Positions 1 through 64,000 of a stretch of 64,000 nucleotides of DNA are shown piece by piece (the stretch's first letter is position 1; each line of letters starts with the position of its first letter). The DNA lies in assembly GCA_965214705.1 (NCBI GenBank), contig CBDCCI010000002.1:256001-320000 (forward strand). Reading direction: 5' to 3'. The notes beneath the pieces are model-generated. The model was not told where the DNA came from and did not search any database. It saw nothing but the letters and a program-made list of their open reading frames with translations. Origin of the DNA: Alphaproteobacteria bacterium. GTDB lineage: Bacteria; Pseudomonadota; Alphaproteobacteria; UBA828. The position numbers and the translations under genes are program-made.

Positions 1-27
1 AGCGCGCTCGTCGGCGCGAAGGCATCG

Positions 28-1728
28 GTGGCGGCGATCGTCGCGTTCCTCGCGCTGTTCTGGGTCCGGGGCCGCCAGCTCAACCGGGCCAAATGGCTGC
101 GCGGCGCCGAGCTTGCGAGCGTTGGCGAACTCGCCCGCCGGGTCCGGCCGCTGCATGTGCGCGCGCGCGACGCCGCGTTGAAAAGGCCCGCGCCCTACCG
201 CATCGCTGGCGTGCACTTCCCGGATAGGGCCGAGACCCGGCATACCATCGTCTCGGGCACCACCGGATCGGGCAAGACCGTGCTGATCTCCGATCTCGTC
301 GCCCAGATCCGCGAGCGTGGCGAGCGCTGCGTCCTCTACGACAAGATGGGGAGCTACACGCGGTCGTTCTTCGATCCGGACCGCGACGTGCTGCTCAATC
401 CGCTCGATGCCAGGTCGCCCCGCTGGTCGCCGTTCTACGAGGCGGCAACCCCACGCGACTTCGACACGATGGCGGCGGCGCTCATCCCCCAGCAGAAGGA
501 CACCGTCGACCCCTTCTGGGTCACCGCCGCACGCCAGCTCTTCGCCAACGGCGCGGGCGTGCTGAGCGACCGCGGCGTCACGGAGAACAGTGTGCTGGTC
601 GAGCACCTGCTCAAGACCGAGCTCACGGCCCTGGCGCAAGCGATGGAAGGCACCGTCGCGCAGTCGATCGTCGATCCCGAGAACCCGAAGACCGCGCTCA
701 GCGTCCGCGCCATGCTCACCGCCCATCTCGGCGCGCTCGAGGTGCTGCCCGACGACGGAACCCCGTTCTCGATCCGCGACTGGATCGCCGGCGACGAGCG
801 CGGCGGCCACCGAGGTGGCTTCCTGTTCCTCACCTCGCGCGGCGACCAGCACGCCAGCCTGCGCGGCCTCATCTCCACCTGGCTCGAGATCGCGGTCAAC
901 GCGCTGCTCTCCCTCGACCAGGACGACGGCCGCCGGGTCTGGATCGTGCTCGACGAGCTCCCCACCCTGCACCAGGTGCCCTCGCTCCAGCCGGGGCTCG
1001 CCGAATCGCGCCAGTTCGGCGGCTGCTTCGTGCTCGGCATCCAGGTGGTCTCCGCGCTCCGCGACCTCTACGGCCGGAACGGCGCCGAGACCATATCCGG
1101 ACTGTGCGGCACCCGCGTGGTGCTGTCGGCGCCGGACGAAGACACCGCCAGATGGTCAGCGGCGTCGCTGGGGCGCGCCGAGGTCGAGGAAGCGGTGGAG
1201 GGCTTCTCCTATGGCGCCAACACCATCCGCGACGGGGTCTCGCTCACGCCGAAGCGCGAGCTGCGGCCTCTGGCGCTCGCCTCCGAGATCATGCAGCTGC
1301 CGGCGTTGCACGGCTATCTCCGCTTCCCCGGCCCTCTCCCGGCCGCGCGCATCGCGCTCGATTACGTCGCGCGGACGAAGGCAGCCGAGCGGTTTGTGGC
1401 GCGCCGCGAAGCTTCCGGGGCCGGGCCGGAGAAGGACCCCGCCATCCGCGACCCGGACGGGAGCCGTCGGGACGACGGACCGGCGGAAAACGGCGCGCCC
1501 GGCGAGCCCGAATGGTACGAGGCGGCGGACGAAGCCGCGGCCGGCCCGTCGAAGGCGTCGCCCGGTCATGCCACGGCGTCGGACGAGGATTCCGCCGCCT
1601 CGCGCGAAGGGGCGGACACGGACGGGCCGGCGTCTCCCGACACGGGGGCGGCTTCGGATGGGGAGCAGGCCGAGCCGTCCGAGGGCGAAGAGACGGGGCA
1701 GCCCGGCTCCGGCGGCATCACGATCTGA
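28..1728 (+). CDS. traD: Type IV coupling protein (TraD/TrwB family), probably 5'-truncated by the window edge
   Basis: Walker A GTTGSGKT, YDKMG, WSPF, Walker B LDELPTL, acidic tail; directly upstream of the relaxase. Confidence 0.92.
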   Translation: MAAIVAFLALFWVRGRQLNRAKWLRGAELASVGELARRVRPLHVRARDAALKRPAPYRIAGVHFPDRAETRHTIVSGTTGSGKTVLISDLVAQIRERGERCVLYDKMGSYTRSFFDPDRDVLLNPLDARSPRWSPFYEAATPRDFDTMAAALIPQQKDTVDPFWVTAARQLFANGAGVLSDRGVTENSVLVEHLLKTELTALAQAMEGTVAQSIVDPENPKTALSVRAMLTAHLGALEVLPDDGTPFSIRDWIAGDERGGHRGGFLFLTSRGDQHASLRGLISTWLEIAVNALLSLDQDDGRRVWIVLDELPTLHQVPSLQPGLAESRQFGGCFVLGIQVVSALRDLYGRNGAETISGLCGTRVVLSAPDEDTARWSAASLGRAEVEEAVEGFSYGANTIRDGVSLTPKRELRPLALASEIMQLPALHGYLRFPGPLPAARIALDYVARTKAAERFVARREASGAGPEKDPAIRDPDGSRRDDGPAENGAPGEPEWYEAADEAAAGPSKASPGHATASDEDSAASREGADTDGPASPDTGAASDGEQAEPSEGEETGQPGSGGITI

Positions 1729-1729
1729 C

Positions 1730-4696
1730 ATGGTGGCCTCCATCGGGGCCGTCGCCGCGCCGGCGCAGGGGGCCTCCTACTACGAACGCGACGGCTACTA
1801 CGCGAAGGACTCTGTCGAGCACCGCCAAGCCAGCGCCTGGGCCGGAAAGGGCGCAGTCGAACTCGGCCTTGAAGGTCCCGTGGACCCGGAAACGTTCCGC
1901 GCGGTGCTCGAAGGCCATGTGCCGGACGGCAGCGGAAAGCGGCTGGGGCGCCGGGGCAAGGACGGGGATATCCACCACCGTCCCGGCCGCGACCTGACCT
2001 TCAGCGCGCCCAAGTCCGTATCCCTGGCGGCGCTGGTCGGCGGCGATGCGCGGGTCATCGACGCGCACGATCGGGCCGTCGGCTGCGCGCTCGACTGGTT
2101 CGAGCGGAACGTCGCCGAGACCCGGATGAAGGACCCCGAGACCGGGCGCATGGTCCGCACGGGGAACCAGAAGACCGTGATCGCCACCTTCCGCCATGAC
2201 TCGTCCAGGAATCTCGATCCCGCCCTGCACACCCATTCGGTCATCGCCAACATGGTGCAGGGCGAAGACGGCAAGTGGCGCTCGATGGCGAACGAGCGGC
2301 TCTACGCATCGAAGATGCTGCTCGGCGCGCTCTACCGCAACGAGCTCGCCGGCGAACTCGCGAAGCTCGGATACGGCATCGAGAAGACCCACGCCGACGG
2401 AAGGTTCGAGGTCGCCGGGGTCTCGCGCGACGTCATCGAGGCCTTCTCCACGCGCCGCGCCGAGATCGAGGCGGCGGTCGCTGAGCGCGGAGGCGGCGGG
2501 ACCGCGGACAACCAGCGGCTTGCGCAGCGCGCGGCGCTGATGACGCGCGCAGCCAAGCGCGACGTCGACCGCGAGGCGCTCAGGGTGATGTGGGAGAAGC
2601 AAGCCGGGGCGCTCGGGCTGGACGTGAAGGCGCTGGCGGCGGACGCCCTCTCCAGGGAGGCCGGCAGGGGCGCCGGGAAAGAGGCCGAAGGGGCGATGGC
2701 GGCCGGTCCGGCCGCGGGGAACGGCGCCATGCCCGGCACCGGCGGCGCCGTGGAAGCGGACTCCGCGGCTCGGGCGGGCGCGCCGGCATCGCCGGCGGCC
2801 GCGGCGATGGAATGGGCGGTGGCGCATCTCTCCGAGCGCGAGGCCGTGTTCGCGCGCACCGACTTGCTCGCCGCCGCGCTCGGCTTCAGCCCGGGCGCGG
2901 CGGCGATCGGCGACATCGAGCGCGAGGTCGCGGCGTTGGAGAAGGCCGGGTCGCTGCACGCCGCCCGCCTGCCGGGTCTGGAAGACGCACTCACCACCGA
3001 CCGCGCGGTGGCCGATGAGAAGGAGACGATCTCTCTGGTGGAGCGCGGACAGGGACGCGGCGCCGTCCCGATGCGCGCCCGCGCCGTCGACAAGGCGCTG
3101 CGCAACGGACCGCTCACCCACGGCCAGAAGGAGGCGGTCAGGCTCATACTCGCCGCGAAGGACCGCACCGTCGGCGTCCAGGGCTATGCCGGCACGGGCA
3201 AGACCACCATGCTGAAGCGCGCCCGCGCGCTCATGGAGAAGAAGGGTTACGAGGTGAAGGGCCTCGCGCCCTCGGCCTCCGCTGCACGCACGCTCGAAGC
3301 CGAGGCCGGCATCGCGAGCGAGACCCTCCAGCGCTTTCTCGCCCGCAACGCCGGTGTCGCCGAAGGGCGCATGTCGAGAAAGGGCGCGCGCGAGATGCGC
3401 GCCGCATACCGAAAGACGGCGCTGGTGGTCGACGAGGGCTCCCTCGCCTCCACCGTCCAGGCCCGGGACCTGCTCAGGATCGCCGATACGCTCCGCATCC
3501 CCCGCGTGGTGCTGGTGGGCGATGCGAAGCAGCTCGACGCCGTCGATGCCGGCAAACCCTTCGCCCAGCTCCAGCAGGCGGGCATGAAGACCGCCGTGAT
3601 GGACGAGATCATGCGCCAGCGCGACCCCGCCCTGAAGGAAGCGGTCGAGGCGAGCCTCGCGGGCGACGTCGGACGCGCTTTCGAGAAGCTCGGCGGCAAC
3701 GTGGCGGAGGTCAAAGCCGACAACCTCGCCGGTGCCGCCGCAGCGCGCTGGCTCGCGCTGTCTGCCGACGAGCGCGCGGGGACCGGGCTGATGGCCCCGA
3801 GCCACGGCCTGCGCGAGCGCATCAACGAGATCGTCCGCGAGCGCCTGGTGCGCGACGGTACCGTGCACGGCCCCGCCATGAACGCCGAGCGGCTGGTCAG
3901 CCACGGCTACACCAACGCCGAGAAGACCCTCGCCGCCAACTACGCGCCCGGCGATGTCGTGGCCTTCCACCGCCCCTACAAACGGCTCGGCGTGGACAAG
4001 GGCGACGAGCTGCGCGTCCTCGGCGTCGACCGCAAGGCGCACACCGTGGCTCTGGAAGGAAAGGACGGCCGGGCGGTGGATTGGAACCCCAACCGCCTCG
4101 CCGCCCGCACCGACGGCGTCGAGGTCTACCGGGCCGAGGAGATCGAGCTCCGGGCCGGAGACCGCATCCGGTGGACCCGCAACGATATGGGCCTCGGCCT
4201 CGTCAACTCCGGAATCGCCGAGGTCGCGAAGGTCGCCGGCGGCAGGGTCGCCTTCCGCCTGGAGGACGGGCGCATGCTCGATCTCGCGACGGGCGATCCG
4301 CAGCTCCGCCACATCGACCGCGCCTGGGCGTCCACCGTGCACGCGTTCCAGGGCAGGACGGTCGATAACGTCATCGCCGCGATGGAGGCGAACCATCCCC
4401 ACCTGACCACGCTCAAGAGCTTCTACGTCGAGGTTTCCCGCGCACGCGACCGCGCCGAGCTCGTCACCGACGACAGGGAAGCGCTGAAGGAACGGCTCGA
4501 AGTCGTAACCGGCGAGCGCATCGCCGCGCTCGAAGCGGTCGAGCCGGAGCGGGAGAAGGGTCGGAAGGCGGAATTGGAGGCGGGCGCGGGCCGCGAGAGG
4601 GATACATCGGCATCGCAGGAGCGGCATAAGTCGCTGGAGACGGCATTGGAGCAGACCCGAGCGGCGAAGAGCGTCGACCGCCATCTCGGGCTGTAG
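1730..4696 (+). CDS. trwC: MOBF conjugative relaxase-helicase (TrwC/TraI)
   Basis: ATG 1730 (MVASIG); YYERDGYY, DLTFSAPKSVS, HUH motif HDSSRNLDPALHTH; helicase motifs GYAGTGKTT, VDEGS, GDAKQL, TVHAFQG. Confidence 0.95.
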   Translation: MVASIGAVAAPAQGASYYERDGYYAKDSVEHRQASAWAGKGAVELGLEGPVDPETFRAVLEGHVPDGSGKRLGRRGKDGDIHHRPGRDLTFSAPKSVSLAALVGGDARVIDAHDRAVGCALDWFERNVAETRMKDPETGRMVRTGNQKTVIATFRHDSSRNLDPALHTHSVIANMVQGEDGKWRSMANERLYASKMLLGALYRNELAGELAKLGYGIEKTHADGRFEVAGVSRDVIEAFSTRRAEIEAAVAERGGGGTADNQRLAQRAALMTRAAKRDVDREALRVMWEKQAGALGLDVKALAADALSREAGRGAGKEAEGAMAAGPAAGNGAMPGTGGAVEADSAARAGAPASPAAAAMEWAVAHLSEREAVFARTDLLAAALGFSPGAAAIGDIEREVAALEKAGSLHAARLPGLEDALTTDRAVADEKETISLVERGQGRGAVPMRARAVDKALRNGPLTHGQKEAVRLILAAKDRTVGVQGYAGTGKTTMLKRARALMEKKGYEVKGLAPSASAARTLEAEAGIASETLQRFLARNAGVAEGRMSRKGAREMRAAYRKTALVVDEGSLASTVQARDLLRIADTLRIPRVVLVGDAKQLDAVDAGKPFAQLQQAGMKTAVMDEIMRQRDPALKEAVEASLAGDVGRAFEKLGGNVAEVKADNLAGAAAARWLALSADERAGTGLMAPSHGLRERINEIVRERLVRDGTVHGPAMNAERLVSHGYTNAEKTLAANYAPGDVVAFHRPYKRLGVDKGDELRVLGVDRKAHTVALEGKDGRAVDWNPNRLAARTDGVEVYRAEEIELRAGDRIRWTRNDMGLGLVNSGIAEVAKVAGGRVAFRLEDGRMLDLATGDPQLRHIDRAWASTVHAFQGRTVDNVIAAMEANHPHLTTLKSFYVEVSRARDRAELVTDDREALKERLEVVTGERIAALEAVEPEREKGRKAELEAGAGRERDTSASQERHKSLETALEQTRAAKSVDRHLGL

Positions 4697-5203
4697 AGTT
4701 GAGCCGCGCAGCAGCAAGGGCGCATGTCCACCGCAGGACGACCGGATTGACATTCGTCGCACGCGTTCGCAGAAGCAACCGATGCGCACGGTCAACGAAG
4801 TCGCCGCAGTGGCGCTCGGCGCACCGGGCTACAGTCAGCTGAGTACGATGCGTGCGCGTGCCAGCGCCCTCGACGGACATCCATTGCAAGGGCAAGCGAT
4901 GGGAAACACCAGTGATCGGGATACCTGCGATCGGGATACCTTGACACTGCCGGGCCAGGGCAAATTTGTCCAAGCGGCTGGTAGGCAGTTGAGTTCTGGC
5001 CACGGGTTGTGCGGATCGGCTTTGTTGCGGGGTTTGCGGCGGGGTCTGGCCGAGCATCCGGTTCGGTCAGAGGGTTCTGGCATTACCGTGTGGGCGGTGC
5101 CGTCGCGATTTGGCGGTGCCCCGACATGATGGATCGCGCCACCGGCGTGGTCGGGAGCGAGGGCAGGTACGATCTTTGCGCCCGGCTTGCCGGGCGCCGG
5201 GGT

Positions 5204-5954
5204 TCAGGCCGGCGCGGCGCGCTTTGCGGTCCTCGGCTGGGTGTTCCCGGTCATTTTCAGGAAGTCGAGGACGGCGCGGACGTTGCGGGCGAGCCTGCGC
5301 ACGGTCGAGGCGACCTCGAGCCCCCGGCCCTTGATCAGGCCGATGGCGAAGCGCCGCAGGCGGGTCATGTTCTCGGGGCCGAAGCCTGTGCGTATGCGGC
5401 TGCGGTCCTCGTCCCAGGTCCAGTCGAGGCAGTGGTGCGAGCTGTTCTCGATGCACCAGTGGCCGCGGTTGAGGGCGAGCAGGCTCTGCGCGTTGGCCGT
5501 GCCGGGCGTGTGGCTGGAGATCCCGTAGGCGGTCTCGGTGCCGGTCTCGCCGGTCTTCTTGTCCTGGCGGGAGCGCTCGATCATGAAGACCTGGCCGACG
5601 CCCGGGAAGTCGAGAAAGCCGTTCAACTCCGTGCTCGTCCAGATTGCCCGCTGCTCGATGCGTCCGTGCGACAGCGCGGCCTCCTCCTCGAAGTCGGGCT
5701 CACGCTCCGGCGCCTCTTCGAAGAGCAGCGTCACATCGTCCCGCATGGTCTTCTGGTTCCCTTTCACGATGAACATGAAGTGCGCGCCCCGGTCGAGCAG
5801 ATAGCGGGCGAACTTGCGCTGGGTTAGCAGCGCGTCCGTCGTGACCGTCTTGCCCGCGATGTTCGGGATCAGGTCCACCAGCGCCGTCACGGTGCCGATC
5901 TCGTTGGTGCGCTTTGTCTCCTCGTCGGCCCCGACTTTCAGGAGAAGTTTTTTT
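5204..5954 (-). CDS. ISAs1 transposase C-terminal part, reached by frameshift at an A7 run
   Basis: KRTNEI, TTDALLTQ, VKGNQ, HGRIEQR, RGHWCIEN, WDEDRSRIR in the shifted frame. Confidence 0.85.
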
Positions 5955-7122
5955 GGGCGAGCGTGGCCTTGGTCTCGTGCCCGACCGCGCTCATGACATG
6001 AGCCTGGGTCCCGTCCTCGTCGATGGCCCCCCTCAGGGTCTTGCCGTCGATGGCAAGCGCCGCGTCGCCTGAGCCGTGGGCCTCCTGCCACTTGCGCAAC
6101 GCCTCGTCCAACTGGTCCGGGTCCACCCGGATCACCACATTGCGGATGGTCGACATCGAAGGCGGCCGGCGCACCCCGTCGCGCAGCCGCACGCCGAAGC
6201 GGGCCAGCGCCTTCTCGCCGAGATCGTCGACCCACTCGGAGATGGCCTTCCAGCCTCGCATGCCGCAGAGCGTCGCGCCACTCGCAAGCGCGAGCACGCT
6301 GGGCAGCGAATGCCGCCGTCCCTTGCGCGTGCGGGGGTCGTCGATGTCCTTGAAGTAGGCGTAGAGCGACTCTTGCTGAGCGGCGCTGATCATGGTTCTC
6401 GGAACTCCTTTCTTCCACAACTCCCGATCCAGCCCGGCAGCGGACAGCCGGCGGCAGGCGTCGGGAACCAGGGGGCGCAGCAGCACAAGCTTCGGCGTCG
6501 AGCCGGCGACATAGCCCGAGCGGTGGCGCCGGAAGCCGCGGGTCTGGCCGACCGCCAGCCATCCAGCCGCCCGGTAGACCGTGCCCCGGAACCTCGCCGC
6601 GTCCACGAATGTTTCCAGCATCAGCACGGGGTGGCCGAAGCGGGCCGGCCAGTCGCGCGCCAAGCGCCGCGCGCAAAGCCCCAGCACCCGCGAGCCGAGG
6701 TTCGGAACACCCCGTCCCGGCAGGATCAGGAAGCGCGCGTTGTTCGCGATCAGATGCAGCCGCCCGTGCTGCGTGCGGAAGTCCCAGCCGATCCACTCGT
6801 CCCGCGCCCGGCACTTGCGCGCCGCAGCCGAAAACACGGCCAGCGCCAGCCACTCGCCGCGCCGATGGGCGACGTACCACGCCGTCGCCCCCACCTTCGC
6901 AGACGCACCCAGGTAGTGATGCCCCTCCATCAGCGCGCGGAACCGGGCCTCGTCCTGCGGCCGGACAGCAGCGACATCGACCTCGGAAAGATCCACCGTA
7001 GAAACCGTCCCCCTGCTCGAAGCCGATCCGCAGCAGAACACCGCGAATCCAGTCGCCTCAATCCATAGCAGGGTTGGCGCGCGCTGACCAGACCCAAGGT
7101 CAACTCGTAGCGCAGAACTCAA
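5938..7122 (-). CDS. DUF4338 (DruA/Mom-like) domain fused to ISAs1 transposase N-terminus; true start probably near 7000
   Basis: HHYLG, RDEWIGW, NNARFLIL, LETFVD...GTVYRAAGW...G-TRG; then DDPR...RHSL and IDGKTLRG. Confidence 0.85.
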   Translation of the reverse strand: MSSALRVDLGSGQRAPTLLWIEATGFAVFCCGSASSRGTVSTVDLSEVDVAAVRPQDEARFRALMEGHHYLGASAKVGATAWYVAHRRGEWLALAVFSAAARKCRARDEWIGWDFRTQHGRLHLIANNARFLILPGRGVPNLGSRVLGLCARRLARDWPARFGHPVLMLETFVDAARFRGTVYRAAGWLAVGQTRGFRRHRSGYVAGSTPKLVLLRPLVPDACRRLSAAGLDRELWKKGVPRTMISAAQQESLYAYFKDIDDPRTRKGRRHSLPSVLALASGATLCGMRGWKAISEWVDDLGEKALARFGVRLRDGVRRPPSMSTIRNVVIRVDPDQLDEALRKWQEAHGSGDAALAIDGKTLRGAIDEDGTQAHVMSAVGHETKATLAQKNFS

Positions 7123-7255
7123 AAATCAGGCTTGGACAAATTCGCCCTGCTGCCGGGGCAAAGACATATCTTCCCTCGCGAGGCGCAGGCATGTCTTGCC
7201 CTCTTTCCGAGGCCCGCGTTCCGGCGCGGGCTTTCGTGTTTCTGGAGGCCGGACG

Positions 7256-7406
7256 GTGACGTTGTTCGCCTATCTCGACGAGTTCGGACACGTCGGCCCT
7301 TACGTTGCTCGCCAGGACCCCAGATACAAGGAGAGCCCGTTGTTCGGACTGGCGGGCTTCGTCCTTCCGGCGGAAGCGGTACGGGGTTTCGGGACTTGGT
7401 TCTTTC
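7256..7406 (+). pseudogene. DUF3800 family protein, 5' part, interrupted by IS66
   Basis: GTG start, LFAYLDEFGH...FGLAG motif; rejoins in frame with 30328-30920 (248 codons in total). Confidence 0.8.
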
Positions 7407-7496
7407 GTAAGCGGTATCGAGGCCCCATACTTCCAACGCATCTGATTTCGCGGCTGACTCTTGGCCTTGGCAAGGAGCCTTGGAGGAGGCATCGCG

Positions 7497-8099
7497 ATGA
7501 AGGATTTGGATTTTCTGCGTGGCCACGAGTTCGGCGGTCACTCGGTCGAGGCGCGAGCGCCTGAAGAGGCCGCCCCATCTGCCGCAGCCCCATCTACGGC
7601 AACTGTTCCGGCTGATCACACTCGGCGGTCATGGTCCGCCGAGGAGAAGGCACGGATCGTCGCGGAGAGCGACGGGCCGGGAGTTGTGCAGAAGGAGGTC
7701 GCGGCTCGCCACGGCATCAGCGCACAAACTCTTCGTCAGTGGCGCAGTCGGTCAGCGGCTTCCGGGAAGCGGCGTGGCCGGCCTTGGCCGGCTGATGTGA
7801 GGGCGCGGATTGTTGCGGAGAGCGAGCGCCCGGATGCATCGATATCGGCAGTTGCCCGCCGTCACGGCATCAGCGAGAAGACGCTGCGCACCTGGCGTCG
7901 CCAGGCGGCGAGTGACGCTGGTGGCGATCGGCAGGGAGCCGGGTCTTCGCCCCCCTATATTCCGGTTGTAGTTGACGGGTCTGCGTCCGAGCGGACGGTC
8001 GCGATTGAGGCGCTGGGCGTCGTCGTTCGCCTTCCGGTGGAGAGCGCGGTCGATCGGATCGTGGCTGTGGCCTCGGGCCTGGGTCGTGCGTCGTCATGA
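7497..8099 (+). CDS. tnpA: IS66 accessory protein TnpA (two HTH repeats)
   Basis: Two units of R-W---K/RARIVAES....VA-RHGIS---L--WR. Confidence 0.88.
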   Translation: MKDLDFLRGHEFGGHSVEARAPEEAAPSAAAPSTATVPADHTRRSWSAEEKARIVAESDGPGVVQKEVAARHGISAQTLRQWRSRSAASGKRRGRPWPADVRARIVAESERPDASISAVARRHGISEKTLRTWRRQAASDAGGDRQGAGSSPPYIPVVVDGSASERTVAIEALGVVVRLPVESAVDRIVAVASGLGRASS

Positions 8100-8446
8100 T
8101 CGCGGTGCCCTCGCTTCGCATCGTGTTGGCGGCGCGGCCGGTTGATTTTCGTCGCGGCCACGACGCGCTTGCGGCGACGGCGGCGAGGGAGCTGGACCTC
8201 GATATCTATTCCGGGGTGATCGTGATCTTCCGCTCGCGCCGCGGCGACAGGCTCAAGCTTCTCACCTGGGACGGGACCGGTCTGGTGATGACCTACAAGC
8301 GTCTGGAGCAAGGCCGCTTCGCCTGGCCCCGGATCGAGGACGGTGTGATTCGCCTTACGAAGGGCCAGTTCGAGGCTCTCTTCGAGGGCCTCGACTGGCG
8401 CCGGGTGAAGGCCCGCCCGGTTCGCCGCCCGCTGGCGGCGGAGTGA
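8096..8446 (+). CDS. tnpB: IS66 accessory protein TnpB
   Basis: PVDFRRGHD, IFRSRRGDRLKLLTWDGTG, KRLEQGRF-WP. Confidence 0.95.
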   Translation: MIAVPSLRIVLAARPVDFRRGHDALAATAARELDLDIYSGVIVIFRSRRGDRLKLLTWDGTGLVMTYKRLEQGRFAWPRIEDGVIRLTKGQFEALFEGLDWRRVKARPVRRPLAAE

Positions 8447-8593
8447 GGCGAGACGCAGGCGGGGCCGCAGATTTTTGTCGAGGTCCCGCCTGCACTTTTC
8501 CCTGGTCACGCATTGGCGAATCGGATTAAGGGAGCGGCCATGCCGAAGGTCACGCCCTCACCCCTCAGCAGCGCCGGTTAGCCGTCGCCTGCG

Positions 8594-9739
8594 GTGGTTT
8601 CGGCGGCGCTGGCGACCCTGCAGGCGGAGCTTGCCGAGGAGCGCGTGGCGCGCCGTGCGACCGAAGCAGCCCTATGCGAAGCGGAGCAGGCACGCGGCGC
8701 GGCGGAGGCGGCGAGGCAGACGGCGGAAGCGCGGGCGGCACGGCTGGAGGCCGAGAACGCGCACAGCGCGGAGCAGATCAGCCGGCTTGAGCATCTCAAC
8801 AAGGAGCTCAGGAAGGCGCTGTTCGGTCCGCGCTCCGAGAAGCTCAACGAGGACGAGCGCCAGCTTACGTTCGAGGAGTTTTGGGCGGCGATCGCTGAAG
8901 CCGGCGGTCGGCCCGAGGCAGATGACCAGGAGCAGGACGAGGGGGCTGGCGGCAAGCGCCGGCGGCGCTCTTCCCGGGGGTCGCGCAGCGGGGTGCGCTT
9001 CGGGCCCCAGGTCGACCGGCGCGAGGAGGTGATCGAGCCGGACACGATCATGTGCCCCTGCGGCTGCGGCGAGATGACGAAGATCGGCGAGGACCGCAGC
9101 GAGCGGCTGGACTATGAGCCGGCGAAGTTCACCGTCATCGAGACCGTGCGCCCCCGCTACGCCTGCAACAAGTGCAAGGGCGGCGGGGTGGTGCAGGCGT
9201 CGGCGCCCGCCGCTCTGGTCGAGGGCGGCCTTCCCACCGAGGCTCTTCTGGCGCAGGTGCTGATCGCGAAGTACGGCGATCATTGCCCGCTCTACCGTCA
9301 GTCGCAGATTTACGAGCGCTCGGGGATCGAGGTTCACCGTGCGACGCTGGCGACCTGGGTGGGGCAGGCGTCGTTTCACCTGCGCCCCGTGGTCGCTTGC
9401 CTGAAGGATGAGCTGAAGAAGTCGGATCACCTGGGTCTGGACGAGACCACGATCCGCGTTCTCGACCCGGGCCGGGGCAAGACGAAGACGGGCTACATGT
9501 GGACCCTTGTGCGCGACGAGCGCCACTGGAGCGGCGCCGACCCGCCGGGCGTTGTCTATCGCTATGAGCCCGGTCGCGGCGGCAAGTATGGCGCCAGGCT
9601 CTTGAAGGGCTTTTCGGGGACGGTGCAGCTCGACGCCTACTCGGGCCACAACATCCTGGCGCGGCCGGACCGGCCCGGCGGCCCCGTGACGCGGGCTCTG
9701 TGCTGGGCGCACGTCAGGCGCAAGCTGAAAGAGGTGTGA
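8594..9739 (+). pseudogene. tnpC: IS66 transposase TnpC, 5' part (interrupted)
   Basis: FGPRSEK, CPCGC/C-KC zinc finger, KYGDHCPLYRQ, LDETT, DAYSG, CWAHVRRK; breaks at the AAAGAGGTGT repeat. Confidence 0.92.
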
Positions 9740-9800
9740 ACCTTATAGTCGCTATTTGCGGTACCATTGCGCTGACGTAGGGTTGCAGTCTTCTCCTGTA

Positions 9801-9820
9801 TCGTTGCTATAATACAACGA
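9801..9820 (+). promoter_or_regulatory. Candidate extended -10 promoter inside an inverted repeat
   Basis: TGcTATAAT (9805-9813) within TCGTTG-N8-CAACGA. Confidence 0.4.
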
Positions 9821-10459
9821 CTTAGGGTCCTTGTCAAGGGCGGATTGGGCCGGATCGAATAACACAGATGTGGATCGTGTGTCGTTGAGGAGTTGCATTT
9901 GGGGATGTCAATATGGAATCAGGCTTGTGACATCGGTGTGGTCCAGTTGGCGCGGAAGCTCGAATCGGTGAGCAACATAGAAACGATATGACATATCCCG
10001 GTCATGAGAACTATCGTAGGCATATTCGTGAATCAACTTCCGGATGCAGGATCCACTGTGTCGCAACCGCTGCAAGCCCTTTCGTGCGGATGGCGGCGAT
10101 GAGGGAGGATGCCAGCGGACGCCGCCAGCGCGCGGTGATGAGACCGATGCGGAGTGGCAACGGATCGGCCGGGCAGCTGCGGCGAGCGGCATGGATCGCG
10201 CTTCGTGATCCATCGCGCGCTGGACCGGGACTCTCTGGGGCCGGAGGTTCTGCGCCGGGCGGTGCGCGAGATGCTGGTGCTGTCCAGGCTGGAGAGGGCG
10301 GCTGCGCGAGACCGGCGCCGGAGAAGACTGGGCAGACGCCTGTGACGCGGTGGACGAATGGATCGACCGGGAGGGCATGCTGGACCGGCTGACCAATCCC
10401 GGCGCGGCGAACCGCTGGAAGGCGGTGGGTCCGGCTGAGGAGGACGGGTAGTGACGGAG

Positions 10460-10640
10460 GAGGCGGGGCGGCCCACCGCCTCCGCCATGCCGACGGATAT
10501 CGTGCCGGGAGCGCAGCCGAGGTCGAGAAGGCGTATGTCGCGCTTGAGGTGCGGCAGCAGATGAGCGGCGTTCACAGCCGCGTTCCTGCGTTCGAGCACT
10601 TTCTGGAATTCGGGGCCGTGACCTCCATTGTGCAGGTGAG
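10460..10640 (-). pseudogene. Class I SAM-dependent methyltransferase fragment
   Basis: AAHLLPHLKRDIRLLDLGCAPGTISVGMAEAV motif I segment with no complete gene. Confidence 0.55.
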
Positions 10641-10934
10641 CCTCGACGCGTCCGGAGTCTCGTTGGGGCCCATCGACAGCTCCCTGTCTGAGTTGCCTCG
10701 GCATTGCTGCGCGCCACCGAATGCACCGAACCGCATCCCGCGGTTGCATGCACCGGCGCGCAGCCGGCGTCGCCAAGCGCTCCCATGTACCCGGCTGCCT
10801 ATAGATGCCGACAGATTCTGCGATCGCAGACGCCTTGGATGGACGAACAAGAAAATGAATTCCGCCTGCATCATGCGACCGGATTTGACGCATCTCTCTG
10901 CCAGACTGCCTCCGCATCACATATGGAGACAGTC

Positions 10935-13019
10935 ATGCCGACCGCCTATGAACGCCATCTCATAGCATCTTATCTCTCCAACGCTGCGGGGCGGCTTCAC
11001 CACCGCGACCGGGAAGCGTCCGCCCTGGCGGAATGGATCGCCGACCGCGACAACCGTTCTGCGTACGACCGAAGGAAGGACTTGTACTCTCGCCTTGTTC
11101 GTCTGGACCTCGAACTTGAGGAGCCCGTATCCGCACGACAGTTGCGCTGCTTGAAACAGGTCCTGCGCGATGAGTGCGCGGCCACGAAGGGAACGAAGCT
11201 CGACCGGACCGGGCAACGCCTCCGCCGCCTTGGGGAGGCCACGGGCCTCGAGGCCATCGACGTCGACATCCTGGAGCTGCTGCTGCGCTACCGGACGCAG
11301 CCGGTGATCGAGTCACTGGTCGACGACATCTTCCTCCACGCCAACAGGCGGGGGATACGTCTCAACGTCAGGGGCACGGCCGTTTCCACCCTTCTCGGCG
11401 TATCCGCCAGCGCCGTTCAGCGCCGTCTCACGACCGGGGCGCCGCTGGTGAGCTCGGGGCTTGTCGCCATCGACAGCGACGGCGACGTGACGGCCGTCGA
11501 CCGGCTGCGGCGGCTGGCCACGGTTCCCGACAGCGCCGGCCTCGACGTGAACCGCCTGCTGCTCGATGCCGCGCCCCCGAGCGAGCTTGAGTGGTCCGAC
11601 TTCGATCACATCGCCGAGGGGCGCGATCATATCGAGCGGCTGATCCGGGGCGCACTGCACGCCGGAGCGGCGGGCGTGAACGTGCTCCTCTACGGCCCGC
11701 CGGGAACCGGCAAGACGGAGTTTTGCAAGGTGCTGTCCGGGCGGCTCGGCGTAACCCTCCACAGCGTCGGAGAAGCCGACGACGACGGCGACGAGCCCAG
11801 CCGCCGCGAGCGGCTGCAGGAGCTTCGGCTCGCCCAGCGACTTCTCAGGCGCAACCGCGGCTCGCTGCTGCTGTTCGACGAGATGGAGGACCTGCTGTCC
11901 GACCACGCCGCCCGCGGACTCTTCCTTTTCGGGCAGCCGCTCTTCGCCGGCGCCCGCGACGGAAGCTCCAAGGTGTACATGCACAGGCTGCTCGAACGGG
12001 CGCCCGCGCCGACGCTCTGGACAATGAACGATGCCCGTTCGATCAGCCAGGCGCTCCTGCGGCGCATGATGTTCGCGCTGGAGCTGCGCCCGCCGACGGC
12101 GGCGGTGAGGGCGCGCATCTGGACCCGGCAGCTTGAGCATCACGGCATTGAGGCCGGGCCGGACGAGGCCCATGCCCTTGCGCAGGAGTTCGCCGCGACC
12201 CCCGGCGTTGCGGCCGGCGCCACCGCCGCGGCGCAGATCTCCGGCGGCGGCATCGACACGGTCCGGCGCGGGGTACTCGGCCTGTCCCGGGTGCTCTCCT
12301 GCGAGATGCCGTCCCAGGGAACGCCGCCGCTCTTCGACCCCGCGCTGATCCGGGCCGATATCGACCCGGTCGCGCTCGCCGACAGCCTCGCCGCCGCCGG
12401 GAGCCTGCGCTTCTCCCTCTGCCTTCAGGGGCCGCCCGGCACCGGCAAGAGCGCCTTCGTCCGCTATCTCGCCGAGCGCATGGGGCTGGAGGTGATGCAG
12501 AAGAGGGCCTCGGACCTGACGTCCATGTGGGTCGGGGAGACCGAGAAGGAGATCGCTGGCGCTTTTGCCGAGGCCCGCGACACCGGCGCCTTCCTGGTCT
12601 TTGACGAGGCGGATTCGCTGCTCGCCGACCGCCGCTTCGCCCGGCAGGGCTGGGAAGTCAGCCGGGTGAACGAGATGCTGACCTGGATGGAGAGCCATCC
12701 TCTGCCCTTCGCCTGCACCACCAACTTCGCCGAGCACCTGGACGCGGCAACGCTGAGGCGCTTCGTGTTCAAGGTTGCGCTCGACTACCTCTCGCCGGAG
12801 CAGGTCGAGACGGCGTTCCGGGCATACTTCGGTGTCACGCCGCCGGCGCGGGCCGCGGCGCTCACCGCGCTGACCCCCGGCGATTTCGCGGTGGTGCGGA
12901 AGAAGGCCGAATTCCTCGGCCGGCTGGAGGATCCTGACGCGCTGGCCGCGATGTTGAGCGCCGAGTGCGGCGCCAAGCCGGACCGGCCCCGACCGGTCGG
13001 CTTCAACTCTTCGCTGTAG
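10935..13019 (+). CDS. Double-AAA+ ATPase
   Basis: Two modules: GPPGTGKT/LLFDEME and GPPGTGKS/LVFDEADS/TTN/LRRF; C-terminal PVGF; GGAG RBS before ATG 10935. Confidence 0.9.
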   Translation: MPTAYERHLIASYLSNAAGRLHHRDREASALAEWIADRDNRSAYDRRKDLYSRLVRLDLELEEPVSARQLRCLKQVLRDECAATKGTKLDRTGQRLRRLGEATGLEAIDVDILELLLRYRTQPVIESLVDDIFLHANRRGIRLNVRGTAVSTLLGVSASAVQRRLTTGAPLVSSGLVAIDSDGDVTAVDRLRRLATVPDSAGLDVNRLLLDAAPPSELEWSDFDHIAEGRDHIERLIRGALHAGAAGVNVLLYGPPGTGKTEFCKVLSGRLGVTLHSVGEADDDGDEPSRRERLQELRLAQRLLRRNRGSLLLFDEMEDLLSDHAARGLFLFGQPLFAGARDGSSKVYMHRLLERAPAPTLWTMNDARSISQALLRRMMFALELRPPTAAVRARIWTRQLEHHGIEAGPDEAHALAQEFAATPGVAAGATAAAQISGGGIDTVRRGVLGLSRVLSCEMPSQGTPPLFDPALIRADIDPVALADSLAAAGSLRFSLCLQGPPGTGKSAFVRYLAERMGLEVMQKRASDLTSMWVGETEKEIAGAFAEARDTGAFLVFDEADSLLADRRFARQGWEVSRVNEMLTWMESHPLPFACTTNFAEHLDAATLRRFVFKVALDYLSPEQVETAFRAYFGVTPPARAAALTALTPGDFAVVRKKAEFLGRLEDPDALAAMLSAECGAKPDRPRPVGFNSSL

Positions 13020-13106
13020 CGGCGCAAGCCGTCCCGGGTTCCGTGTCCCGCCATCCCCCGCTAGGGTGACGGGCGCGGAACCCGCAGGCTCGGGAGAGGA
13101 GGCCCG

Positions 13107-14120
13107 GTGCGCTACGAGGGGCTGACGAACATCGTGAAGCTGGCCATTCGCATGCAGGGTCTGCGCGGCGGCATGACGCTCGACGGCATCCGGTCGGAGT
13201 TCGGCGTCAGCCGGCGCACGGCCGAGCGCATGCGCGACGCGGTCGAGCAGGCCTTCGGACCGCTGGAGATTGCCGAGAGCGACGACAACAGGCGCCATTG
13301 GCGGCTGCGCTCGGACGCGCTCCGCCGTCTCGCCCGGGTCTCGGCCGCCGAGCTGGCGGACCTCGCCGCCGCGGCCGACACCCTGGACGGCACCGGATTC
13401 GGCGAGCGCGCATCGGCGCTGCGGGAGTTGGACACCAGGCTGCGGGCCACCCTGCACGCGGACTCGCTCGCTCGCATCGAGGCCGATATCGAGGCGCTGA
13501 CGCAAGCCGAGGGCCTCGCCATGCGTCCGGGTCCCAGGCCGCAGGTGGACAAGGGTCTGCTCGCCATTCTCCGCGAGGCGATCGTCGGCTGCCGCTTGGT
13601 CGAGTTCCGCTACCTGTCTCAGTCCACGGGACGGCGCAGCCGCCAACTGATCGAGCCTTACGGGCTGCTCTACGGCAACCGCCCCTTCCTGGTGGGGCGG
13701 ACCGGCTGGACTCATGGCATGCGGCTGTGGCGTCTCGCGAACATGAGGAAGGCGCGCGTGACGGGCGAGAGCTTCGCCCGCGACCCGGACTTCGATCTGG
13801 AGGCCTATGCCCGGCGTTCCTTCGGCACCTTCCAGGAGGAACCGGTGGACGTGGTGCTGCGCTTCGCCGCCGGGGCGAAGCGGGACGCGTCCGCATTCCT
13901 CTTCCACCCCGGTCAGTCCGCCGAAGAGAACGCCGACGGCACGCTCACGGTCCGCTTCGCCGCCGGCGGCATCGACGAGATGTGCTGGCACCTCGTCACC
14001 TGGGGCGAGAGCGTCACCGTGGAAGAACCCGACCGCCTCCGCCACCGCCTCGCCGCCATGTGCTCGGCGCTGGCCGCGCATCATGGCCTCGATCAAACAG
14101 CGCCGGGAGATCGCAGATGA
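13107..14120 (+). CDS. HTH-WYL-WCX transcriptional regulator
   Basis: wHTH FGVSRRTAERMRD; VEFRY...IEPYGL...PFLVG...WRLANM; WCX FHPGQ...WGESVTVEEP. Confidence 0.9.
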   Translation: MRYEGLTNIVKLAIRMQGLRGGMTLDGIRSEFGVSRRTAERMRDAVEQAFGPLEIAESDDNRRHWRLRSDALRRLARVSAAELADLAAAADTLDGTGFGERASALRELDTRLRATLHADSLARIEADIEALTQAEGLAMRPGPRPQVDKGLLAILREAIVGCRLVEFRYLSQSTGRRSRQLIEPYGLLYGNRPFLVGRTGWTHGMRLWRLANMRKARVTGESFARDPDFDLEAYARRSFGTFQEEPVDVVLRFAAGAKRDASAFLFHPGQSAEENADGTLTVRFAAGGIDEMCWHLVTWGESVTVEEPDRLRHRLAAMCSALAAHHGLDQTAPGDRR

Positions 14121-14154
14121 AATACCGCGTGACACTGGCGGACGCACCGCCCGA
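14117..14154 (+). pseudogene. Small ORF overlapping the WYL stop codon, split by ISAs1 copy B (continues after 16296)
   Basis: ATGA overlap; MKYRVTLADAPP rejoins DSPFRDPEEF across the TSD. Confidence 0.45.
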
Positions 14155-14386
14155 CACGGCAAATTCGTTCTGATTTTCGCCGCTGGCTGACGGCACTCAA
14201 TCATGCTCCACCCGCTTTCGTTGAGGACCTTGCAGGGCTGGCCACCGGATTTGGCCGCCATCGCGCCGCCGCATAGCGCTGCCCTTGGCCGCGAGGGTCG
14301 AGCACGGCTTCATCTGAACATGACCGCTCGCCCCCGGCGTTCCGAGGGTTGGCGTCGCGGCGATGGACGCGGCCCGGAGGGGGCGG

Positions 14387-15128
14387 TCAGCTGGGCGCTG
14401 TCCGCGGAGCGACGTTGTCGGTCATTTTCAGGAAGTCGAGAAGCCGCCTCGGTTTCCTGGCCAGATTGCGCATGGTCTCGGCGACAGCGAGCCCGCGCCC
14501 CTTGATAACGCCGATGGCGAAGCGCCGCAGCAGGGTCATGTTCTCCGGACCGTAGCCTGAACGGATACGGCATCGGTCCTCGTCGAAGCTCCAGTCGAGG
14601 ATGTGATGGGCCGCCTCGATGGTCCAGTGCCCGCGATTGAGGGTGAGCAGGCGTTCCGGCGATGCGGCCTGCGCACTCAGGCTGGTGACGCCGTAAGCCG
14701 TCTCGCAGCTTCTCTTCCCGGATTTGACGTGCCGGGTTTCGCGCCGCACGGCGAAGACCTGTCCGACGCCGGGGAAGTTGAGGTAGTCGTTGAGCTCGCT
14801 GGAGACCCAGATGGAGCGCCGCTCGCGGCGGCCGTGCTCGGGCTTGGGGCTCTCGTCCGCGAAGTCCGGCGCGCGGCCTGCGATGGCCTCATCGAGAGTG
14901 AGCCGGATGTCGTCGAGCAAGGTGGGCTGGTTGCCCTTGACGGTGAACAGATAGTCGGCGCCGCGGTCGCGCAGATAGGAGGCCAGCGCGCGCTGGGTGA
15001 GCAGAGCATCGGCGGTGACGGTGCGGCCCGCGATGTCGGGCACCGTCTCGAGCAGGGGGATGATGGTGCCGATCTCGTTGGTGCGCTTCTCCCCGTCGTC
15101 GGCGTCGGGCCTCATGCCGACTTTTTTT
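14387..15128 (-). CDS. ISAs1 transposase C-terminal part (frameshifted)
   Basis: KRTNEI, TADALLTQ, VKGNQP, HGRRERR, RGHWTIE, FDEDRCRIR. Confidence 0.85.
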
Positions 15129-16200
15129 GACCCCAGGGCGCCTTGGTGTCGTGGCCTATGATGCCGAGCACATGAGCCTGCGTGCCATCGTCATCGATGG
15201 CGCCGCGGATGGTCTTGCCGTCGATGGCCAGCGCGCTGTCGCCCGAGCCGTGGGCCTCGTGCCAGGCCCTGAGCGCGGCGTCGAGCTGGACCGGATCGAC
15301 GCGGATCAGCAGGCTGCGCATCGCCGACAGGCTGGGCGGGCGGTACCGGCCGTCGCGGCGGCGCACGCGGAAGCGCTGCAGCACCCTGGGACTGAGGTCG
15401 TCGACCCATTCGCTGATCGCCTTGTAGCCGCGCATGCCACAGAACGTCGCGGCGGCGGCGAGCGCCAGTACCGTCGGCAGCGCATGGCGCCGGCCCTGGC
15501 GGCGGCGGGGATCGTCGATGCCCTGGAAGAACTCGGGGAGGGATCGCATCTGTGCGGCGGTGAGCGTCATCTTCGGCACTCCATGTCGCAGGCGGGGGTC
15601 GAGATCGTCGGCCCGCAGCCGGGCCCGCGCGGTGCGGGACAGGGGAAGAAGGAACACGCGCTTGGGCCGTGCGTGCTCGCTGTAGCCGGCCCCACCGCGA
15701 GCGAAGCCGCGGGTGCGCCCGACCTCGATCCAGTTGGCCGCGCGGTAGACCGTGCCCCGGAAGAGCGCCGGGTCCACGAACGTCTCCGCCAGCAGCACGT
15801 CGTGACCGAAGCGGATCGGCCAATCCCTCACCAGACGGCGCGTGCACAAAGACAGCACCCGCGAGCCGAGATTGCGTGGACCGCCGGGGAGGATCAGGAA
15901 GCGCGAGTTGTTGGTGACCAGGTGAAGACGACCGAACTGAAGGCCGCGGTCCCAGCCAATCCAGCGATCGCGCGCACCGCACTTCAGCGCCGCTGCCGAG
16001 AAGACCGCCAACGCCAGCCATCGCCCTCGATGGTGCGCGACATAGCGCACGGTCTCGCCCATCCCCGGCACCGCGCCGAGGTAGTGGTGTGTCTGCATCA
16101 CGTCGCGGAAGCGGGCCTCGTCCTCCGCCGCCACGATGTCGACCACCACCTCCGATAGAGCTGCCACAGCTTGCCAGTCCCCACGGCTGCCTCGCGGCAC
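15112..16200 (-). CDS. DUF4338 + ISAs1 transposase N-terminus
   Basis: Same motifs as copy A; ends just after the A7 run. Confidence 0.85.
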   Translation of the reverse strand: MPRGSRGDWQAVAALSEVVVDIVAAEDEARFRDVMQTHHYLGAVPGMGETVRYVAHHRGRWLALAVFSAAALKCGARDRWIGWDRGLQFGRLHLVTNNSRFLILPGGPRNLGSRVLSLCTRRLVRDWPIRFGHDVLLAETFVDPALFRGTVYRAANWIEVGRTRGFARGGAGYSEHARPKRVFLLPLSRTARARLRADDLDPRLRHGVPKMTLTAAQMRSLPEFFQGIDDPRRRQGRRHALPTVLALAAAATFCGMRGYKAISEWVDDLSPRVLQRFRVRRRDGRYRPPSLSAMRSLLIRVDPVQLDAALRAWHEAHGSGDSALAIDGKTIRGAIDDDGTQAHVLGIIGHDTKAPWGQKKSA

Positions 16201-16618
16201 TCATATCAGGACACGGGGAGCAAGTCCACTATTTCAGGCAACTCGCTGGCCGGCCTAGCCAAAGGCTGAAGTACAAATCCGCCCTGCACCGCCCGATTCT
16301 CCCTTCCGGGACCCCGAGGAGTTCGAGACATGGGAAGAAACCCCGGACCGCATTTTTTTCTCGCCACGAGGGCCGAGCGCAGATGGTCGGCGATAGCACT
16401 CGAGTCCCGGCGCATGATCCCTGTTAGCGGCCCGATGTGGCGCGACGCAGGATGGCCGCTCCCGGGGATATGCCAGCCGCGAAGCGATCGACAGCGAAAC
16501 CGCCAGGTTGGCCGCCACGGAGAAAACCGGGAAGCAGACCCGCTCACCCATATGGCGCCTCCTGCGGCGCGGACGCGCGAAGGCCGCAAAGGACTGGAAC
16601 TGGAAGAAGGAAACTATC

Positions 16619-17155
16619 ATGGCCTGGCAGGGATCGTTGGACGGCCTTTGCGGCCCCTACGCGATCGTCAACGCCTATCATCAGTGCGATATCGAGGAGG
16701 ACTGGCTGGGCCAGGACATCTTCGAAATCGCGTGTTCGGCCATCGGCGACTGGCCGGACGAGCTGTGGGAAGGAACAACGTTCCGGCAGATGAGAACGAT
16801 GCTCAAAGCCTGCCAGGAGGCGCTCAGGAATGCCTACGAGGAAGCGGACTGCGAGTATCCGATCGAGATCGAGTATCCCTTCCGCAGGAAGGCGCCGCGC
16901 TCCAGGAAGAAATTCCGGAAGCGGCTTCACAGGATATTTTCCCGCGATGAAGTCATCTGCGGAATCGTCGGCATGGAGAATCCCGCCGCCCACTGGTTCT
17001 GCTTCGTCAAGCTGAAGAAGGCTCTGATCGTCTTCGACACGGCGCCCCCGAGCTTCGGCGGAAAGAGCCGCGTCAGGCTGGAAGATCTCCATGTCGGCGC
17101 AGACGGGAAGAAGAAACTTGTCGTTCAACCCCAGAGAGCTGATCGTATTCTGTGA
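16619..17155 (+). CDS. Hypothetical protein, putative papain-like cysteine peptidase
   Basis: QGSLDGLCGPYAIVNA ... HWFCF ... IVFDT gives Gln/Cys/His/Asp in catalytic order. Confidence 0.5.
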   Translation: MAWQGSLDGLCGPYAIVNAYHQCDIEEDWLGQDIFEIACSAIGDWPDELWEGTTFRQMRTMLKACQEALRNAYEEADCEYPIEIEYPFRRKAPRSRKKFRKRLHRIFSRDEVICGIVGMENPAAHWFCFVKLKKALIVFDTAPPSFGGKSRVRLEDLHVGADGKKKLVVQPQRADRIL

Positions 17156-17264
17156 GGCATGACCCTGTCGGCGCAGACTTGTGCGTCGAGTGATTGCCTG
17201 TCGGTTGGGGCCGCCGCCGCGTGAACCAGCTGCACCCGGGACATGTTGCGTGAGGATTGAAGAG

Positions 17265-19919
17265 ATGCCGCGCCGGACAGTCATCGCCCACAGCCGGCTC
17301 AGAATGCGGGAGCTGCGGCTGGACGCGGCCCGGAAGCGGCGGCACGGGCTTCAGATCATGGCCTTCGAGCAGCTCGCGGCGCGGCTCGCGGGCGGTCTTG
17401 CGCAGCCCGTCGATGACGATGCGCTGCAGGAAGCGATCACGGCCGTCCTGCCGGAAACGGGTCTGGGCGAGCTCGACGGTATCAAGGCGCTGCCCGGCAT
17501 GACGGGTGCCGCAGCCGACACCCTGCGCAAGGCGTGGCGGGCCGGCCTCGACCTTCAGGCCCGGGCCGGCGAGCATCCGCGCCTCCGGTCCATCGCCAGC
17601 CTCGAGGCGGCGGTCGTGGAGATGTTGCCGACAGCGATGATGCGGCCCGCCGACCTAGTCGCAGCCGGGCGCGCGCGGCTGGAGTACGCGGCGGCGCTGT
17701 TCGGGCCTATCGAGATCGTCGGCATCACCGAGCTATCGCCCGTCTGGCGGCCCCTGCTGCACGCCATCGCCCACCGCGTGCCCGTGCGCTGGAACGCCGG
17801 CCCCCGGCCGGTGCCCGATTGGCTCGACGGGGAGGCTATCGAGATTGTGCGGGACGAGCCGGAGTCGCCGCACATTTCTGCCGTGAGCGCGGCCACTGCC
17901 TACCACGAAGCGGTCGAGGCCATGCGCTGGGCGCGCCAGCTTCTGGCGTCCCGCAGGGCTGAGCCCGCCGACATCGCCATCGCCTCAGCCGCGCCCGCCG
18001 ACTACGACGACCATCTGTTTGCCCTGCGCGCCGACGCCAATCTCGACCTGCACTTCGTGCACGGCGTCACGGTCACGGCCAGCCGTGAAGGGCAGGCGGC
18101 CGCGGCGCTCGCGGACATCCTGCTGCGCGGCCTCTCCCAGACGCGGATGCGCCGGCTCAACACGCTGCTGAGGGCTTGGCGCGGCCCCTTCGCGGACCTG
18201 CCCGATGGCTGGACGCGCATCCTTCCGACCGGCGCGCCGCTCTCGTCGGCCGAGGCCTGGACGCGCCTGATCGACGGGCTGAGCGCCCCGGACTGGGCGA
18301 ATGGAAACGACCACGGCCCGGCGCTCGCCGCCATCGTGGACCTGCTGTCCCGGGGCATCGAGGCCGCCGGTGACGCGGGCGAGACGCTGCTGCGCGGCCA
18401 TGCGCGCGAGATCTGGCGGCGCGCGCTCGCCGCGGGCGCTGCCGCATCCCTCGACCTCACCCTGGAGACAGTCAAGCAGGACGACGGCATCGATCCCTGC
18501 GTCTCGGCCTGCTGGATGCCGGCGAGCGCGCTTGCGGCATCGCCCCGGCGCTTCGTCCGGCTGCTCGGCCTCAACTCCGCGCGCTGGCCGCGCGCCATGG
18601 CGGAGGACCGCCTTCTCTCCGATCACATCGTGGCCACTGCCGAACTCGATCCGCTGCCAGTCGCCGCCGCCGACAGGCGCGACTTCGCGACCATTCTGGC
18701 GACGACGGAGAGGGAGATCGTGCTGTCTCGCGCCCGCCGCGACGAGGAGGGCAGGCTGCTCGGCCGCAGCACCGTTCTTCTCCAGGTCGGCGCTGGCGAC
18801 ACCTACGTGCCGCGCAACCGCGTGCCCGCGCACGCCTTCAGCGAGACCGACCGGCTCATGGCCCGGCCGGAAGAGTTCCGCGCCCTGCCGCAGGCCGTCG
18901 CCGCCTCGGACTGCTGGTTCGACTGGCTGCGCGCGGAGGTCACGCCGCATGACGGCGCCGTCCGGCCCGATCATCCGGTGATCGAAGCCATCCTCGAGCG
19001 CACCCAGTCCGCGAGCTCGCTGCGTCAACTTCTGCGCAATCCCCTGGGGTTCGTCTGGCGCTACGGGCTGCGCTGGCGCGCGCCCGAGAGCGGAGAGGAA
19101 CCCCTGGTGCTCGATGCGGTCGCCAAGGGCGATCTCGTTCATCGCACTCTCGAGCGGGCGCTTCAGGTGCTGGAGGCGGACGGCGGCCTTGCCTGCGCTT
19201 CGGAGAAGCGGATCGCCGACGCCGTGGACGCCGTCGCCGCCGAGATCGCGGCATCCTGGGAAGCCGAACAGGCCGTTCCCCCGCCCGTCATCTGGCGCCA
19301 CACGATCGAAGAAGTGCGCGCGCTCGGCAGCCGGGCGCTCGCCTTTCAAGACGAGAACCTTGCGGATGCGGCCGCCCATGGCGAGGTGCCCTTCGGCGGG
19401 GCGGAGCGCAAATCGGACGCCGCGGTCCCCTGGGACGCCGAGGCGCCGGTGGAGATTCCCGGCACGGGGTTTCGTATCGCCGGATACATCGACCGCCTGG
19501 ATATCTCCGCCGATGGCCGCCACGCACTGGTGCGCGACTACAAGACCGGCCATGTGCCCAACGACGACATCGTGCTTGATCGCGGCAGGGAGCTGCAGCG
19601 CTGCCTCTACGCCTTCGCCGTGAGGGCGCTGCTGGGCAACGAGGTGTCCATCGCGGCATCGCTCCTCTATCCGCACGAGGATCGGGACCTGCGGCTGGAC
19701 GACCCCGACGACGCGCTCCGCACGCTCACCGGACATCTGCAGGCCGCCCGCGCCAATCTCGCTTCCGGCGGCGCGGTGATGGGCGCGGACACTGGAGATA
19801 CGTACGACGATCTCGCCTTCGCACTCCCGGCCAACGCCGGCGCCATCTACCGCCCGAGGAAGGAGGCTTCGGCCACCGCGCTCCTGGGAGATGCCGCGCG
19901 GGTGTGGGAGGCCGCGTGA
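17265..19919 (+). CDS. AddB-like protein with C-terminal PD-(D/E)XK nuclease
   Basis: SASSLRQLLRNP, GDLVH--LE, EVPF, GYIDRLD, VRDYKTG, ELQRCLY. Confidence 0.85.
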   Translation: MPRRTVIAHSRLRMRELRLDAARKRRHGLQIMAFEQLAARLAGGLAQPVDDDALQEAITAVLPETGLGELDGIKALPGMTGAAADTLRKAWRAGLDLQARAGEHPRLRSIASLEAAVVEMLPTAMMRPADLVAAGRARLEYAAALFGPIEIVGITELSPVWRPLLHAIAHRVPVRWNAGPRPVPDWLDGEAIEIVRDEPESPHISAVSAATAYHEAVEAMRWARQLLASRRAEPADIAIASAAPADYDDHLFALRADANLDLHFVHGVTVTASREGQAAAALADILLRGLSQTRMRRLNTLLRAWRGPFADLPDGWTRILPTGAPLSSAEAWTRLIDGLSAPDWANGNDHGPALAAIVDLLSRGIEAAGDAGETLLRGHAREIWRRALAAGAAASLDLTLETVKQDDGIDPCVSACWMPASALAASPRRFVRLLGLNSARWPRAMAEDRLLSDHIVATAELDPLPVAAADRRDFATILATTEREIVLSRARRDEEGRLLGRSTVLLQVGAGDTYVPRNRVPAHAFSETDRLMARPEEFRALPQAVAASDCWFDWLRAEVTPHDGAVRPDHPVIEAILERTQSASSLRQLLRNPLGFVWRYGLRWRAPESGEEPLVLDAVAKGDLVHRTLERALQVLEADGGLACASEKRIADAVDAVAAEIAASWEAEQAVPPPVIWRHTIEEVRALGSRALAFQDENLADAAAHGEVPFGGAERKSDAAVPWDAEAPVEIPGTGFRIAGYIDRLDISADGRHALVRDYKTGHVPNDDIVLDRGRELQRCLYAFAVRALLGNEVSIAASLLYPHEDRDLRLDDPDDALRTLTGHLQAARANLASGGAVMGADTGDTYDDLAFALPANAGAIYRPRKEASATALLGDAARVWEAA

Positions 19920-22900
19920 TGGCCGGCGGGCGACTGGATCTCTCCGACGACGCCGCCCGGCACGCCGCCATTGCGGTCCACGACCGCTCCTTCCTTGTCG
20001 AGGCCGGCGCAGGCTCGGGCAAGACCGCGGTCATGGCGGGCCGTATCACCATGCTGCTGGCAGGCGGCGCCGAGCCGAGGTCGATCGCCGCCGTAACGTT
20101 CACCGAGTTCGCCGCGAGCGAGTTGCTGATCCGGGTACGCGCCTTCGTGAGCAGACTTGCTGTCGGCGACATCCCGGTCGAGCTTCGGGTGGCCCTGCCG
20201 GACGGCCTGTCGGAAGAGCAGCGCGGCAACCTCGCCGAGGCGGACGCGGCGCTCGACGAGATGACCTGCTCGACCATTCACGGTTTCTGCCAGCGCCTCA
20301 TCGCGCCCTATCCGGTCGAGGCCGACATCGACCCCGGCGCCGCCGTCATGGACCGCGACCAGGCGGAACTCTCCTTCGCCGAGATCGTCGACGCCTGGCT
20401 GCGGGAGGAATTGGACGGCGGGGCGAGCGGCCTGCTCCCCGAGTTGGTCCTGCGCAATCCAGGCGCAACCGTCGGGCTGATCCGCACCGTCCTCGACCAT
20501 CTCCGCCGCCATCGGGAATTCTCCCCCTACGAACTACAGGACATGGATCAGCTCGCGACGGGGTTTCGGGCAGCGGTAGGCGACTTCGGTACGTTCCTCG
20601 ACGAGGCGGAGGCCGAGGAGCCGGAGACCGCCACCATCGCCGGCCACTTTCAGTCGCTGGCCGGGGAGGTCGCCGCCGCGCTCCCGGTCGAAACGCCGGC
20701 CGCGCTCGTCGCGCTGTTGCTCATGGCGCCCCACGACGATCTCTGCACCGGATCGGGCTCCCTTCGTGCGTATCGCAAGAAGGGAAAGTGGGGAGCGGCT
20801 GCGAGGCGCGCTGGCCTGGCCAAGGCCGATGCCGATCGGCTGAACGACGCCGCCAGTGCTCGCTACGCCCGTTGCTGCGCGACGTGGACGGCCTTCCAGC
20901 AGGCCATCGCCACGCATGTGCTCGCCGATCTCGTGCCCCTGGTCCAACCCATCGTGGGCCTCTTCCGCGAGCACAAGCGCGCCGCCGCGCTGCTCGACTT
21001 CGACGACCTGATATTCTCGGCGCGCGATCTTCTGCACGGCCACGACGACGTGCGCCGAGCGCTGGCCGCGCGCTATCGCCACGTCCTCGTCGACGAGTTC
21101 CAGGACACCGACCCGCTCCAAACCGAGATACTCTGGCGGCTCTGCGGCGAGCCGCCTCCCGGTGGCGACTCCGACGACTGGGCGGCATTTGTACTGCGTC
21201 CGGGCGCGCTCTTCCTCGTCGGCGATCCAAAGCAGGCCATCTACCGCTTCCGCGGCGCCGACATCGCGGCCTATGTCGGGGCGCGGGAGGCGTTTCGGGT
21301 GCAGACGGCGGACGCCGTGCTCTCCATCGCCACCAACTTCCGCTCCTGCGCGCCGATTACCGAATACGTGAACGAGCGCTTCGAGACCGCGCTCTCCGGG
21401 GAGAACGGCCAGCCCGGCTTCCAGGCCCTCGATCCCTTCAGGCCCGCGCGGGAGGAAGGACCGTCGGTCGCCGCGCTGGACGTCGAGGTGGCTGACGAGA
21501 ACGGCAAGGCATCGGCTGCCGGACAGCGGGACGGCGAGGCCGAGGCCGTCGCCGACATGTGCGCGCGCCTGATCGGCAGCGAGACCATTCTTGACCCCGA
21601 GAGCGATGTGCAACGCTCGTGCCGTGCCGGCGACATCGCCTTGCTGGCGCCGACCGGAACCGACCTCTGGCGTTACGAGGAGGCGTTGGAGCAGCGCGGC
21701 ATCCCGGTCGCCACCCAGGCCGGCAAGGGTCTCTACCGGCGCCAGGAGATCCAGGACCTTATCGCCGTGACCCGCGTGTTCGCCGACCGCCGCGACACGC
21801 TCGCGCTCGGCGCGCTGCTGCGCGGGCCGCTGGTGGGGCTCACCGAGGAAGAGCTGCTCGACATCGTCTGGGCCTTGCCGCGTGCCGACGATGCCCCCGG
21901 CGATCTGCCGCGCCTCGACCTGCGTGTCGCCCCGAAAGCCATCGAGAACCCTCTCGCGCGGGACATCATAGAGAAGCTTCAGGCCCTGCAACGCCGGGTG
22001 AACGCGACCACGCCGCATGCGCTTCTCTCGCAGGCCGTCGACGTGCTGCGCGTCCGGCCCATCCTGCTGCGGCGTCATCGGGGCCAGGCCGAGCGCGCAT
22101 TGGCCAATGTCGATCTCTATCTCAGTTTCAGCCGGGCCTATGCGGTGCGGGGCTTGCGCGCCTTCGCGGAGGCAATGACGGCCGCGTGGAGCGACGAGGC
22201 CCGCGCTGTGGAAGGCCGCCCCGACGCCCAGGAGGACGCGGTGGCGCTCTACACCATGCACGCCGCCAAGGGACTGGAGTGGCCCATCGTCGTGCCCATC
22301 AACACGATGACGCGGGTGAGGACGCCCGGGAGCGCCGTCACCGACCGCGCCAGCGGGCGATTCTATTGCCCCGTGCTCGGCGTGGCCCCGACGGGCCACG
22401 AGGCGGCCCGCAAAGACGAGGGGGAAGAACTCGGTTGCGAACGGGTGCGCCTTTGGTACGTCGCAGCCACGCGGGCGAGAGAACTCCTCGTTCTGCCCAG
22501 GCTCGATGTCGCTGCCGCCGATTCGGCCTGGCTCTCTGTCGTCGAATTGGGATTAGAGGCGCTACCCGCTCTCGACCTGGAGCGTCTCCCGCCCGAGATG
22601 GATGCTGGCGAGCCTGAGGCGGAAAACGCGCAGACGCGCGAGTCCTTCGCCGCCGAGGCTGCCGCGATCGCCGCGCGCACGCACCGCATCGTCTGGCGCG
22701 CGCCGAGCCGGGACGAGGACACCGCCCGGCCGGTGCTGTTGGAGGAACAGCCCGCCATCCTCGCGACCGACGGCGATGGCGCGCCGGCGGATGGCAATGC
22801 CGCGGCCGCGATCCAGGGCGGGCGCGAGCGCGGCACCATCCTACACAAGCTGATCGAGGAGGTGCTTACCGGCGAAACCGCTGAAGAGGAGACGGCCGTT

Positions 22901-23323
22901 CCCGCCCGCGCCGAGATTCTGATCCGGGCCCTGGGCCGACCCGTGACCGACGATCCCGCGCAGGGCCTTGCGCCGGCGGAGCTGGCGGGCTGTGTGCTCC
23001 GCGCCCTTGCGCTGCCCGAGGTCGCCGCTCTCAGGCCGGGGCTCGTGCCGGAGCTCCCGGTCTACGGCTCCACTGAGACCGGCAGCCAGGAGGAAGCTAC
23101 GCACGGCATCGTCGACGCCATCGCCTTCGATAAGGACGGCGCGCCGAAGGTCGTCATCGACTGGAAGAGCGACGTCGACCCCACACCCGACACCCTCGAC
23201 CACTACCGAGCCCAGATCCGCGCCTACCTCGACATGACCGGCGCGGCGCGTGGCTTGGTTGTGTTCGTAACGTCCGGAGTCGTAGACTCGATTATGCGGG
23301 AGGACGGGGACTCTGGACATTGA
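19919..23323 (+). CDS. AddA-like UvrD/REP helicase with C-terminal nuclease
   Basis: EAGAGSGKT, TIHGFC, VDEFQDT, VGDPKQAIYRFRGA, TMHAAKGLEW, YVAATRA, GIVD...IDWKS; coupled to the previous gene. Confidence 0.9.
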   Translation: MAGGRLDLSDDAARHAAIAVHDRSFLVEAGAGSGKTAVMAGRITMLLAGGAEPRSIAAVTFTEFAASELLIRVRAFVSRLAVGDIPVELRVALPDGLSEEQRGNLAEADAALDEMTCSTIHGFCQRLIAPYPVEADIDPGAAVMDRDQAELSFAEIVDAWLREELDGGASGLLPELVLRNPGATVGLIRTVLDHLRRHREFSPYELQDMDQLATGFRAAVGDFGTFLDEAEAEEPETATIAGHFQSLAGEVAAALPVETPAALVALLLMAPHDDLCTGSGSLRAYRKKGKWGAAARRAGLAKADADRLNDAASARYARCCATWTAFQQAIATHVLADLVPLVQPIVGLFREHKRAAALLDFDDLIFSARDLLHGHDDVRRALAARYRHVLVDEFQDTDPLQTEILWRLCGEPPPGGDSDDWAAFVLRPGALFLVGDPKQAIYRFRGADIAAYVGAREAFRVQTADAVLSIATNFRSCAPITEYVNERFETALSGENGQPGFQALDPFRPAREEGPSVAALDVEVADENGKASAAGQRDGEAEAVADMCARLIGSETILDPESDVQRSCRAGDIALLAPTGTDLWRYEEALEQRGIPVATQAGKGLYRRQEIQDLIAVTRVFADRRDTLALGALLRGPLVGLTEEELLDIVWALPRADDAPGDLPRLDLRVAPKAIENPLARDIIEKLQALQRRVNATTPHALLSQAVDVLRVRPILLRRHRGQAERALANVDLYLSFSRAYAVRGLRAFAEAMTAAWSDEARAVEGRPDAQEDAVALYTMHAAKGLEWPIVVPINTMTRVRTPGSAVTDRASGRFYCPVLGVAPTGHEAARKDEGEELGCERVRLWYVAATRARELLVLPRLDVAAADSAWLSVVELGLEALPALDLERLPPEMDAGEPEAENAQTRESFAAEAAAIAARTHRIVWRAPSRDEDTARPVLLEEQPAILATDGDGAPADGNAAAAIQGGRERGTILHKLIEEVLTGETAEEETAVPARAEILIRALGRPVTDDPAQGLAPAELAGCVLRALALPEVAALRPGLVPELPVYGSTETGSQEEATHGIVDAIAFDKDGAPKVVIDWKSDVDPTPDTLDHYRAQIRAYLDMTGAARGLVVFVTSGVVDSIMREDGDSGH

Positions 23324-23376
23324 ATACAAACGTGCCGAGCCAGCGTGTAGTCTCTCGCCTGGTCGGAACGACCGCA

Positions 23377-25055
23377 GGGTGTAGGTCTGGCATGGTGATC
23401 GTAAGTCATTGATTTAGCGCGATTGGCGGGTGGCCGTAGGCAGCCAGAATCGGGTTTTCGTGACAATCGGCCGGTGCAGGGCCGGATTTTGTCACAACGG
23501 CGGCATCCAGCAGTGGTGGGTGGGAACGCTCCGCACCGCGAGATGCGGTAGGATGCCGCGCCGACAACCCAACATCAGACCCAACATCAGGAGCGTTCCC
23601 ATGCCAGTGTCGCAGTCTCTCATCGCCTCGTCCATCGACCTTTTGGGCCTGCCTGCCGAAGTCGCCGAAGCGGTCGCCCAGGTGGTGGAGTTCTGTCGCG
23701 AACAGGCTGGGTCTGACCCGTCTGCCGAGACGTTCGAAACGGTTGAGACGGGGCTGCGGGACGCCATGAACGGCTTGGGTTGCAAGCTCCTTGGGGCCTT
23801 CGCCGAGAGCCGCGACGACGGTGCGAGCCGGATCGAGCGCGACGGACAGAGCTGGGTCCGGGTGGCGGCGACGCCGAAGACGATCATGACGACGCTCGGT
23901 CCCGTGACCTATCGGCGTGCGCGCTATCGCAGCGGCGCGAGCAGCACGTCGCTGGTGCCGGTGGACGAGAGCCTGGGCCTCATCGACGACTACCTGACGC
24001 GGCCGGCGGCGCAGCTCGGGCTGATGATGATGGGCCACTGTACGCCGCGTGAAGCGGAGGAGTTCTTCGCGAAAATGGGCGGAATGACGCCGTCGGTGAG
24101 CACGCTGCAGCGCCTGGCCCTGAGCATGCATGAGCACTGGGAGAGCGTCGCCCCGGAGACGCTGGCCAGCATCCGTGAAACCCAGGGCATACCGCCCGAT
24201 GCGGTCACCGCGTCCGTCTCCCTTGACGGCGTCATGGTGGCGCTGCGGGCCGGCGAGGACGGCCGTGCCGAGGCGTGCTGGCGCGAGGCCTCTTGCGGCA
24301 CGGTCTCCTTCCACGACGCCGAGGGCCAACGGCTGAAGACCCTCTATCTCGGCCGTATGCCCGAGAGCGGCAAGGCCGCGCTGAAAGCGCAACTTGCAAG
24401 CGAGGTCGCCCATATCCGCCGTGTGAGCCCGAAGATCAGGATCGGCGCCGTCGCCGACGGGGCCGCCGACAACTGGACCTTCCTCGAAAGCCTCTCGCCC
24501 GAGACCGAGGTCATCGACTTCTGGCACGCTTGCGAGCATCTCCGCGTGGCCTCTGACCATGCGGTGGCGCGCCACTGGTTCGAGAAGCACCGCGAAATCC
24601 TGCGCCACGACCCCCGCGGCGTCGACAAGGTGATCCGGGCACTGCGCTACCTCCTGGACAGGGCAAAGGGGGACCCGGCCGAGATCGAGCGCGAGCTGGC
24701 CTTCTTCCGAAAGCACCGCCATCGGATGCGCTACCACGCCCTGAAGGAAGAGGGCATCGCCATCGGCTCGGGTGTGGTCGAGGCGGCCTGCAAGACCCTC
24801 GTCGCGCAGCGCTTGAAACGCTCGGGCATGCGCTGGCGGATCGACGGCGGGCAGGCGGTTCTGACCTTCCGCGCCCTGATCAAATCCGGCCTCTTCGACC
24901 GGGCATGGGATGCGCTCATGGACGCCCGATCCGGACCAGCTAACGACAACATCAGCCCAACCGAAGTCCTGGCACTCGCTGCTTGACCAAAATGAACCAG
25001 CCCATATCCTTTAGCGCCATCACGACTGGCATATCGCCATACGAGAATCACACCC
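23377..25055 (+). mobile_element. ISKra4-family IS
   Basis: IRs GGGTGTAGGTCTGGCATGG / CCATACGAGAATCACACCC; 8-bp TSD CGACCGCA at 23369-23376 and 25056-25063. Confidence 0.88.
23601..24986 (+). CDS. ISKra4 (UPF0236-like) DDE transposase
   Basis: SLDG, ADGA--NW, IDFWHACEHL, IGSGVVEAACK--V--RLK-SGMRW. Confidence 0.9.
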   Translation: MPVSQSLIASSIDLLGLPAEVAEAVAQVVEFCREQAGSDPSAETFETVETGLRDAMNGLGCKLLGAFAESRDDGASRIERDGQSWVRVAATPKTIMTTLGPVTYRRARYRSGASSTSLVPVDESLGLIDDYLTRPAAQLGLMMMGHCTPREAEEFFAKMGGMTPSVSTLQRLALSMHEHWESVAPETLASIRETQGIPPDAVTASVSLDGVMVALRAGEDGRAEACWREASCGTVSFHDAEGQRLKTLYLGRMPESGKAALKAQLASEVAHIRRVSPKIRIGAVADGAADNWTFLESLSPETEVIDFWHACEHLRVASDHAVARHWFEKHREILRHDPRGVDKVIRALRYLLDRAKGDPAEIERELAFFRKHRHRMRYHALKEEGIAIGSGVVEAACKTLVAQRLKRSGMRWRIDGGQAVLTFRALIKSGLFDRAWDALMDARSGPANDNISPTEVLALAA

Positions 25056-25062
25056 CGACCGC

Positions 25063-25917
25063 ATGACTTCAGACAAAGAGGGCCCGATCATGCCGACTGC
25101 GCAACCGCCGTCGTCGGACGTCCCGGAGTGGCTGGCTCGAGCTTCATCCGATACGATGAACACCGAGCCATTTCCGCTCCACGATATTCTCCGTGGCTCG
25201 CTGTATTACCCCGCGTCCTCCTTCGACGGTGATCCCGTCGCATATCTCGCGGGATGCATTGCGAGTTTCATTTACGTCGATTTCGGGCACGGATTAGATG
25301 AAGTCAAAGCCGAGCTGCAAGAACCGGGGTTTCTCGGTTACGAACGCGTTGGCAGCCGATCGGTGACCGAATGCGAATTGACCCCAGAGGGCTGGAGCCC
25401 CGAGCATCCGGCAGAAGGTGACCGAGGAAGGCGCTTCCTGCAGAACCGCATAAAGCCGCCGTTTTGTATCTGGTCCGTGTTCGCGCGCAAATCAGATTAT
25501 TCGCCCTCTCACGGCCCGTCCCGGTTCAGCTTTCTTTATCTTTGCGCAGATGGTAGGGCGGCGTTTCAGGCACTCTATCTGTCGAACGAGCATAGACCGA
25601 AAGCCGTCGCACTGATTCAACCTGGTGACAACGTATTCGAAATCCCCGAGGGGTTGTTCGCGAGAAATGTTCTCCAAAATTCCGCCGGCGCGCCCGAGTT
25701 CCTGCTGTACGGTGGAGCGGGAGGACGCGACTTCTATCTTCAGCCGCCGTGGCCCGGTTATCGAGCTCCGTTCTGTTGTCAGCGTGAAGACAGTGACAAG
25801 TCTTGCACTCTCCGCGAACATAGCGTCGGTCAATTCGCCGAGTGTCGTACGGTCGCCTACCGCGAGGCCTGCTTCCTCGGCAACACCAGCATTGGCGTTT
25901 GGGTCAGAGATTCATGA
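25063..25917 (+). CDS. Hypothetical protein
   Basis: 284-aa protein-like ORF with lower GC (LYYPASSFDG..FIYVD). Confidence 0.6.
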   Translation: MTSDKEGPIMPTAQPPSSDVPEWLARASSDTMNTEPFPLHDILRGSLYYPASSFDGDPVAYLAGCIASFIYVDFGHGLDEVKAELQEPGFLGYERVGSRSVTECELTPEGWSPEHPAEGDRGRRFLQNRIKPPFCIWSVFARKSDYSPSHGPSRFSFLYLCADGRAAFQALYLSNEHRPKAVALIQPGDNVFEIPEGLFARNVLQNSAGAPEFLLYGGAGGRDFYLQPPWPGYRAPFCCQREDSDKSCTLREHSVGQFAECRTVAYREACFLGNTSIGVWVRDS

Positions 25918-26006
25918 CACTACATCGCCTCTCGTCACCTGAGGCTCGCGTGACTTCAGCGGGTTGTGCTTCACTTTCTTGTTGTCAACGAGCACGGAGG
26001 CACAAC

Positions 26007-26084
26007 ATGTGGACTGAAAACACTCTGCCGAAGTATGACCAGGAGAAGTTGCGTTACGCAATCGATGTTACCGACGATGAATGA
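26007..26084 (+). pseudogene. IS5-family transposase N-terminal remnant
   Basis: MWTENTLPKYDQEKLRYAIDVTDDE resembles the MWT...RYASDLTDAEW start. Confidence 0.5.
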
Positions 26085-26178
26085 CGTTGTTCCCACACGT
26101 CTTCCCCGCAGAGAGTAAATCTCATATCGGGGTGTCCATTCCAAAATCTGCGACTCACCCTGCATCGCAGCCCTATTT

Positions 26179-26718
26179 CTAACCGATCCTCTTGTTGTAT
26201 TTGGGCAACCGATTATGACGAATCAGGAAATCGGCTTGAAGAGTCATCTCAACATCCGTTGGTTGATGCTCTTCCGGCAAACGTGTGAACTTTCCCCTGT
26301 CACGATCAGAAGGAGTCCAAACCGCTACCGAAAGACGATTCCTCTGTCGCTCCCAACGCTCCTTAAATTCTTGACACCGTTTTATGTACTCTTTGTACGC
26401 CGCTTTTGCTTTTTTCTTCCCATATATCTCACGCAATTCAGCGATTTTCTCCCGAAAGTTGGGGTTTATTTTCGACTCGTGAAATGAATTTCCTCCCGCA
26501 TGAGAGTCGAAATAATATTCGCAAGCGTTTTCAAAAGCATTCAGCCTTTCCCACAAATTGGTTGCGCGACCAATATATATGATGTTCCTGCATAGGATGT
26601 CTGGCTGCCTGTTGCGTCGTACACCTCTGGCAATAAGATAAACGCCCCGGCTGTTGAGTTGTTTCTTCAGTTCATTCCGTGCCCTAAAGGCGCACCAATC
26701 AGACATATCGAGCTTCAT
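26179..26718 (-). CDS. GIY-YIG-like nuclease
   Basis: GVYLI ... IIYIGRATNLWERL; AT-rich; C-terminal E..L....PKYN. Confidence 0.65.
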   Translation of the reverse strand: MKLDMSDWCAFRARNELKKQLNSRGVYLIARGVRRNRQPDILCRNIIYIGRATNLWERLNAFENACEYYFDSHAGGNSFHESKINPNFREKIAELREIYGKKKAKAAYKEYIKRCQEFKERWERQRNRLSVAVWTPSDRDRGKFTRLPEEHQPTDVEMTLQADFLIRHNRLPKYNKRIG

Positions 26719-27024
26719 GTTTGGTAAACCTCCTTCAATGCTGAGACCATCCCGATCCGATGAAACTGGTCCCGCAACTGCGCACCTGAAAATCCGCAGG
26801 CGCCAAGCCGGATTACCACAATCCCTCACGTCCCAATACTCGACGAAATCAGACCTGGGCAGTTACCAATTCATAATGCTTCCGTCAACCGCAAACGGCG
26901 GAACGGCAGCGAGTTCCGCCGGAGTTCGATGTGCGCGGGCACGGGCACGGTGCCAGCGTCCAAAGCCTTGCCGGCCCCAGAGGCGATGTCAAGATTGCCG
27001 GCGATCACGACAAGGTTCGCGTGG

Positions 27025-27285
27025 CAGGGCAGCGCTCGATGGCTTCTACGTCGTCCGCACCAGCCTGGCCGCGTGCGCGCCTGCGTCCTGCTGTACATGC
27101 TCGCCTGCCACGTCGAATGGCACATGCGCCGAAAGCGCGCTCCCATCCTGTTCGACGAGGACAACCCGGCCGGCGCCGAAGCCGCGCACGCCTCCATCGT
27201 CGCTCCGGCAAAGCCCTCGCCTTCGGCCCGTCGCAAGGCCGCCGGCAAGCGCACGCCGGACGGCGCGCCGGTGCATGCCTTTGGC
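27025..27285 (+). pseudogene. IS1634-family transposase C-terminal remnant
   Basis: ALDGFYVVRTSL and VLLYMLACHVEWHMR---APILFDE in broken frames. Confidence 0.65.
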
Positions 27286-27306
27286 AATGAACCGTCGCGT
27301 GATTCG

Positions 27307-28464
27307 TCACCGCGGCGGACAAGCGTCCTGTACCATGATGTCTGCGATGGCCTGCCCGACCCTCTCGGCCGCTTCCTCGATGTCGCGGTCTCCGAGATGA
27401 GCATAGCGCAGCGTCATGCTTACGTCGGAATGCCCAAGCATGCGCGAGACGACCGGGATCGGTACGCCGTTCATCACCGCGTGGCTGGCGTGCGTGTGGC
27501 GGAGATCGTGAAGGCGAACGTCCTCGATGCCCGCCTCGCGCCGGGCGCGATTCCAGAACGCAAGGTTGTGGCTGCGGGGGCGGGCGGGATCTCGTGGGGA
27601 CGGAAAGACGAAGGGGCTTGCGCCGCGCGGCCGGCGTTCGAGAATACGACGGGCATGGGTATTGAGGGGAACGATCCTGGGCCCGGTCTTGCCGTCGGCG
27701 AGGACCAGCCTGTCGCGATCGACTTCCGACCAGCGCAGCCCGACGATCTCGCTCCTGCGGCATCCGGTGAGCAGCAGGAGCCGGATGATGTCCGCCTGCT
27801 CGCGGCTGCTGTTGCGGGTCTGCCTGTCCAGGATCCGATGGAGCCTGGCGATCTCGTCGCGGGACAGAAAGCGCGTGAGCACCCGTCTCGGGTTCCTTTT
27901 CACGGCCCGCGCGGGGTTCGTTTCAAGGTGGCCGCGGGCGATTGCGAAGTTGACGATCTGCGAGAGAAGATCGAGCGCGCGATTGGCATTGCCGGGCGCG
28001 ATCCGGCTGAACCGGTCGAACCACCGCGTGATGTGCGCCGGGGTGATGCGGTCGAGCGGCTTCGAGCCGAAGGCGGGCAGGAGCTGGCGGTCGAGCAGGG
28101 ACTGGACGCCCTTTCTCGTGGACGGCTTGTATCCGTCGAAGTGGGCCTCCTTCCACGCGCCCTCGACGAAGTCGCGGAACAGCGGCGCAGCAGGCTTGGG
28201 CGCTCCGGTCGCTTCCAAGTCTGCCTTGCGCGCGTGACATTCCCGGCGGACCTCCGCCACGGACTTCAGCGACACCGGGCCGAGAGTGACCCGCCTCGAC
28301 CGGCCGCCGGTGTTCCCCAGCAGGACATAGCTCTTCCCGCCGGTGGGCCGGACCCGGACCCCGAGGCCGACAAGATGATTATCCCAGACCGCGTACTCCC
28401 GCTCGCGGGGGCGGAGGCTGGCGATGGCGCGGTCGGTGAGCCGCATCCGTTCCCTGCCGGCCAT
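27307..28464 (-). CDS. Tyrosine integrase with arm-binding domain (pair 1, second gene)
   Basis: VWD---GLGVRV-P-G-K; TGCRRSEI, KTG, RLHDLRHT, LGH....T-RY. Confidence 0.93.
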   Translation of the reverse strand: MAGRERMRLTDRAIASLRPREREYAVWDNHLVGLGVRVRPTGGKSYVLLGNTGGRSRRVTLGPVSLKSVAEVRRECHARKADLEATGAPKPAAPLFRDFVEGAWKEAHFDGYKPSTRKGVQSLLDRQLLPAFGSKPLDRITPAHITRWFDRFSRIAPGNANRALDLLSQIVNFAIARGHLETNPARAVKRNPRRVLTRFLSRDEIARLHRILDRQTRNSSREQADIIRLLLLTGCRRSEIVGLRWSEVDRDRLVLADGKTGPRIVPLNTHARRILERRPRGASPFVFPSPRDPARPRSHNLAFWNRARREAGIEDVRLHDLRHTHASHAVMNGVPIPVVSRMLGHSDVSMTLRYAHLGDRDIEEAAERVGQAIADIMVQDACPPR

Positions 28465-28467
28465 GGA

Positions 28468-29592
28468 TCAACTCTCCACCAGCGCGTCGCCGACGGTCTC
28501 GGCCGCCTCGCGCACCATGGCGTCGGCAAGGTGGGTATATTTGAGCGTGGTTTCCGCGTTGCGGTGTCCGAGCAGCCGGCCGATGGCGAGGACGGAGACG
28601 TTTTCCTTCAAGGCGAGGGTCGCGTTGGTATGGCGGAGATCGTGGAGCCGGACGTCGCGAAGACCGGCCTCGGCGCGAACCTCGTACCAGAACCGGTTCA
28701 GCCAGCCCGTGCTGCGCGGCCCTGCGGCCTGCGGCGCCGGGAAGACCCAGCGGCCCTTTCGTTCGAGCGTATTGAGCACCTTGCGGGCCGGCGCGGACAG
28801 CCAGACGGTTCTGGGTCCGGTCTTGGAATCGCGCAGGAACAGATGCCCCTCGCGGTAGTCGGCCCAGCGGAGCGTCAGGATCTCGCTCTTGCGGCATCCG
28901 GTCAGCAGAAGAAGGCGGACGATCGCAGCCCGCTCCGGGCAGCGCTCCTCGTGGGCCGAGAGCACCGCCGAGAGGCGTCGGATTTCCTCGTCGGACAGGA
29001 AGCGTTCCCGCCCCTTGCGGCGATATCTGCGGATGCCCCGGCATGGGTTGGAGCCTTCGGGCCTGAGCCCCATCGCCTCGGCCTCGCGCATGATGACGGA
29101 GAGCACCGGCATCGAGCGGTCGGCGGCGACCGGGGTGGCGCGGAGCGCGGCGAACCAGCGCCGGACGTCCTTGCCGTCGATGCCGGCGATCTGCCGTCCC
29201 GAGAAATGGGGCAGGATCTGGTTCTTGAGGTAGCAGCGGTTGACCTCGAGGGTTCCGGTCTTCCAGAGGCGCCGGTGACGCTCGAACACGGTTTCGGCGA
29301 CGGCCTCGAAGAGGGTCTCGGCGGGATCGCGGGGGGCGTCCCCGCCCCGCCGGATGGCGGCGAGCGTCTCGCGTGCGCGCGAGCGCGCATTCTCCACGCT
29401 CATGGTGCCGGCGTCGCCTATGATCTTCCAGACCCGCTCGCCGCAGTGCTGGCAGTGGACGAAGAAGCGCTTGCGGCCCGAGGGCAGGACACGGACGCCG
29501 AAGCCCCTGAGCTTGCCGTCGCGGACGTCGCGTGCGGCGTTGCGGGGCTTCAGCGCGCTCACGCGGGCGTCGGTGAGGGCGGGTCTGGTCAT
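28468..29592 (-). CDS. Tyrosine integrase with arm-binding domain (pair 1, first gene)
   Basis: GFGVRVLPSG; TGCRKSEI, KTG, RLHDLRHT, LGH....TLKY. Confidence 0.93.
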   Translation of the reverse strand: MTRPALTDARVSALKPRNAARDVRDGKLRGFGVRVLPSGRKRFFVHCQHCGERVWKIIGDAGTMSVENARSRARETLAAIRRGGDAPRDPAETLFEAVAETVFERHRRLWKTGTLEVNRCYLKNQILPHFSGRQIAGIDGKDVRRWFAALRATPVAADRSMPVLSVIMREAEAMGLRPEGSNPCRGIRRYRRKGRERFLSDEEIRRLSAVLSAHEERCPERAAIVRLLLLTGCRKSEILTLRWADYREGHLFLRDSKTGPRTVWLSAPARKVLNTLERKGRWVFPAPQAAGPRSTGWLNRFWYEVRAEAGLRDVRLHDLRHTNATLALKENVSVLAIGRLLGHRNAETTLKYTHLADAMVREAAETVGDALVES

Positions 29593-29721
29593 TCGCGGTC
29601 TCCCGGTTGCGGTTGCAGCCGGGGAACAGGGGGTTGCCCCATGCGTCCGGATGCAACAAGATGAGGGAGAGAAAACAACCCTGCGTCAGTCAGTTAGCAC
29701 CGAAGGTGCGCAAAGAGGTGT

Positions 29722-30239
29722 ACGACTCGAGCGCCTCGCCGATCGCGCTGGCTGGCCTGAAGCGGATCGCGACGCTCTATGCGATCGAGGAGAAGATCCG
29801 GGGCGAGCCGCCGGCGACGCGTCAGGCGATTCGCTGGGAGGAGTCGGCGCCGATCGTGAACGCCTTCGGTGTCTGGCTCGACGAACAGCGCTCGCGGGTG
29901 TCGGCGCGCTCGCGTCTCGGCGAGAAGCTCACCTATATCGCCAACCAGTGGGACGGGCTGCTGGAGTTCCTGCACGACGGCCGCGTCGAGATCGACTCGA
30001 ACCTGGTGGAAAACCGAATCCGCCCGCTGAAGCTCACCGCCAAGAACGCGCTCTTCGCCGGCAACGACGAGGGTGCGCAAGCCTGGGCCCGCATCGCATC
30101 GCTGATCGAGACCTGCAAGATGAACGGCGTCGAGCCTTACGCCTGGATGCGGAGCACGCTCGAGAAGATCGCCAAGGGTCACCCGCAGTCCAAAATCCAG
30201 GAACTGCTGCCGTGGAACTTCGAGCCCGAGACAAATTGA
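29722..30239 (+). pseudogene. tnpC: IS66 TnpC, 3' part
   Basis: LYAIEE, DGRVEIDSNLVENRIRP, SLIETCKMNGVEP, LLPWN. Confidence 0.92.
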
Positions 30240-30327
30240 CTCGCGCGCTCACGGCGCTCCTCAACAAGTCCCCCTCGTAGTCAACCCAGATTCCGGCATG
30301 GGGTCTGCGTAACGCTTACGTTCTTTC

Positions 30328-30920
30328 AGCGAAAGTGCGAACTCCTCGCCTTCGAGATCGGGCGGTCGGGGGAGCACCCCGCCCTTTGGGAGAAGAAGGG
30401 CGCGAGCCTCTACACGGTCACGAACGTGAACCGGTATCCGGAGCTTCGGAGGTTCACGAACCGCCTGTTCAACAAGATCGAGCGGCTCGGAGGCTTCGTG
30501 TTGTACGTCGGGGTGAGAAAGACCGCGGCGCCGGCTGCACACAATGCGAACCGGCTCTATGCCCGGGTGTTCGTGGAGGCGATCAAGCGCATTGACGGCC
30601 ATTGCGTCGAGGACCTCGACGCGCCCGAGGAATTCGTCCTGATTCTCGACGAGCATGAGCAACGCTCGGCGCTCCTGACCGAGGCGGCCAAGAGCATGTA
30701 CGGGCGGACAGAGCGTCGCCGGCGTCTCATCGAACCGCCGTTCCATCTGGAAAGTCATCGCTATCAGACAATTCAGGCAGCGGACTGGATCGCCGGTCTG
30801 GTGGGACGGCTGGGAGCGGTCTGGGCCGATCCGGCGGCATGGCCCGAGAACGAGGCGTTCCGCCGGTATTTCGAGGGTCGCCTCAATCGCGTCAGCCGCA
30901 GGAGCGGTATCCGCAATTAG
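30328..30920 (+). pseudogene. DUF3800 family protein, 3' part
   Basis: LILDE, LESH---IQAADWIAG; in frame with 7256-7406. Confidence 0.8.
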
Positions 30921-30980
30921 GGTTTCTTGCGGGTATATGACACTCGCATTCCGCCGCCCTGCAAACGGAAACGGTCTCTG
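30917..30980 (-). pseudogene. True C-terminus of the sacsin-like/DUF3883 gene
   Basis: Joins NPFQDGF to RDRFRLQGGGMRVSYTRKKP*; stop codon overlaps the DUF3800 stop. Confidence 0.7.
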
Positions 30981-31208
30981 AACGAAGCCGCTACGCGGAG
31001 TTAGCGGCGTAGAGTTCATTCATTTCCGAGGCGTCGCGGGTGCCGTTTGTTCTGTGCGTTCGCTTCCCGGTTGCGTCAGTGGCGCTCCGCCCGTCGGGTG
31101 GCGGATCCCCAGCAGCCTCCCGATCACCAGTGGTTAGTATCGACCCCTGCGACGGACCGTCGCCGGATCGGTCCGGCGGCGCGCCGTCGCGATCCAGGGA
31201 GATCGATA

Positions 31209-32087
31209 ATGACCGGGACCGCGTGCGACACGAACACCGTCACCCCTCTTCGCCAGCGCATGGAGGAGCAGCTCCGCATCGCCAATCTGGCCGCGAGCAC
31301 GTCCAAGGCCTACATCTGCGAGATCAAGAACCTGGCCAGGTACTACGACGCCTCGCCGGACGAGCTCGACGCCGAGCAGGTGCGCCAGTGGTACCTGGGG
31401 CGGATCGACAAGGGGCTCAGTCCGGGCACGACCAACGTCTCCTTCGCCGCGCTGAACTTCCTCTACATCGACACACTCGGCTGGCCTGACCATGTCGCCG
31501 GCCTGCGCTCCCGCAAGAAGCCCGGCAAGCTGCCGCGCTACATGTCGGAGCAGGAGGTCGAGCACCTCATCCTTGCGACACCCGACCTCCGCCACCGTGC
31601 TGCCATTGTCACCGGCTATGGCGGCGGGCTCCGCATCTCCGAGACCTTGGCCATCAAGGTCGGCGACATCCTGTCGGAGAAGAAGCTGCTGCACATCCCC
31701 TCCGGCAAAGGCGGCACCGAGAGAATGGCACCGTTGCCGGACATCGTCATCCACTACTTGCGCGTCTACTACAGGAACATCTGGCCGCGTCCGACGAGCT
31801 GGCTCTTCTACGGCGTCTCGCTCGACAGGCCCATCGCAACGGAGACCTTGCAGGCCGCCTTCAGGAGGGCGCGCGACATTGCCGAGCTCGACCGCAGCTA
31901 CACCTTCCATTGCCTGCGCCATTCGGCGGCGACCCATCTCCTCGAGCGCGGCGGCGATATCGAGGTGATCCGGGACATGCTCGGCCATCGAAGCGCGAAC
32001 ACGACCCGTCACTACGCCCGCGTCACCGGCAAGATGTTCGAGGGCCTCGACCACCCGATCTCAGGCTTCGCAGCGTTGCGCAACTGA
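31209..32087 (+). CDS. Tyrosine recombinase (SAM_4 type)
   Basis: LRQRM, GLRISE, GKGG, FHCLRHS-ATH, LGH....T-HY. Confidence 0.92.
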   Translation: MTGTACDTNTVTPLRQRMEEQLRIANLAASTSKAYICEIKNLARYYDASPDELDAEQVRQWYLGRIDKGLSPGTTNVSFAALNFLYIDTLGWPDHVAGLRSRKKPGKLPRYMSEQEVEHLILATPDLRHRAAIVTGYGGGLRISETLAIKVGDILSEKKLLHIPSGKGGTERMAPLPDIVIHYLRVYYRNIWPRPTSWLFYGVSLDRPIATETLQAAFRRARDIAELDRSYTFHCLRHSAATHLLERGGDIEVIRDMLGHRSANTTRHYARVTGKMFEGLDHPISGFAALRN

Positions 32088-32093
32088 CGGCGC

Positions 32094-33335
32094 GTGGAGG
32101 CCGAACGCGCGGGCGTGGCGGAGATCTTCCGCCGCGCCGGCGCCGCTTTCCGTGAGCGCCACAAAGGGCGCATCGACGCCGCCCGGCTCAAGGTCATGGG
32201 CGCCATCGAGGCGTGCCGCACCGCCGTGCTCGGCGGCCACATGTACGCCTGCGAGGGCTGCGGGCGCGAGCATCCGCTCTTCAACTCCTGCCGCAACCGC
32301 CACTGCCCCACCTGCCAGGGTCTCGCCGCCAACCTCTGGAGCGAGGAGCGCGCCGGGGACATCCTGCCGGTGCCCTACTTCCATGTGGTCTTCACCCTGC
32401 CCAAGGAGGTTGCCGCCATTGCCTTCTGCAACCGCAGGGTGGTGTTCGACATCCTCTTCCGGGCCGTCGCCGAGACCCTGCGCACCATCGCCGCCGATCC
32501 CCGCCACGGCGGCATGCGCATCGGCGGCACCGCGGTCCTCCATACCTGGGATCAGAAGCTCCGCTTCCACCCGCACCTGCACGTGGTCGTGCCCAACGCG
32601 GGCTTCGACGTAGACAGTGGCGAGTGGAAGACGGGGAGCACCACCTTCCTCGCCCCCGTCAAGGTCCTCGGCAGCCTGTTCCGCCGCCTCTTCCTCGAGG
32701 AGCTCGCCCGCGCCCACGGCCGGGGGGACCTGGAGTTCCACGGCACCCTCGCCCACCTCGCCAATCCCGGCGAGTTCCACGCCACGCTTGCCGCCGCCCG
32801 GGCCAGGGACTGGGTGGTCTACGCCAAGCGGCCCTTCCGCGGGCCTGAGCAGGTCTTCCGGTACCTCTCGCACTACACGCACAGGATCGCCATCTCCGAC
32901 AGCCGCATCGTCTCCTTCGACGGCGAGACGGTCTCCTTCCGCCACCGAAAGCCCAAGGCGCCGGGGCAGAGAAAGCCGCGCTACGGCATCGCCACCGTGA
33001 GCGCCGACGAGTTCATCCGCCGCTTCCTGAGGCACGTCCTGCCGGACGGCATGCACCGCATTCGCTACTTCGGCATCCTCGCCAACGGCTGCCGCGCCAG
33101 CACGCTGGAGAGAGCACGCCAGGCTCTCGGCGCCCTCGGCTGCGCCGCCCCCGAGGGAAGCGTGGACGGCGCTCGGGCCGAGCCCGACGAAGAGCCCGAG
33201 ATCGGCACCGCGCCCGTGGCCTGCCCCCACTGCGGCGGCGTCATGCGCCTCGTCCGCGAAATCCGCCGCCGCCATGAGCCCCGCTCGACGCGCGGCCCGC
33301 CGGCGCTGCCGCCGACCCACAGGGGGAAACCGTGA
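32094..33335 (+). CDS. IS91-family Y2 HUH transposase
   Basis: CRT--LGG, SCRNRHCPTC, HVVFTLP, HTW...HPHLH, YLSHYTHR. Confidence 0.93.
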   Translation: MEAERAGVAEIFRRAGAAFRERHKGRIDAARLKVMGAIEACRTAVLGGHMYACEGCGREHPLFNSCRNRHCPTCQGLAANLWSEERAGDILPVPYFHVVFTLPKEVAAIAFCNRRVVFDILFRAVAETLRTIAADPRHGGMRIGGTAVLHTWDQKLRFHPHLHVVVPNAGFDVDSGEWKTGSTTFLAPVKVLGSLFRRLFLEELARAHGRGDLEFHGTLAHLANPGEFHATLAAARARDWVVYAKRPFRGPEQVFRYLSHYTHRIAISDSRIVSFDGETVSFRHRKPKAPGQRKPRYGIATVSADEFIRRFLRHVLPDGMHRIRYFGILANGCRASTLERARQALGALGCAAPEGSVDGARAEPDEEPEIGTAPVACPHCGGVMRLVREIRRRHEPRSTRGPPALPPTHRGKP

Positions 33336-33597
33336 GACGCCCGCTCGCTTCGGCCCCGCGCAACGGCGCCAAAGCGCCGACGCACGACCGAACCTGTCTC
33401 CGCTTGAGCCGGGCTGACAGCCCTCGGCTCACACCCCGCTCAGTCCTCGCAGCGTGCGCCCGCATGCCTGCCGAAAGACCGGCGCGAGCGTCGATTTTAT
33501 GCGCAACTCTGCTGCCGGTGGATGCCGCCTGACGCTGACATCAGCGCACTTTCCACATAGCTCAACTTCGCCTCTCGTGGCCCGCGGCTTCGTTCAA

Positions 33598-33639
33598 AAG
33601 GGTTGGGCAGGCTCTCGAGAGAGAGCCTGCCCAACCCTT
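33598..33639. repeat. Perfect 19-bp-stem hairpin at the element end (also 43506-43547)
   Basis: AAGGGTTGGGCAGGCTCTC-gaga-GAGAGCCTGCCCAACCCTT. Confidence 0.95.
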
Positions 33640-33646
33640 AACCTTG

Positions 33647-36600
33647 AATCCATCCTGGAACGGATTGGGAAGCCAATCGAATTCCGGCTGAGCCGATAGC
33701 GCGTTCCGAACTCGGAGAATTCGCCATCTGCCGCCGTGTCCGCGGGCCATTCGGGTGGCCGCATGGATTTCGCTCATCCCGAGTTCGAACTGCGGCTCGT
33801 CCCCCGCGGTCGCCTTGACTTCGACGTGCCAGCGTCTCCGCCGATAACTGAAACGAAAGTCGAATCCATGGCTATCGCTCGCATCGTCCCGTTCTCCAGG
33901 TACGGGCGGCAATACACGCTGGCGGATTTCCGAAACCCATGCGTCGGGAGTGATCGTGTCGGTGCCGAACTCCTGACGTAAGAATCGGTACGCGTGAATT
34001 TCACCGACGATTCCAACGAGCTCCCGCAATTCGGGTGTTGGGCGCAAGTGCGACGTCTTGCCCTTGGTGCCGCTGCCACCGGCCGGCCGGCCGCCGGGCG
34101 GAGGTGCTGCCAACTCCGTGAAAGAGTCGCGGCTTGCGCGTGGCCCGACGGGAGCGGCCAGGCCGCTGAGATGGTCGAAGAGATCTCTGACGTTCGTCGT
34201 TCCGACTTCGAAGGGAACGCCAGCGACGTCGAATGTCCGCCTTTGGCGTTGTTTCTCCCGCTCCCGCTGTTGTCTCTCGCGGCGCCGAGCCGCGATTGCC
34301 TCAGGATTGAGCCTTAGCCGGACCCGGATGTTTTCGAGGCTCGCGCAGCCGGCACAAGCTTGGCTGAACGCGGTCTTGCCCATGCAATGGAAAGCTTGGA
34401 GCAGCAGATCGGTCTCGGACCAGAGGTTCAGATAGGCCTCAGGCTCGATGTCTTCCGGCGGGTGAGGACGTTCGGGCGCGGCTGATTCGCATGTCGTCAA
34501 TTCAAGCCACGTTCGATGAAGATCGTGAAGCTCGTTGAGCAGATTTTCGAGCCGGCTCCTGTTGCGACGAGCGATTTCGTATGGATTGCAGTCGGTGGAG
34601 ATTGAGAAATCGTCAAGCGCCGTTCGGAGATCGTCGACATCTTGCGCGTTATCGAGGATTCCGAGGTGGTGCGTCACGCCTGGTACTTTCGAGTAGGCAG
34701 CGGTGAGTTCTGCGATGATGGCCGTGAACGGTACTTCCCACCAGCGCGTTGACCAATCGTCGCGAGGGTGGAAGTCTCCAGTCACGGCTTCCAGTTCATG
34801 GAACAGACCGGGATCGTTCTCCTCGATGGCGATATGGCGCGCAAAGCAGCGAAGCAGCGGCGCGGCTGATTCGATGAGCGTGGTGGTTTGGTCGTGTACG
34901 GCGTTGTTCTTGACCGTTTCGTGTCGTTCGCCGAGGGCGGCAAGAGTTGCGTTCCACGCTGGCAGTTGGGCGACATCGCCAAGAGCGCGCCATGCGCTCA
35001 GCCCCATCTCATGATCGTCTCGGCTCTTGCGAGCGGAAGATAGGAGGTCTTGGGTCGGCCACTGCGGTGCGTTGGCGGACAACCACTCGGTGAGCGATTC
35101 GATGTCCGAAGCCGCCTGGTCGAAACCGTCGAGGCGAATGCCAAGAAGTGCGAGCACCGGCCTGATTCGGTCAACCAGCAGGCTGAGTGTTCCGGCCCAC
35201 CGGTTGTGGATGTCGGCAAGTGCCTGGGCGTCGATTTCGGCGCGTTCCAAAGCCGCCTCAATCTGATCGATGGTCGGCATTTCCTTGTAGGAGAGCGTTC
35301 CAAGGACGAGACGCAGGTCCTTGAGGAGGTCTTGGCGGTCAAGAATTCGCTGAGCGGCGACGGCGAGACTTTCGTGGGCCAGTTGCGAGTCGCGACAAAT
35401 GGCGAGGACATTGCCAGGTAGCCACTCCGCCGGCGGCTCGCTTCTCGCCACGATCTTGTCTGCGTCGACCAACTGGACTGAAATGGTTTCGCAAACCGCC
35501 ACTTGGGCGCGGCTCAGTCGGTGGGCCGCTTCGCGCCAACGTTGCGTCGAAGCACCAGTCGGTTCGGCGCCGCCGTATGCAGCGATGGCGAGGAGCGTGA
35601 CCGGGAGCCATGCATATTCGCTGGATTCCAGCGATGGCAATTCGTCAGCGGTGCCGGTCCATAGTGTGCCGTCGACGAACACCTTCTCCACCAGAGCAGA
35701 CGAACGTCTGACGTCCGTCGCGGCTTCCAACCCGTCGGCGACGCGGCTGGCTTCTCTCGCGTTCATCTCAAGGATGTGTTGGCCATGTGCAAGTAGCGAT
35801 CGTGTTCGATCGCGACTATCGGGCAGGTATACGTCGGCGAGGTCATCCTGCCCGCAGGTCGAGAACGTTCGATGTCCCGTCCTGACAAGGAGGGTTTCAG
35901 GGAGTCCCTTCTGCGCGTCGAGATGACGCCACCCGTCGCGCACTTGGCCGAGGAAGACATCGAATCGCCCGACGGGAACCCGGTCAGAGGCCCAAGCGGC
36001 AGCCAGAGCTTCGAGCAGTTCCGGGCCGATCCGGTCGTCTTCGACCGGATACACGTTCAGGCCAAGCATCGTAAGCGCGGCTTTCAGTTCCGGCTCTGCT
36101 TCGAGCTTGCGAGAGAGCTCCAGAGACAGTGAATTGAGATGCCGGTAGCGGTCGCGTTGGCCCCGAAGGAGCGACGTCGGGACGAGCCAACGGTCTGGAA
36201 GAGCTGTCGTGGCCGCCGTCCCGTCGAGCAGCCACGGCTCTGTAGTCAGCCAGTGCCGGAGCGGTGACGTGACCGTTGTCGACCAATCAAGACCGCCCTG
36301 CTTCTTGATAGAGGTCGTGTGCCAGTTGCGCGGCCAGTGCGGAATCGAAGCGAGTAGGAGGCGCGAGAAGGCGTTTCGGCCCTGTCGGCTCAACGTGGCG
36401 AGGTGATGGATTTCCGGCAGTAGTTTGATGCGGGAGAGTGAATAGGTGAAATCGCCTATGTAGTAGGGCCGTGCCTCCTCGCGCACGGTGCGACGCCAAC
36501 CGTCCCATGCTTCCTGGGGAACTTCCGGAGGAGGGGTGGATGGCAACTCGTAGTCCGAGCCCTGCATGTCGAAACTTGTATCGGGAGCGGATTGGAGGCG

Positions 36601-38724
36601 GAGACCATCGACAACGCCGACGCGAGCGAAGAACTGATCCAGATGCCCGACAGCGCTTCCCCAGCGGGGGTCGTCCGGCGGGAGCAATGTCGAACCGCGC
36701 AGGCGTGCCGCCGGGTATTCGGGCAACCCCTCTGCGAGGAGCCAGACCTCATCGCCACGGCGGTTCGGCCAACCGGGACCGAATACGGCGTCGTCCATGG
36801 TGAGCCAGCCTGCATGGCAGGCCGCGGGTAGCCGTTTGAGCAGGGGCAGCAATTGACCCGACGGGTCTTCGCCCAATAGCTGAGCGGTCCACGCGAAGAG
36901 GTCGGCGCACAGTGTGGCGCGTTTTCCTCCGTGCGAAGCGGGCAACGTTGGAACCGTCGGCAGAACGACCTCTCGAAGCAGGTCTTCGCGCCGAAACGCG
37001 CGGGCAAACCTCCCGTCCAGAAACTTCTGTACCGGGGTGTTGCGGCGAGGTGGCGGTCCCAGTTGCGTCTGGATGTCGGGATGGAGGAAGGCAACGCGGT
37101 GTTTGAGGGAATCCGGAACATGACCGACGAAATCGGCTGCGTCGTCGACACCACGAACGGGTTGGAAGAACAGCTTGGCCGAGTCGGAAACGCTTAGCAG
37201 ACGGTCGTCTTGATCGGGGAGGAATCTTCCTGTGGCAAGCGGATCGGGATTGCCGGCTTTCGGTTCGGACCGCATGTCGGACGGCAGTACGGCGACTACG
37301 CTGTTCAAGAAGGCATCCCAGCTCACGTCGATCTCGTGATCGCGAACGCCGATTGCCGCTCGGTCGAGTGTTTGCAGCCATTCCGAATTGGTTGGAATGA
37401 GTGAGCCGCCGAGCTTCCTTACCAGTTCGCGGACAGCGGGTCGCCTGCCATCGAGGGCAGTCGAAACGACTTGGAATGCGGCGAAGGAGCGCCAATGCCC
37501 AGTGCCAATGGGGAGGTCGGCCGCGACTTCGGGCGCTTCTCGCGCAGCGCCGGGAGCGCACCAGCCACCGTCGCACAGGAGTAGATTGCAATCGTCGAGT
37601 GCCAGGCCAGTTTTCGATGCACGGTCGAACAGGGCATCCATTACGCGCCACTCGTCGCCATCAACCGATGCAGGCGAGGACAGAAGATCGACTACCGCGC
37701 GTGCTCGCCATGCTTCCGGCTCTTCAGATACGAGTGCGGCAACTGCGTCCAGAGACAGATCCAGCACGCATTCCAGGAGCAGGTCGTTGTAGGGGATGCC
37801 GAAGTCGATGTGGCGGCGGTCGAGAGAGCTATAGAATGGCGCGTTGATATGCGCCCCGGTCCCCGTCGCCATCTCGGTCGGCAGAAAGATGACGAACTGA
37901 CCCTTGGCAGGCGAAGGCGCTTCTTCGACCGCGATTCCCACTACGATGCTGTGGACTTCCGGCCATCGGTTGGGCAGGTTACTGACCACGGTGCGGATGC
38001 GGTCCGCTTGTTCGGGATCGTCGTCTCCGCCGATTGCACGGGTCCAAAGCTGAAATTCGTGAGTCGTGTGGCTATTGGGCGCCGGTCCAGACTGTCCGAC
38101 AAGAAGACGTTGCTGGCGAGATCGCGAGCGTGTGGAGAAACCGATTTCAGACTCCACGACGCGTTCAAGAACGCGGTGCTCGTCATCCATACCTATGGTG
38201 AGTCTTTCTGCCTGGAAGAGAAAAACGGCTGCTTGGGCATCGAGCGCGTCAAGCTGTTCCCTGACGGACTGAACCGCCTCATCCGACGAACCTGCGCCTC
38301 CTCCATCCAACGGGAGACGGACGACTGTGACATGCCCTTGTCGCAACAGGCGCTCAACCTCTGGAGGTGTTCCCTGAATGGGAAGTGGAAGCAGGTAGGG
38401 GGACAGGAACTCGCTGGCCTCGCGAGCGCAATCAAGTCGTGCGTCGGTTATGCGATTGCGATACTGGGCCAACTGTTCCTCGGACCAGTCCAGGAGCGGG
38501 CGAGCGGAATCGAACGGTGAGCGCGCATCGAGGCCTTTTTCTTCGAGTTCTCGCGCCGCGGCTGCAACGCATTCGGAAACTGCGGGGTCGAATCGAAATG
38601 CGAACGACGTCTGGCTCCCGATTGGAGCCGTGGACCAGATCTCCGGGCAAGTTGAAACCTCGAGAACGCTCCTGAATCCGAGCCCCTTGTTGCCGACGCT
38701 CTGGTTTGGATCCTTCGGGCTTTG
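33647..38724 (-). pseudogene. Sacsin-like GHKL ATPase + DUF3883 (NO VEIN C-terminal) nuclease, middle part
   Basis: GNKGLGFRSV, FLPT, HINAPF; C-terminal G--GE...GFDF...VEVKAT...E. Confidence 0.85.
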
Positions 38725-38952
38725 AACGAAGCCGCTACGCGGAGTTAGCGGCGTAGAGTTCATTCATTTCCGAGGCGTCGCGGGTGCCGTTTGTTCTGTG
38801 CGTTCGCTTCCCGGTTGCGTCAGTGGCGCTCCGCCCGTCGGGTGGCGGATCCCCAGCAGCCTCCCGATCACCAGTGGTTAGTATCGACCCCTGCGACGGA
38901 CCGTCGCCGGATCGGTCCGGCGGCGCGCCGTCGCGATCCAGGGAGATCGATA

Positions 38953-39831
38953 ATGACCGGGACCGCGTGCGACACGAACACCGTCACCCCTCTTCGCCAG
39001 CGCATGGAGGAGCAGCTCCGCATCGCCAATCTGGCCGCGAGCACGTCCAAGGCCTACATCTGCGAGATCAAGAACCTGGCCAGGTACTACGACGCCTCGC
39101 CGGACGAGCTCGACGCCGAGCAGGTGCGCCAGTGGTACCTGGGGCGGATCGACAAGGGGCTCAGTCCGGGCACGACCAACGTCTCCTTCGCCGCGCTGAA
39201 CTTCCTCTACATCGACACACTCGGCTGGCCTGACCATGTCGCCGGCCTGCGCTCCCGCAAGAAGCCCGGCAAGCTGCCGCGCTACATGTCGGAGCAGGAG
39301 GTCGAGCACCTCATCCTTGCGACACCCGACCTCCGCCACCGTGCTGCCATTGTCACCGGCTATGGCGGCGGGCTCCGCATCTCCGAGACCTTGGCCATCA
39401 AGGTCGGCGACATCCTGTCGGAGAAGAAGCTGCTGCACATCCCCTCCGGCAAAGGCGGCACCGAGAGAATGGCACCGTTGCCGGACATCGTCATCCACTA
39501 CTTGCGCGTCTACTACAGGAACATCTGGCCGCGTCCGACGAGCTGGCTCTTCTACGGCGTCTCGCTCGACAGGCCCATCGCAACGGAGACCTTGCAGGCC
39601 GCCTTCAGGAGGGCGCGCGACATTGCCGAGCTCGACCGCAGCTACACCTTCCATTGCCTGCGCCATTCGGCGGCGACCCATCTCCTCGAGCGCGGCGGCG
39701 ATATCGAGGTGATCCGGGACATGCTCGGCCATCGAAGCGCGAACACGACCCGTCACTACGCCCGCGTCACCGGCAAGATGTTCGAGGGCCTCGACCACCC
39801 GATCTCAGGCTTCGCAGCGTTGCGCAACTGA
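38953..39831 (+). CDS. Tyrosine recombinase (same protein as copy 1)
   Basis: Identical translation in the ORF track. Confidence 0.92.
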   Translation: MTGTACDTNTVTPLRQRMEEQLRIANLAASTSKAYICEIKNLARYYDASPDELDAEQVRQWYLGRIDKGLSPGTTNVSFAALNFLYIDTLGWPDHVAGLRSRKKPGKLPRYMSEQEVEHLILATPDLRHRAAIVTGYGGGLRISETLAIKVGDILSEKKLLHIPSGKGGTERMAPLPDIVIHYLRVYYRNIWPRPTSWLFYGVSLDRPIATETLQAAFRRARDIAELDRSYTFHCLRHSAATHLLERGGDIEVIRDMLGHRSANTTRHYARVTGKMFEGLDHPISGFAALRN

Positions 39832-39837
39832 CGGCGC

Positions 39838-41079
39838 GTGGAGGCCGAACGCGCGGGCGTGGCGGAGATCTTCCGCCGCGCCGGCGCCGCTTTCCGTGAG
39901 CGCCACAAAGGGCGCATCGACGCCGCCCGGCTCAAGGTCATGGGCGCCATCGAGGCGTGCCGCACCGCCGTGCTCGGCGGCCACATGTACGCCTGCGAGG
40001 GCTGCGGGCGCGAGCATCCGCTCTTCAACTCCTACCGCAACCGCCACTGCCCCACCTGCCAGGGTCTCGCCGCCAACCTCTGGAGCGAGGAGCGCGCCGG
40101 GGACATCCTGCCGGTGCCCTACTTCCATGTGGTCTTCACCCTGCCCAAGGAGGTTGCCGCCATTGCCTTCTGCAACCGCAGGGTGGTGTTCGACATCCTC
40201 TTCCGGGCCGTCGCCGAGACCCTGCGCACCATCGCCGCCGATCCCCGCCACGGCGGCATGCGCATCGGCGGCACCGCGGTCCTCCATACCTGGGATCAGA
40301 AGCTCCGCTTCCACCCGCACCTGCACGTGGTCGTGCCCAACGCGGGCTTCGACGTAGACAGTGGCGAGTGGAAGACGGGGAGCACCACCTTCCTCGCCCC
40401 CGTCAAGGTCCTCGGCAGCCTGTTCCGCCGCCTCTTCCTCGAGGAGCTCGCCCGCGCCCACGGCCGGGGGGACCTGGAGTTCCACGGCACCGTCGCCCAC
40501 CTCGCCAATCCCGGCGAGTTCCACGCCACGCTTGCCGCCGCCCGGGCCAGGGACTGGGTGGTCTACGCCAAGCGGCCCTTCCGCGGGCCTGAGCAGGTCT
40601 TCCGGTACCTCTCGCACTACACGCACAGGATCGCCATCTCCGACAGCCGCATCGTCTCCTTCGACGGCGAGACGGTCTCCTTCCGCCACCGAAAGCCCAA
40701 GGCGCCGGGGCAGAGAAAGCCGCGCTACGGCATCGCCACCGTGAGCGCCGACGAGTTCATCCGCCGCTTCCTGAGGCACGTCCTGCCGGACGGCCTGCAC
40801 CGCATTCGCTACTTCGGCATCCTCGCCAACGGCTGCCGCGCCAGCACGCTGGAGAGAGCACGCCAGGCTCTCGGCGCCCTCGGCTGCGCCGCCCCCGAGG
40901 GAAGCGTGGACGGCGCTCGGGCCGAGCCCGACGAAGAGCCCGAGATCGGCACCGCGCCCGTGGCCTGCCCCCACTGCGGCGGCGTCATGCGCCTCGTCCG
41001 CGAAATCCGCCGCCGCCATGAGCCCCGCTCGACGCGCGGCCCGCCGGCGCTGCCGCCGACCCACAGGGGGAAACCGTGA
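39838..41079 (+). CDS. IS91-family Y2 transposase (3 substitutions versus copy 1)
   Basis: NSC>NSY, GTL>GTV, GMH>GLH. Confidence 0.92.
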   Translation: MEAERAGVAEIFRRAGAAFRERHKGRIDAARLKVMGAIEACRTAVLGGHMYACEGCGREHPLFNSYRNRHCPTCQGLAANLWSEERAGDILPVPYFHVVFTLPKEVAAIAFCNRRVVFDILFRAVAETLRTIAADPRHGGMRIGGTAVLHTWDQKLRFHPHLHVVVPNAGFDVDSGEWKTGSTTFLAPVKVLGSLFRRLFLEELARAHGRGDLEFHGTVAHLANPGEFHATLAAARARDWVVYAKRPFRGPEQVFRYLSHYTHRIAISDSRIVSFDGETVSFRHRKPKAPGQRKPRYGIATVSADEFIRRFLRHVLPDGLHRIRYFGILANGCRASTLERARQALGALGCAAPEGSVDGARAEPDEEPEIGTAPVACPHCGGVMRLVREIRRRHEPRSTRGPPALPPTHRGKP

Positions 41080-43239
41080 CCCAAGTTGGCACTTTTCCGC
41101 TGCCTGTGTTCCCTATTGGTTTGATTCAACGCGATATTTTTCTCGGTCGATTCCAACATGGCCCCACATTTTGTGAGATTCTGTCAGCTCATCAGACGGG
41201 TCCTCGTGCGGTGGATGGCGGGGTCCACGCCCGCCGCCGAGGAGATTGCGGCAACCTCGGCGGCCGGGCGCGTGTCCTGGCGGTTGACGATCAAGGTGCC
41301 GTCGGTCTGGCGCAGGCGCGTGGTGATCCGCACCCAGGTCCGCATGCTCTCGCGGATCGACGCCCAGCACTTGTGGATGCCGCGCGCGGCCAGCCGGGTA
41401 CGGATCAGATGCACGGCGTGGTAGGCCAGCACGGCGATCAGCAGGTGGGCCGCGATGCGCCGGTCGAGCTGGTGCCAGATCGGGCGAAGGCCGAGCTCGG
41501 ATTTCAGGCTCCGGAATGTCGCCTCGATATCCGTGATCCGCCAGTACGTCCGCAGGACCGTCTCGATGTCCCAGTCGACGTGGCTGGTGCGCAGCACATA
41601 GGCACCGGCGCCCTCATCGGCCTCGTCGTATCGCGGCCTGCGCTTGAAGCGCACGGCGGTGGCATTGGGGCCGGTTTTCGCCCTCTCGACCGTGATCTCG
41701 TAGTGCCTGGCGACGGCGGAGAAGCGCTGCTTGAGGCGGCCTATGCTCTCCAGCACCTTGTCGTAGCGCTTGAGGCGGCCCTTGACCGGGAGGCCGCCGT
41801 GGAGCCTTTCCAGCGCCGCCTCGAAGCGGTTCCGCCTCAGGCCGATGATCGCGTTCTCGGCCTTCTTCTTGCCCTCGCTGACGACGTAGAGCCGCGCCTC
41901 GCCGTCCTCGCTGGCAAGCCGCCAGGCCCGCACCTCGTGGCGCGCGCTGGTGATCAGCAGGGCCTCGGGTCCGCCCTCGGGCGGCGCAGGCCTGGCACCG
42001 CGGCTGACCGCGATCCAGTCGTAGCCCTGCTCGCCCAGCCACGCGATGTTTTTCTCGGTGGCGATGCCCGCGTCCATGACCACCGTGGGCTTCGGCGCCG
42101 TGCCGCCGCACACCGCCTCGAGCCGCGCCAGCGCCTCGTGCAGCGTGCCCGGCTCGCTCACGTTGCCCGGCAGGATCTCGCAACTGCGCGGGAAGCCCGC
42201 GCCGTCGAGCGCCAGCGCCAGCGTGATGAGGGGACAGTCGTCGCGCTTCTGCTTGGAGCGCCCGAACCTGGGAAGCTCGCCGCCCGTGTGGCCGTGGTAG
42301 TGGACGTTGGTGAGATCGTAGAAGGCGATCGTCTCGGGCAGGTCGAGCAGTGCGCGCTCACGGTTGAACAGCTCCCGCTGGATGGCGGCGCGGTGGCGCC
42401 AGAGCAGGTCGCCGATGCGGTAGAGCGTCTTGCGCCGCAGCGCCTTGCGGTCGCCCTCCAGGCCCAGGAGCTCGGCGGCCGCGCTGTCGTGGCGGAGCCA
42501 GCGGCTGGTATCACGCTCGCTGGCGGGATGGACCATCCTGGCGACGATCAGCGCGCTGGCGATGCGCCCGTCGCGGCCCTTGATGTCGAGGCCGTGGAGG
42601 ATTTCGGCGAAGCCGAGGGCGTCGAGGGCCTTGAGGCACAGGCGCTCGCAGCCGACCGTGCGCGGGTTCTCGTGCTCCAGGGTATCGAGGTCGACGGTGG
42701 CGATGTCGGGCTTGCGCGCCTCTTCCTGCATCGCCTCGACGCGGAACCCCCTGGCCCTGAGCTTGGCGACGATGTCCTCGGCTGCGGCCCGCACATCCGC
42801 CTCGCCCTCGAACAGCGGCGGCTTGCCGTGAAGCAGCGCCTCGGCGAGTTCGGTGACGGCCTTCCACTTCTCGCGCGGCACCGGATAGTCGGTGCCGAGA
42901 TTGAGCAGCGTCCTGTGGCGCACCTTGTCGCCGACGCGCTGGGCGAGCACGAGGCGATGGCTTCGGACCGGCTGGCCGGCCTTGTCGGTGTGTGTCCTGG
43001 TTGCCTTGATGTACATGGCGGCGCCGTTTCTGCGATGCCTGTTTCGCATACACGGCGTTCGCGGCATCTGGCAAGAGGGATATCGACTCAACTCCAAAGT
43101 CCTGGCCCCACAATTGGCTTCCAGGACCACGAATGGCAAATGTGGGTCTCAGGTGTCCTCCAACCCCAACATCTAGTGGTTCAGCGCCGCAAAACTGGCT
43201 CGAACAGGCTCGGCTGGTCGGAAAAAGTGCCAACTTGGG
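41080..43239 (-). mobile_element. IS1634-family IS
   Basis: IRs CCCAAGTTGGCACTTTT / AAAAGTGCCAACTTGGG; TSD GTGA at 41076-41079 and 43240-43243. Confidence 0.9.
41184..43016 (-). CDS. IS1634 transposase
   Basis: LLNLG, FYDLT, FGRSK-KR-D, PGN, VMDAG, IEATFRSLKS-LGLRPIWH. Confidence 0.92.
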   Translation of the reverse strand: MYIKATRTHTDKAGQPVRSHRLVLAQRVGDKVRHRTLLNLGTDYPVPREKWKAVTELAEALLHGKPPLFEGEADVRAAAEDIVAKLRARGFRVEAMQEEARKPDIATVDLDTLEHENPRTVGCERLCLKALDALGFAEILHGLDIKGRDGRIASALIVARMVHPASERDTSRWLRHDSAAAELLGLEGDRKALRRKTLYRIGDLLWRHRAAIQRELFNRERALLDLPETIAFYDLTNVHYHGHTGGELPRFGRSKQKRDDCPLITLALALDGAGFPRSCEILPGNVSEPGTLHEALARLEAVCGGTAPKPTVVMDAGIATEKNIAWLGEQGYDWIAVSRGARPAPPEGGPEALLITSARHEVRAWRLASEDGEARLYVVSEGKKKAENAIIGLRRNRFEAALERLHGGLPVKGRLKRYDKVLESIGRLKQRFSAVARHYEITVERAKTGPNATAVRFKRRPRYDEADEGAGAYVLRTSHVDWDIETVLRTYWRITDIEATFRSLKSELGLRPIWHQLDRRIAAHLLIAVLAYHAVHLIRTRLAARGIHKCWASIRESMRTWVRITTRLRQTDGTLIVNRQDTRPAAEVAAISSAAGVDPAIHRTRTRLMS

Positions 43240-43554
43240 GTGAGACGCCCGCTCGCTTCGGCCCCGCGCAACGGCGCCAAAGCGCCGACGCACGACCGAA
43301 CCTGTCTCCGCTTGAGCCGGGCTGACAGCCCTCGGCTCACACCCCGCTCAGTCCTCGCAGCGTGCGCCCGCATGCCTGCCGAAAGACCGGCGCGAGCGTC
43401 GATTTTATGCGCAACTCTGCTGCCGGTGGATGCCGCCTGACGCTGACATCAGCGCACTTTCCACATAGCTCAACTTCGCCTCTCGTGGCCCGCGGCTTCG
43501 TTCAAAAGGGTTGGGCAGGCTCTCGAGAGAGAGCCTGCCCAACCCTTAACCTTG

Positions 43555-43890
43555 TCCGAGCTGGCAGAGTCCGGTGAAATTGTGGAGGTGGAAGGGAGCA
43601 CCGGTGTTCCCGATCAAGAGTTCGGGACGTGACGAGGAGTTCAACACGAAAGATACTTGCCGAGGATCCCCGCTCGGGGCCGTCGTCAGTGCATCGTGAG
43701 CGTTCTGAAGCAGCTCGAGAATACATCGCCCCCTGTATGCTTGGGCGATCTGTGCGTCGAGGCTGGCTATCGTTCGGTAGTTTTGCGTGCCATTCTTGGT
43801 CTCGTCGAAAAAGGTCTGCACCTGACGCTGTGCTTGGTCGACGATGAGTTCATCGCCAGCCCGTCTGGAGACTGAGCACTCGACTGCCAT
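43555..43890 (-). pseudogene. Sacsin-like gene, N-terminal part
   Basis: ELLQNAHDA, IGNTG-PF, LCQLGQ rejoins SPKDP in frame. Confidence 0.88.
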
Positions 43891-44026
43891 CCGTCTCAGT
43901 CAATCATCGGGACATGGCTGGAGACGGCGGCCTGCCAAGAGTTGCTAATCGCATCCGGGATGTCACTTGAAGGCTCGTGGTAAGGGCAGAATGTGAGTTT
44001 CCTGTCCGAGACTCATGCTGAAACAG

Positions 44027-44392
44027 TCATGTTGACTGGCTGCGCCTTGTCGTTGCGTTTGGCGCCGAGTTGGCGGGGTTGGACGAGTCCGTATCAGGGT
44101 CGGGCACGATGGTCGAGATGAAGTCGCGAATTTCCTCGATTTCGTGTTCGCGTCCCTCGGCAATAAGGCCGCGCGCGAGGACCTGAGCGGCGAACAGCGA
44201 GGCGCGCGCGATACGCACCCTCGCCTCCTTTCCGAACAGTTCTCTCTGGTCGAGGGCCTCTATGGCGAGTTCGACCAAGAGCTCGTTCGGATTCTGCATG
44301 GTGCCCAAAGCCGCCTTCTCGACCCGCGCCCATTGCCCGGGGAGGATGCGAATGCGCCTGCTCTGGGTCTTGTCGGTCGTTTCAGTCATCAC
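44027..44392 (-). CDS. Small DNA-binding protein (ribbon-helix-helix-like, possible relaxosome accessory)
   Basis: SRRIRI strand followed by two helices; next to the candidate oriT. Confidence 0.5.
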   Translation of the reverse strand: MMTETTDKTQSRRIRILPGQWARVEKAALGTMQNPNELLVELAIEALDQRELFGKEARVRIARASLFAAQVLARGLIAEGREHEIEEIRDFISTIVPDPDTDSSNPANSAPNATTRRSQST

Positions 44393-44472
44393 GTTCCGTC
44401 GAAAATCTGTCAGTTTCCGGTCACGAACGAAGCTGCAAGTCGTCGGACTCTACACAAGAATGGGCTGGTCCG

Positions 44473-44708
44473 GGCACGAAACGCGCCCGGTTTCGGGCGA
44501 CTGGGCGGCGGGGTGGCGCAAGGCGCGAGAGAAGGCGGTCATCATACGCCGCACCCCGCCCTGGCACAAATCGCGACCACGCAGGCGATTGCCTATACCC
44601 CGCGGAAACACGCTTCGTGTTTCGTTTCACGGCACCGCCTCTAACCCATTGATAATGAGACGTAACCAGCGTGTTACGATGTGCTGCTCCCTGGTCGCGT
44701 TTCGTGCC
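44473..44708 (+). other. Candidate oriT region
   Basis: GATTGCCT^ATA (44587-44597) resembles the R388 nic site TATTGTCT^ATA; bracketed by the 13-bp IR GGCACGAAACGCG. Confidence 0.4.
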
Positions 44709-45195
44709 AACTTTTCCCGGCACGCGAGGGGCGCGCTCGGGTACGAACGATCGTACCCGGTCGCAGCGCATCGCACGCAAACGCAGCCACCGCGACCCCT
44801 GCATCAGCGATGCGTCGGGTGTATGACCCAGACCGCTCCAGCGGTGGGAGCGGCCAATTCGTGCGGCATGAGCGATGGGGGAATCTTCGCCGGCGAGCGC
44901 AGCGGTTCGGAGCCGCCGCGGCGATTGATGCGGGCGGTCCGGCCGTCGCGAGCGAGGGCACCGGTGCGAAGCACCGTGCCGAACGGTGCGGCAGCGCATG
45001 ACATGGACGCGAAACGCAGCGCCGACAGCGAGCGAAGCGAGACCCCGGATCGCAGTCCGGGGCAGGCTGCGCATTGAGCGCCGCGCGAAGCGCGCGCGGT
45101 GGTCGGTACAGCCGCGAGACGGTCGGTGCGAAGAGAACGAGCCGCGCCGCCGTCCCGATGCCGGGATGACGACGCGGCCCGCGATGCGTTGCGGT

Positions 45196-46116
45196 CTAGG
45201 CCGCCTTCAGGACCGGAATGCCGAGCTGCCGCGCGCGGTCCACAAGGTTCTCGGTGATGCCGGAGCCGGGGAACGCGATCACGCCCTTGGGCAGGAGGTT
45301 GAGCAGTTCCTCGTTGCGGCGGAACGGTGCGGCGCGTCCGTGGCGGTCCCAGTCCGGCTTGCAGACGATCTGGTGGACGCCGTTGCGGTCTGCCCACTGC
45401 GCCGCGATCTTCTCGACGCCGGGGCCGCCGCCGTGCACGAGCACGATGTCTGCGTATTTGGCGCGGGCCTGTTCGAGCTTCGCGATCACCGTCGCCGGGT
45501 CGTCGACGTTCTTGCCGCCCGCGATGGCTACCAGCGTGCCCTGCGGCAGGTGCGCCGTGGTCGCGCGGTCCTTCCTCGCGCGCATGTAGTCTCGGGCGTC
45601 GATAGCCGCGCTGGTCAGCCTGCCGGTCTGCGAGGTGTGCGATCCCCGGCGCGGCCGCCACACGCTGCCGGTGTCCGCGCGGTAGGCGTCGGCGGCTTCG
45701 TCGCGCATCCGCTCGAACGCGTCGCGGCGCGCGGTCAGGTTGTGCGCCCTGTCCGTCACCAGCTCCAGCTCGCGCGACTTGATCTCGGTGCCGTCCTGCC
45801 CGCGCTGGAGGTCGCGCAGTTGCGGCGTCAGCTTGTCGGCGGCGCGGTCGAGGCGGTTGGTCTGGCTGTCGAGCATGTTTACGAAGCCCCACAGCAGGCT
45901 CTCGCGCTCGTCGGCGATTTGGAACCCGTCCGGCGCGACGCCCTGGGCCATGATGCGGAACGCCTCCGCGACGGCGGTCAGCGCGTCGTCCTCGTCCCAG
46001 ACCTCGCGGGTGTCGAACTCGTCGCGCTCGGGGGCGGCGCCGAAGAGGGCGGCGTTGTCGCTGATGGTCGCTGTCATGGACTGGTCCTGCGCTTCGATGT
46101 TCTCGATGGTGGTCAT
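45196..46116 (-). CDS. DUF2493 / YspA-like SLOG-domain protein
   Basis: VAIAGG, LVHGG--GVEKIAA-WA, DW-RHGRAAPF-RN, IAFPG-G-T. Confidence 0.85.
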   Translation of the reverse strand: MTTIENIEAQDQSMTATISDNAALFGAAPERDEFDTREVWDEDDALTAVAEAFRIMAQGVAPDGFQIADERESLLWGFVNMLDSQTNRLDRAADKLTPQLRDLQRGQDGTEIKSRELELVTDRAHNLTARRDAFERMRDEAADAYRADTGSVWRPRRGSHTSQTGRLTSAAIDARDYMRARKDRATTAHLPQGTLVAIAGGKNVDDPATVIAKLEQARAKYADIVLVHGGGPGVEKIAAQWADRNGVHQIVCKPDWDRHGRAAPFRRNEELLNLLPKGVIAFPGSGITENLVDRARQLGIPVLKAA

Positions 46117-46511
46117 GACGATCTCCTCGATCTGAAGTTGCACGGATCGGAGCGTTGGCCCCGACGTGATGTCCTGTTGGGAACCGCGCGCGCAGCGGAA
46201 GCACCTGGGCTTAGAAGGTCTTGGGGCGGAGTGGTGCGGAAAGTCGCCGATCTTGGTGCGGAAGATCGCTCCGCGATCTTCACGGTCGGCGACTTTCACG
46301 GTCCGCCCCTAGAGCTTCTTGCCCAGGCCGCAGGGAGCGGAGCGACCGGAGGACCCGGAGGGTTGCTGTAGCGAGCACGTGGGTCACAATGGGAGATCAC
46401 GTCGCCCCGCCCATTCTCTCCACCCGCACCGCCCCACGGCCTCGCGGCGGGCACGGCGTCGGCAAGCGAGGCGAGGACCGTGCTGCTGGCTGCCCGTGCT
46501 TGCCATCGCGG

Positions 46512-46739
46512 TCATGGCCACAGAGGGTGCGTCAGGACGCGCCGGGCGACGGTCTCGCGTATTTGCGAGCGCTCATGGATGCGCACCGGGCCGCGAGGGT
46601 CTTCGTCGAGCCAGCAGACGTAGTAGTGCGCCCCCGGCTTGAGGATGTCGTCCTGGCGATGGACCTCGCCGACGAAGTCGCCGTCGAAATAGACGCGGGA
46701 CTCTTCCGGCGTGATGCGCTTGAAGGCGATGTCGGTCAT
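46512..46739 (-). CDS. Small hypothetical protein (homolog of 60878)
   Basis: DI-F-R----E-RVY-DGD-VG-V-R-DDIL shared by both copies. Confidence 0.75.
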   Translation of the reverse strand: MTDIAFKRITPEESRVYFDGDFVGEVHRQDDILKPGAHYYVCWLDEDPRGPVRIHERSQIRETVARRVLTHPLWP

Positions 46740-47110
46740 GTGGTGCTCCCTGTCCGATGCCGCGCGAGGCAGGGACCGCTCCCTCCCTCCTCGCGGCGTT
46801 CGCCCCCTCCGAGCTTCACTCCACTCCACGTCAGGGCTGCCCGGCGCGGCATGCGCGATCGGGGGTTCGGTCTCCGGACCCACTGCAAAAGGAAAGGGAC
46901 GGCGCCGAAGCACCGCCCCGAGTCGAGGAGAGACAGTTGACGATCGCCGGAACCCTCGTCGGGAGGCTGAAAATGCCCCCACGGAACGATACCGTCGCGT
47001 CAGCCGGCCGGCCCGGGCTCCGGTGGAGGCTCGAAGCCCTCACCAAAAAAGGGGCCAGCGCCGAAGCGCCGGCCCCCGAGTTGGGAGGGAGGAACGAAGG
47101 GAAGCGGTCC

Positions 47111-47407
47111 CTAAAAGGGGATCGATCCGGCCGGATCCGCGGACGTGTCCGAACCGTTCGCGGGCTCGTCCGCGGGCTGCGCCGAGGCCGTCGCGCCGTT
47201 GCCGTTGGACCCGTTCGCCTTGTCGAGGAACTGGATCCGCGAGCCGGGGACGAGCAGGATCTCGGTCGAGAACCGATCCGAGTCCTCACCGTCCTTCCGC
47301 CACTTCCTGGTCTGCAGCTTGCCCGCGACGTAGACGAGCCGGCCCTTCTTCGCGTGCTTCGCGAGCATGTCGATCAGCCCGTCCTGGAAGGTCACGCAGC
47401 GGTGCCT
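47111..47407 (-). pseudogene. ssb: Single-stranded DNA-binding protein, 5'-truncated
   Basis: HRCV-F, KKGRLVYVAGKLQTRKW, C-terminal IPF; similarity ends abruptly at ~47408. Confidence 0.88.
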
Positions 47408-47634
47408 TTCAGTAAGTTGGGGATTATCGGCTACGCCACACGTACGCATGAGTGCCTAGATGTGCGATAAATCGCTCTATGAATACAGGTTTCTCCCGCT
47501 TCCTCGCGTACAGCCCGTATCTTTCTCGCGACAGACGCGCGCTCCGATACGCGTTTGTTCCACATCGGTCGCTTGCAGGGTGCTTACGATTCACCTACCA
47601 TGCAAAACCGTCAAGAATTCGCTACCCCCGACCC

Positions 47635-48816
47635 ATGCCCAGACGCGCCGAACGCAAACTCTCCAAACGCACCGTCGACGCCCTCGCCGCCGAGCGGCGC
47701 GACGCCGTCTTCTGGGATCGCGACCTGCCCGGCTTCGGGGTCAGGGTTTATCCCTCCGGCCGCAAGGTCTACCTCGTTCAGACCAGGGGACCGAACGGCT
47801 CGAAGCGGGCAACGCTCGGCAGCCACGGAGACCTCACCCCGGAGCAGGCCCGCAAGAAGGCCGCGGTCGCCATCGACCGCATCAAGCGCGGCGAACACCC
47901 GCTCCCGGCAGAGCCGCAGCCCGAGCCCACCGTGGCCGACCTGGCCGCGCACTACATGCGTGCCCATGTGGAGGTGAACTGCCAGCCGGCGACCGTGAAG
48001 GACTACCGGCGCACCCTCGACCTGCACATCCTGCCCGCCCTCGGGGAGATGACGCTCGCCTCGGTCGAGCGCGAGCATGCCGCCGACCTCCACTACCGGC
48101 TGCGCGAGACGCCGACGCGGGCGAACGCGGCGCTGAAGATCCTGTCGCACATATTCGCCCTGGCTCCGGGCTGGGGTTTCGAGACAGGCGGCAGGAACCC
48201 CTGCCGCTTCGTGCGCGGCTATCGTGAGCGCAAACGCGATCGCTTCCTGACCCGCGACGAGTACCGCCGGCTGGGCGACGTCCTGGACGAGGCGGAGAGG
48301 GGCCGGATGTCGGTGCACACGGTGGCCGCGATCCGCGTGCTGATGCTGACCGGGTGCCGGCGCAACGAGGTCCTGGAGCTGAAGTGGGACGACGTGGACC
48401 GGACGGCGGGGGAGCTGCGGATTCGTCATGCCAAGACCGGCCCGCGCCGGGTGCCGCTGACGCCGGCCGTGGCGGAGATTCTGGACGCGCTCCCTCGCGT
48501 GGAGGGCAAGCCCTGGGTGTTTCCGGGCCGGGGCGCCGACGGCCGTCTGGTCAACATCAACGCGCAGTGGCAGGCCCTGTGCGCCCGCGCCGGGCTTGAG
48601 GACGTGCGCATCCATGACCTTCGTCATTCGTACGCCTCGCGCGCGCTGGCGCTGGGCGAGAGCCTGACCACCATCGGCGGCCTTCTCGGTCACACGAAGG
48701 TGCGGACCACCGCGCGCTATGCGCATCTTGCCCGAGACACGGAGATCGAGGCTTCGGCGAAGATTGGGGCCAGCATCGGCGCCCATGTCCTGCAGGACGG
48801 GACCGGGCCAGCCTGA
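47635..48816 (+). CDS. Tyrosine integrase with arm-binding domain (pair 2, first gene)
   Basis: FWDRDLPGFGVRV, TGCRRNEV, KTG, RIHDLRHS, LGH...TARY. Confidence 0.93.
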   Translation: MPRRAERKLSKRTVDALAAERRDAVFWDRDLPGFGVRVYPSGRKVYLVQTRGPNGSKRATLGSHGDLTPEQARKKAAVAIDRIKRGEHPLPAEPQPEPTVADLAAHYMRAHVEVNCQPATVKDYRRTLDLHILPALGEMTLASVEREHAADLHYRLRETPTRANAALKILSHIFALAPGWGFETGGRNPCRFVRGYRERKRDRFLTRDEYRRLGDVLDEAERGRMSVHTVAAIRVLMLTGCRRNEVLELKWDDVDRTAGELRIRHAKTGPRRVPLTPAVAEILDALPRVEGKPWVFPGRGADGRLVNINAQWQALCARAGLEDVRIHDLRHSYASRALALGESLTTIGGLLGHTKVRTTARYAHLARDTEIEASAKIGASIGAHVLQDGTGPA

Positions 48817-48843
48817 GGCGACGTTCGGGGAAGAGGTTCGGCG

Positions 48844-50037
48844 ATGGCGAAGCTTAAGCGACAGTCGATCTCGCGGCGCACGGTCGAGGCGCTGTCGGTC
48901 GACAAGGACACCGTGTTCTGGGACCGGGAGCTGACGGGCTTCGGGGTCCGCGTCTATCCGTCGGGGTCGAAGTACTACATCGTGCAGGTGCGCGGCCCGG
49001 AGGGCTCGAAGCGTCTCACGGTGGGCCGGCACGGCGTCATCACGGCGGACCGGGCGCGGCAGCGGGCGGCGCTGATCATTGCCCGGATCAAGGCGGGGGA
49101 GGACCCGATCCCGGCACCCCTGCCGCCGCCCCCGGACGGGCCGACGGTCGGCGAGATCGCGGCGCGCTACCTTGAACAGCATGTGGCGGTGCGCTGCAGG
49201 GCGAGCACGGCGGACATGTACCGGCGCAAGATCGAGCGCTACATCCTGCCGGCCTTCGGCACGTTGCCGCTTTCGGCGGTCAGCCGCGAGGACGTAGCCG
49301 GATTGCACTACGAACTCCGCGACAGGCCGGTGCTGGCGAACCATGTTGTCGAGGTCCTGTCGCGCCTGTTCACCATGGCGGAGTACTGGGGCCTTGCGCC
49401 CGAGGGCGGCAACCCGTGCCGGTTCGTGAAGCCCCACCGGGTGCGCCGGCGCGAGCGCTTCCTGACGGAGGAGGAGTTCACCCGCCTGGGCCGGGTTCTC
49501 GCCGAGGCGGAGACGGACGGCCCGGCGATGCCGAGCACGGTGGCGGCGATCCGGCTTCTGATGCTGACCGGGTGCCGGCGCAGCGAGATCCTGGAGCTGA
49601 AGTGGGATGACGTGGACCTGGAGCGCCGCGAGCTGAGGTTGCGCCAGACCAAGACGGGACCGCGCACGGTGCCGCTGAACCCTGCTGCGGTGCAGGTGCT
49701 GTCGGGGCTGCGGCGGGCGCCGGACAATCCCTGGGTGCTGCCGGGCAGGCAGCCGGGCCGGCGTATCTCGAGCCTCAACGAGCCCTGGCTGCGGCTTCGC
49801 AAGCGCGCCGGGCTGGAGGACGTGCGGCTTCATGACCTGCGTCACAGCTTCGCTTCGCGCGCGCTGGCGCTTGGGGAATCGCTTCCGATGATCGCGCGGC
49901 TCCTGGGCCACGCCGAGGTGCAGACGACGGCGCACTACGCCCACCTGAGCCGCGAAGCCCTTAATGCGGCGGCGGCCAGGATCGCGGACAGCATCGGTGA
50001 GGACATTCTTCGCGGCGCCCGGACTTCGAGCCCCTGA
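48844..50037 (+). CDS. Tyrosine integrase with arm-binding domain (pair 2, second gene)
   Basis: FWDRELTGFGVRV, TGCRRSEI, RLHDLRHS, LGH...TAHY. Confidence 0.93.
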   Translation: MAKLKRQSISRRTVEALSVDKDTVFWDRELTGFGVRVYPSGSKYYIVQVRGPEGSKRLTVGRHGVITADRARQRAALIIARIKAGEDPIPAPLPPPPDGPTVGEIAARYLEQHVAVRCRASTADMYRRKIERYILPAFGTLPLSAVSREDVAGLHYELRDRPVLANHVVEVLSRLFTMAEYWGLAPEGGNPCRFVKPHRVRRRERFLTEEEFTRLGRVLAEAETDGPAMPSTVAAIRLLMLTGCRRSEILELKWDDVDLERRELRLRQTKTGPRTVPLNPAAVQVLSGLRRAPDNPWVLPGRQPGRRISSLNEPWLRLRKRAGLEDVRLHDLRHSFASRALALGESLPMIARLLGHAEVQTTAHYAHLSREALNAAAARIADSIGEDILRGARTSSP

Positions 50038-50388
50038 GAGGCGGGGCCGGGACGGGCGGGGAGCGGCAAAGCCAAGCCGGGGGGTCGCAGCCGCCCCGTC
50101 AGTTCGACCCGCAGCAGCGCTAGCAATGTTGTTAAGCTCGCTTTGTTGCCCCCCCCCAATCCAGCAAGATCAATGAGTTACCGCGCCGATCGGCATCCAA
50201 CCCGTGCGCCGATCAACACTTCGGGCACGTCAAGGCAATCCTCAACATCGGATTGTCGACGAAGCCGCGGCCGGTTTATGACTCCTCAATCGGCAACCGC
50301 GGACACAGACGCGTTCGACGATCTGCCCCGGCGATGGTTGCGACATCGTCGGCACCGCCCGCTCACCGCCAAACCGCAGGGTCCCACC

Positions 50389-50801
50389 ATGTCGAAAGTC
50401 ATCGAAAGCCTTCGTTCCCTGGACCGAAAAGAACGCTTTGCGGTCGTACGGGAAGCGCTGTGCATCGACGAACAAACGCCCAAACTCGACAAGGGTTTTC
50501 GCGAGAAGCTGAGCGGCTGCGTCGGCGTGCCGGTACCCGAACACGCGTTCGTCGCCATGGACTACCATCTCGACTGGATCCGGATGTCCCTTCACCTTGC
50601 AGAAAATCCGGCCCCCAGGCCCGGGGAACCGTTCCCCAACCTCGGCTTCGACGACATCAACAACGACCAGGAAGACATCGACCTGCTGGTCGCTTTCGAC
50701 TCGGGGGACGAAACCGCGCCGGCAACGCATCTGGCGATGATCGAAGCGAAGGCCTACCTGCCCTGGACCAACGAGCAACTGAAGTCCAAGACCTGTCGGC
50801 T
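50389..50801 (+). pseudogene. PD-(D/E)XK-like nuclease-fold protein, 5' part
   Basis: QEDIDLLVAF...MIEAKA; interrupted at the TSD and continues at 52328-52583. Confidence 0.65.
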
Positions 50802-51013
50802 GGGTGTGGTTCTGGTATGGCGGTAATGAACCCGGTCTGATCCATGAGTCCTTGCGGTGCGGAGCGTCCTCACCTCCCAGTCAAGCCGGCTGTCGAGACA
50901 AAATCCTGCCCTGGAACGGTCGATTGTCACGAAACCCCGATTTCGGCTGTCTGCCTCGACCCATGAAACGTTCTACGTCAATGACTTACGATTGCCATAC
51001 CAGACCCACACCC
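50802..51013 (-). mobile_element. ISKra4-related MITE 1 (212 bp)
   Basis: IRs GGGTGTGG-TCTGGTATGGC; ~160 bp homologous to the ISKra4 left end at 23377. Confidence 0.85.
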
Positions 51014-51036
51014 ACTTCAAGCGGTGAACCTACTAT

Positions 51037-51994
51037 TTACTTGCCTTCCGGCGCAATTGCATCCTCTAGGTTCAGACTCTTGAGGTGAGGCTCAAGTGCG
51101 TTGATCAGCCGATTCATTGAGTCGGTCATCAGGTCGTGCGTCTTTTTCCAACTCTGCTCGGGATCGCTGTATCCTCCCTGCACGGTTGCTCGTATGCGAC
51201 AGGCCCGTTTTCCCTCCAATTTCTCCCATCTAAGCGGTCCTCCAAATGCACCTTCAATCTCCTCCTTCCGTGCACAAAGTTGATTGAAAATGTGCAGATT
51301 CAGATGATCCATGTTCTTGCCGCGGTCGACATAAAGCTCTGCAGCAGCCTCGTTCTGCCAAACCACGTAATTGAAGCTCGCACCGCGCACCCCAAGAGCT
51401 AAGCCCCATCCACGAGTGATGCCTTGGACTGATGTGCCGGTGAAGCGTCGCGTCCGGGTGCTGAACCAACTGTGACCACCATTTGTAGCGCGTATGATGC
51501 CGCTCGCTCATTTCTTGCTTGCTGCGCCCGATCGATTTCCCCTCTTCGGATGGACCAACGATCACGGTGAGCAAAGGGGCAGGTAATGAGTTGTCGATGC
51601 GGATGGCCTCGATTTTCACGAGATAGAAGTCGGCACTCGACGACTCATTGAGCCAAGTCATGGCGGCGACGTGCTCAGGGCGTGGATCGGCCACAATCCA
51701 GACAGCAACCTTGGCCTGCATGGCAGTCAGGTAGGTAATCAGCTTGCCCAAATGGTCGTGATTGCTCTTCTCCAATTGGTTCTCGATTATGATTGAAGAC
51801 CCATCGTTTCCTTCCGCAACCAGATCAGCACTGAAGGTGCTCTCTGTCTTCCTCTCCCTTTCGACATTTTCGATATCGCGACTTATTGCGGCGCTTAAGA
51901 CATCAATGTTTTCCTCAAGCCACTTTGTGAAGTCGTACGCTTCGTGCTTCCAGAGATCGCGAAGCGAGACACGTTCAATCTTTGCTATCGACAT
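51037..51994 (-). pseudogene. Endonuclease-fold + DUF4268 protein, frameshift near 51395
   Basis: HEAYDFTKWL, ADL, IIIENQL--S-HDHLGK-ITY; C-terminal IEGAFG--L-WE-L-GKRACRI; split over two frames. Confidence 0.8.
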
Positions 51995-52072
51995 CCTCAT
52001 CCTTCTTCGGGCGGGTGGTCGTCTTCCGCGTCAGTCTGCAGGCGGCCGTCGGCGCGAAGCCGGGCTTCGACC

Positions 52073-52319
52073 GGGAGCGGTTCTTGTATGGCGGGAATGG
52101 GCGTTTCCGCTTGATACACCTTCCGCTCAGCACCATACATGCCCATCCCGCTTGATGCACGCGGCGCCGTCATCCTGCCCCCGATGGCGTGCGGCCCCAT
52201 CCTGACAGGATTCCGCCCGGGTCGGGCACTTTGTCACGAAAATCCGGAGTCAGACGAACAGGGAGCGCCTAAGCCATTGAATCTCAACACTCTCAATCCG
52301 CCATCCCAGAACCCCACCC
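52073..52319 (-). mobile_element. ISKra4-related MITE 2 (247 bp)
   Basis: IRs GGGAGCGGTTCTTGTATGGCGG / CCGCCATCCCAGAACCCCACCC; shares TTTCGTGACAA with the ISKra4 end. Confidence 0.8.
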
Positions 52320-52327
52320 TGTCGGCT

Positions 52328-52583
52328 CCGAGAGATGTTCGGCGAAGACGGAATGCAGGCCGGCGTGGTGAAGCCGCATTTCCTACTGATGACGGCCCGC
52401 AGGTCGGACAAAATCTTGACCGCCACGTGGCCCGGCTGGACAAAAGACAGGCAGGGAAACCCGCTCTGGCTCGATTACGACTTGCCTTCCCGCCGCAAGG
52501 TCACGCGCTGCGATGCCGGCGGCAAGCCCGACAAGCGCGGCGGTCACCTGCGGCTCGACCCCGTGCCGCGTTCGATCAAATAA
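52328..52583 (+). pseudogene. 3' part of the 50389 gene
   Basis: KTCRL|REMFGEDG..PHFLLM rejoined across the TSD TGTCGGCT. Confidence 0.7.
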
Positions 52584-52596
52584 CGGCCCACATCAT

Positions 52597-52899
52597 TCAA
52601 CTGGTGCGCCGTCCGGTCGTGCGCTGGATTCCTGCCCCGACACAATCTGCCCGCGACCCGATTTCGCGGGCTCGCGCCTGTCCCCGGATACCTCGGACCA
52701 ATCCGCCGGAGGTCCTTCCCGCAGCAGCTTGAACAACGACTGCCGCGCGAGTTCGAACAGGCAGCCCCAGCGCCTCCGCTCTTCCGCCGTGCCAGCGGTT
52801 GGCCGTACGGTGCGCCTTGTCGTTCCGCACCAGGTACTCGTGCAGCATGTAATCCGCCGCTTTCGACGCTGACGCCAGCGCGCACGGACCCGAGAGCAT
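52597..52899 (-). pseudogene. Degenerate MOBF relaxase N-terminal remnant
   Basis: SASKAADY...RWHGGRAEALGL resembles the W-G-GA--LGL motif. Confidence 0.4.
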
Positions 52900-53362
52900 C
52901 CTAGCGTCCGGAGCGCGGGCGGGCTGACGGGGTGCGGTGTTGTTCGGCGTGCAACTTGGACCCCCCAGTATCGAGCCGCTTCAATGGCTTATCGCGCTGA
53001 TCGGCGCACAATCCACGCGCCGAACAACACTCGGGGTGGCGCGGAACCCGCATATCCGCACAACCTCCGCAAGCGCGATACATTAGCACAGTTGCGGACA
53101 ATTGCCGCGCAAGGCACCGCGCGGCGCGCCGGCTGCTCCGCGATCGTGAACGGGGACATGCAGCACGGTCCACGCTTGCGCGTTGTGGAGATGGTCGATC
53201 CCTTCGCCGCAATCGCCGGCGATACGGTGGCGTCGCCGATCGGGCGGCGACGCCCGCAGACGCATACCCAGAGCGGTGAAGGCAGCGCTTGGTGTAGGCC
53301 AGTTCGATGGAGGAGGATCAGCGCAAGTGGGGCCTCTAACGATTCAAGAAAGCCATTTCTGG

Positions 53363-56300
53363 CTAGGACGCAAAGGAACTACGGGGCAGCAGGGGCTTCC
53401 ATTCCCGCCCGTTCGCATTTCCGGAAGACCAGAAAACGGGAAGGGTGTTGTTGGGGATTGTGTTGTGAAAGGAAACGAGAGCAGCCACGTCTCCGAAGCC
53501 CAGCGGATGTTGGGGTGTCAGTTGCTGCCCAATTTGAAACATTATCTCTTCTGCATATGCTCTTTCGCTGTCGTCGTCGAATATGCCGGCGTCAGGTGAA
53601 AACGCCTTCACCTGGTCATCGAATGTGGTCATGGTTAGGACGCTTACTTCCGGAAATTCGTGTTGCAGTCGCATAATCGCTTCCGGAAAGGCCGTTTGGA
53701 GACAGCACACGACGCGACCTTCGCCGGCGAGTTCGGAGAACAGCTGCTCATCCAGCGACCAAAGTCGTTTGAGGCCCTGCACAAGAGTGTTTCCGGTGCC
53801 TGCAAAGTCATCGACGACGACGAGTACGGGGTCGTTGTCGAGACGTGCCTGGACCCAGGTGTACATGCCTTTGACGTGACTGCATTTTCCCGGACTCATG
53901 CGTTTGGCGAGCTCTCGAGCGGTAGCGGCTCCGCTTTTCGTATCCGAGTCGACGTGACCCAAGTAAAGGTTATCTTTTCTTCGCCTGAATATACGCCACG
54001 CACCGTCGCCGATGTCTTGCCTGCGCGCATTCAGTGAATTGTCCATCTTTGCGAGGCCATTGACGCTCGCGCCATCATTAACAAATCCGTTCTCTGCAAG
54101 CCGCTTGAGCAACATAAAGGCTACCTCGACACGGCTGTCATCGTCGAACTGGCGTAACCATCGACGGACCTCTGCGACGTCTATTTGGCGTCCCAGATAA
54201 ACGAGACGCTCGGACACGGAGAGAAGCTCGTCCTCTGTGATCGGGAAAGCGGCGGACTCGATGATCGTCAATGGAGTCGTCTCATCTACCGGCTCTGTCG
54301 CGGCCAGTTCTTCCTGGAAAGATCGCCAAACCGGTATGAGTTCAACCTCACCGCTCTCGAGCAACCAGTCTCGGAATGCAGGGAGCGCGACCTCATAACC
54401 TCGTGAACCGGCCTTTTGGCGGGAGATAACGCGTCTTCGCATCAGCCCGTCCTGGATTTCGCGAAGATCCTGTGGTGACAACCGCTCGTGGGGTTCCAAA
54501 TCGAGTTGCTTTTGCGCTTCTATCAGATCATCTACCGATTCATATTCACCCGAACCGAGCCTTGCCACGATCGCGAGGAAGAGGCAGTTGCGGGCAACAG
54601 ACCCCTGCTTGTGGTTGGGATCGAGAACGGGAACGTCTTCCCAAAAATGCGCGAAGTTCGTCGGCCCAAGCTCTCGCACCAGACTACGCCGCACGTAATC
54701 GAAATCGCTGGTCCCCACGTAAGTGCGCTGCTCCTGAGCGCAGCGGCGGAATACTTTGCCAGCGACAAGATGCATGTAGAACGGATTGCCCCGACAATAG
54801 TCCACGATGCGCTTTACGGTGTCAGGATCGTACTCGATCTTGCCGGCGAGTGGTTGGATTAGAAGGGCTTCGCAATCGGCGTCTACTTCGATTCGGTCAA
54901 GAGAACTATTGATCCATTTATTTAGGTCGGCCGAATGACTATGGTAGATGCTGTTCATTCGTTCGCTGCCGACGAACATGAAGGTCAATCCAACCTCCGA
55001 GAGCGAGCGCAGAGCCTTGACGAACTGCTTACCGCGTTCTCCCAAGTAGAAGGCGGGATTGAGATCGTCAAACTCATCGATGATGACCAACATCTTGCGG
55101 CCGATTTCGCGCGCTAACCCGTCGACGTAGGGAACAAGGCGGCCGAGACCCGCTCGGAAGTCATCTTCGGCGGGTGGTTGGCGCTGGATGCCCAGCGCAC
55201 TTGTCAGGCGGGTGGCCAAAGTGTGTCCAAGCTGTCCTTCGTGCAGGGACGCCAATTCGCCCATTCGCAGCACAACGCACACGATGTCGTCACGGGCATC
55301 AAGGTTAGCGGCTAGGACCTGGAGCACCGAGGTCTTGCCGACTCGCTTCTGGCCCCACAAGAACGTGGATGTCTCGTTCGAGACGTGAAGTTCGAGCTCA
55401 GCGAGGACGGAGTCCCTACCGTAAAGATCTTTCTTTTCTCGGATCGGATTGATTGCGTAGGGAGGGTTCTTGAGTAGCTCGTCCCAGTCTGGCTGGGTGC
55501 GTTGCTGTTGGAACTCGAGATACTGCTCAAATTTCAAGGTTCGCCCGTTTGCCGTCTGGCATGCCAGCGCAGCCTGGAGGTTGAATGTTCTATCGCCTGG
55601 GGCGTTGCTCAACTTGAGCTGGATCAAGCGTTCGGTGTGGGGTGGGAGGTCGAAGGGAGTGGAAGGTTCGAAAGCGGAGAGTGTTGCGATTCCAACTGGA
55701 TCGGCCAATAGGATGCTGACCGAGTAGGCTGTTCCATCCCCGTCGTTGACCACGCGCGCCGGAAATACGATACCGTCGTTGCGGCCGCCGAGATCAAGCT
55801 TGAACGTGCCGCCCACGATTTCGAGCGCAGGCTTCATCATCTCGTCACTCGCCTGGGTTCCTTCTTCGATGAGGCGGGACATGTGCTTGGCCACTGGCTC
55901 CAGCACCATCCTCTGGAGTCTGTGGTTCACATTGTCGCCCAGTCCATCGAGCGTCCGTTGCAATTGACGAGTTAAGTCACGCGCGCGCCTGGGAATTCGT
56001 TCGGCCTCGTATCTCTCGCAGCTTTCGCAGAACTTGCGGAACAAGGTTCCCAGCAGCGTTTCAACATCCCGAAGAGTCTGCCGTTCCCCCAGGAGCGCGT
56101 AAGGCGTGTATGCATGAGCGTGCTTGATGATGTCGGTGGATGGCAACTTGGCAGCGACGACCGTCGACTGGCAGAAGCTTTGTACTGCCCTGTCCAACGC
56201 CGAACTCAGTTCCCTTGTTTTGACCGTGGCTGCGGTCATCGTTGCGGACGGGTTGGTCCTTGCGGGAAGGCGGAGCAGTGAGCGGAGCGGCGGTGCAATC

Positions 56301-57364
56301 CGATAGCTGAGATCGCCAACTCGCGCTGGAAGCTCCCGGCCTGCGTCTTCCATTCTCAATGTTGCATGAAGTGTCGCCAGGGCAAGCGATTCGACAACGA
56401 ATTTGTCGATGTGCTCCAGCAGATCCGCGATGGTGTTAATCTCGGCATCCACTGGGTTGGTCGACGCCCACCACGTGACGGTGTTTACGAATGTCTTCTC
56501 AAGATCGGCGTTGTCTACCAAATGCAGTTGCGATGCAAATGCTTCTCCCACACCGAGGCTGTCGCCATTCGTTCGGTAACGGTCAAGGATGGCCTGGAAC
56601 TCTTCGGCTTTGCCCTCCGGTTCGCCAGGGTCTCTTGCGGTGTCAGCCTGTGCTTTGTCCTGTGCCCCAACAGGAACGTCAACTAGAAGGGATACCGAAG
56701 GCGGGCGTTCTGTCCCGATCGCTAGAAGGTCCTCGACCGGACCGGCCGACTCGCCGCGGCCCCGCTTCCGCTCACGCCAGCCAAGGTCCGGCTCGCCGCG
56801 GCCCACAGGTTCGGCCAAGACGGTCGAGGCATCCACGGCCACGATGGACGAAACCATCGGACCCTGACGGCCTTCCGTCACCTCGCAGGTCACGGTCGCG
56901 CCCTGCGGCAGCGTGTCGTACCCGGCGTCCCTGACGACCGAGGCATGGCAGAACACGTCGGGCGAGCTGTCGTCGGGCACCAGAAACCCGAAGCCTTTCG
57001 CCGGATTGAACCATTTCACGGCAGCCACGACGCGGCGGCCCCGAGCCGGACCAGGCTCGCCGTGACCATGTCCGTACGCCCTGCGCGGCGACATGCCGCC
57101 CCTCGCCGGGATCGCGGTCGAGGTATCGACGGCATGAATCTGCGTGACTTGGGGACCCTGGCAGCCCTGCTCGACCTCACACGTTACAGTCGCACCCTCG
57201 GGCAGAGTTTCGAAGCCCGCCCACTTCACTACCGATGCATGGCAGAAGATGTCGCGCGAGCCTTCGGCGGGGGTCAGGAAACCAAAACCCTTCACCGGAT
57301 TGAACCATTTGACCGCCGCAACGACCGTTGCGCCGGGCGCCGACCCTGAACCGCCTTCCCGCAT
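53363..57364 (-). CDS. 1333-aa chimera: 2x cold-shock domain + Ig-like + STAND/P-loop ATPase + wHTH + PRTase-like domain
   Basis: VKWFNP-KGFGF / D-FCHAS twice; LYGR, GQKRVGKTS, IIDEFD, GNPFY; VVDDFAGTG, PLGFG..HNTIPNNTLPVFW. Confidence 0.8.
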   Translation of the reverse strand: MREGGSGSAPGATVVAAVKWFNPVKGFGFLTPAEGSRDIFCHASVVKWAGFETLPEGATVTCEVEQGCQGPQVTQIHAVDTSTAIPARGGMSPRRAYGHGHGEPGPARGRRVVAAVKWFNPAKGFGFLVPDDSSPDVFCHASVVRDAGYDTLPQGATVTCEVTEGRQGPMVSSIVAVDASTVLAEPVGRGEPDLGWRERKRGRGESAGPVEDLLAIGTERPPSVSLLVDVPVGAQDKAQADTARDPGEPEGKAEEFQAILDRYRTNGDSLGVGEAFASQLHLVDNADLEKTFVNTVTWWASTNPVDAEINTIADLLEHIDKFVVESLALATLHATLRMEDAGRELPARVGDLSYRIAPPLRSLLRLPARTNPSATMTAATVKTRELSSALDRAVQSFCQSTVVAAKLPSTDIIKHAHAYTPYALLGERQTLRDVETLLGTLFRKFCESCERYEAERIPRRARDLTRQLQRTLDGLGDNVNHRLQRMVLEPVAKHMSRLIEEGTQASDEMMKPALEIVGGTFKLDLGGRNDGIVFPARVVNDGDGTAYSVSILLADPVGIATLSAFEPSTPFDLPPHTERLIQLKLSNAPGDRTFNLQAALACQTANGRTLKFEQYLEFQQQRTQPDWDELLKNPPYAINPIREKKDLYGRDSVLAELELHVSNETSTFLWGQKRVGKTSVLQVLAANLDARDDIVCVVLRMGELASLHEGQLGHTLATRLTSALGIQRQPPAEDDFRAGLGRLVPYVDGLAREIGRKMLVIIDEFDDLNPAFYLGERGKQFVKALRSLSEVGLTFMFVGSERMNSIYHSHSADLNKWINSSLDRIEVDADCEALLIQPLAGKIEYDPDTVKRIVDYCRGNPFYMHLVAGKVFRRCAQEQRTYVGTSDFDYVRRSLVRELGPTNFAHFWEDVPVLDPNHKQGSVARNCLFLAIVARLGSGEYESVDDLIEAQKQLDLEPHERLSPQDLREIQDGLMRRRVISRQKAGSRGYEVALPAFRDWLLESGEVELIPVWRSFQEELAATEPVDETTPLTIIESAAFPITEDELLSVSERLVYLGRQIDVAEVRRWLRQFDDDSRVEVAFMLLKRLAENGFVNDGASVNGLAKMDNSLNARRQDIGDGAWRIFRRRKDNLYLGHVDSDTKSGAATARELAKRMSPGKCSHVKGMYTWVQARLDNDPVLVVVDDFAGTGNTLVQGLKRLWSLDEQLFSELAGEGRVVCCLQTAFPEAIMRLQHEFPEVSVLTMTTFDDQVKAFSPDAGIFDDDSERAYAEEIMFQIGQQLTPQHPLGFGDVAALVSFHNTIPNNTLPVFWSSGNANGREWKPLLPRSSFAS

Positions 57365-57700
57365 TCCTGACGACCTGCCTTTCCTTGATTGCCGGAGCCA
57401 GGCCGCCGCCGGGCCACCGGTCGAATGATCGCGGCGGAGCGGTCTCCGCCACCGGGCTGGCATCATAGTTACGGCCGGGGCGCGGCAACAGATCCGTGAC
57501 GCCTTGTGTGTCCGCCTCCAGCATCGCGTCATAACGAAGTCGCCCTCCGCCACCGCCGCGCGCCGCCTCCCCGTCGTCATTCTGCCGCCACACGTCTGTG
57601 CGCCACCGCGAGCGAGAGGCCGGCCGTGACGCGGGCGGCGGGGGCGGCGCTGCGGAGCGTGTCCCCGCCGTCGGCAACCACCACCGGGGGAGACGGCAAG

Positions 57701-58024
57701 ATGCGGACCGGCCGAATGTTCCATCGCGACGCGCAGACCTTTCTGGTGCACCTGTTCGGCAGAGGTCTCGACGACGAGCGCTACGTGGTCGAGAAGTACC
57801 GTTCCCATCCCAACGGCGAGATCGAGCCCATCCAGGCGGAGGAGCCCAGGACGAAGGGCCGGCGCAGGCCGCGCAGGAAGATCGTCTCGCGCAAAGCGGT
57901 CCGGGAGATGCGGCCCGAACGCGACGAGATCATCGTCTGCACAGGGGTCAAGCTGGCCCGCTCCGGAGTCCAGATCTGGGGTGTTGCCGCGGCAGGCCTC
58001 GGCCTCGTGCGCACCGCGCGCTGA
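57701..58024 (+). CDS. Hypothetical protein (start uncertain)
   Basis: Protein-like ORF closely upstream of the zinc-finger gene. Confidence 0.45.
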   Translation: MRTGRMFHRDAQTFLVHLFGRGLDDERYVVEKYRSHPNGEIEPIQAEEPRTKGRRRPRRKIVSRKAVREMRPERDEIIVCTGVKLARSGVQIWGVAAAGLGLVRTAR

Positions 58025-58039
58025 CCGGGGTGGCCGGTC

Positions 58040-58849
58040 ATGCCGCTCAGGGACCCGGTGAAGAAGAAGGCGCGGGACCTTCGCCACCGTCAGCGCCACG
58101 CCGCGCGCTCCGCCAGCGGCCGTTGCACCCGCTGCGGGCGACTTCCTCCCGAGCCCGGTCGCAAAGTGTGTACAGGCTGTGCCGAGAAGCGCCGCGCCGC
58201 CGACCGCGCCCGCCGTGCCAGAGCCCGGCAGCAGGGGATGCCGTACGGCGGCCGCGATCCGGAGCAGTGCCGACGCGCCGACCGCGCCGGCGACAGGCGC
58301 CGCCGCCGGGCGCGTCTCGAGGCGGGCCTCTGCACGTCCTGCGGCCTCCGCCGGCCGGAGGACAACCGCTCCGTCTGCGAGCCGTGCCGCGAGGCAAGGC
58401 GCGCACGCGACCGCCGGCGCTATGAGACGCGAAGGGTGGCCGGCCGCTGCGTGCGCTGCACGCAGCCCACGGTCGGCGGCCTGTCGCGCTGCGGCCGGTG
58501 CCTCGCGCTGGAAAAGGAACGCGTCTGTCCCGAGCAAGAGAGCGCCGCCGGGAAGAGACGCTATGTCGCGAGGCGAGCGCAGGGCGCGTGTGTGGATTGT
58601 GGAGTCCCCACCGGCGGCTCGGCCCGCTGTCCGCGCTGCGCATATCGATCCAACTCCCGCGCGCCCGAGCGCCACCTGGCGGCGCTCTGGCCGCCGCAGA
58701 TCACCGTGGTCGAATTGGAGACGGGCGAGGAGCTGGGCGTCTTCGAGACCGAATCCGAGGCCGCCGCCTGCATCGCCTTCGCCCGCCTGCGCCCCGACCA
58801 GGTGGAGATCCTCTCCAACGTTCCCTTGATGGCTTTGTCGCCCTCATGA
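58040..58849 (+). CDS. Multi-zinc-ribbon basic protein
   Basis: Four CxxC-x9-11-CxxC units linked by Arg-rich segments. Confidence 0.75.
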   Translation: MPLRDPVKKKARDLRHRQRHAARSASGRCTRCGRLPPEPGRKVCTGCAEKRRAADRARRARARQQGMPYGGRDPEQCRRADRAGDRRRRRARLEAGLCTSCGLRRPEDNRSVCEPCREARRARDRRRYETRRVAGRCVRCTQPTVGGLSRCGRCLALEKERVCPEQESAAGKRRYVARRAQGACVDCGVPTGGSARCPRCAYRSNSRAPERHLAALWPPQITVVELETGEELGVFETESEAAACIAFARLRPDQVEILSNVPLMALSPS

Positions 58850-59093
58850 GCGCTGACCCGCCGCGGGCGTTCCGAACGTGAACCTGCTCCCGTCAACCGC
58901 GATACCTAATGGGCGCCACGGCAGTCACCGGCCGTGCGGTCCGCGAGGCCTCGTGAACCCGGCGGGCCTCAGAGCAGGCGGCAGACGAGAGGAGGTGTGG
59001 AGCTTGGAGAAGGTGAGCAGGGCGGGGCCGAGGAGAGGCTCCAGCCCGCTCGCCAACCTTCGTCATCAACTCGAATCGACAGGAGACAAGACC

Positions 59094-59537
59094 ATGGCTT
59101 TCGGATTGAACAGGGCCGAAGTGATCGGCCGGCTGGGTGCCGATGCGACCATCAGCAACCTCGCCTCCGGCGGGCGCGTCGCCAACATGAGCATCGCGAC
59201 CGACGAGAGCTACATCGACAGGCAGAGCGGCGAGAGGGTGGATCGGACGGAGTGGCATCGCGCGGTCAGCTTCCAGAGCGGGCTGATCGACATGCTGGAG
59301 AAGCACGCGAAGAAGGGCCGGTTGGTCTACGTCGCGGGCAAGCTGCAGACCCGCCGGTGGCGCAAGGACGGCGAGGACAGCGACCGGTTCTCGACCGAGA
59401 TCCTGCTCGTCCCCGGTGGCCGCATGCAGTTTCTCGATCGCCCCGCCGGCAGCAACGGCAACGGCGCCCAGGCGTCCGACGGTGAGGCTGCGCCGGCTGC
59501 CGATGCCGATCCCGCGGATAGCACCATACCGTTCTAG
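59094..59537 (+). CDS. ssb: Single-stranded DNA-binding protein
   Basis: LNRAEVIGRLGAD, TEWHR, GKLQTRRW, C-terminal IPF. Confidence 0.95.
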   Translation: MAFGLNRAEVIGRLGADATISNLASGGRVANMSIATDESYIDRQSGERVDRTEWHRAVSFQSGLIDMLEKHAKKGRLVYVAGKLQTRRWRKDGEDSDRFSTEILLVPGGRMQFLDRPAGSNGNGAQASDGEAAPAADADPADSTIPF

Positions 59538-59820
59538 TTAAACCCCGCGGCGGGCTTCCTCGGCCCGCCCGCCCCATGGCCGGACTCGCGTCCCTCCCGC
59601 GCGGGTTCGGCCATTTTTGTGCAGCGTGTTCCGAGTCCCTCACGGGCCGGACGGCGGGGCTCGCGCTTCGCGCGCCGCCCGCCGTCCCGGCTCCTCCAGG
59701 AGAAAGAGTGAGGCCGGGACCGGGCACGTCCCATCCAGCGGCCAGCGAGGTCCCCATGCTCTCCATCTCCGCTCACGGTCCCGGCTTCGCCGGCTCCCGC
59801 CCCCGCCCGAGGTGTGCGCC

Positions 59821-60801
59821 ATGAACGCGGCCTCCGTCGCCGCAGCACTCGCCGAGCGCGCCGAAGAGGTCTGCCGCCGATACCTGCCCTACGGGCGGCG
59901 CCGGGGCCGGTATTGGGTCGCGGGCGACCTCGACGGTGGGCGCGGCCGATCCCTTTACGTCCGCCTCGCGCCGCCGGGTGCGTCCGGGAAGTTCACCGAT
60001 GCAGCCACGGGGGAGCATGGCGATCTGCTCGACATCATCCGCCACCGCACCTGCGCGCCGACGCTGCGCGCGGCGCTCGACGAGGCCCGCGCCTTCCTCG
60101 CCCGGCCGGCTTCGCCGGCCGCGGGCTCGGGCGACTCCTACGACGCCACCGAAGCGGCGCGGCGTCTCTGGCGCCGCTGCCGCGCCATCGACGGCACGCA
60201 TGCGGAAGCCTACCTGCGCGCCCGGGGACTCGCGCGCTGCCGCTTCGCGGCCCTGCGCTTCCATCCCGCGTTGCTCTACAGGGATGGCGGCGGCATTCGC
60301 CGCCTGCCGGCCCTCGTCGCCGCTGTAACCGCTCGCGACGGCGACATCGTCAGCGGTGTCCATCGCACATGGTTGGACCCTCAGCGCCCCGCGAAGGCAA
60401 ACCTCTCATCGCCGCGCAAGGCGCTGGGCCGCGTGCACGGCCATGCCGTCCGTTTCGGCGCTCCCGGCGCCGGCACGCTGCTGGTCGGCGAGGGCATCGA
60501 GACCGTGCTGTCCGTCGTCACCGCCATCCCCGACACCGTCGCCGCAGCAGCACTGTCCGCCGGCAGCCTCGGCGCATTCGCACCGCCTACCGGCCTCACG
60601 CGGCTGGTCATCGCGCGCGACAACGACCCCGAGGGAGAGCGTGCCGCCGAGCGCCTCGCCCGCCGCTGCGCGCGGGCGGGCGTCGCCGCCACCGTCATCG
60701 TGCCTCGCGGCACCGACTTCAACGAGGACTTGCTCACCTTCGGTCCCGCCGCGCTCGCCGCCTGGACGGCGGCCGCGCTCGCAGACCGGGAGCTCGAGTG
60801 A
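59821..60801 (+). CDS. Toprim-domain primase-like protein
   Basis: G-F-D-ATGEHGDLLD, AEAYLRARG, VHRTWL, VGEGIET, IARDND, DFNEDL. Confidence 0.88.
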   Translation: MNAASVAAALAERAEEVCRRYLPYGRRRGRYWVAGDLDGGRGRSLYVRLAPPGASGKFTDAATGEHGDLLDIIRHRTCAPTLRAALDEARAFLARPASPAAGSGDSYDATEAARRLWRRCRAIDGTHAEAYLRARGLARCRFAALRFHPALLYRDGGGIRRLPALVAAVTARDGDIVSGVHRTWLDPQRPAKANLSSPRKALGRVHGHAVRFGAPGAGTLLVGEGIETVLSVVTAIPDTVAAAALSAGSLGAFAPPTGLTRLVIARDNDPEGERAAERLARRCARAGVAATVIVPRGTDFNEDLLTFGPAALAAWTAAALADRELE

Positions 60802-60877
60802 AGCAGGCGAGCGGCGATCCTCATGGAGAGGAGAGAGAGTCCTTTCCGCACCGGCATCACGCTACGGGGAGAAGGCC

Positions 60878-61012
60878 ATGAGCAGCGACATCAGGTTCCG
60901 GCGGGTGGGCGAGAACGAAGCCCGCGTCTATCAGGACGGCGACTACGTCGGGGACGTCTTCCGTCACGACGACATCCTCAACCGCGGCGCCGTGTTCTAC
61001 GTGGTGCACCTC
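60878..61012 (+). pseudogene. Small hypothetical protein truncated by the RIT end
   Basis: Homology to 46512-46739 stops at YVVHL. Confidence 0.7.
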
Positions 61013-61343
61013 CTATGTTGAGCTCAACATAGTGAATTGGCCTGTATCGGTCGTGCGCAGCAGGACCGATACAGGCATTGAGCTGAGCCGCGCTGCACGG
61101 CCGTAGTGCCGGGCTATGGGGAAAGTAACCGCTGGGTGGGAGCCGATTAGGCCGAAGCGGTGCAACCTGTTGGTGTCGCTGGCGGCGCCGGCACTCTGAA
61201 TCTCCACTTATCAGGTTGCGACGCGGCTGTGCAGGGGCTCGCGACGATGTTTCGCCGCCGGGCAGCACGAAGCGGGCGCAGGAGCGGTCGCGGCGCGGCG
61301 GCCGGGGGGACTGTTGTCGGACCTTGTCGGTTCTGACGCATCG

Positions 61344-62564
61344 TCACGGCGGTCGGGTATTCGTCGCCCGCATGGCTGCTTGGGGCTGCGGCTCAAGAAT
61401 GACGGTTTGCCGCAGCGTTGCCTCGCCGCACTGGCGGCACACGGTGATGTCGATCCCCGTCAGTCGCAGCATCATCTGCTGCGTCGTTTCCGGCTCCCGC
61501 GGTTCAGGGGCAGGCTGGCCGAGCAGGTCTCGGCAGCGGGCGAGCTTGCGAGCCCGGCAGCGATTGGCGAGCAAGCCGTAGTGGCGCAGGCGGGTGAAGC
61601 CGCGCGGGAGGACGTGCAGGAGGAAGCGGCGGATGAACTCGTCGACGTCGAGACGCATCACCTTGACCTTGTTGCCGTCAGCGTAGTCGCGCCAACGGAA
61701 GCGAACGTGCTCGCCGTCGAAGTCGACGAGGCGATGATTGGCGATGGCAGCCTTGTGGGTGTAGCGCCCGAGATAGGCCAGAACGTGCCCGGCGCCGGCG
61801 AACGGGGCCTTGGTGTAGACCACCCAGTCGTTCGACCGCAGCGCGGTCTTCAGACACTCGAACTCGCGGCTGTCGTCACCACCGCCGACGACCTTGAGCC
61901 GGAGTTCGCCGTCGCGGTGCGCGGCGCCGAGGAAGTCGAGATACTTGCCGCGGAAGACCTTCGAGAGCGCGACCGTGGGGAACAGGAAGCCCTTGCGCGC
62001 GGGAGTGAGCCAGCGCTCTCTGTCCGGGCTCAGACCGCCGTCGGTGACGATACAGTGGACATGGATGTGCTGTCCCAGATTCTGCCCCCAAGTGTGCAGC
62101 ACCATGGTGATGCCGAGCTCGCCGCCGAGCCAGCGGGGATTGCGGCCGAACTCGAGCAGGGTCTGGGAGGCGGCCTTGAAGAGCAGCCTGTAGATGAGCG
62201 CGGCATTGCCCTGGGCCACGGGGTTGAGCTCGTGGGGCAGGGTGAACACGACATGCCAGTAGTCGATGTCGAGCAGATCGGCGCACTGACGCTCAACCCA
62301 CCTGGTCTGCGAGAGGGTCTGGCACTTGGGGCAATGACGGTTCCGGCACGAGGCGTACTGGATCGTCACCGCCCCGCAGTGATCGCATTCTGCCTTGAAC
62401 CCGCCGAGCACAGCGGTGCGGCAGTTCACCAGCGCGTCGACGACCCTCTGCTGCTGGGCCGAGAGCAGATGTGTCTCGCCATAGGCGTCGCCGCGCTCGC
62501 GCAGGATGTCCGCGACCTCCAGCGCCGGCCGTGTGGCTGGCGCCGCGTGGCCGACATGAGCCAC
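61344..62564 (-). CDS. IS91-family Y2 transposase
   Basis: SCRNRHCPKC, HVVFTLP, HTWG...HIHVH, YLGRYTH. Confidence 0.93.
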   Translation of the reverse strand: MAHVGHAAPATRPALEVADILRERGDAYGETHLLSAQQQRVVDALVNCRTAVLGGFKAECDHCGAVTIQYASCRNRHCPKCQTLSQTRWVERQCADLLDIDYWHVVFTLPHELNPVAQGNAALIYRLLFKAASQTLLEFGRNPRWLGGELGITMVLHTWGQNLGQHIHVHCIVTDGGLSPDRERWLTPARKGFLFPTVALSKVFRGKYLDFLGAAHRDGELRLKVVGGGDDSREFECLKTALRSNDWVVYTKAPFAGAGHVLAYLGRYTHKAAIANHRLVDFDGEHVRFRWRDYADGNKVKVMRLDVDEFIRRFLLHVLPRGFTRLRHYGLLANRCRARKLARCRDLLGQPAPEPREPETTQQMMLRLTGIDITVCRQCGEATLRQTVILEPQPQAAMRATNTRPP

Positions 62565-62567
62565 CGG

Positions 62568-63422
62568 TCAGGCCTGGGCAGGACGCGGAAACTCCAGCAG
62601 GTCCAGGGGCGACGGCGTGGCGGACGTCTTGTCGTGAGCAAGGTGAAGGTAGCGCATGGTCGAGCGGATTGAGGTGTGCCCGAGGCGGCGTTGGATGACA
62701 TGCAGCTCGACGCCGGCCTCGAGGAGCCCGGTGGCGTAGCAATGGCGCAGCGTGTGGATCCCGCCGGGCTTGGCGATCCCGGCTTTGTCCTTGGCTCGAT
62801 CGTAAACGTGTGCTGGCCCATGGCGCGTCATCGGCCGGCCGGGAATCCGACCGGGGAACAGCCAGTGCTCGGGCCGTACCCGCTGCCAGTACTCGCGCAG
62901 CTCGTCGAGCAGCCGGGGCGAGAGCGGGACGTAGCGGTCCTTGTTGCCCTTGCCCTGATCGACGCGCAGGCACATCCGCTGTGAGTCGATATCGCTGATC
63001 TGCAACCGGCCGAGCTCGCTCGCCCGAAGCCCCGCTGCATAGGCCGTCATCAGCAAGGCGCGGTGCTTGCGGTTGATGGTGACGCTGAACAGCCGCACCA
63101 GTTCGTCTTGGTTGAGCAGTACGGGCAGGGTGGAAGGCGTCTTGGCGAAGGGCAGATAGAAGTGCGGCTCGGGCAAGCCCAGCGTGATGCGATAGAGGAA
63201 GCGGATCCCTTGGCGAGCGCTGTTGCAGCTCTGCCAAGCCAGCCCCCGCTCTTCGTGAAGAAAGATGAGGTACTCCTGGACTTCCTCCGCTGAGATGTGC
63301 TCGGGGCTGCGACCGTAGTGAACCGCGAGCCCGGAGACCGAGTTGAGGTAGGACTTCCTGGTGTTCTCGGCGAAGCCGCGAACCGTCATGTCGTTGATCA
63401 TGCGCTGGCGAAGTGCCGTCAT
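62568..63422 (-). CDS. Tyrosine recombinase (SAM_4 type)
   Basis: LRQRMI, GLRASE, GKGNKDR, HTLRHCYAT, LGH....TMRY. Confidence 0.93.
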   Translation of the reverse strand: MTALRQRMINDMTVRGFAENTRKSYLNSVSGLAVHYGRSPEHISAEEVQEYLIFLHEERGLAWQSCNSARQGIRFLYRITLGLPEPHFYLPFAKTPSTLPVLLNQDELVRLFSVTINRKHRALLMTAYAAGLRASELGRLQISDIDSQRMCLRVDQGKGNKDRYVPLSPRLLDELREYWQRVRPEHWLFPGRIPGRPMTRHGPAHVYDRAKDKAGIAKPGGIHTLRHCYATGLLEAGVELHVIQRRLGHTSIRSTMRYLHLAHDKTSATPSPLDLLEFPRPAQA

Positions 63423-63661
63423 GGGGCGTCTCCCTCTGGGTTTGGTCTGTCACGAAGACACGCCCATGCTCTTGCTCGCCGGCTTGGCGGTCGACGACCA
63501 TCGATCAACGAGGGAGAAACAGGATTCGACCCTGCGCCCAGACGCTGGAGCGAACGGCCACACTCAACTTACGCGCGGCAAGGAGATCACTCTGGGCACC
63601 CGGCGGCCGAGGCGCCCCGCCGCGGAACGCGGCTCAGTTCAAGAGATGGCATTTCGCGTCG

Positions 63662-64000
63662 AACAATATGTTGAGCAGCGACGCGAAGGCCCCGGCAGCT
63701 CTGGCTGCAGGGGCCTAAACGCTCAACATAGAGTTCACGACCTCGGGGCGCTCAGAACCCTGAGTAGCTTGTCCTGTGCGCCGCTGAAGGCCCCTTTTCG
63801 GATCCTAGGGGGCACATTCGCGTTGAGTATCTTGAGCTTCTCCGCTGTGTTGCCCCGCAGGTAAAGCTCCGTGCTCGATATGTTTGTGTGCCCCAGCCAC
63901 ATCGAGACGTAAAGAACGTTCCAGTGCGTCGCTTCCAACGTGTGCATGGCGCAGGAGCGCCTCAAGACGTGGGGCGTGATGCGCTTGCTGTCGATGGACG
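63662..64000 (-). mobile_element. End of a RIT (recombinase-in-trio)-like element; outermost repeat displaced to 61013-61029
   Basis: Repeated CTCAACATA/TATGTTGAG motifs at 61013-61032, ~63667 and ~63723. Confidence 0.65.
63735..64000 (-). CDS. RitC-like tyrosine recombinase, C-terminal part
   Basis: ITPHVLRRSCAMH-L-AT, WLGH---STE-Y, EKL...DKLL tail. Confidence 0.8.
   Translation of the reverse strand, partial: SIDSKRITPHVLRRSCAMHTLEATHWNVLYVSMWLGHTNISSTELYLRGNTAEKLKILNANVPPRIRKGAFSGAQDKLLRVLSAPRS

Follow-up and report, generated by a model that had tools for sequence, protein, structure and literature searches.

An integrative element with two tandem arm-type integrases inside an IS66 transposase gene, and its multi-copy family in an alphaproteobacterial genome

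The element and its target gene

The window, the whole stretch of 64,000 nucleotides of alphaproteobacterial DNA analysed here, holds an IS66 element whose tnpC gene is interrupted by an insertion of 19,974 bp at 9738-29711, with AAAGAGGTGT on both sides (Table 1). The original prediction of a 10-bp direct repeat whose removal restores tnpC was borne out in the same genome, as seven other IS66 copies have the same flanks (100% and 99% identity) joined with a single AAAGAGGTGT between them. In an intact IS66 copy in L002, the tnpC open reading frame (ORF) encodes 582 aa, and the break in the window copy falls between positions 162 and 163 of the Pfam DDE_Tnp_IS66 profile. Since the target IS66 is 99–100% identical to the intact copies, the insertion is recent. 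An identical core at attL and attR, together with an empty site holding one copy of it, marks the insertion as an integrative element.

Table 1. Features of the interrupted IS66 and of the element inserted in it (window coordinates).
Feature	Position	Strand	Basis or remarks
IS66 tnpA	7461-8099		Upstream of tnpC; TnpB_IS66 and HTH_Tnp_1 domains found upstream
IS66 tnpB	8096-8446		Upstream of tnpC; TnpB_IS66 and HTH_Tnp_1 domains found upstream
IS66 tnpC, N-terminal part (target gene)	8594-9737	+	Pfam zf-IS66, LZ_Tnp_IS66, DDE_Tnp_IS66 profile positions 2-162
attL core, left 10-bp copy of AAAGAGGTGT	9728-9737	.	One copy in intact IS66 paralogues
Left end	9738-10098	+	Subterminal inverted repeat CTGACGTAGGGTTG 9772-9785; TCTTCTCC block; GTTGC at 9782, 9803, 9892
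Pseudogene of the family's first NikA/TraJ-like ribbon-helix-helix protein	10099-10438	+	Compared with intact copies, 1 nt is missing after 10141, 4 nt after 10195 and 2 nt after 10295
Cargo: two AAA+ domains, IetA/IteA-like ATPase domain	10704-13019	+	Pfam AAA 4.8e-31; PADLOC IetA 5e-25
Cargo: WYL/WCX-domain regulator	13107-14120	+	Domain searches
Secondary IS insertion, DDE_Tnp_1 and DDE_Tnp_1_assoc/DruA-like ORFs	14144-16285	-	Multi-copy in genome, 95-99% identity
Cargo: PD-(D/E)XK nuclease-domain protein, AddB-like position	17181-19919	+	Pfam PDDEXK_1 7e-21
Cargo: UvrD-family helicase with C-terminal PD-(D/E)XK domain, divergent AddA-like	19904-23323	+	Pfam; NCBIfam addA_alphas 275 bits (cut-off 861)
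Secondary IS insertion, UPF0236 family	23377-25055	+	About 25 near-identical genome copies
intB, arm-type tyrosine integrase, 385 aa	27307-28464	-	Pfam Arm-DNA-bind_3, Phage_int_M, Phage_integrase
intA, arm-type tyrosine integrase, 374 aa	28468-29592	-	Pfam; stop 3 nt before intB start
Right end	29593-29711	-	GTTGC motifs; inverted repeat CAACCCTGCGTCAG 29676-29689; palindrome GCACC-GAA-GGTGC 29697-29709; terminal GC
attR core, right 10-bp copy of AAAGAGGTGT	29712-29721	.	Repeat comparison
IS66 tnpC, C-terminal part	29722-30239	+	Pfam DDE_Tnp_IS66 profile positions 163-284, DDE_Tnp_IS66_C

Both ends are organised much as first described. The predicted 14-bp subterminal inverted repeat matches at 13 positions (CTGACGTAGGGTTG and CAACCCTGCGTCAG), lies 34 nt from the left end and 22 nt from the right end, and continues inward as a TCTYCTCC block followed by GTTGC. 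The scattered GTTGC/GCAAC motifs were likewise found (3 + 1 in the 260 bp at the left, 4 + 1 in the 260 bp at the right); family-wide, GTTGCA is 16–17 fold enriched and stands at fixed distances from the ends.

At the left end, the NikA-like pseudogene belongs to an ORF cluster common to 27 elements, and its intact orthologue matches the Pfam NikA-like model with E = 1.5e-4, which is under the curated cut-off. The AAA+ cargo protein scores 1.2e-24 against NCBIfam IteA, far under the cut-off of that model, and translation of its gene probably begins further downstream than the mechanical ORF start. Of the two secondary insertion sequences, the first (14144-16285) is absent from contigs of runs X1, X4 and X5, in which position 14143 is joined directly to 16286. 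No match to a TrwC relaxase was found inside the window element. Judged by these genes, the window copy is a relaxase-less derivative with a frameshifted NikA-like gene and both integrases intact.

A family of related elements

A regular expression for the right end gave 37 matches in the genome, 36 of them true right ends, each of which continues into NNNNN(G/C)GTGT and carries the stereotyped intA-intB operon. Left ends were located at 31 places with nhmmer, 26 of them preceded by NNNNNGGTGT. For 27 left ends a right end was present downstream; seven of these pairs, with 3–10 mismatches, were discarded as mispairings, being nested, degenerate, or over 150 kb away from the right end, which left 20 matched pairs. 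With intA followed by intB at one end and a junction core containing GGTGT, the window element is a member of this integrase-pair family.

The members insert at many sites. The genome holds 32 distinct right and 25 distinct left flanks, and 15 of the 20 paired elements lie inside sequences, mostly insertion sequences, of which the genome also has uninterrupted copies, in agreement with the proposal that such elements insert into other mobile elements. In this genome, insertions into other mobile DNA stem in large part from the family. The relaxed targeting proposed earlier stands as far as the variety of flanks goes, when set against tRNA-specific islands, but the choice of site is not free: it is anchored at GGTGT, and the five preceding bases track the element's own core.

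Seven of the 20 paired members carry a full-length TrwC relaxase gene together with small NikA-like accessory genes. A member of 4.1 kb consists only of an EEP-domain ORF and the two integrases. Neither a DDE nor an HUH enzyme was found within the conserved module of the family. Ancestrally, the family is an integrative mobilizable element that has a TrwC relaxase and small NikA-like genes at its left and intB-intA at its right.

The family extends beyond this genome. Of 20 other genomes of the genus, 15 contain the same end motif, and another genome of the genus, G047, contains a 9.7-kb element with a perfect repeat, GATTGGGTGT; at 19 of 20 loci from other genomes, no confident left end was detected within 20 kb. 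Orthologous IntA-IntB pairs are encoded on conjugative plasmids of Shewanella, Vibrio, Photobacterium and sphingomonads, and in at least 11 plasmid records, which cover at least seven other genera, the two genes stay adjacent and in the same order, in support of the proposal of a paired-integrase element class. Two Shewanella baltica plasmids, NC_017570.1 (filled) and NC_009661.1 (empty), differ by an intA-intB element of 6.8 kb; its repeat is 13 bp long and has a complement, GCGTGGGGTGTGG, that includes GGTGT. The cargo of the plasmid elements includes a restriction-modification system. Literature searches returned no description of such paired-integrase elements; the family is large and apparently undescribed.

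It is a serious possibility, although we lean against it, that the window copy is an immobile relic of a family that expanded in the past, the frameshifted NikA-like gene and the lost relaxase module barring excision. The three frameshifting deletions, the missing TrwC match and the two later insertions in the cargo are what such a history would leave, and the contigs hold no circle junction, though contigs cannot show its absence. Against this, the two integrase ORFs are intact, as are the two ends, the repeat is perfect, the near-identity of the interrupted IS66 to its intact copies makes the insertion recent, and related elements in the same cell could provide the missing factors in trans.

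The two integrases

IntA and IntB each contain the Pfam domains Arm-DNA-bind_3 and Phage_integrase, as arm-type integrases do. The motifs GxRxxE, HxLRH and [LM]x[YF][TA]H stood in for the catalytic Arg, His-x-x-Arg and Tyr; all three are present in both proteins, in agreement with the intact motifs first noted for the adjacent pair. Under the same strict regular expressions, two full-length ORFs with the three motifs were counted at 17 of the 36 right ends, with constant start/stop spacing. Scores of IntA and IntB against the NCBIfam XerC and XerD models were 44–92 bits, where the cut-offs are about 330. Elsewhere in the window lies a second tandem integrase pair (47452-50037), unrelated to intA-intB, a recent duplication at 54–55% identity.

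One integrase might suffice to move the element, the other being a redundant paralogue, a resolvase, or an enzyme serving another att site, as in tandem-array accretion. A single arm-type integrase is the rule in genomic islands, and the second pair, given its identity, indicates that tandem integrase duplication occurs in the window. We nevertheless find this explanation unlikely. IntA and IntB are only 39% identical, and each is nearer to its positional counterpart in Shewanella oneidensis than to the other gene there (IntA 273 bits with the first and 171 with the second gene; IntB 260 with the second and 169 with the first). The conservation of order and adjacency on plasmids, the gap fixed at 3–4 nt, and the retention of both ORFs at the right ends counted above also argue against it.

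The 10-bp junction core

Among the 20 pairs, the repeat is perfect in nine, carries one mismatch in six and two in five. By core position 1 to 10, the 16 mismatches number 2, 0, 2, 6, 5, 1, 0, 0, 0 and 0. As a background, two or fewer mismatches occur in 16.8% of the 884 left by right combinations, true pairs included. In four of the 11 imperfect pairs, the uninterrupted targets agree with one junction only, these 'empty sites' of other family members being paralogues and not true pre-insertion alleles. The paralogous target equals attL in C2:640517 (CCGGT) and C1:1337670, and attR in C3:1780854 (CGAGC) and C1:1883550 (ACGAT); in the last of these, the version that does not match the target, ACGCT, is the core of a sister element, C3:909016.

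The same cores recur at different sites, CGTCAGGTGT with unrelated flanks four times and GTTAAGGTGT with three different left flanks, while the information in the target logo is confined to GGTGT and the absence of G at position 5. Right ends with less than 5% DNA divergence differ on average at 1.86 of the five variable core bases (n = 21), and those more than 20% diverged at 3.6–3.75 of five. Overall, the correlation between relatedness and core is slight (Spearman rho 0.09, reached by 61 of 2000 permutations), with a shared-target filter that passed some same-target pairs. The closest right-end relative of the window element, C1:383938 (4.3% DNA distance), differs from it at all five bases (GGCAC and AAAGA); the two cores are unrelated, and therefore cores can change wholesale or modules reassort. 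One hot spot, TTGTCGGTGT, is common to three left-end subfamilies, and a site preference determined by protein could also account for it.

From these patterns, we read the 10-mer as a sequence that the element carries, that is checked against the target by homology, anchored at GGTGT, and that drifts with use; the repeat is probably a crossover core and not a target-site duplication. The opposite reading seems to us quite unlikely. It would have the integrases or an unknown nuclease make a 10-nt staggered cut at NNNNN-GGTGT, and repair copy the target, so that the five variable bases derive from the target only and lineage-specific cores reflect lineage-specific site preference. The perfect pairs, a window repeat that equals its target exactly, the hot spots struck by different left-end subfamilies and the unrelated core of the nearest relative all fit a duplication. 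It accords poorly with the 11 imperfect pairs, in which 11 of the 16 mismatches sit at positions 4–5 and none at 7–10, a pattern unlike random post-insertion mutation in a genome whose insertion sequence copies are 99.9% identical. Nor does it explain a locus where one junction equals the paralogous target and the other the core of a sister element, or a conserved module that lacks DDE and HUH enzymes and, in the 4.1-kb member, a gene content of only the integrases and one ORF. To our knowledge, tyrosine recombinases do not make target duplications. The alternative parse first offered for the junctions, one that the window copy alone would allow, makes the element a DDE-type transposon that ends in TG...CA and duplicates 8 bp of target, AAGAGGTG. 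This reading is hardly credible and is refuted by the family alignment, since the base following GGTGCG(C/T) may be A, C, G or T, which leaves no conserved CA terminus over the 36 right ends, and since the only internal DDE genes belong to the two secondary insertion sequences, which are multi-copy elsewhere and one of which is absent in other samples.

A model for movement

We consider it likely that the elements form a multi-copy, ancestrally mobilizable family that carries an intA-then-intB operon at its right end and integrates conservatively, by core homology, through a circle. Excision would proceed by recombination of attL with attR inside the 10-bp core, giving a circle in which a single retained core joins the right end (...GCACC-N3-GGTGCGY) to the left end (G...). 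In the contigs, no junction of such a circle, vacated donor site or product of strand exchange was seen. Integration would be a conservative strand exchange at a GGTGT where the five or so bases before it match the element's own core exactly or almost so. Homology would be checked near the edges of the exchanged segment, and central mismatches (positions 4–5) would be tolerated, leaving an attL that differs from attR; by such tolerance the core could drift between insertions and retarget the element. IntA and IntB may act jointly on the asymmetric core, one half-site or strand pair each, by analogy with XerC and XerD, each of which handles one half-site or strand pair. The GTTGCA motifs probably serve as arm or accessory sites, as do the subterminal inverted repeats, and the NikA-like proteins and TrwC relaxase of other members may serve transfer and possibly the control of excision.

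More broadly, and with somewhat less than even confidence, we propose that IntA-IntB elements are a widespread unnamed class in Alpha- and Gammaproteobacteria, in which a heteromeric integrase pair reads only GGTGT, the adjacent core bases select the target by base pairing, and imperfect integration rewrites the core, so that the spread is self-reprogrammed. If this is true, a transposon-like spread, with 36 copies here, is achieved by conservative site-specific recombination, and the model would explain how a site-specific recombinase system multiplies like a transposon. A protein-read anchor (GGTGT) with a DNA-read, self-updating guide would amount to a natural form of retargeting by protein plus DNA homology. 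A gene pair that annotation pipelines label merely 'site-specific integrase' is now given a name and diagnostic ends.

Comparison with known systems

The family resembles mobilizable elements and islands with P4-type integrases in its Arm-DNA-bind_3 and Phage_integrase proteins at one end, its variable cargo, the short identical core at both junctions and the exact empty site, and it resembles integrative mobilizable elements in the relaxase and NikA-like genes of seven of the 20 paired members. Where such islands have one integrase, its fixed operon encodes two that differ from each other; it has no single locus or tRNA target, as one genome alone shows at least 32 distinct right flanks, and it reaches 36 copies per genome, with a core that varies between copies save for GGTGT.

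In the Xer system, two paralogous tyrosine recombinases act on the asymmetric core of dif, a fixed 28-bp site, each at its own half-site; they are host-encoded and have no arm-binding domains. The model proposed for IntA and IntB is likewise that of two paralogous recombinases on an asymmetric core, whereas these are element-borne and have arm-binding domains.

According to the available text of PMC10214605, Tn554, strand-biased circularizing elements (SE) and GInt elements carry tnpABC, intA-tfp-intB-srap and ginABCD, respectively, one recombinase being large, and their 6-bp spacers carry the footprint of the donor at one junction and the fingerprint of the target at the other; SE is described there from Gammaproteobacteria only, at 1–2 copies per replicon. 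Our family shares with those elements the use of more than one tyrosine recombinase and no DDE enzyme, imperfect terminal or subterminal inverted repeats, and several insertion sites (PMC10214605). It differs in that intA and intB are 3 nt apart, each product has about 380 aa and an arm-binding domain, the family conserves no gene resembling tfp or srap, and in each of the 20 pairs the two sides differ at no more than two positions of the 10-mer, nine being identical; neither the gene set nor the unrelated spacers of the Tn554/SE/GInt group, as given in that text, are found here (PMC10214605). RIT (recombinase in trio) elements have three simple Xer-like recombinases and BIM elements one recombinase with an unrelated conserved protein; they too are multi-gene recombinase modules of Alpha- and Betaproteobacteria, and the available text of both sources describes no arm-type pair in either (PMC3414803; PMC8138268). 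In place of the three consecutive Xer-like recombinases of RIT, the window element has two genes, both arm-type. It also stands apart from DDE transposons, as its internal DDE genes are those of secondary insertions, its inverted repeats are subterminal and unequally placed, and 11 of 20 family repeats are imperfect.

The closest precedent for the proposed behaviour of the core comes from phage lambda and ICEBs1. Lambda secondary attachment sites, saf (site-affinity) mutants and the secondary sites of ICEBs1 all involve integration at overlap-like sites, and heterology in the overlap leaves an attL that differs from attR and may alter the core carried next. In those systems, secondary-site integration is a rare laboratory event beside a fixed primary site, whereas in the paired-integrase family overlap-based retargeting would be the normal way of life, without a primary site.

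Insertion in IS66 and the Window Copy

The window belongs to a host genome of 7.9 Mb in three contigs (66.8% GC), where it spans C3:256001-320000. Its element interrupts an IS66 tnpC gene: the left flank encodes the N-terminal part (positions 2-162 of the Pfam profile DDE_Tnp_IS66) and the right flank the remainder (positions 163-284 and the IS66 C-terminal domain). The two flanks match seven other IS66 copies at 100% and 99%, and in all seven the flank overlap is exactly the 10 repeat bases, the empty site reading GCTG-AAAGAGGTGT-ACGA; the tnpC ORF of one intact copy encodes 582 aa. The repeat, combined with these intact empty sites, delimits the insertion. The original prediction of a 10-bp repeat whose removal restores tnpC is thus borne out, as the seven intact copies carry a single AAAGAGGTGT; the inverted repeat (13/14), the GTTGC/GCAAC motifs, and the two adjacent and intact arm-type integrases were also found as it had described them.

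Since GGTGT is already present in the intact IS66 copies, it is part of the target. A 93%-identical IS66 subfamily of 36 copies has AAAGAGGTAT where the hit subfamily has AAAGAGGTGT, that is, GGTAT in place of GGTGT, and insertions there occur in 0 of the 36 copies, which is consistent with a GGTGT requirement on the basis of a single insertion event.

Features of the window and of two related elements (window coordinates unless an accession or contig is given)
Feature	Coordinates	Strand	Remarks
Direct repeat AAAGAGGTGT	9728-9737 and 29712-29721
Insertion in tnpC	9738-29711		19,974 bp
NikA-like pseudogene	10099-10438		three deletions (1, 4, and 2 nt) when aligned with seven intact copies
Cargo			protein with two AAA+ domains
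Cargo			WYL/WCX regulator
Cargo			PD-(D/E)XK protein
Cargo			divergent AddA-like helicase-nuclease
Cargo			two ORFs without match
Cargo			two later IS insertions
IS with DruA/DDE_Tnp_1_assoc ORF	14144-16285
intB	27307-28464	-	arm-type tyrosine integrase
intA	28468-29592	-	arm-type tyrosine integrase
DruA/DDE_Tnp_1_assoc ORF	5938-7122		upstream of IS66
Xer-like/IS91 module, two copies	31047-33335 and 38791-41079	+	Xer-like integrase (Phage_int_SAM_4), then IS91-family Y2 transposase
ORF between the two modules	33562-38763	-	1,733 aa, without Pfam match
Second tandem integrase pair	47452-50037	+	arm-type
Multidomain protein	53363-58675	-	1,770 aa; cold-shock domains, AAA-type NTPase, C-terminal PRTase-CE domain
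Smallest family member (L073)	G000:C1:3377404-3381547		4.1 kb; left end, endonuclease/exonuclease/phosphatase-domain ORF (Pfam E=1.8e-8), intB-intA, nothing more
intA-intB element L101	NC_017570.1 20077-26897		6.8 kb, Shewanella baltica conjugative MOBF/MPF_F plasmid; intA, intB, DNA methyltransferase, BstXI-family endonuclease, regulator

Homology to the family described below ends near 10500 in the window copy and the relaxase is absent; within this multi-copy family with paired integrases, the window element is a recent member that lacks a relaxase. The reading of its left 1 kb as non-coding DNA, approached through the codon periodicity of substitutions, was rejected: ORF clustering across elements together with alignment indicates a small real gene, frameshifted in the reference copy. 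An Rfam search returned no match, and the tblastx signal over the left 3 kb was too noisy at 67% GC.

Among the sample runs, for which contigs were analyzed, four belonging to two studies contain the cargo, and the contigs of three runs lack the IS at 14144-16285. None of these contigs joins the right to the left end or spans the junctions; as the flanks are multi-copy IS66, they are uninformative on excision. At the joint from 14143 to 16286, 11 bases are ambiguous, which agrees with a duplication of 11 bp. This IS holds an ORF matching both Pfam DruA (Druantia) and DDE_Tnp_1_assoc, another such ORF lies upstream of IS66, and the DruA model may be catching a transposase-associated domain.

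Elsewhere in the window, the members of a second tandem integrase pair are 54%-55% identical to each other and 34%-39% identical to IntA and IntB, the higher mutual identity pointing to a duplication that is recent and separate. The genome has about 20 more pairs of this sort, and a composition shift near 47400-47420 may mark the end of an element with this pair. Further features comprise a duplicated Xer-like/IS91 module with a long ORF between its copies and a large multidomain protein.

A Multi-Copy Family in the Host Genome

The recurring part of the window element, according to BLAST within its own genome, is only the 2.4 kb containing both integrases and the right end; around 17 copies (72%-85% identity) all end at window 29710/29711, and tblastn revealed dozens of IntA-IntB pairs. 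The right-end regular expression (TAGnACCGnAGGTGCGn) matched at 37 places, one of them due to chance, and in the 36 genuine right ends five variable bases come next, followed by GGTGT (CGTGT in two). The left-end profile gave 31 matches, 26 of which are preceded by NNNNNGGTGT. Each left end was paired with the nearest downstream right end in the same orientation, resulting in 27 candidate pairs; seven with 3-10 differences between the two copies of the 10-mer core (attL and attR) were set aside as mispairings because the left end was nested, degenerate, or over 150 kb away from its right partner.

The shortest paired element measures 4.1 kb and the longest 76.5 kb. The intA gene starts 120 bp from the right end and 3-4 nt separate its stop from the start of intB. 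Two full-length integrase ORFs accompany about 23 of the 36 right ends, the others being truncated or cut by insertions, and 17 of the 36 satisfy a strict regular expression that requires two ORFs, each no shorter than 340 aa, with all three proxy motifs for the catalytic residues. The palindrome GCACC-N3-GGTGC closes the right end, and GTTGCA shows a 16-17 fold enrichment at set distances from both ends, which makes these motifs candidate binding sites. A cluster of small ORFs at the left end is common to 27 elements (31%-100% identity), its intact orthologues giving weak NikA-like/TraJ-like matches (E ~1e-4) under the curated cut-offs. The NikA-like gene is found in 16 of the 20 retained paired elements and full-length TrwC in seven; in C2:554437 and C3:909016 (elements named by contig and position) a 1,598-aa TrwC relaxase/helicase follows the NikA-like genes. 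The smallest member, L073, has a single cargo ORF. The existence and anatomy of the family are well supported, and the paired-integrase class that had been proposed finds support in a multi-copy family with stereotyped ends and intA-intB. IntA and IntB may act jointly, as their conservation as a pair would suggest.

Nature of the 10-Mer Core

Among the 20 retained pairs, attL and attR are identical in nine, differ at one position in six, and at two positions in five; the differences at positions 1-10 number 2, 0, 2, 6, 5, 1, 0, 0, 0, and 0. In the five variable bases, just 16.8% of all 884 combinations of left and right ends differ at no more than two positions. The target sequence of 15 of the 20 elements is also found uninterrupted elsewhere in the genome, and for several imperfect pairs the uninterrupted paralogues agree with one junction only. 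The paralogue equals attL in C2:640517 (target CCGGT, attR CCGAT) and C1:1337670, and attR in C3:1780854 (target CGAGC, attL CGCGA) and C1:1883550 (target ACGAT, attL ACGCT). The sister element of the last of these, C3:909016, has the non-target version, ACGCT, as its core at either junction, and the TrwC proteins of the two are about 90% identical. Moreover, CGTCAGGTGT recurs four times with unrelated flanks and GTTAAGGTGT recurs with three different left flanks.

Taken together, the pair statistics, the one-junction paralogue matches, and the recurring 10-mers suggest that the element carries a crossover core, which would be tested against the target by base pairing; central heterology would be tolerated and would segregate to either junction. 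A duplication made by repair does not fit as the source of the 10-mer, being at odds with both the junction statistics and the one-junction paralogue matches. We regard a homology-guided, drifting core as the reading that best accounts for the junction statistics and as rather probable. Right ends less than 5% diverged show a mean core difference of 1.86 of the five bases (n=21) and those more than 20% diverged a difference of 3.6-3.75, the overall correlation being weak (reached by 61 of 2000 permutations, with related copies non-independent). The core of the window element's nearest right-end relative (4.3% apart in DNA) is entirely different, which argues against simple drift; the IntB of this relative is just 69% identical, which points to module reassortment.

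The information in the target logo is confined to GGTGT and a lack of G at position 5. In the GCAC... left-end subfamily, the core has GTGC on its left side and GCAC on its right, 12 nt apart, and the midpoint of this stretch separates core positions 4 and 5, where mismatches cluster. This spacing is no more than a tentative hint to the position of the exchanged segment.

Distribution of the Pair and Its Ends

The search for the same ends in other genomes, the check named with the original prediction, found the stringent end motif in 15 of the 20 further genomes examined from the genus versus 0 of 28 genomes from other genera of the order; its reversed control gave 0 matches in every genome. 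The window's genome has 29 matches and the others 0-5 each. The left-end profile gave 0 matches in 20 loci, each of 20 kb, taken from congeneric genomes, and a core-based search of the same loci yielded one convincing pair (L096) and two doubtful ones (L080 and L090), with otherwise chance-level results. A search with IntA retrieved 56 loci (66%-80% identity), mostly in metagenome-assembled genomes that bear the label Alphaproteobacteria or Defluviicoccus. The strict end pattern is present in 17 of them and many of the remaining 39 show, by eye, the layout ACACC-N5-(N)CGCACC with slight spacing changes; the left-end profile had 0 matches in these 56 loci.

At greater distance, IntA and IntB are about 40% identical to their positional counterparts in the pair on the Shewanella oneidensis MR-1 megaplasmid, and the best matches of both are adjacent, with their order kept, in at least 11 plasmid records representing the genera Shewanella, Vibrio, Aliivibrio, Photobacterium, Paracoccus, Novosphingobium, and Sphingorhabdus. 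The Shewanella baltica element L101, whose cargo includes a BstXI-family restriction-modification system, separates two genes that adjoin in the otherwise collinear plasmid NC_009661.1. Its junctions have 13 bp in common, CCACACCCCACGC, and the complement, GCGTGGGGTGTGG, includes GGTGT. As this element has both the pair and the anchor motif, the two predate the window's genus.

Comparison with Known Systems

Among known two-gene modules, BIM elements were rejected as a match because they pair one recombinase with an unrelated protein (PMC3414803). SE, GInt, and Tn554 differ from the IntA-IntB family in gene content and junction-spacer behaviour (PMC10214605). A term search of the main text of a tyrosine-recombinase survey found no wording for tandem, two, or paired tyrosine recombinases and no mention of IntP4 (PMC8138268). 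The full-text literature, in which subscription journals are mostly not covered, yielded no account of arm-type integrase genes paired side by side; with such incomplete coverage, absence from print is unproven. RIT elements are unlike the IntA-IntB family in having three Xer-like recombinases. In kind, the family comes closest to integrative mobilizable elements that carry a P4-type integrase, and the nearest mechanistic parallel is the integration of lambda at secondary sites, together with its site-affinity mutants.

What the first reader, a model, noticed from the sequence alone, without database searches (positions are those of the whole stretch)
53363..57364. Cold-shock domains fused in frame to a STAND ATPase with a C-terminal PRTase effector
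Seen: one uninterrupted 1333-aa frame with two CSDs, then helical/Ig-like, P-loop, wHTH and PRPP-binding VVDDFAGTG regions. Composition changes abruptly near 56725, at a CTAG, where GC drops. Known: STAND ATPases are prokaryotic immune sensors (Avs), and PRTase domains occur as conflict-system effectors. Inference: either a new ssDNA/RNA-sensing nucleotide-depleting defence protein, or a recent deletion fusing a backbone multi-CSD gene to a 5'-truncated defence gene. The STAND-PRTase architecture is unusual in either case.
Basis: partly seen in the sequence, partly recalled or inferred. Interest (0 to 1): 0.72.

Follow-up and report, generated by a model that had tools for sequence, protein, structure and literature searches.

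The report
Accidental cold-shock / STAND-PRTase gene fusion
A recombination accident in this strain joined the front two-thirds of a multi-copy cold-shock-domain gene, in frame, to a horizontally acquired immune-sensor-like gene that lost its own small head domain; the chimera is real DNA but a one-off, while the sensor family behind it is large and widespread.

Summary
There is one open 1333-codon frame (57364 to 53363, minus strand). It has two cold-shock domains, a helical domain, a beta-sandwich, a STAND/Orc-Cdc6-like P-loop NTPase with a winged helix, and a C-terminal PRTase-CE domain. GC drops sharply at the join.

The genome carries about eight paralogs of a THREE-CSD gene inside a multi-copy mobile backbone. 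All eight DNA alignments to those copies stop at window base 56730. Beyond that base lies a unique, low-GC gene. Its homologs (245 word-indexed hits; 3202 cluster representatives) carry a conserved ~67-residue winged-helix head, probably OST-HTH/LOTUS-like, and never a CSD (0 of 266). The break has 2 nt of microhomology and falls in a predicted disordered linker.

Short-read contigs from two studies cross the join without a difference. A ~96% identical copy in a third organism runs into the native head at that very base.

So this is a strain-specific in-frame chimera, not an established ssRNA/ssDNA-sensing architecture, and STAND-PRTase itself is not rare. Whether the chimera still works is open. 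All invariant catalytic residues are intact, and a natural subfamily lacks the head. By analogy with retron PRTase effectors, the parent family probably acts by PRPP or nucleotide depletion.

The parts
53363..57364 (-). Chimeric open reading frame, 1333 codons plus stop
56730..57364 (-). Part derived from a backbone three-CSD paralog (residues 1-212); the third CSD is missing
   Evidence: 63-79% aa identity to 7 paralogs over residues 1-212/213. The paralogs run on into a third CSD and end at ~280 aa. 8 blastn alignments to paralog backbones all stop at 56730.
57134..57319 (-). Cold-shock domain 1 (residues 16-77)
   Evidence: Pfam PF00313; NCBIfam CspE-like
56825..57025 (-). Cold-shock domain 2 (about residues 114-180)
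   Evidence: Second CSD stretch; NCBIfam CspD-like stretch 114-182
57365..57680 (-). 5' region conserved with the paralogs (presumed promoter and leader of the CSD gene); no consensus promoter was found
   Evidence: blastn alignments to stand-alone paralogs run to 57491-57680. The promoter scan found nothing on this strand.
56729..56731 (-). Recombination junction: paralog homology ends at 56730, and native-gene homology in another organism's contig runs to 56731, giving 2 nt (GA) shared by both parents
53363..56729 (-). Horizontally acquired STAND-type NTPase / PRTase-CE gene lacking its first ~67 codons; unique in this genome, GC 0.53-0.61
56621..56725 (-). Predicted disordered linker just after the junction (residues 214-248 of the chimera)
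   Evidence: pLDDT below 50 at model residues 16-34; block means 60, 52, 42, 56
55838..56620 (-). All-helical domain (model residues 36-296), no family assigned
   Evidence: no usable Atlas hit
55505..55825 (-). Beta-sandwich (Ig-like) domain (model residues 301-407)
54386..55438 (-). P-loop NTPase with helical and winged-helix parts (STAND / Orc1-Cdc6 / Arch_ATPase-like). Walker A GQKRVGKTS is at 55328-55354; also present are Walker B DEFD, a GRD motif before Walker A, and GNP.
   Evidence: Pfam AAA_22; invariant columns; Foldseek 2qen TMt 0.70, 2fna 0.64, Orc1/Cdc6, NLR resistosomes; NB-ARC chain E 4e-6
53381..54169 (-). PRTase-CE effector domain. The PRPP-loop motif VVVDDFAGTGNT is at about 53789-53824, and a PNN motif lies near the C-terminus.
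   Evidence: Pfam PF24390 E 1e-35; PADLOC PRTase_III-A E 4e-28; invariant D972 D973 F974 G976 G978 P1091 N1092

Best explanation
The ORF is a strain-specific, in-frame chimera made by illegitimate recombination. This was either a deletion or a direct joining; which one is not known. One parent is a three-CSD gene that sits at the edge of a multi-copy conjugative or integrative backbone (three-CSD gene, Zn-ribbon ORF, SSB, DUF7146-Toprim). It was cut after residue 212 and lost its third CSD. The other parent is a horizontally acquired single-gene STAND-type NTPase with a C-terminal PRTase-CE effector. It was cut right after its conserved ~67-residue N-terminal winged-helix module, which is probably OST-HTH/LOTUS-like. 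The join uses 2 nt of microhomology and lands in a predicted flexible linker, so both halves should still fold.

Shown: both parentages, the exact breakpoint, the reality of the junction in reads, the uniqueness of the CSD fusion among the homologs examined, and the intactness of all family-invariant residues.

Inferred: the chimera is probably transcribed and translated from the CSD gene's own start signals, because there is no stop between the parts. The parent family probably works as a one-protein abortive-infection sensor. On this view the N-terminal head, helical and Ig-like region senses an invader cue. The STAND NTPase then oligomerises with nucleotide. This switches on the C-terminal PRTase-CE, which consumes PRPP or otherwise starves nucleotide supply, as reported for the related retron Eco11 effector.

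My odds for the chimera's function: about 40% that it keeps the parent's activity (natural relatives without any head exist), about 10% that the CSDs add a new RNA/ssDNA input, and about 50% that it is mis-regulated or inert and on its way to decay.
For: Paralogs: 7 places in the genome match residues 1-212/213 at 63-79% and only the window matches full length. The paralog ORFs continue into a third CSD. The 280-aa paralog matches the window only over its residues 1-214.

Breakpoint: all 8 blastn alignments to paralog backbones start at 56730, and nothing else in the genome matches 53031-56729. The three-way comparison shows the join.

Foreign parent: 245 homologs at E<=1e-3, the closest at 86% identity and 1189 aa with an extra N-terminus. 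There are 3202/1030/425 cluster representatives at E<=1e-3/1e-10/1e-30. 0 of 266 carry a CSD. 0 of 40 relatives' genomes have the gene; there is one weak hit to the PRTase end only. Similarity to 24 homolog loci is confined to 53334-56732, apart from short low-identity hits.

Reads: contigs of X1 (3930 nt) and X3 (4076 nt) from study P1, and X5 (495 nt) from study P2, cross 56729/56730 with 0 differences and equal depth on both sides. An X6 contig (11 differences in 309 nt) leaves the window at 56731, and its loose end reads on the gene strand as T-M-L-E-L-A-Q-R-F-P, the end of the native head module.

Head module: conserved in 16 of 16 loci aligned. Pfam OST-HTH hits are weak, in 4 of 7 homologs. 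The model has pLDDT 81 and the top Foldseek hits include LOTUS domains of TDRD5, TDRD7 and MARF1.

Core intact: the invariant Walker A/B, GRD, GNP, DDFxGxG and PNN columns all include the window copy. The junction lies in a low-pLDDT linker. 31 of 123 homologs aligned from near the start begin at or after the junction-equivalent position.

Against: No expression data: no RNA run was listed as a holder. No promoter-like site was found upstream on the gene's strand. The LOTUS assignment of the lost head is weak: all Pfam hits are below the gathering score, no Foldseek hit has E<=0.001, and the PDB profile search gave nothing. The headless ~1100-aa relatives are only ~44% identical and might partly be mis-called starts, so they do not prove that this subfamily tolerates loss of the head. 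The defence role of the STAND-PRTase family is inferred from domains. Context adds one case (1 of 5 loci whose neighbours I scanned lies next to type I-C cas genes). I found no experimental paper on the family. One of the two read studies may be the source of the assembly, so only one is certainly independent.
Confidence: 0.85

Rival explanations
1. The fusion is an adaptive new sensor. The two CSDs bind phage or plasmid ssRNA/ssDNA and gate the STAND NTPase, giving a nucleic-acid-triggered, PRPP/nucleotide-depleting defence protein.
For: The frame is intact and all invariant residues are kept. The replaced head is itself probably a nucleic-acid-binding winged helix of the OST-HTH type. OST-HTH combined with OB-fold domains is described in conflict systems (PMC8195603, passage). 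The N-terminus of the family is modular, with overhangs from none to >300 aa. CSD proteins serve as retron type V effectors according to the PADLOC and NCBIfam model names.
Against: 0 of 266 homologs have a CSD. A search of long proteins with residues 1-330 returned only 4 hits, all covering the non-CSD part. The join has the marks of an accident: 2-nt microhomology, loss of one of three CSDs in mid-gene, and a sharp GC step. A ~96% identical copy elsewhere still has the native head, so the event is very recent. Another backbone copy in this genome is broken inside the same CSD gene at a different point.
Confidence: 0.1
2. The junction is an assembly artefact: a collapse or mis-join among the many ~80% identical backbone repeats.
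For: The genome is extremely repetitive, with 8 CSD paralog backbones and many IS copies.
Against: Contigs from short-read runs of two studies bridge the join by 168 nt or more on the CSD side and 320 nt or more on the other side, with 0 differences and equal depth (46 vs 44.7 in X1). The paralogs are only 67-86% identical, too divergent to be collapsed.
Confidence: 0.02
3. The locus is functionally two products. The CSD part matters only as a truncated two-CSD protein, or the STAND-PRTase part is made separately from an internal start. On either view the long fusion protein is irrelevant or quickly degraded.
For: The junction lies in a predicted disordered linker that could be cleaved. An in-frame GTG lies about 60 codons after the join (read).
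Against: There is no stop codon between the parts, so ribosomes starting at 57364 must read through. No promoter-like or terminator-like site was found near the junction on this strand.
Confidence: 0.05

Closest known systems
STAND-type NTPase + PRTase-CE single-protein family (unnamed; a source calls one member 'phosphoribosyltransferase-like protein', P0084)
   Same: Residues 214-1333 are 86% identical to the closest member and align end to end. They share the helical, beta-sandwich, NTPase, winged-helix and PRTase-CE order, and all invariant residues.
   Different: The window copy lacks the family's ~67-residue N-terminal winged-helix module and carries two CSDs instead. No other member examined does (0 of 266).
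Retron type III-A PRTase-like effectors (e.g. Retron-Eco11)
   Same: The C-terminal domain hits PADLOC PRTase_III-A models (E 4e-28) and Pfam PRTase-CE. It has the PRPP-loop acidic pair and a PNN motif like the retron-specific Gx14PNNxP motif quoted in PMC12746101.
   Different: The few neighbouring ORFs scanned showed no reverse transcriptase, and Rfam found no ncRNA. Here the effector is fused to an NTPase instead of working with RT and msDNA.
Avs / NLR-like antiviral STAND proteins
   Same: A P-loop NTPase with winged helix of the STAND/Orc-Cdc6 kind in a large single polypeptide with an enzymatic effector. The structural neighbours include plant NLR resistosomes.
   Different: No Avs model of PADLOC matched at E<=1. 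The effector is C-terminal and the presumed sensor N-terminal, the reverse of the usual Avs order (order recalled, not tested). No TPR or other repeat sensor is seen in the model.
Multi-CSD proteins of this genome's mobile backbone (three-CSD, ~280 aa)
   Same: Residues 1-212 are 63-79% identical to them, including the conserved start and 5' region.
   Different: The third CSD is missing and is replaced by 1121 foreign residues.

Membership tests
Cold-shock domain (PF00313) | Match to the CSD profile above the curated cut-off | tested here: met
   104.8 bits against a cutoff of 27, two stretches. KGFGF and VFCHAS motifs can be read in both copies.
Three-CSD paralog family of this genome | Three consecutive CSDs in a ~280-aa protein | tested here: not met
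   Only CSD1 and CSD2 remain. Homology ends at residue 212-214.
STAND NTPase | P-loop NTPase followed by helical and winged-helix domains (NOD-like module) | tested here: met
   Model. Foldseek to 2qen (TMt 0.70), 2fna, Orc1/Cdc6 and NLR resistosomes 9h2l and 9ria. NB-ARC chain at E 4e-6.
STAND NTPase | Sequence signatures: a GR[ED]-type motif before Walker A and a GxP motif in the helical domain (motif definitions recalled from Leipe et al. 2004, not read here) | tested here: met
   Invariant L434 G436 R437 (LYGRD) and N647 P648 (GNP) in 63 sequences.
STAND NTPase | Match to a curated STAND profile above cut-off | tested here: not met
   nSTAND1 14.1 bits (cutoff 27.1), nSTAND6 13.1 bits. Only AAA_22 passes.
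PRTase-CE (PF24390) / retron III-A type effector domain | Profile match above cut-off over the whole domain | tested here: met
   124.1 bits, profile positions 1-253 of 253. PADLOC PRTase_III-A E 4e-28.
Type I phosphoribosyltransferase | PRPP-binding loop with an acidic pair followed by small residues | tested here: met
   VVVDDFAGTGNT; D972 D973 F974 G976 G978 invariant. Uracil PRTase chains are only weak sequence hits (E 0.046).
Type I phosphoribosyltransferase | Catalysed phosphoribosyl transfer or PRPP consumption | not testable with these tools
   Needs an enzyme assay or metabolomics.
Retron system (type III-A) | Reverse transcriptase and msr/msd ncRNA next to the effector | tested here: not met
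   No RT among the 10 neighbouring ORFs scanned. No Rfam hit in 49500-59000. Not every small ORF was scanned.
Avs (antiviral STAND) | Match to the Avs models of PADLOC | tested here: not met
   No Avs model among the 8 PADLOC hits at E<=1.
OST-HTH/LOTUS (the head lost here, present in homologs) | Profile match above cut-off, or a clear structural match | tested here: inconclusive
   4 of 7 homologs hit at E 0.046 to 1.3e-4, all below 23.8 bits. Foldseek hits to TDRD5, TDRD7 and MARF1 LOTUS have TMt 0.63-0.65 but E 0.08-0.33. The PDB profile search was empty.

The most novel reading that the evidence does not exclude
The chimera is a working immune sensor in which two cold-shock domains have taken over the place of the OST-HTH-like head. 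That would be a natural, very recent head swap caught with its ancestor still in circulation. It would show that the N-terminal head of this large STAND-PRTase family is an exchangeable nucleic-acid-sensing module, and that new sensor specificities can arise by a single illegitimate recombination with a housekeeping-type RNA chaperone gene.
Probability: 0.1. Interest if true: 0.65.

Novelty: new variant of a known kind. Interest (0 to 1): 0.38.

Why it matters
As a gene, the chimera is most likely an accident of a very plastic genome, so its direct importance is small. It is still a clean, datable example of how modular immune proteins can gain a new head. The break falls in a flexible linker at a domain boundary, it is in frame, both halves are intact, and the unbroken ancestor is seen at ~96% identity in another organism. 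It also points to a large STAND-type NTPase family with a retron-like PRTase-CE effector. That family spans many phyla, and in three full-text searches I found no paper that describes the NTPase-PRTase architecture or tests it. Comparing the native protein, a headless version and this chimera would show whether the head is the sensor and whether PRPP depletion is the output.

Tried and rejected
1. Island insertion that split the CSD gene: I looked for the missing third CSD elsewhere in the window and found none. The sequence downstream of 8 paralog copies has no consistent counterpart in the window. A simple insertion with both halves kept is therefore rejected.

2. Site-specific targeting of the CSD gene by the neighbouring tyrosine integrase family: orphan CSD3 fragments exist elsewhere in the genome. 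They show no consistent adjacency to the 104 integrase paralogs, so I dropped the idea.

3. Conserved partner genes: tblastx of 49000-58000 against 24 homolog loci gave similarity only over the gene itself. Neighbours in 5 loci are unrelated to each other, apart from one type I-C cas locus.

4. Promoter and terminator scan and Rfam (only a chance eukaryotic lncRNA hit below threshold): nothing usable.

5. RNA evidence: no RNA holder was listed by the look-up of sequencing runs, so nothing can be said on expression.

6. ESM Atlas for the helical and Ig-like region: no usable hit.

7. Earlier findings of this scan: nothing by place or by sequence.

8. Literature: searches for PRTase/STAND/effector/conflict systems, 'PRTase-CE' (one paper, a retron survey that uses the Pfam name) and phosphoribosyltransferase/STAND NTPase/OST-HTH found no description of this NTPase-PRTase architecture. 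The 2026 Nature STAND survey (PMC13581612) has no occurrence of PRTase, phosphoribosyltransferase, cold shock or OST-HTH in its main text. Supplements were not seen and might list the family.

Full report
**1. The observation**

On the minus strand one frame is open from 58675 to 53363. From the ATG at 57364 it encodes 1333 residues. That ATG is the conserved start of the gene's paralogs; in one paralog a stop lies 11 codons upstream of it. The extra open frame upstream is what 70-78% GC gives.

Domain hits on the 1333-residue product:
- Pfam finds two cold-shock domains (E 2e-30), AAA_22 at 663-802 (above its cut-off) and PRTase-CE at 1066-1328 (E 1e-35, whole profile). STAND profiles are only weak.
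- PADLOC matches the C-terminus to retron type III-A PRTase effectors (E 4e-28) and the N-terminus to the retron type V CSD model. No Avs model hits.
- NCBIfam calls the CSDs CspE/CspD-like.

GC falls from 0.68-0.69 (56650-57099) to 0.53-0.61 (53350-56649), in a genome of 0.67.

**2. The CSD half**

The window lies in a 7.9-Mb, three-contig genome. Seven other places encode proteins 63-79% identical to residues 1-212/213 of the ORF. None matches beyond that point.

Read out to their stops, these paralogs are ~280-aa proteins with three CSDs. After the shared '...AGPVEE' they continue 'RSGLVKFYNAAKGYGF...', which is a third CSD. A tblastn with one paralog matches the window only over its residues 1-214 and finds no third CSD anywhere in the window.

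At the DNA level, eight alignments to paralog loci (67-86% identity, up to 4.3 kb) all begin at exactly window 56730. They run outward through a Zn-ribbon-like ORF, an SSB gene and a DUF7146-Toprim gene, up to an IS element at 61011. The CSD gene is therefore the last gene of a multi-copy mobile backbone, and the window's copy is cut inside it. The sequence downstream of the other copies is different in each and is not found in the window.

**3. The NTPase-PRTase half**

Window 53031-56729 matches nothing else in the genome. None of 40 related genomes has the gene, including 20 of the same genus; there is one weak hit to the PRTase end only.

Searching with residues 214-1333 gives three results:
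- 245 proteins at E<=1e-3 among the 7999 candidates scored. The best is 86% identical, and the close ones are 1134-1219 aa and cover 100% of the query.
- An exhaustive HMMER scan of 1.84 billion cluster representatives finds 3202, 1030 and 425 at E<=1e-3, 1e-10 and 1e-30.
- In species-representative genomes, relatives occur in Alphaproteobacteria, Pseudomonadales, Ectothiorhodospiraceae, Burkholderiales, Bryobacterales, Thermodesulfobacteriota, Gemmatimonadota and others (29 loci).

The NTPase-PRTase architecture is thus common, not unusual. Similarity between the window and 24 of those loci is confined to the gene itself (53334-56732), so it travels as a single gene. Among five loci whose neighbours I scanned, one sits beside type I-C cas genes and the others are uninformative.

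**4. What was lost, and where the break is**

The close homologs begin with about 67 residues that the window lacks, ending '...ELVERFP', followed by 'DLLA(L/I)G..RPPSVS'. The window reads '...AGPVE-DLLAIGTERPPSVS'. The module is conserved across subfamilies in 16 of 16 loci aligned, with ten invariant positions, the last being the proline just before the break. A profile built from it finds it in 84 of the 266 homologs, nearly always at the very N-terminus.

Its identity is only partly settled:
- It gives sub-threshold Pfam OST-HTH/LOTUS hits in 4 of 7 homologs tested.
- Its model (pLDDT 81) is a winged helix. The best Foldseek neighbours include the LOTUS domains of TDRD5, TDRD7 and MARF1 (TMt 0.63-0.65), but at E 0.05-0.3 and mixed with other winged helices.
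- A PDB profile search was empty.

I call it OST-HTH-like, with reserve.

At the nucleotide level the paralogs read ...CCGGTCGAGGA-GCG... and the window reads ...CCGGTCGAGGA-CCTTCTAGCG.... The foreign parent's own sequence is seen directly in a read assembly (section 5) up to base 56731. The two bases GA are therefore common to both parents, which is typical microhomology of illegitimate recombination. None of the 266 homologs has a CSD (phmmer, E<=10). A search of 733-2333-aa proteins with residues 1-330 returns four hits, all aligned to the non-CSD part only.

**5. Is the junction real?**

Sixteen listed runs hold at least part of the stretch, and five of them hold half of the sampled words or more. 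Four runs were laid on 56000-57500:
- A 3930-nt contig of X1 and a 4076-nt contig of X3 (one study) cover 56000-56897 with no difference.
- A 495-nt contig of X5 (another study, another organism label) covers 56408-56902 with no difference.
- Depth is the same on both sides (46 vs 44.7 in X1).

One of these studies may be the source of the assembly, so I count one as independent.

In X6 (a third organism label) a contig matches 56423-56731 with 11 differences and then departs. Its loose end, read on the gene's strand, translates to T-M-L-E-L-A-Q-R-F-P directly before the D-L-L-A of the window. That is the native head module. The ancestor of the foreign half, with its head, is therefore in circulation at about 96% identity, and the window's break is at that very base. 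An assembly artefact is excluded for practical purposes, and the event is recent.

**6. Anatomy of the foreign half**

With a 63-sequence alignment, AlphaFold gives mean pLDDT 89.7. Model residue n corresponds to residue n+213 of the chimera. The model shows:
- residues 1-35: low confidence (a linker; the junction lies here)
- 36-296: all-helical domain
- 301-407: beta-sandwich
- about 430-780: P-loop NTPase with helical and winged-helix parts
- a long helix and a helical bundle
- about 916-1110: PRTase fold

Foldseek places the NTPase module next to the archaeal Walker ATPases 2qen and 2fna (TMt 0.70 and 0.64), Orc1/Cdc6, clamp-loader subunits and plant NLR resistosomes. A profile search of PDB sequences gives an NB-ARC protein at E 4e-6.

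Invariant columns include LYGRD before Walker A, GQKRVGKTS, DEFD, GNP, DDFxGxG and PNN. The window copy has them all. I file the module as STAND-type on structure and motifs, noting that no curated STAND profile passes its cut-off.

**7. How it probably works**

No experiment on this family was found (section 8). The PRTase-CE domain is the Pfam family of retron type III-A effectors. For Retron-Eco11 the authors report three things (PMC12746101, passages read): the PRPP-loop mutant loses defence, activation by phage helicases lowers PRPP by about half, and retron PRTase-like proteins share a Gx14PNNxP motif. The window protein has '...PNNTLP' in the same place.

By analogy, and by the general logic of STAND proteins (recalled), I propose the following for the parent family. 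The N-terminal head, helical and Ig-like region recognises an invader cue. The NTPase oligomerises. The C-terminal PRTase-CE is then unleashed and drains PRPP or nucleotides, aborting the infection. All of this is inference.

For the chimera, the points in favour of retained activity are:
- the intact frame and invariant residues
- the join in a flexible linker
- the natural spread of N-termini in the family: of 123 homologs aligned from near the start, 31 begin at or after the junction-equivalent position, and others carry up to >300 extra residues

The points against are:
- every close relative (60% identity or more) keeps the head
- the gene now sits behind a CSD gene's expression signals, which may mis-dose a potentially toxic effector
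- the neighbourhood is decaying (a frameshifted DUF4268 gene and repeat insertions)

I put about 40% on retained parental activity, 10% on a new CSD-dependent input and 50% on an inert or mis-regulated relic.

**8. Comparison with the known, and novelty**

The chimera works like, and in its C-terminal 1120 residues is a member of, an unnamed but very large STAND-type NTPase / PRTase-CE family. It is not an Avs by PADLOC. It is not a retron system, since no RT or ncRNA was found. It is no longer a member of the three-CSD family.

Three full-text searches and term look-ups in five papers found no description of the NTPase-PRTase architecture. Supplements were closed and might list it. OST-HTH joined to OB-fold domains is described for other conflict systems (PMC8195603, passage). 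A head of that kind being replaced by OB-fold CSDs is therefore at least thematically plausible.

**9. Verdict**

The CSD-STAND-PRTase architecture is a one-off in what was searched, and the STAND-PRTase part is ordinary in distribution though uncharacterised. Interest is moderate (0.38). It is a tidy natural example of head exchange in a modular immune-type protein, and a pointer to an untested family, but most likely an accident without a selected function.

Noticed in passing
window 56730-61012; also G000 C3:1280878-1285383, C3:2978381-2982655, C1:2986721-2990941, C1:2816894-2821107 and others: A ~4.3-kb backbone block (three-CSD gene, Cys-rich Zn-ribbon-like ORF, SSB, DUF7146-Toprim) is present in about eight copies at 67-86% identity. 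It looks like the leading or maintenance region of a family of conjugative or integrative elements. A three-CSD protein as a regular part of such a block is unusual and unexplained.
   Followed up: partly
G000 C1:2816893-2817408 (outside the window): Another backbone copy is also broken inside its CSD gene, at about residue 171, and reads on into unrelated sequence. Orphan fragments of the third CSD (residues ~245-280) lie at C1:286741-286848, C1:878487-878594 and C1:4039154-4039234. The CSD gene seems to sit at a recombination-prone edge.
   Followed up: partly
window 51037-52000 (-): A DUF4268-family gene is split over two overlapping frames (51254-52000 and 51037-1390). It is probably a frameshifted pseudogene inside the same low-GC segment.
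   Followed up: partly
window 50791-51026, 52936-53036, 50118-50218: Short repeats (about 220, 95 and 95 bp) occur in many copies across all three contigs at 77-97% identity. They look MITE-like and pepper the low-GC segment.
   Followed up: no
window 61011-63645: A 2.6-kb element is present in at least ten further copies at 99.4-100% identity, a very active IS. It ends the backbone homology at 61012.
   Followed up: no
window 47632-50037 (+): Two tandem tyrosine-recombinase genes sit here (the second, 48844-50037, has Arm-binding, SAM-like and catalytic domains). The genome holds 104 tblastn matches of more than 250 aa to this integrase, an extraordinary number.
   Followed up: partly
window 47154-47406 vs 59290-59550: An inverted copy of the SSB 3' region shows that a second, rearranged fragment of the same kind of backbone lies upstream of the integrases.
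   Followed up: no
L012:9804-15397: In one Pseudomonadales MAG the intact homolog lies directly upstream of type I-C CRISPR-Cas genes (Cas3-like helicase, Csd1/Cas8c).
   Followed up: partly
window 57365-58675 (-): The chimeric frame stays open for a further 437 codons upstream of the real start. This is an effect of high GC that could mislead gene callers into a 1770-aa product.
   Followed up: yes
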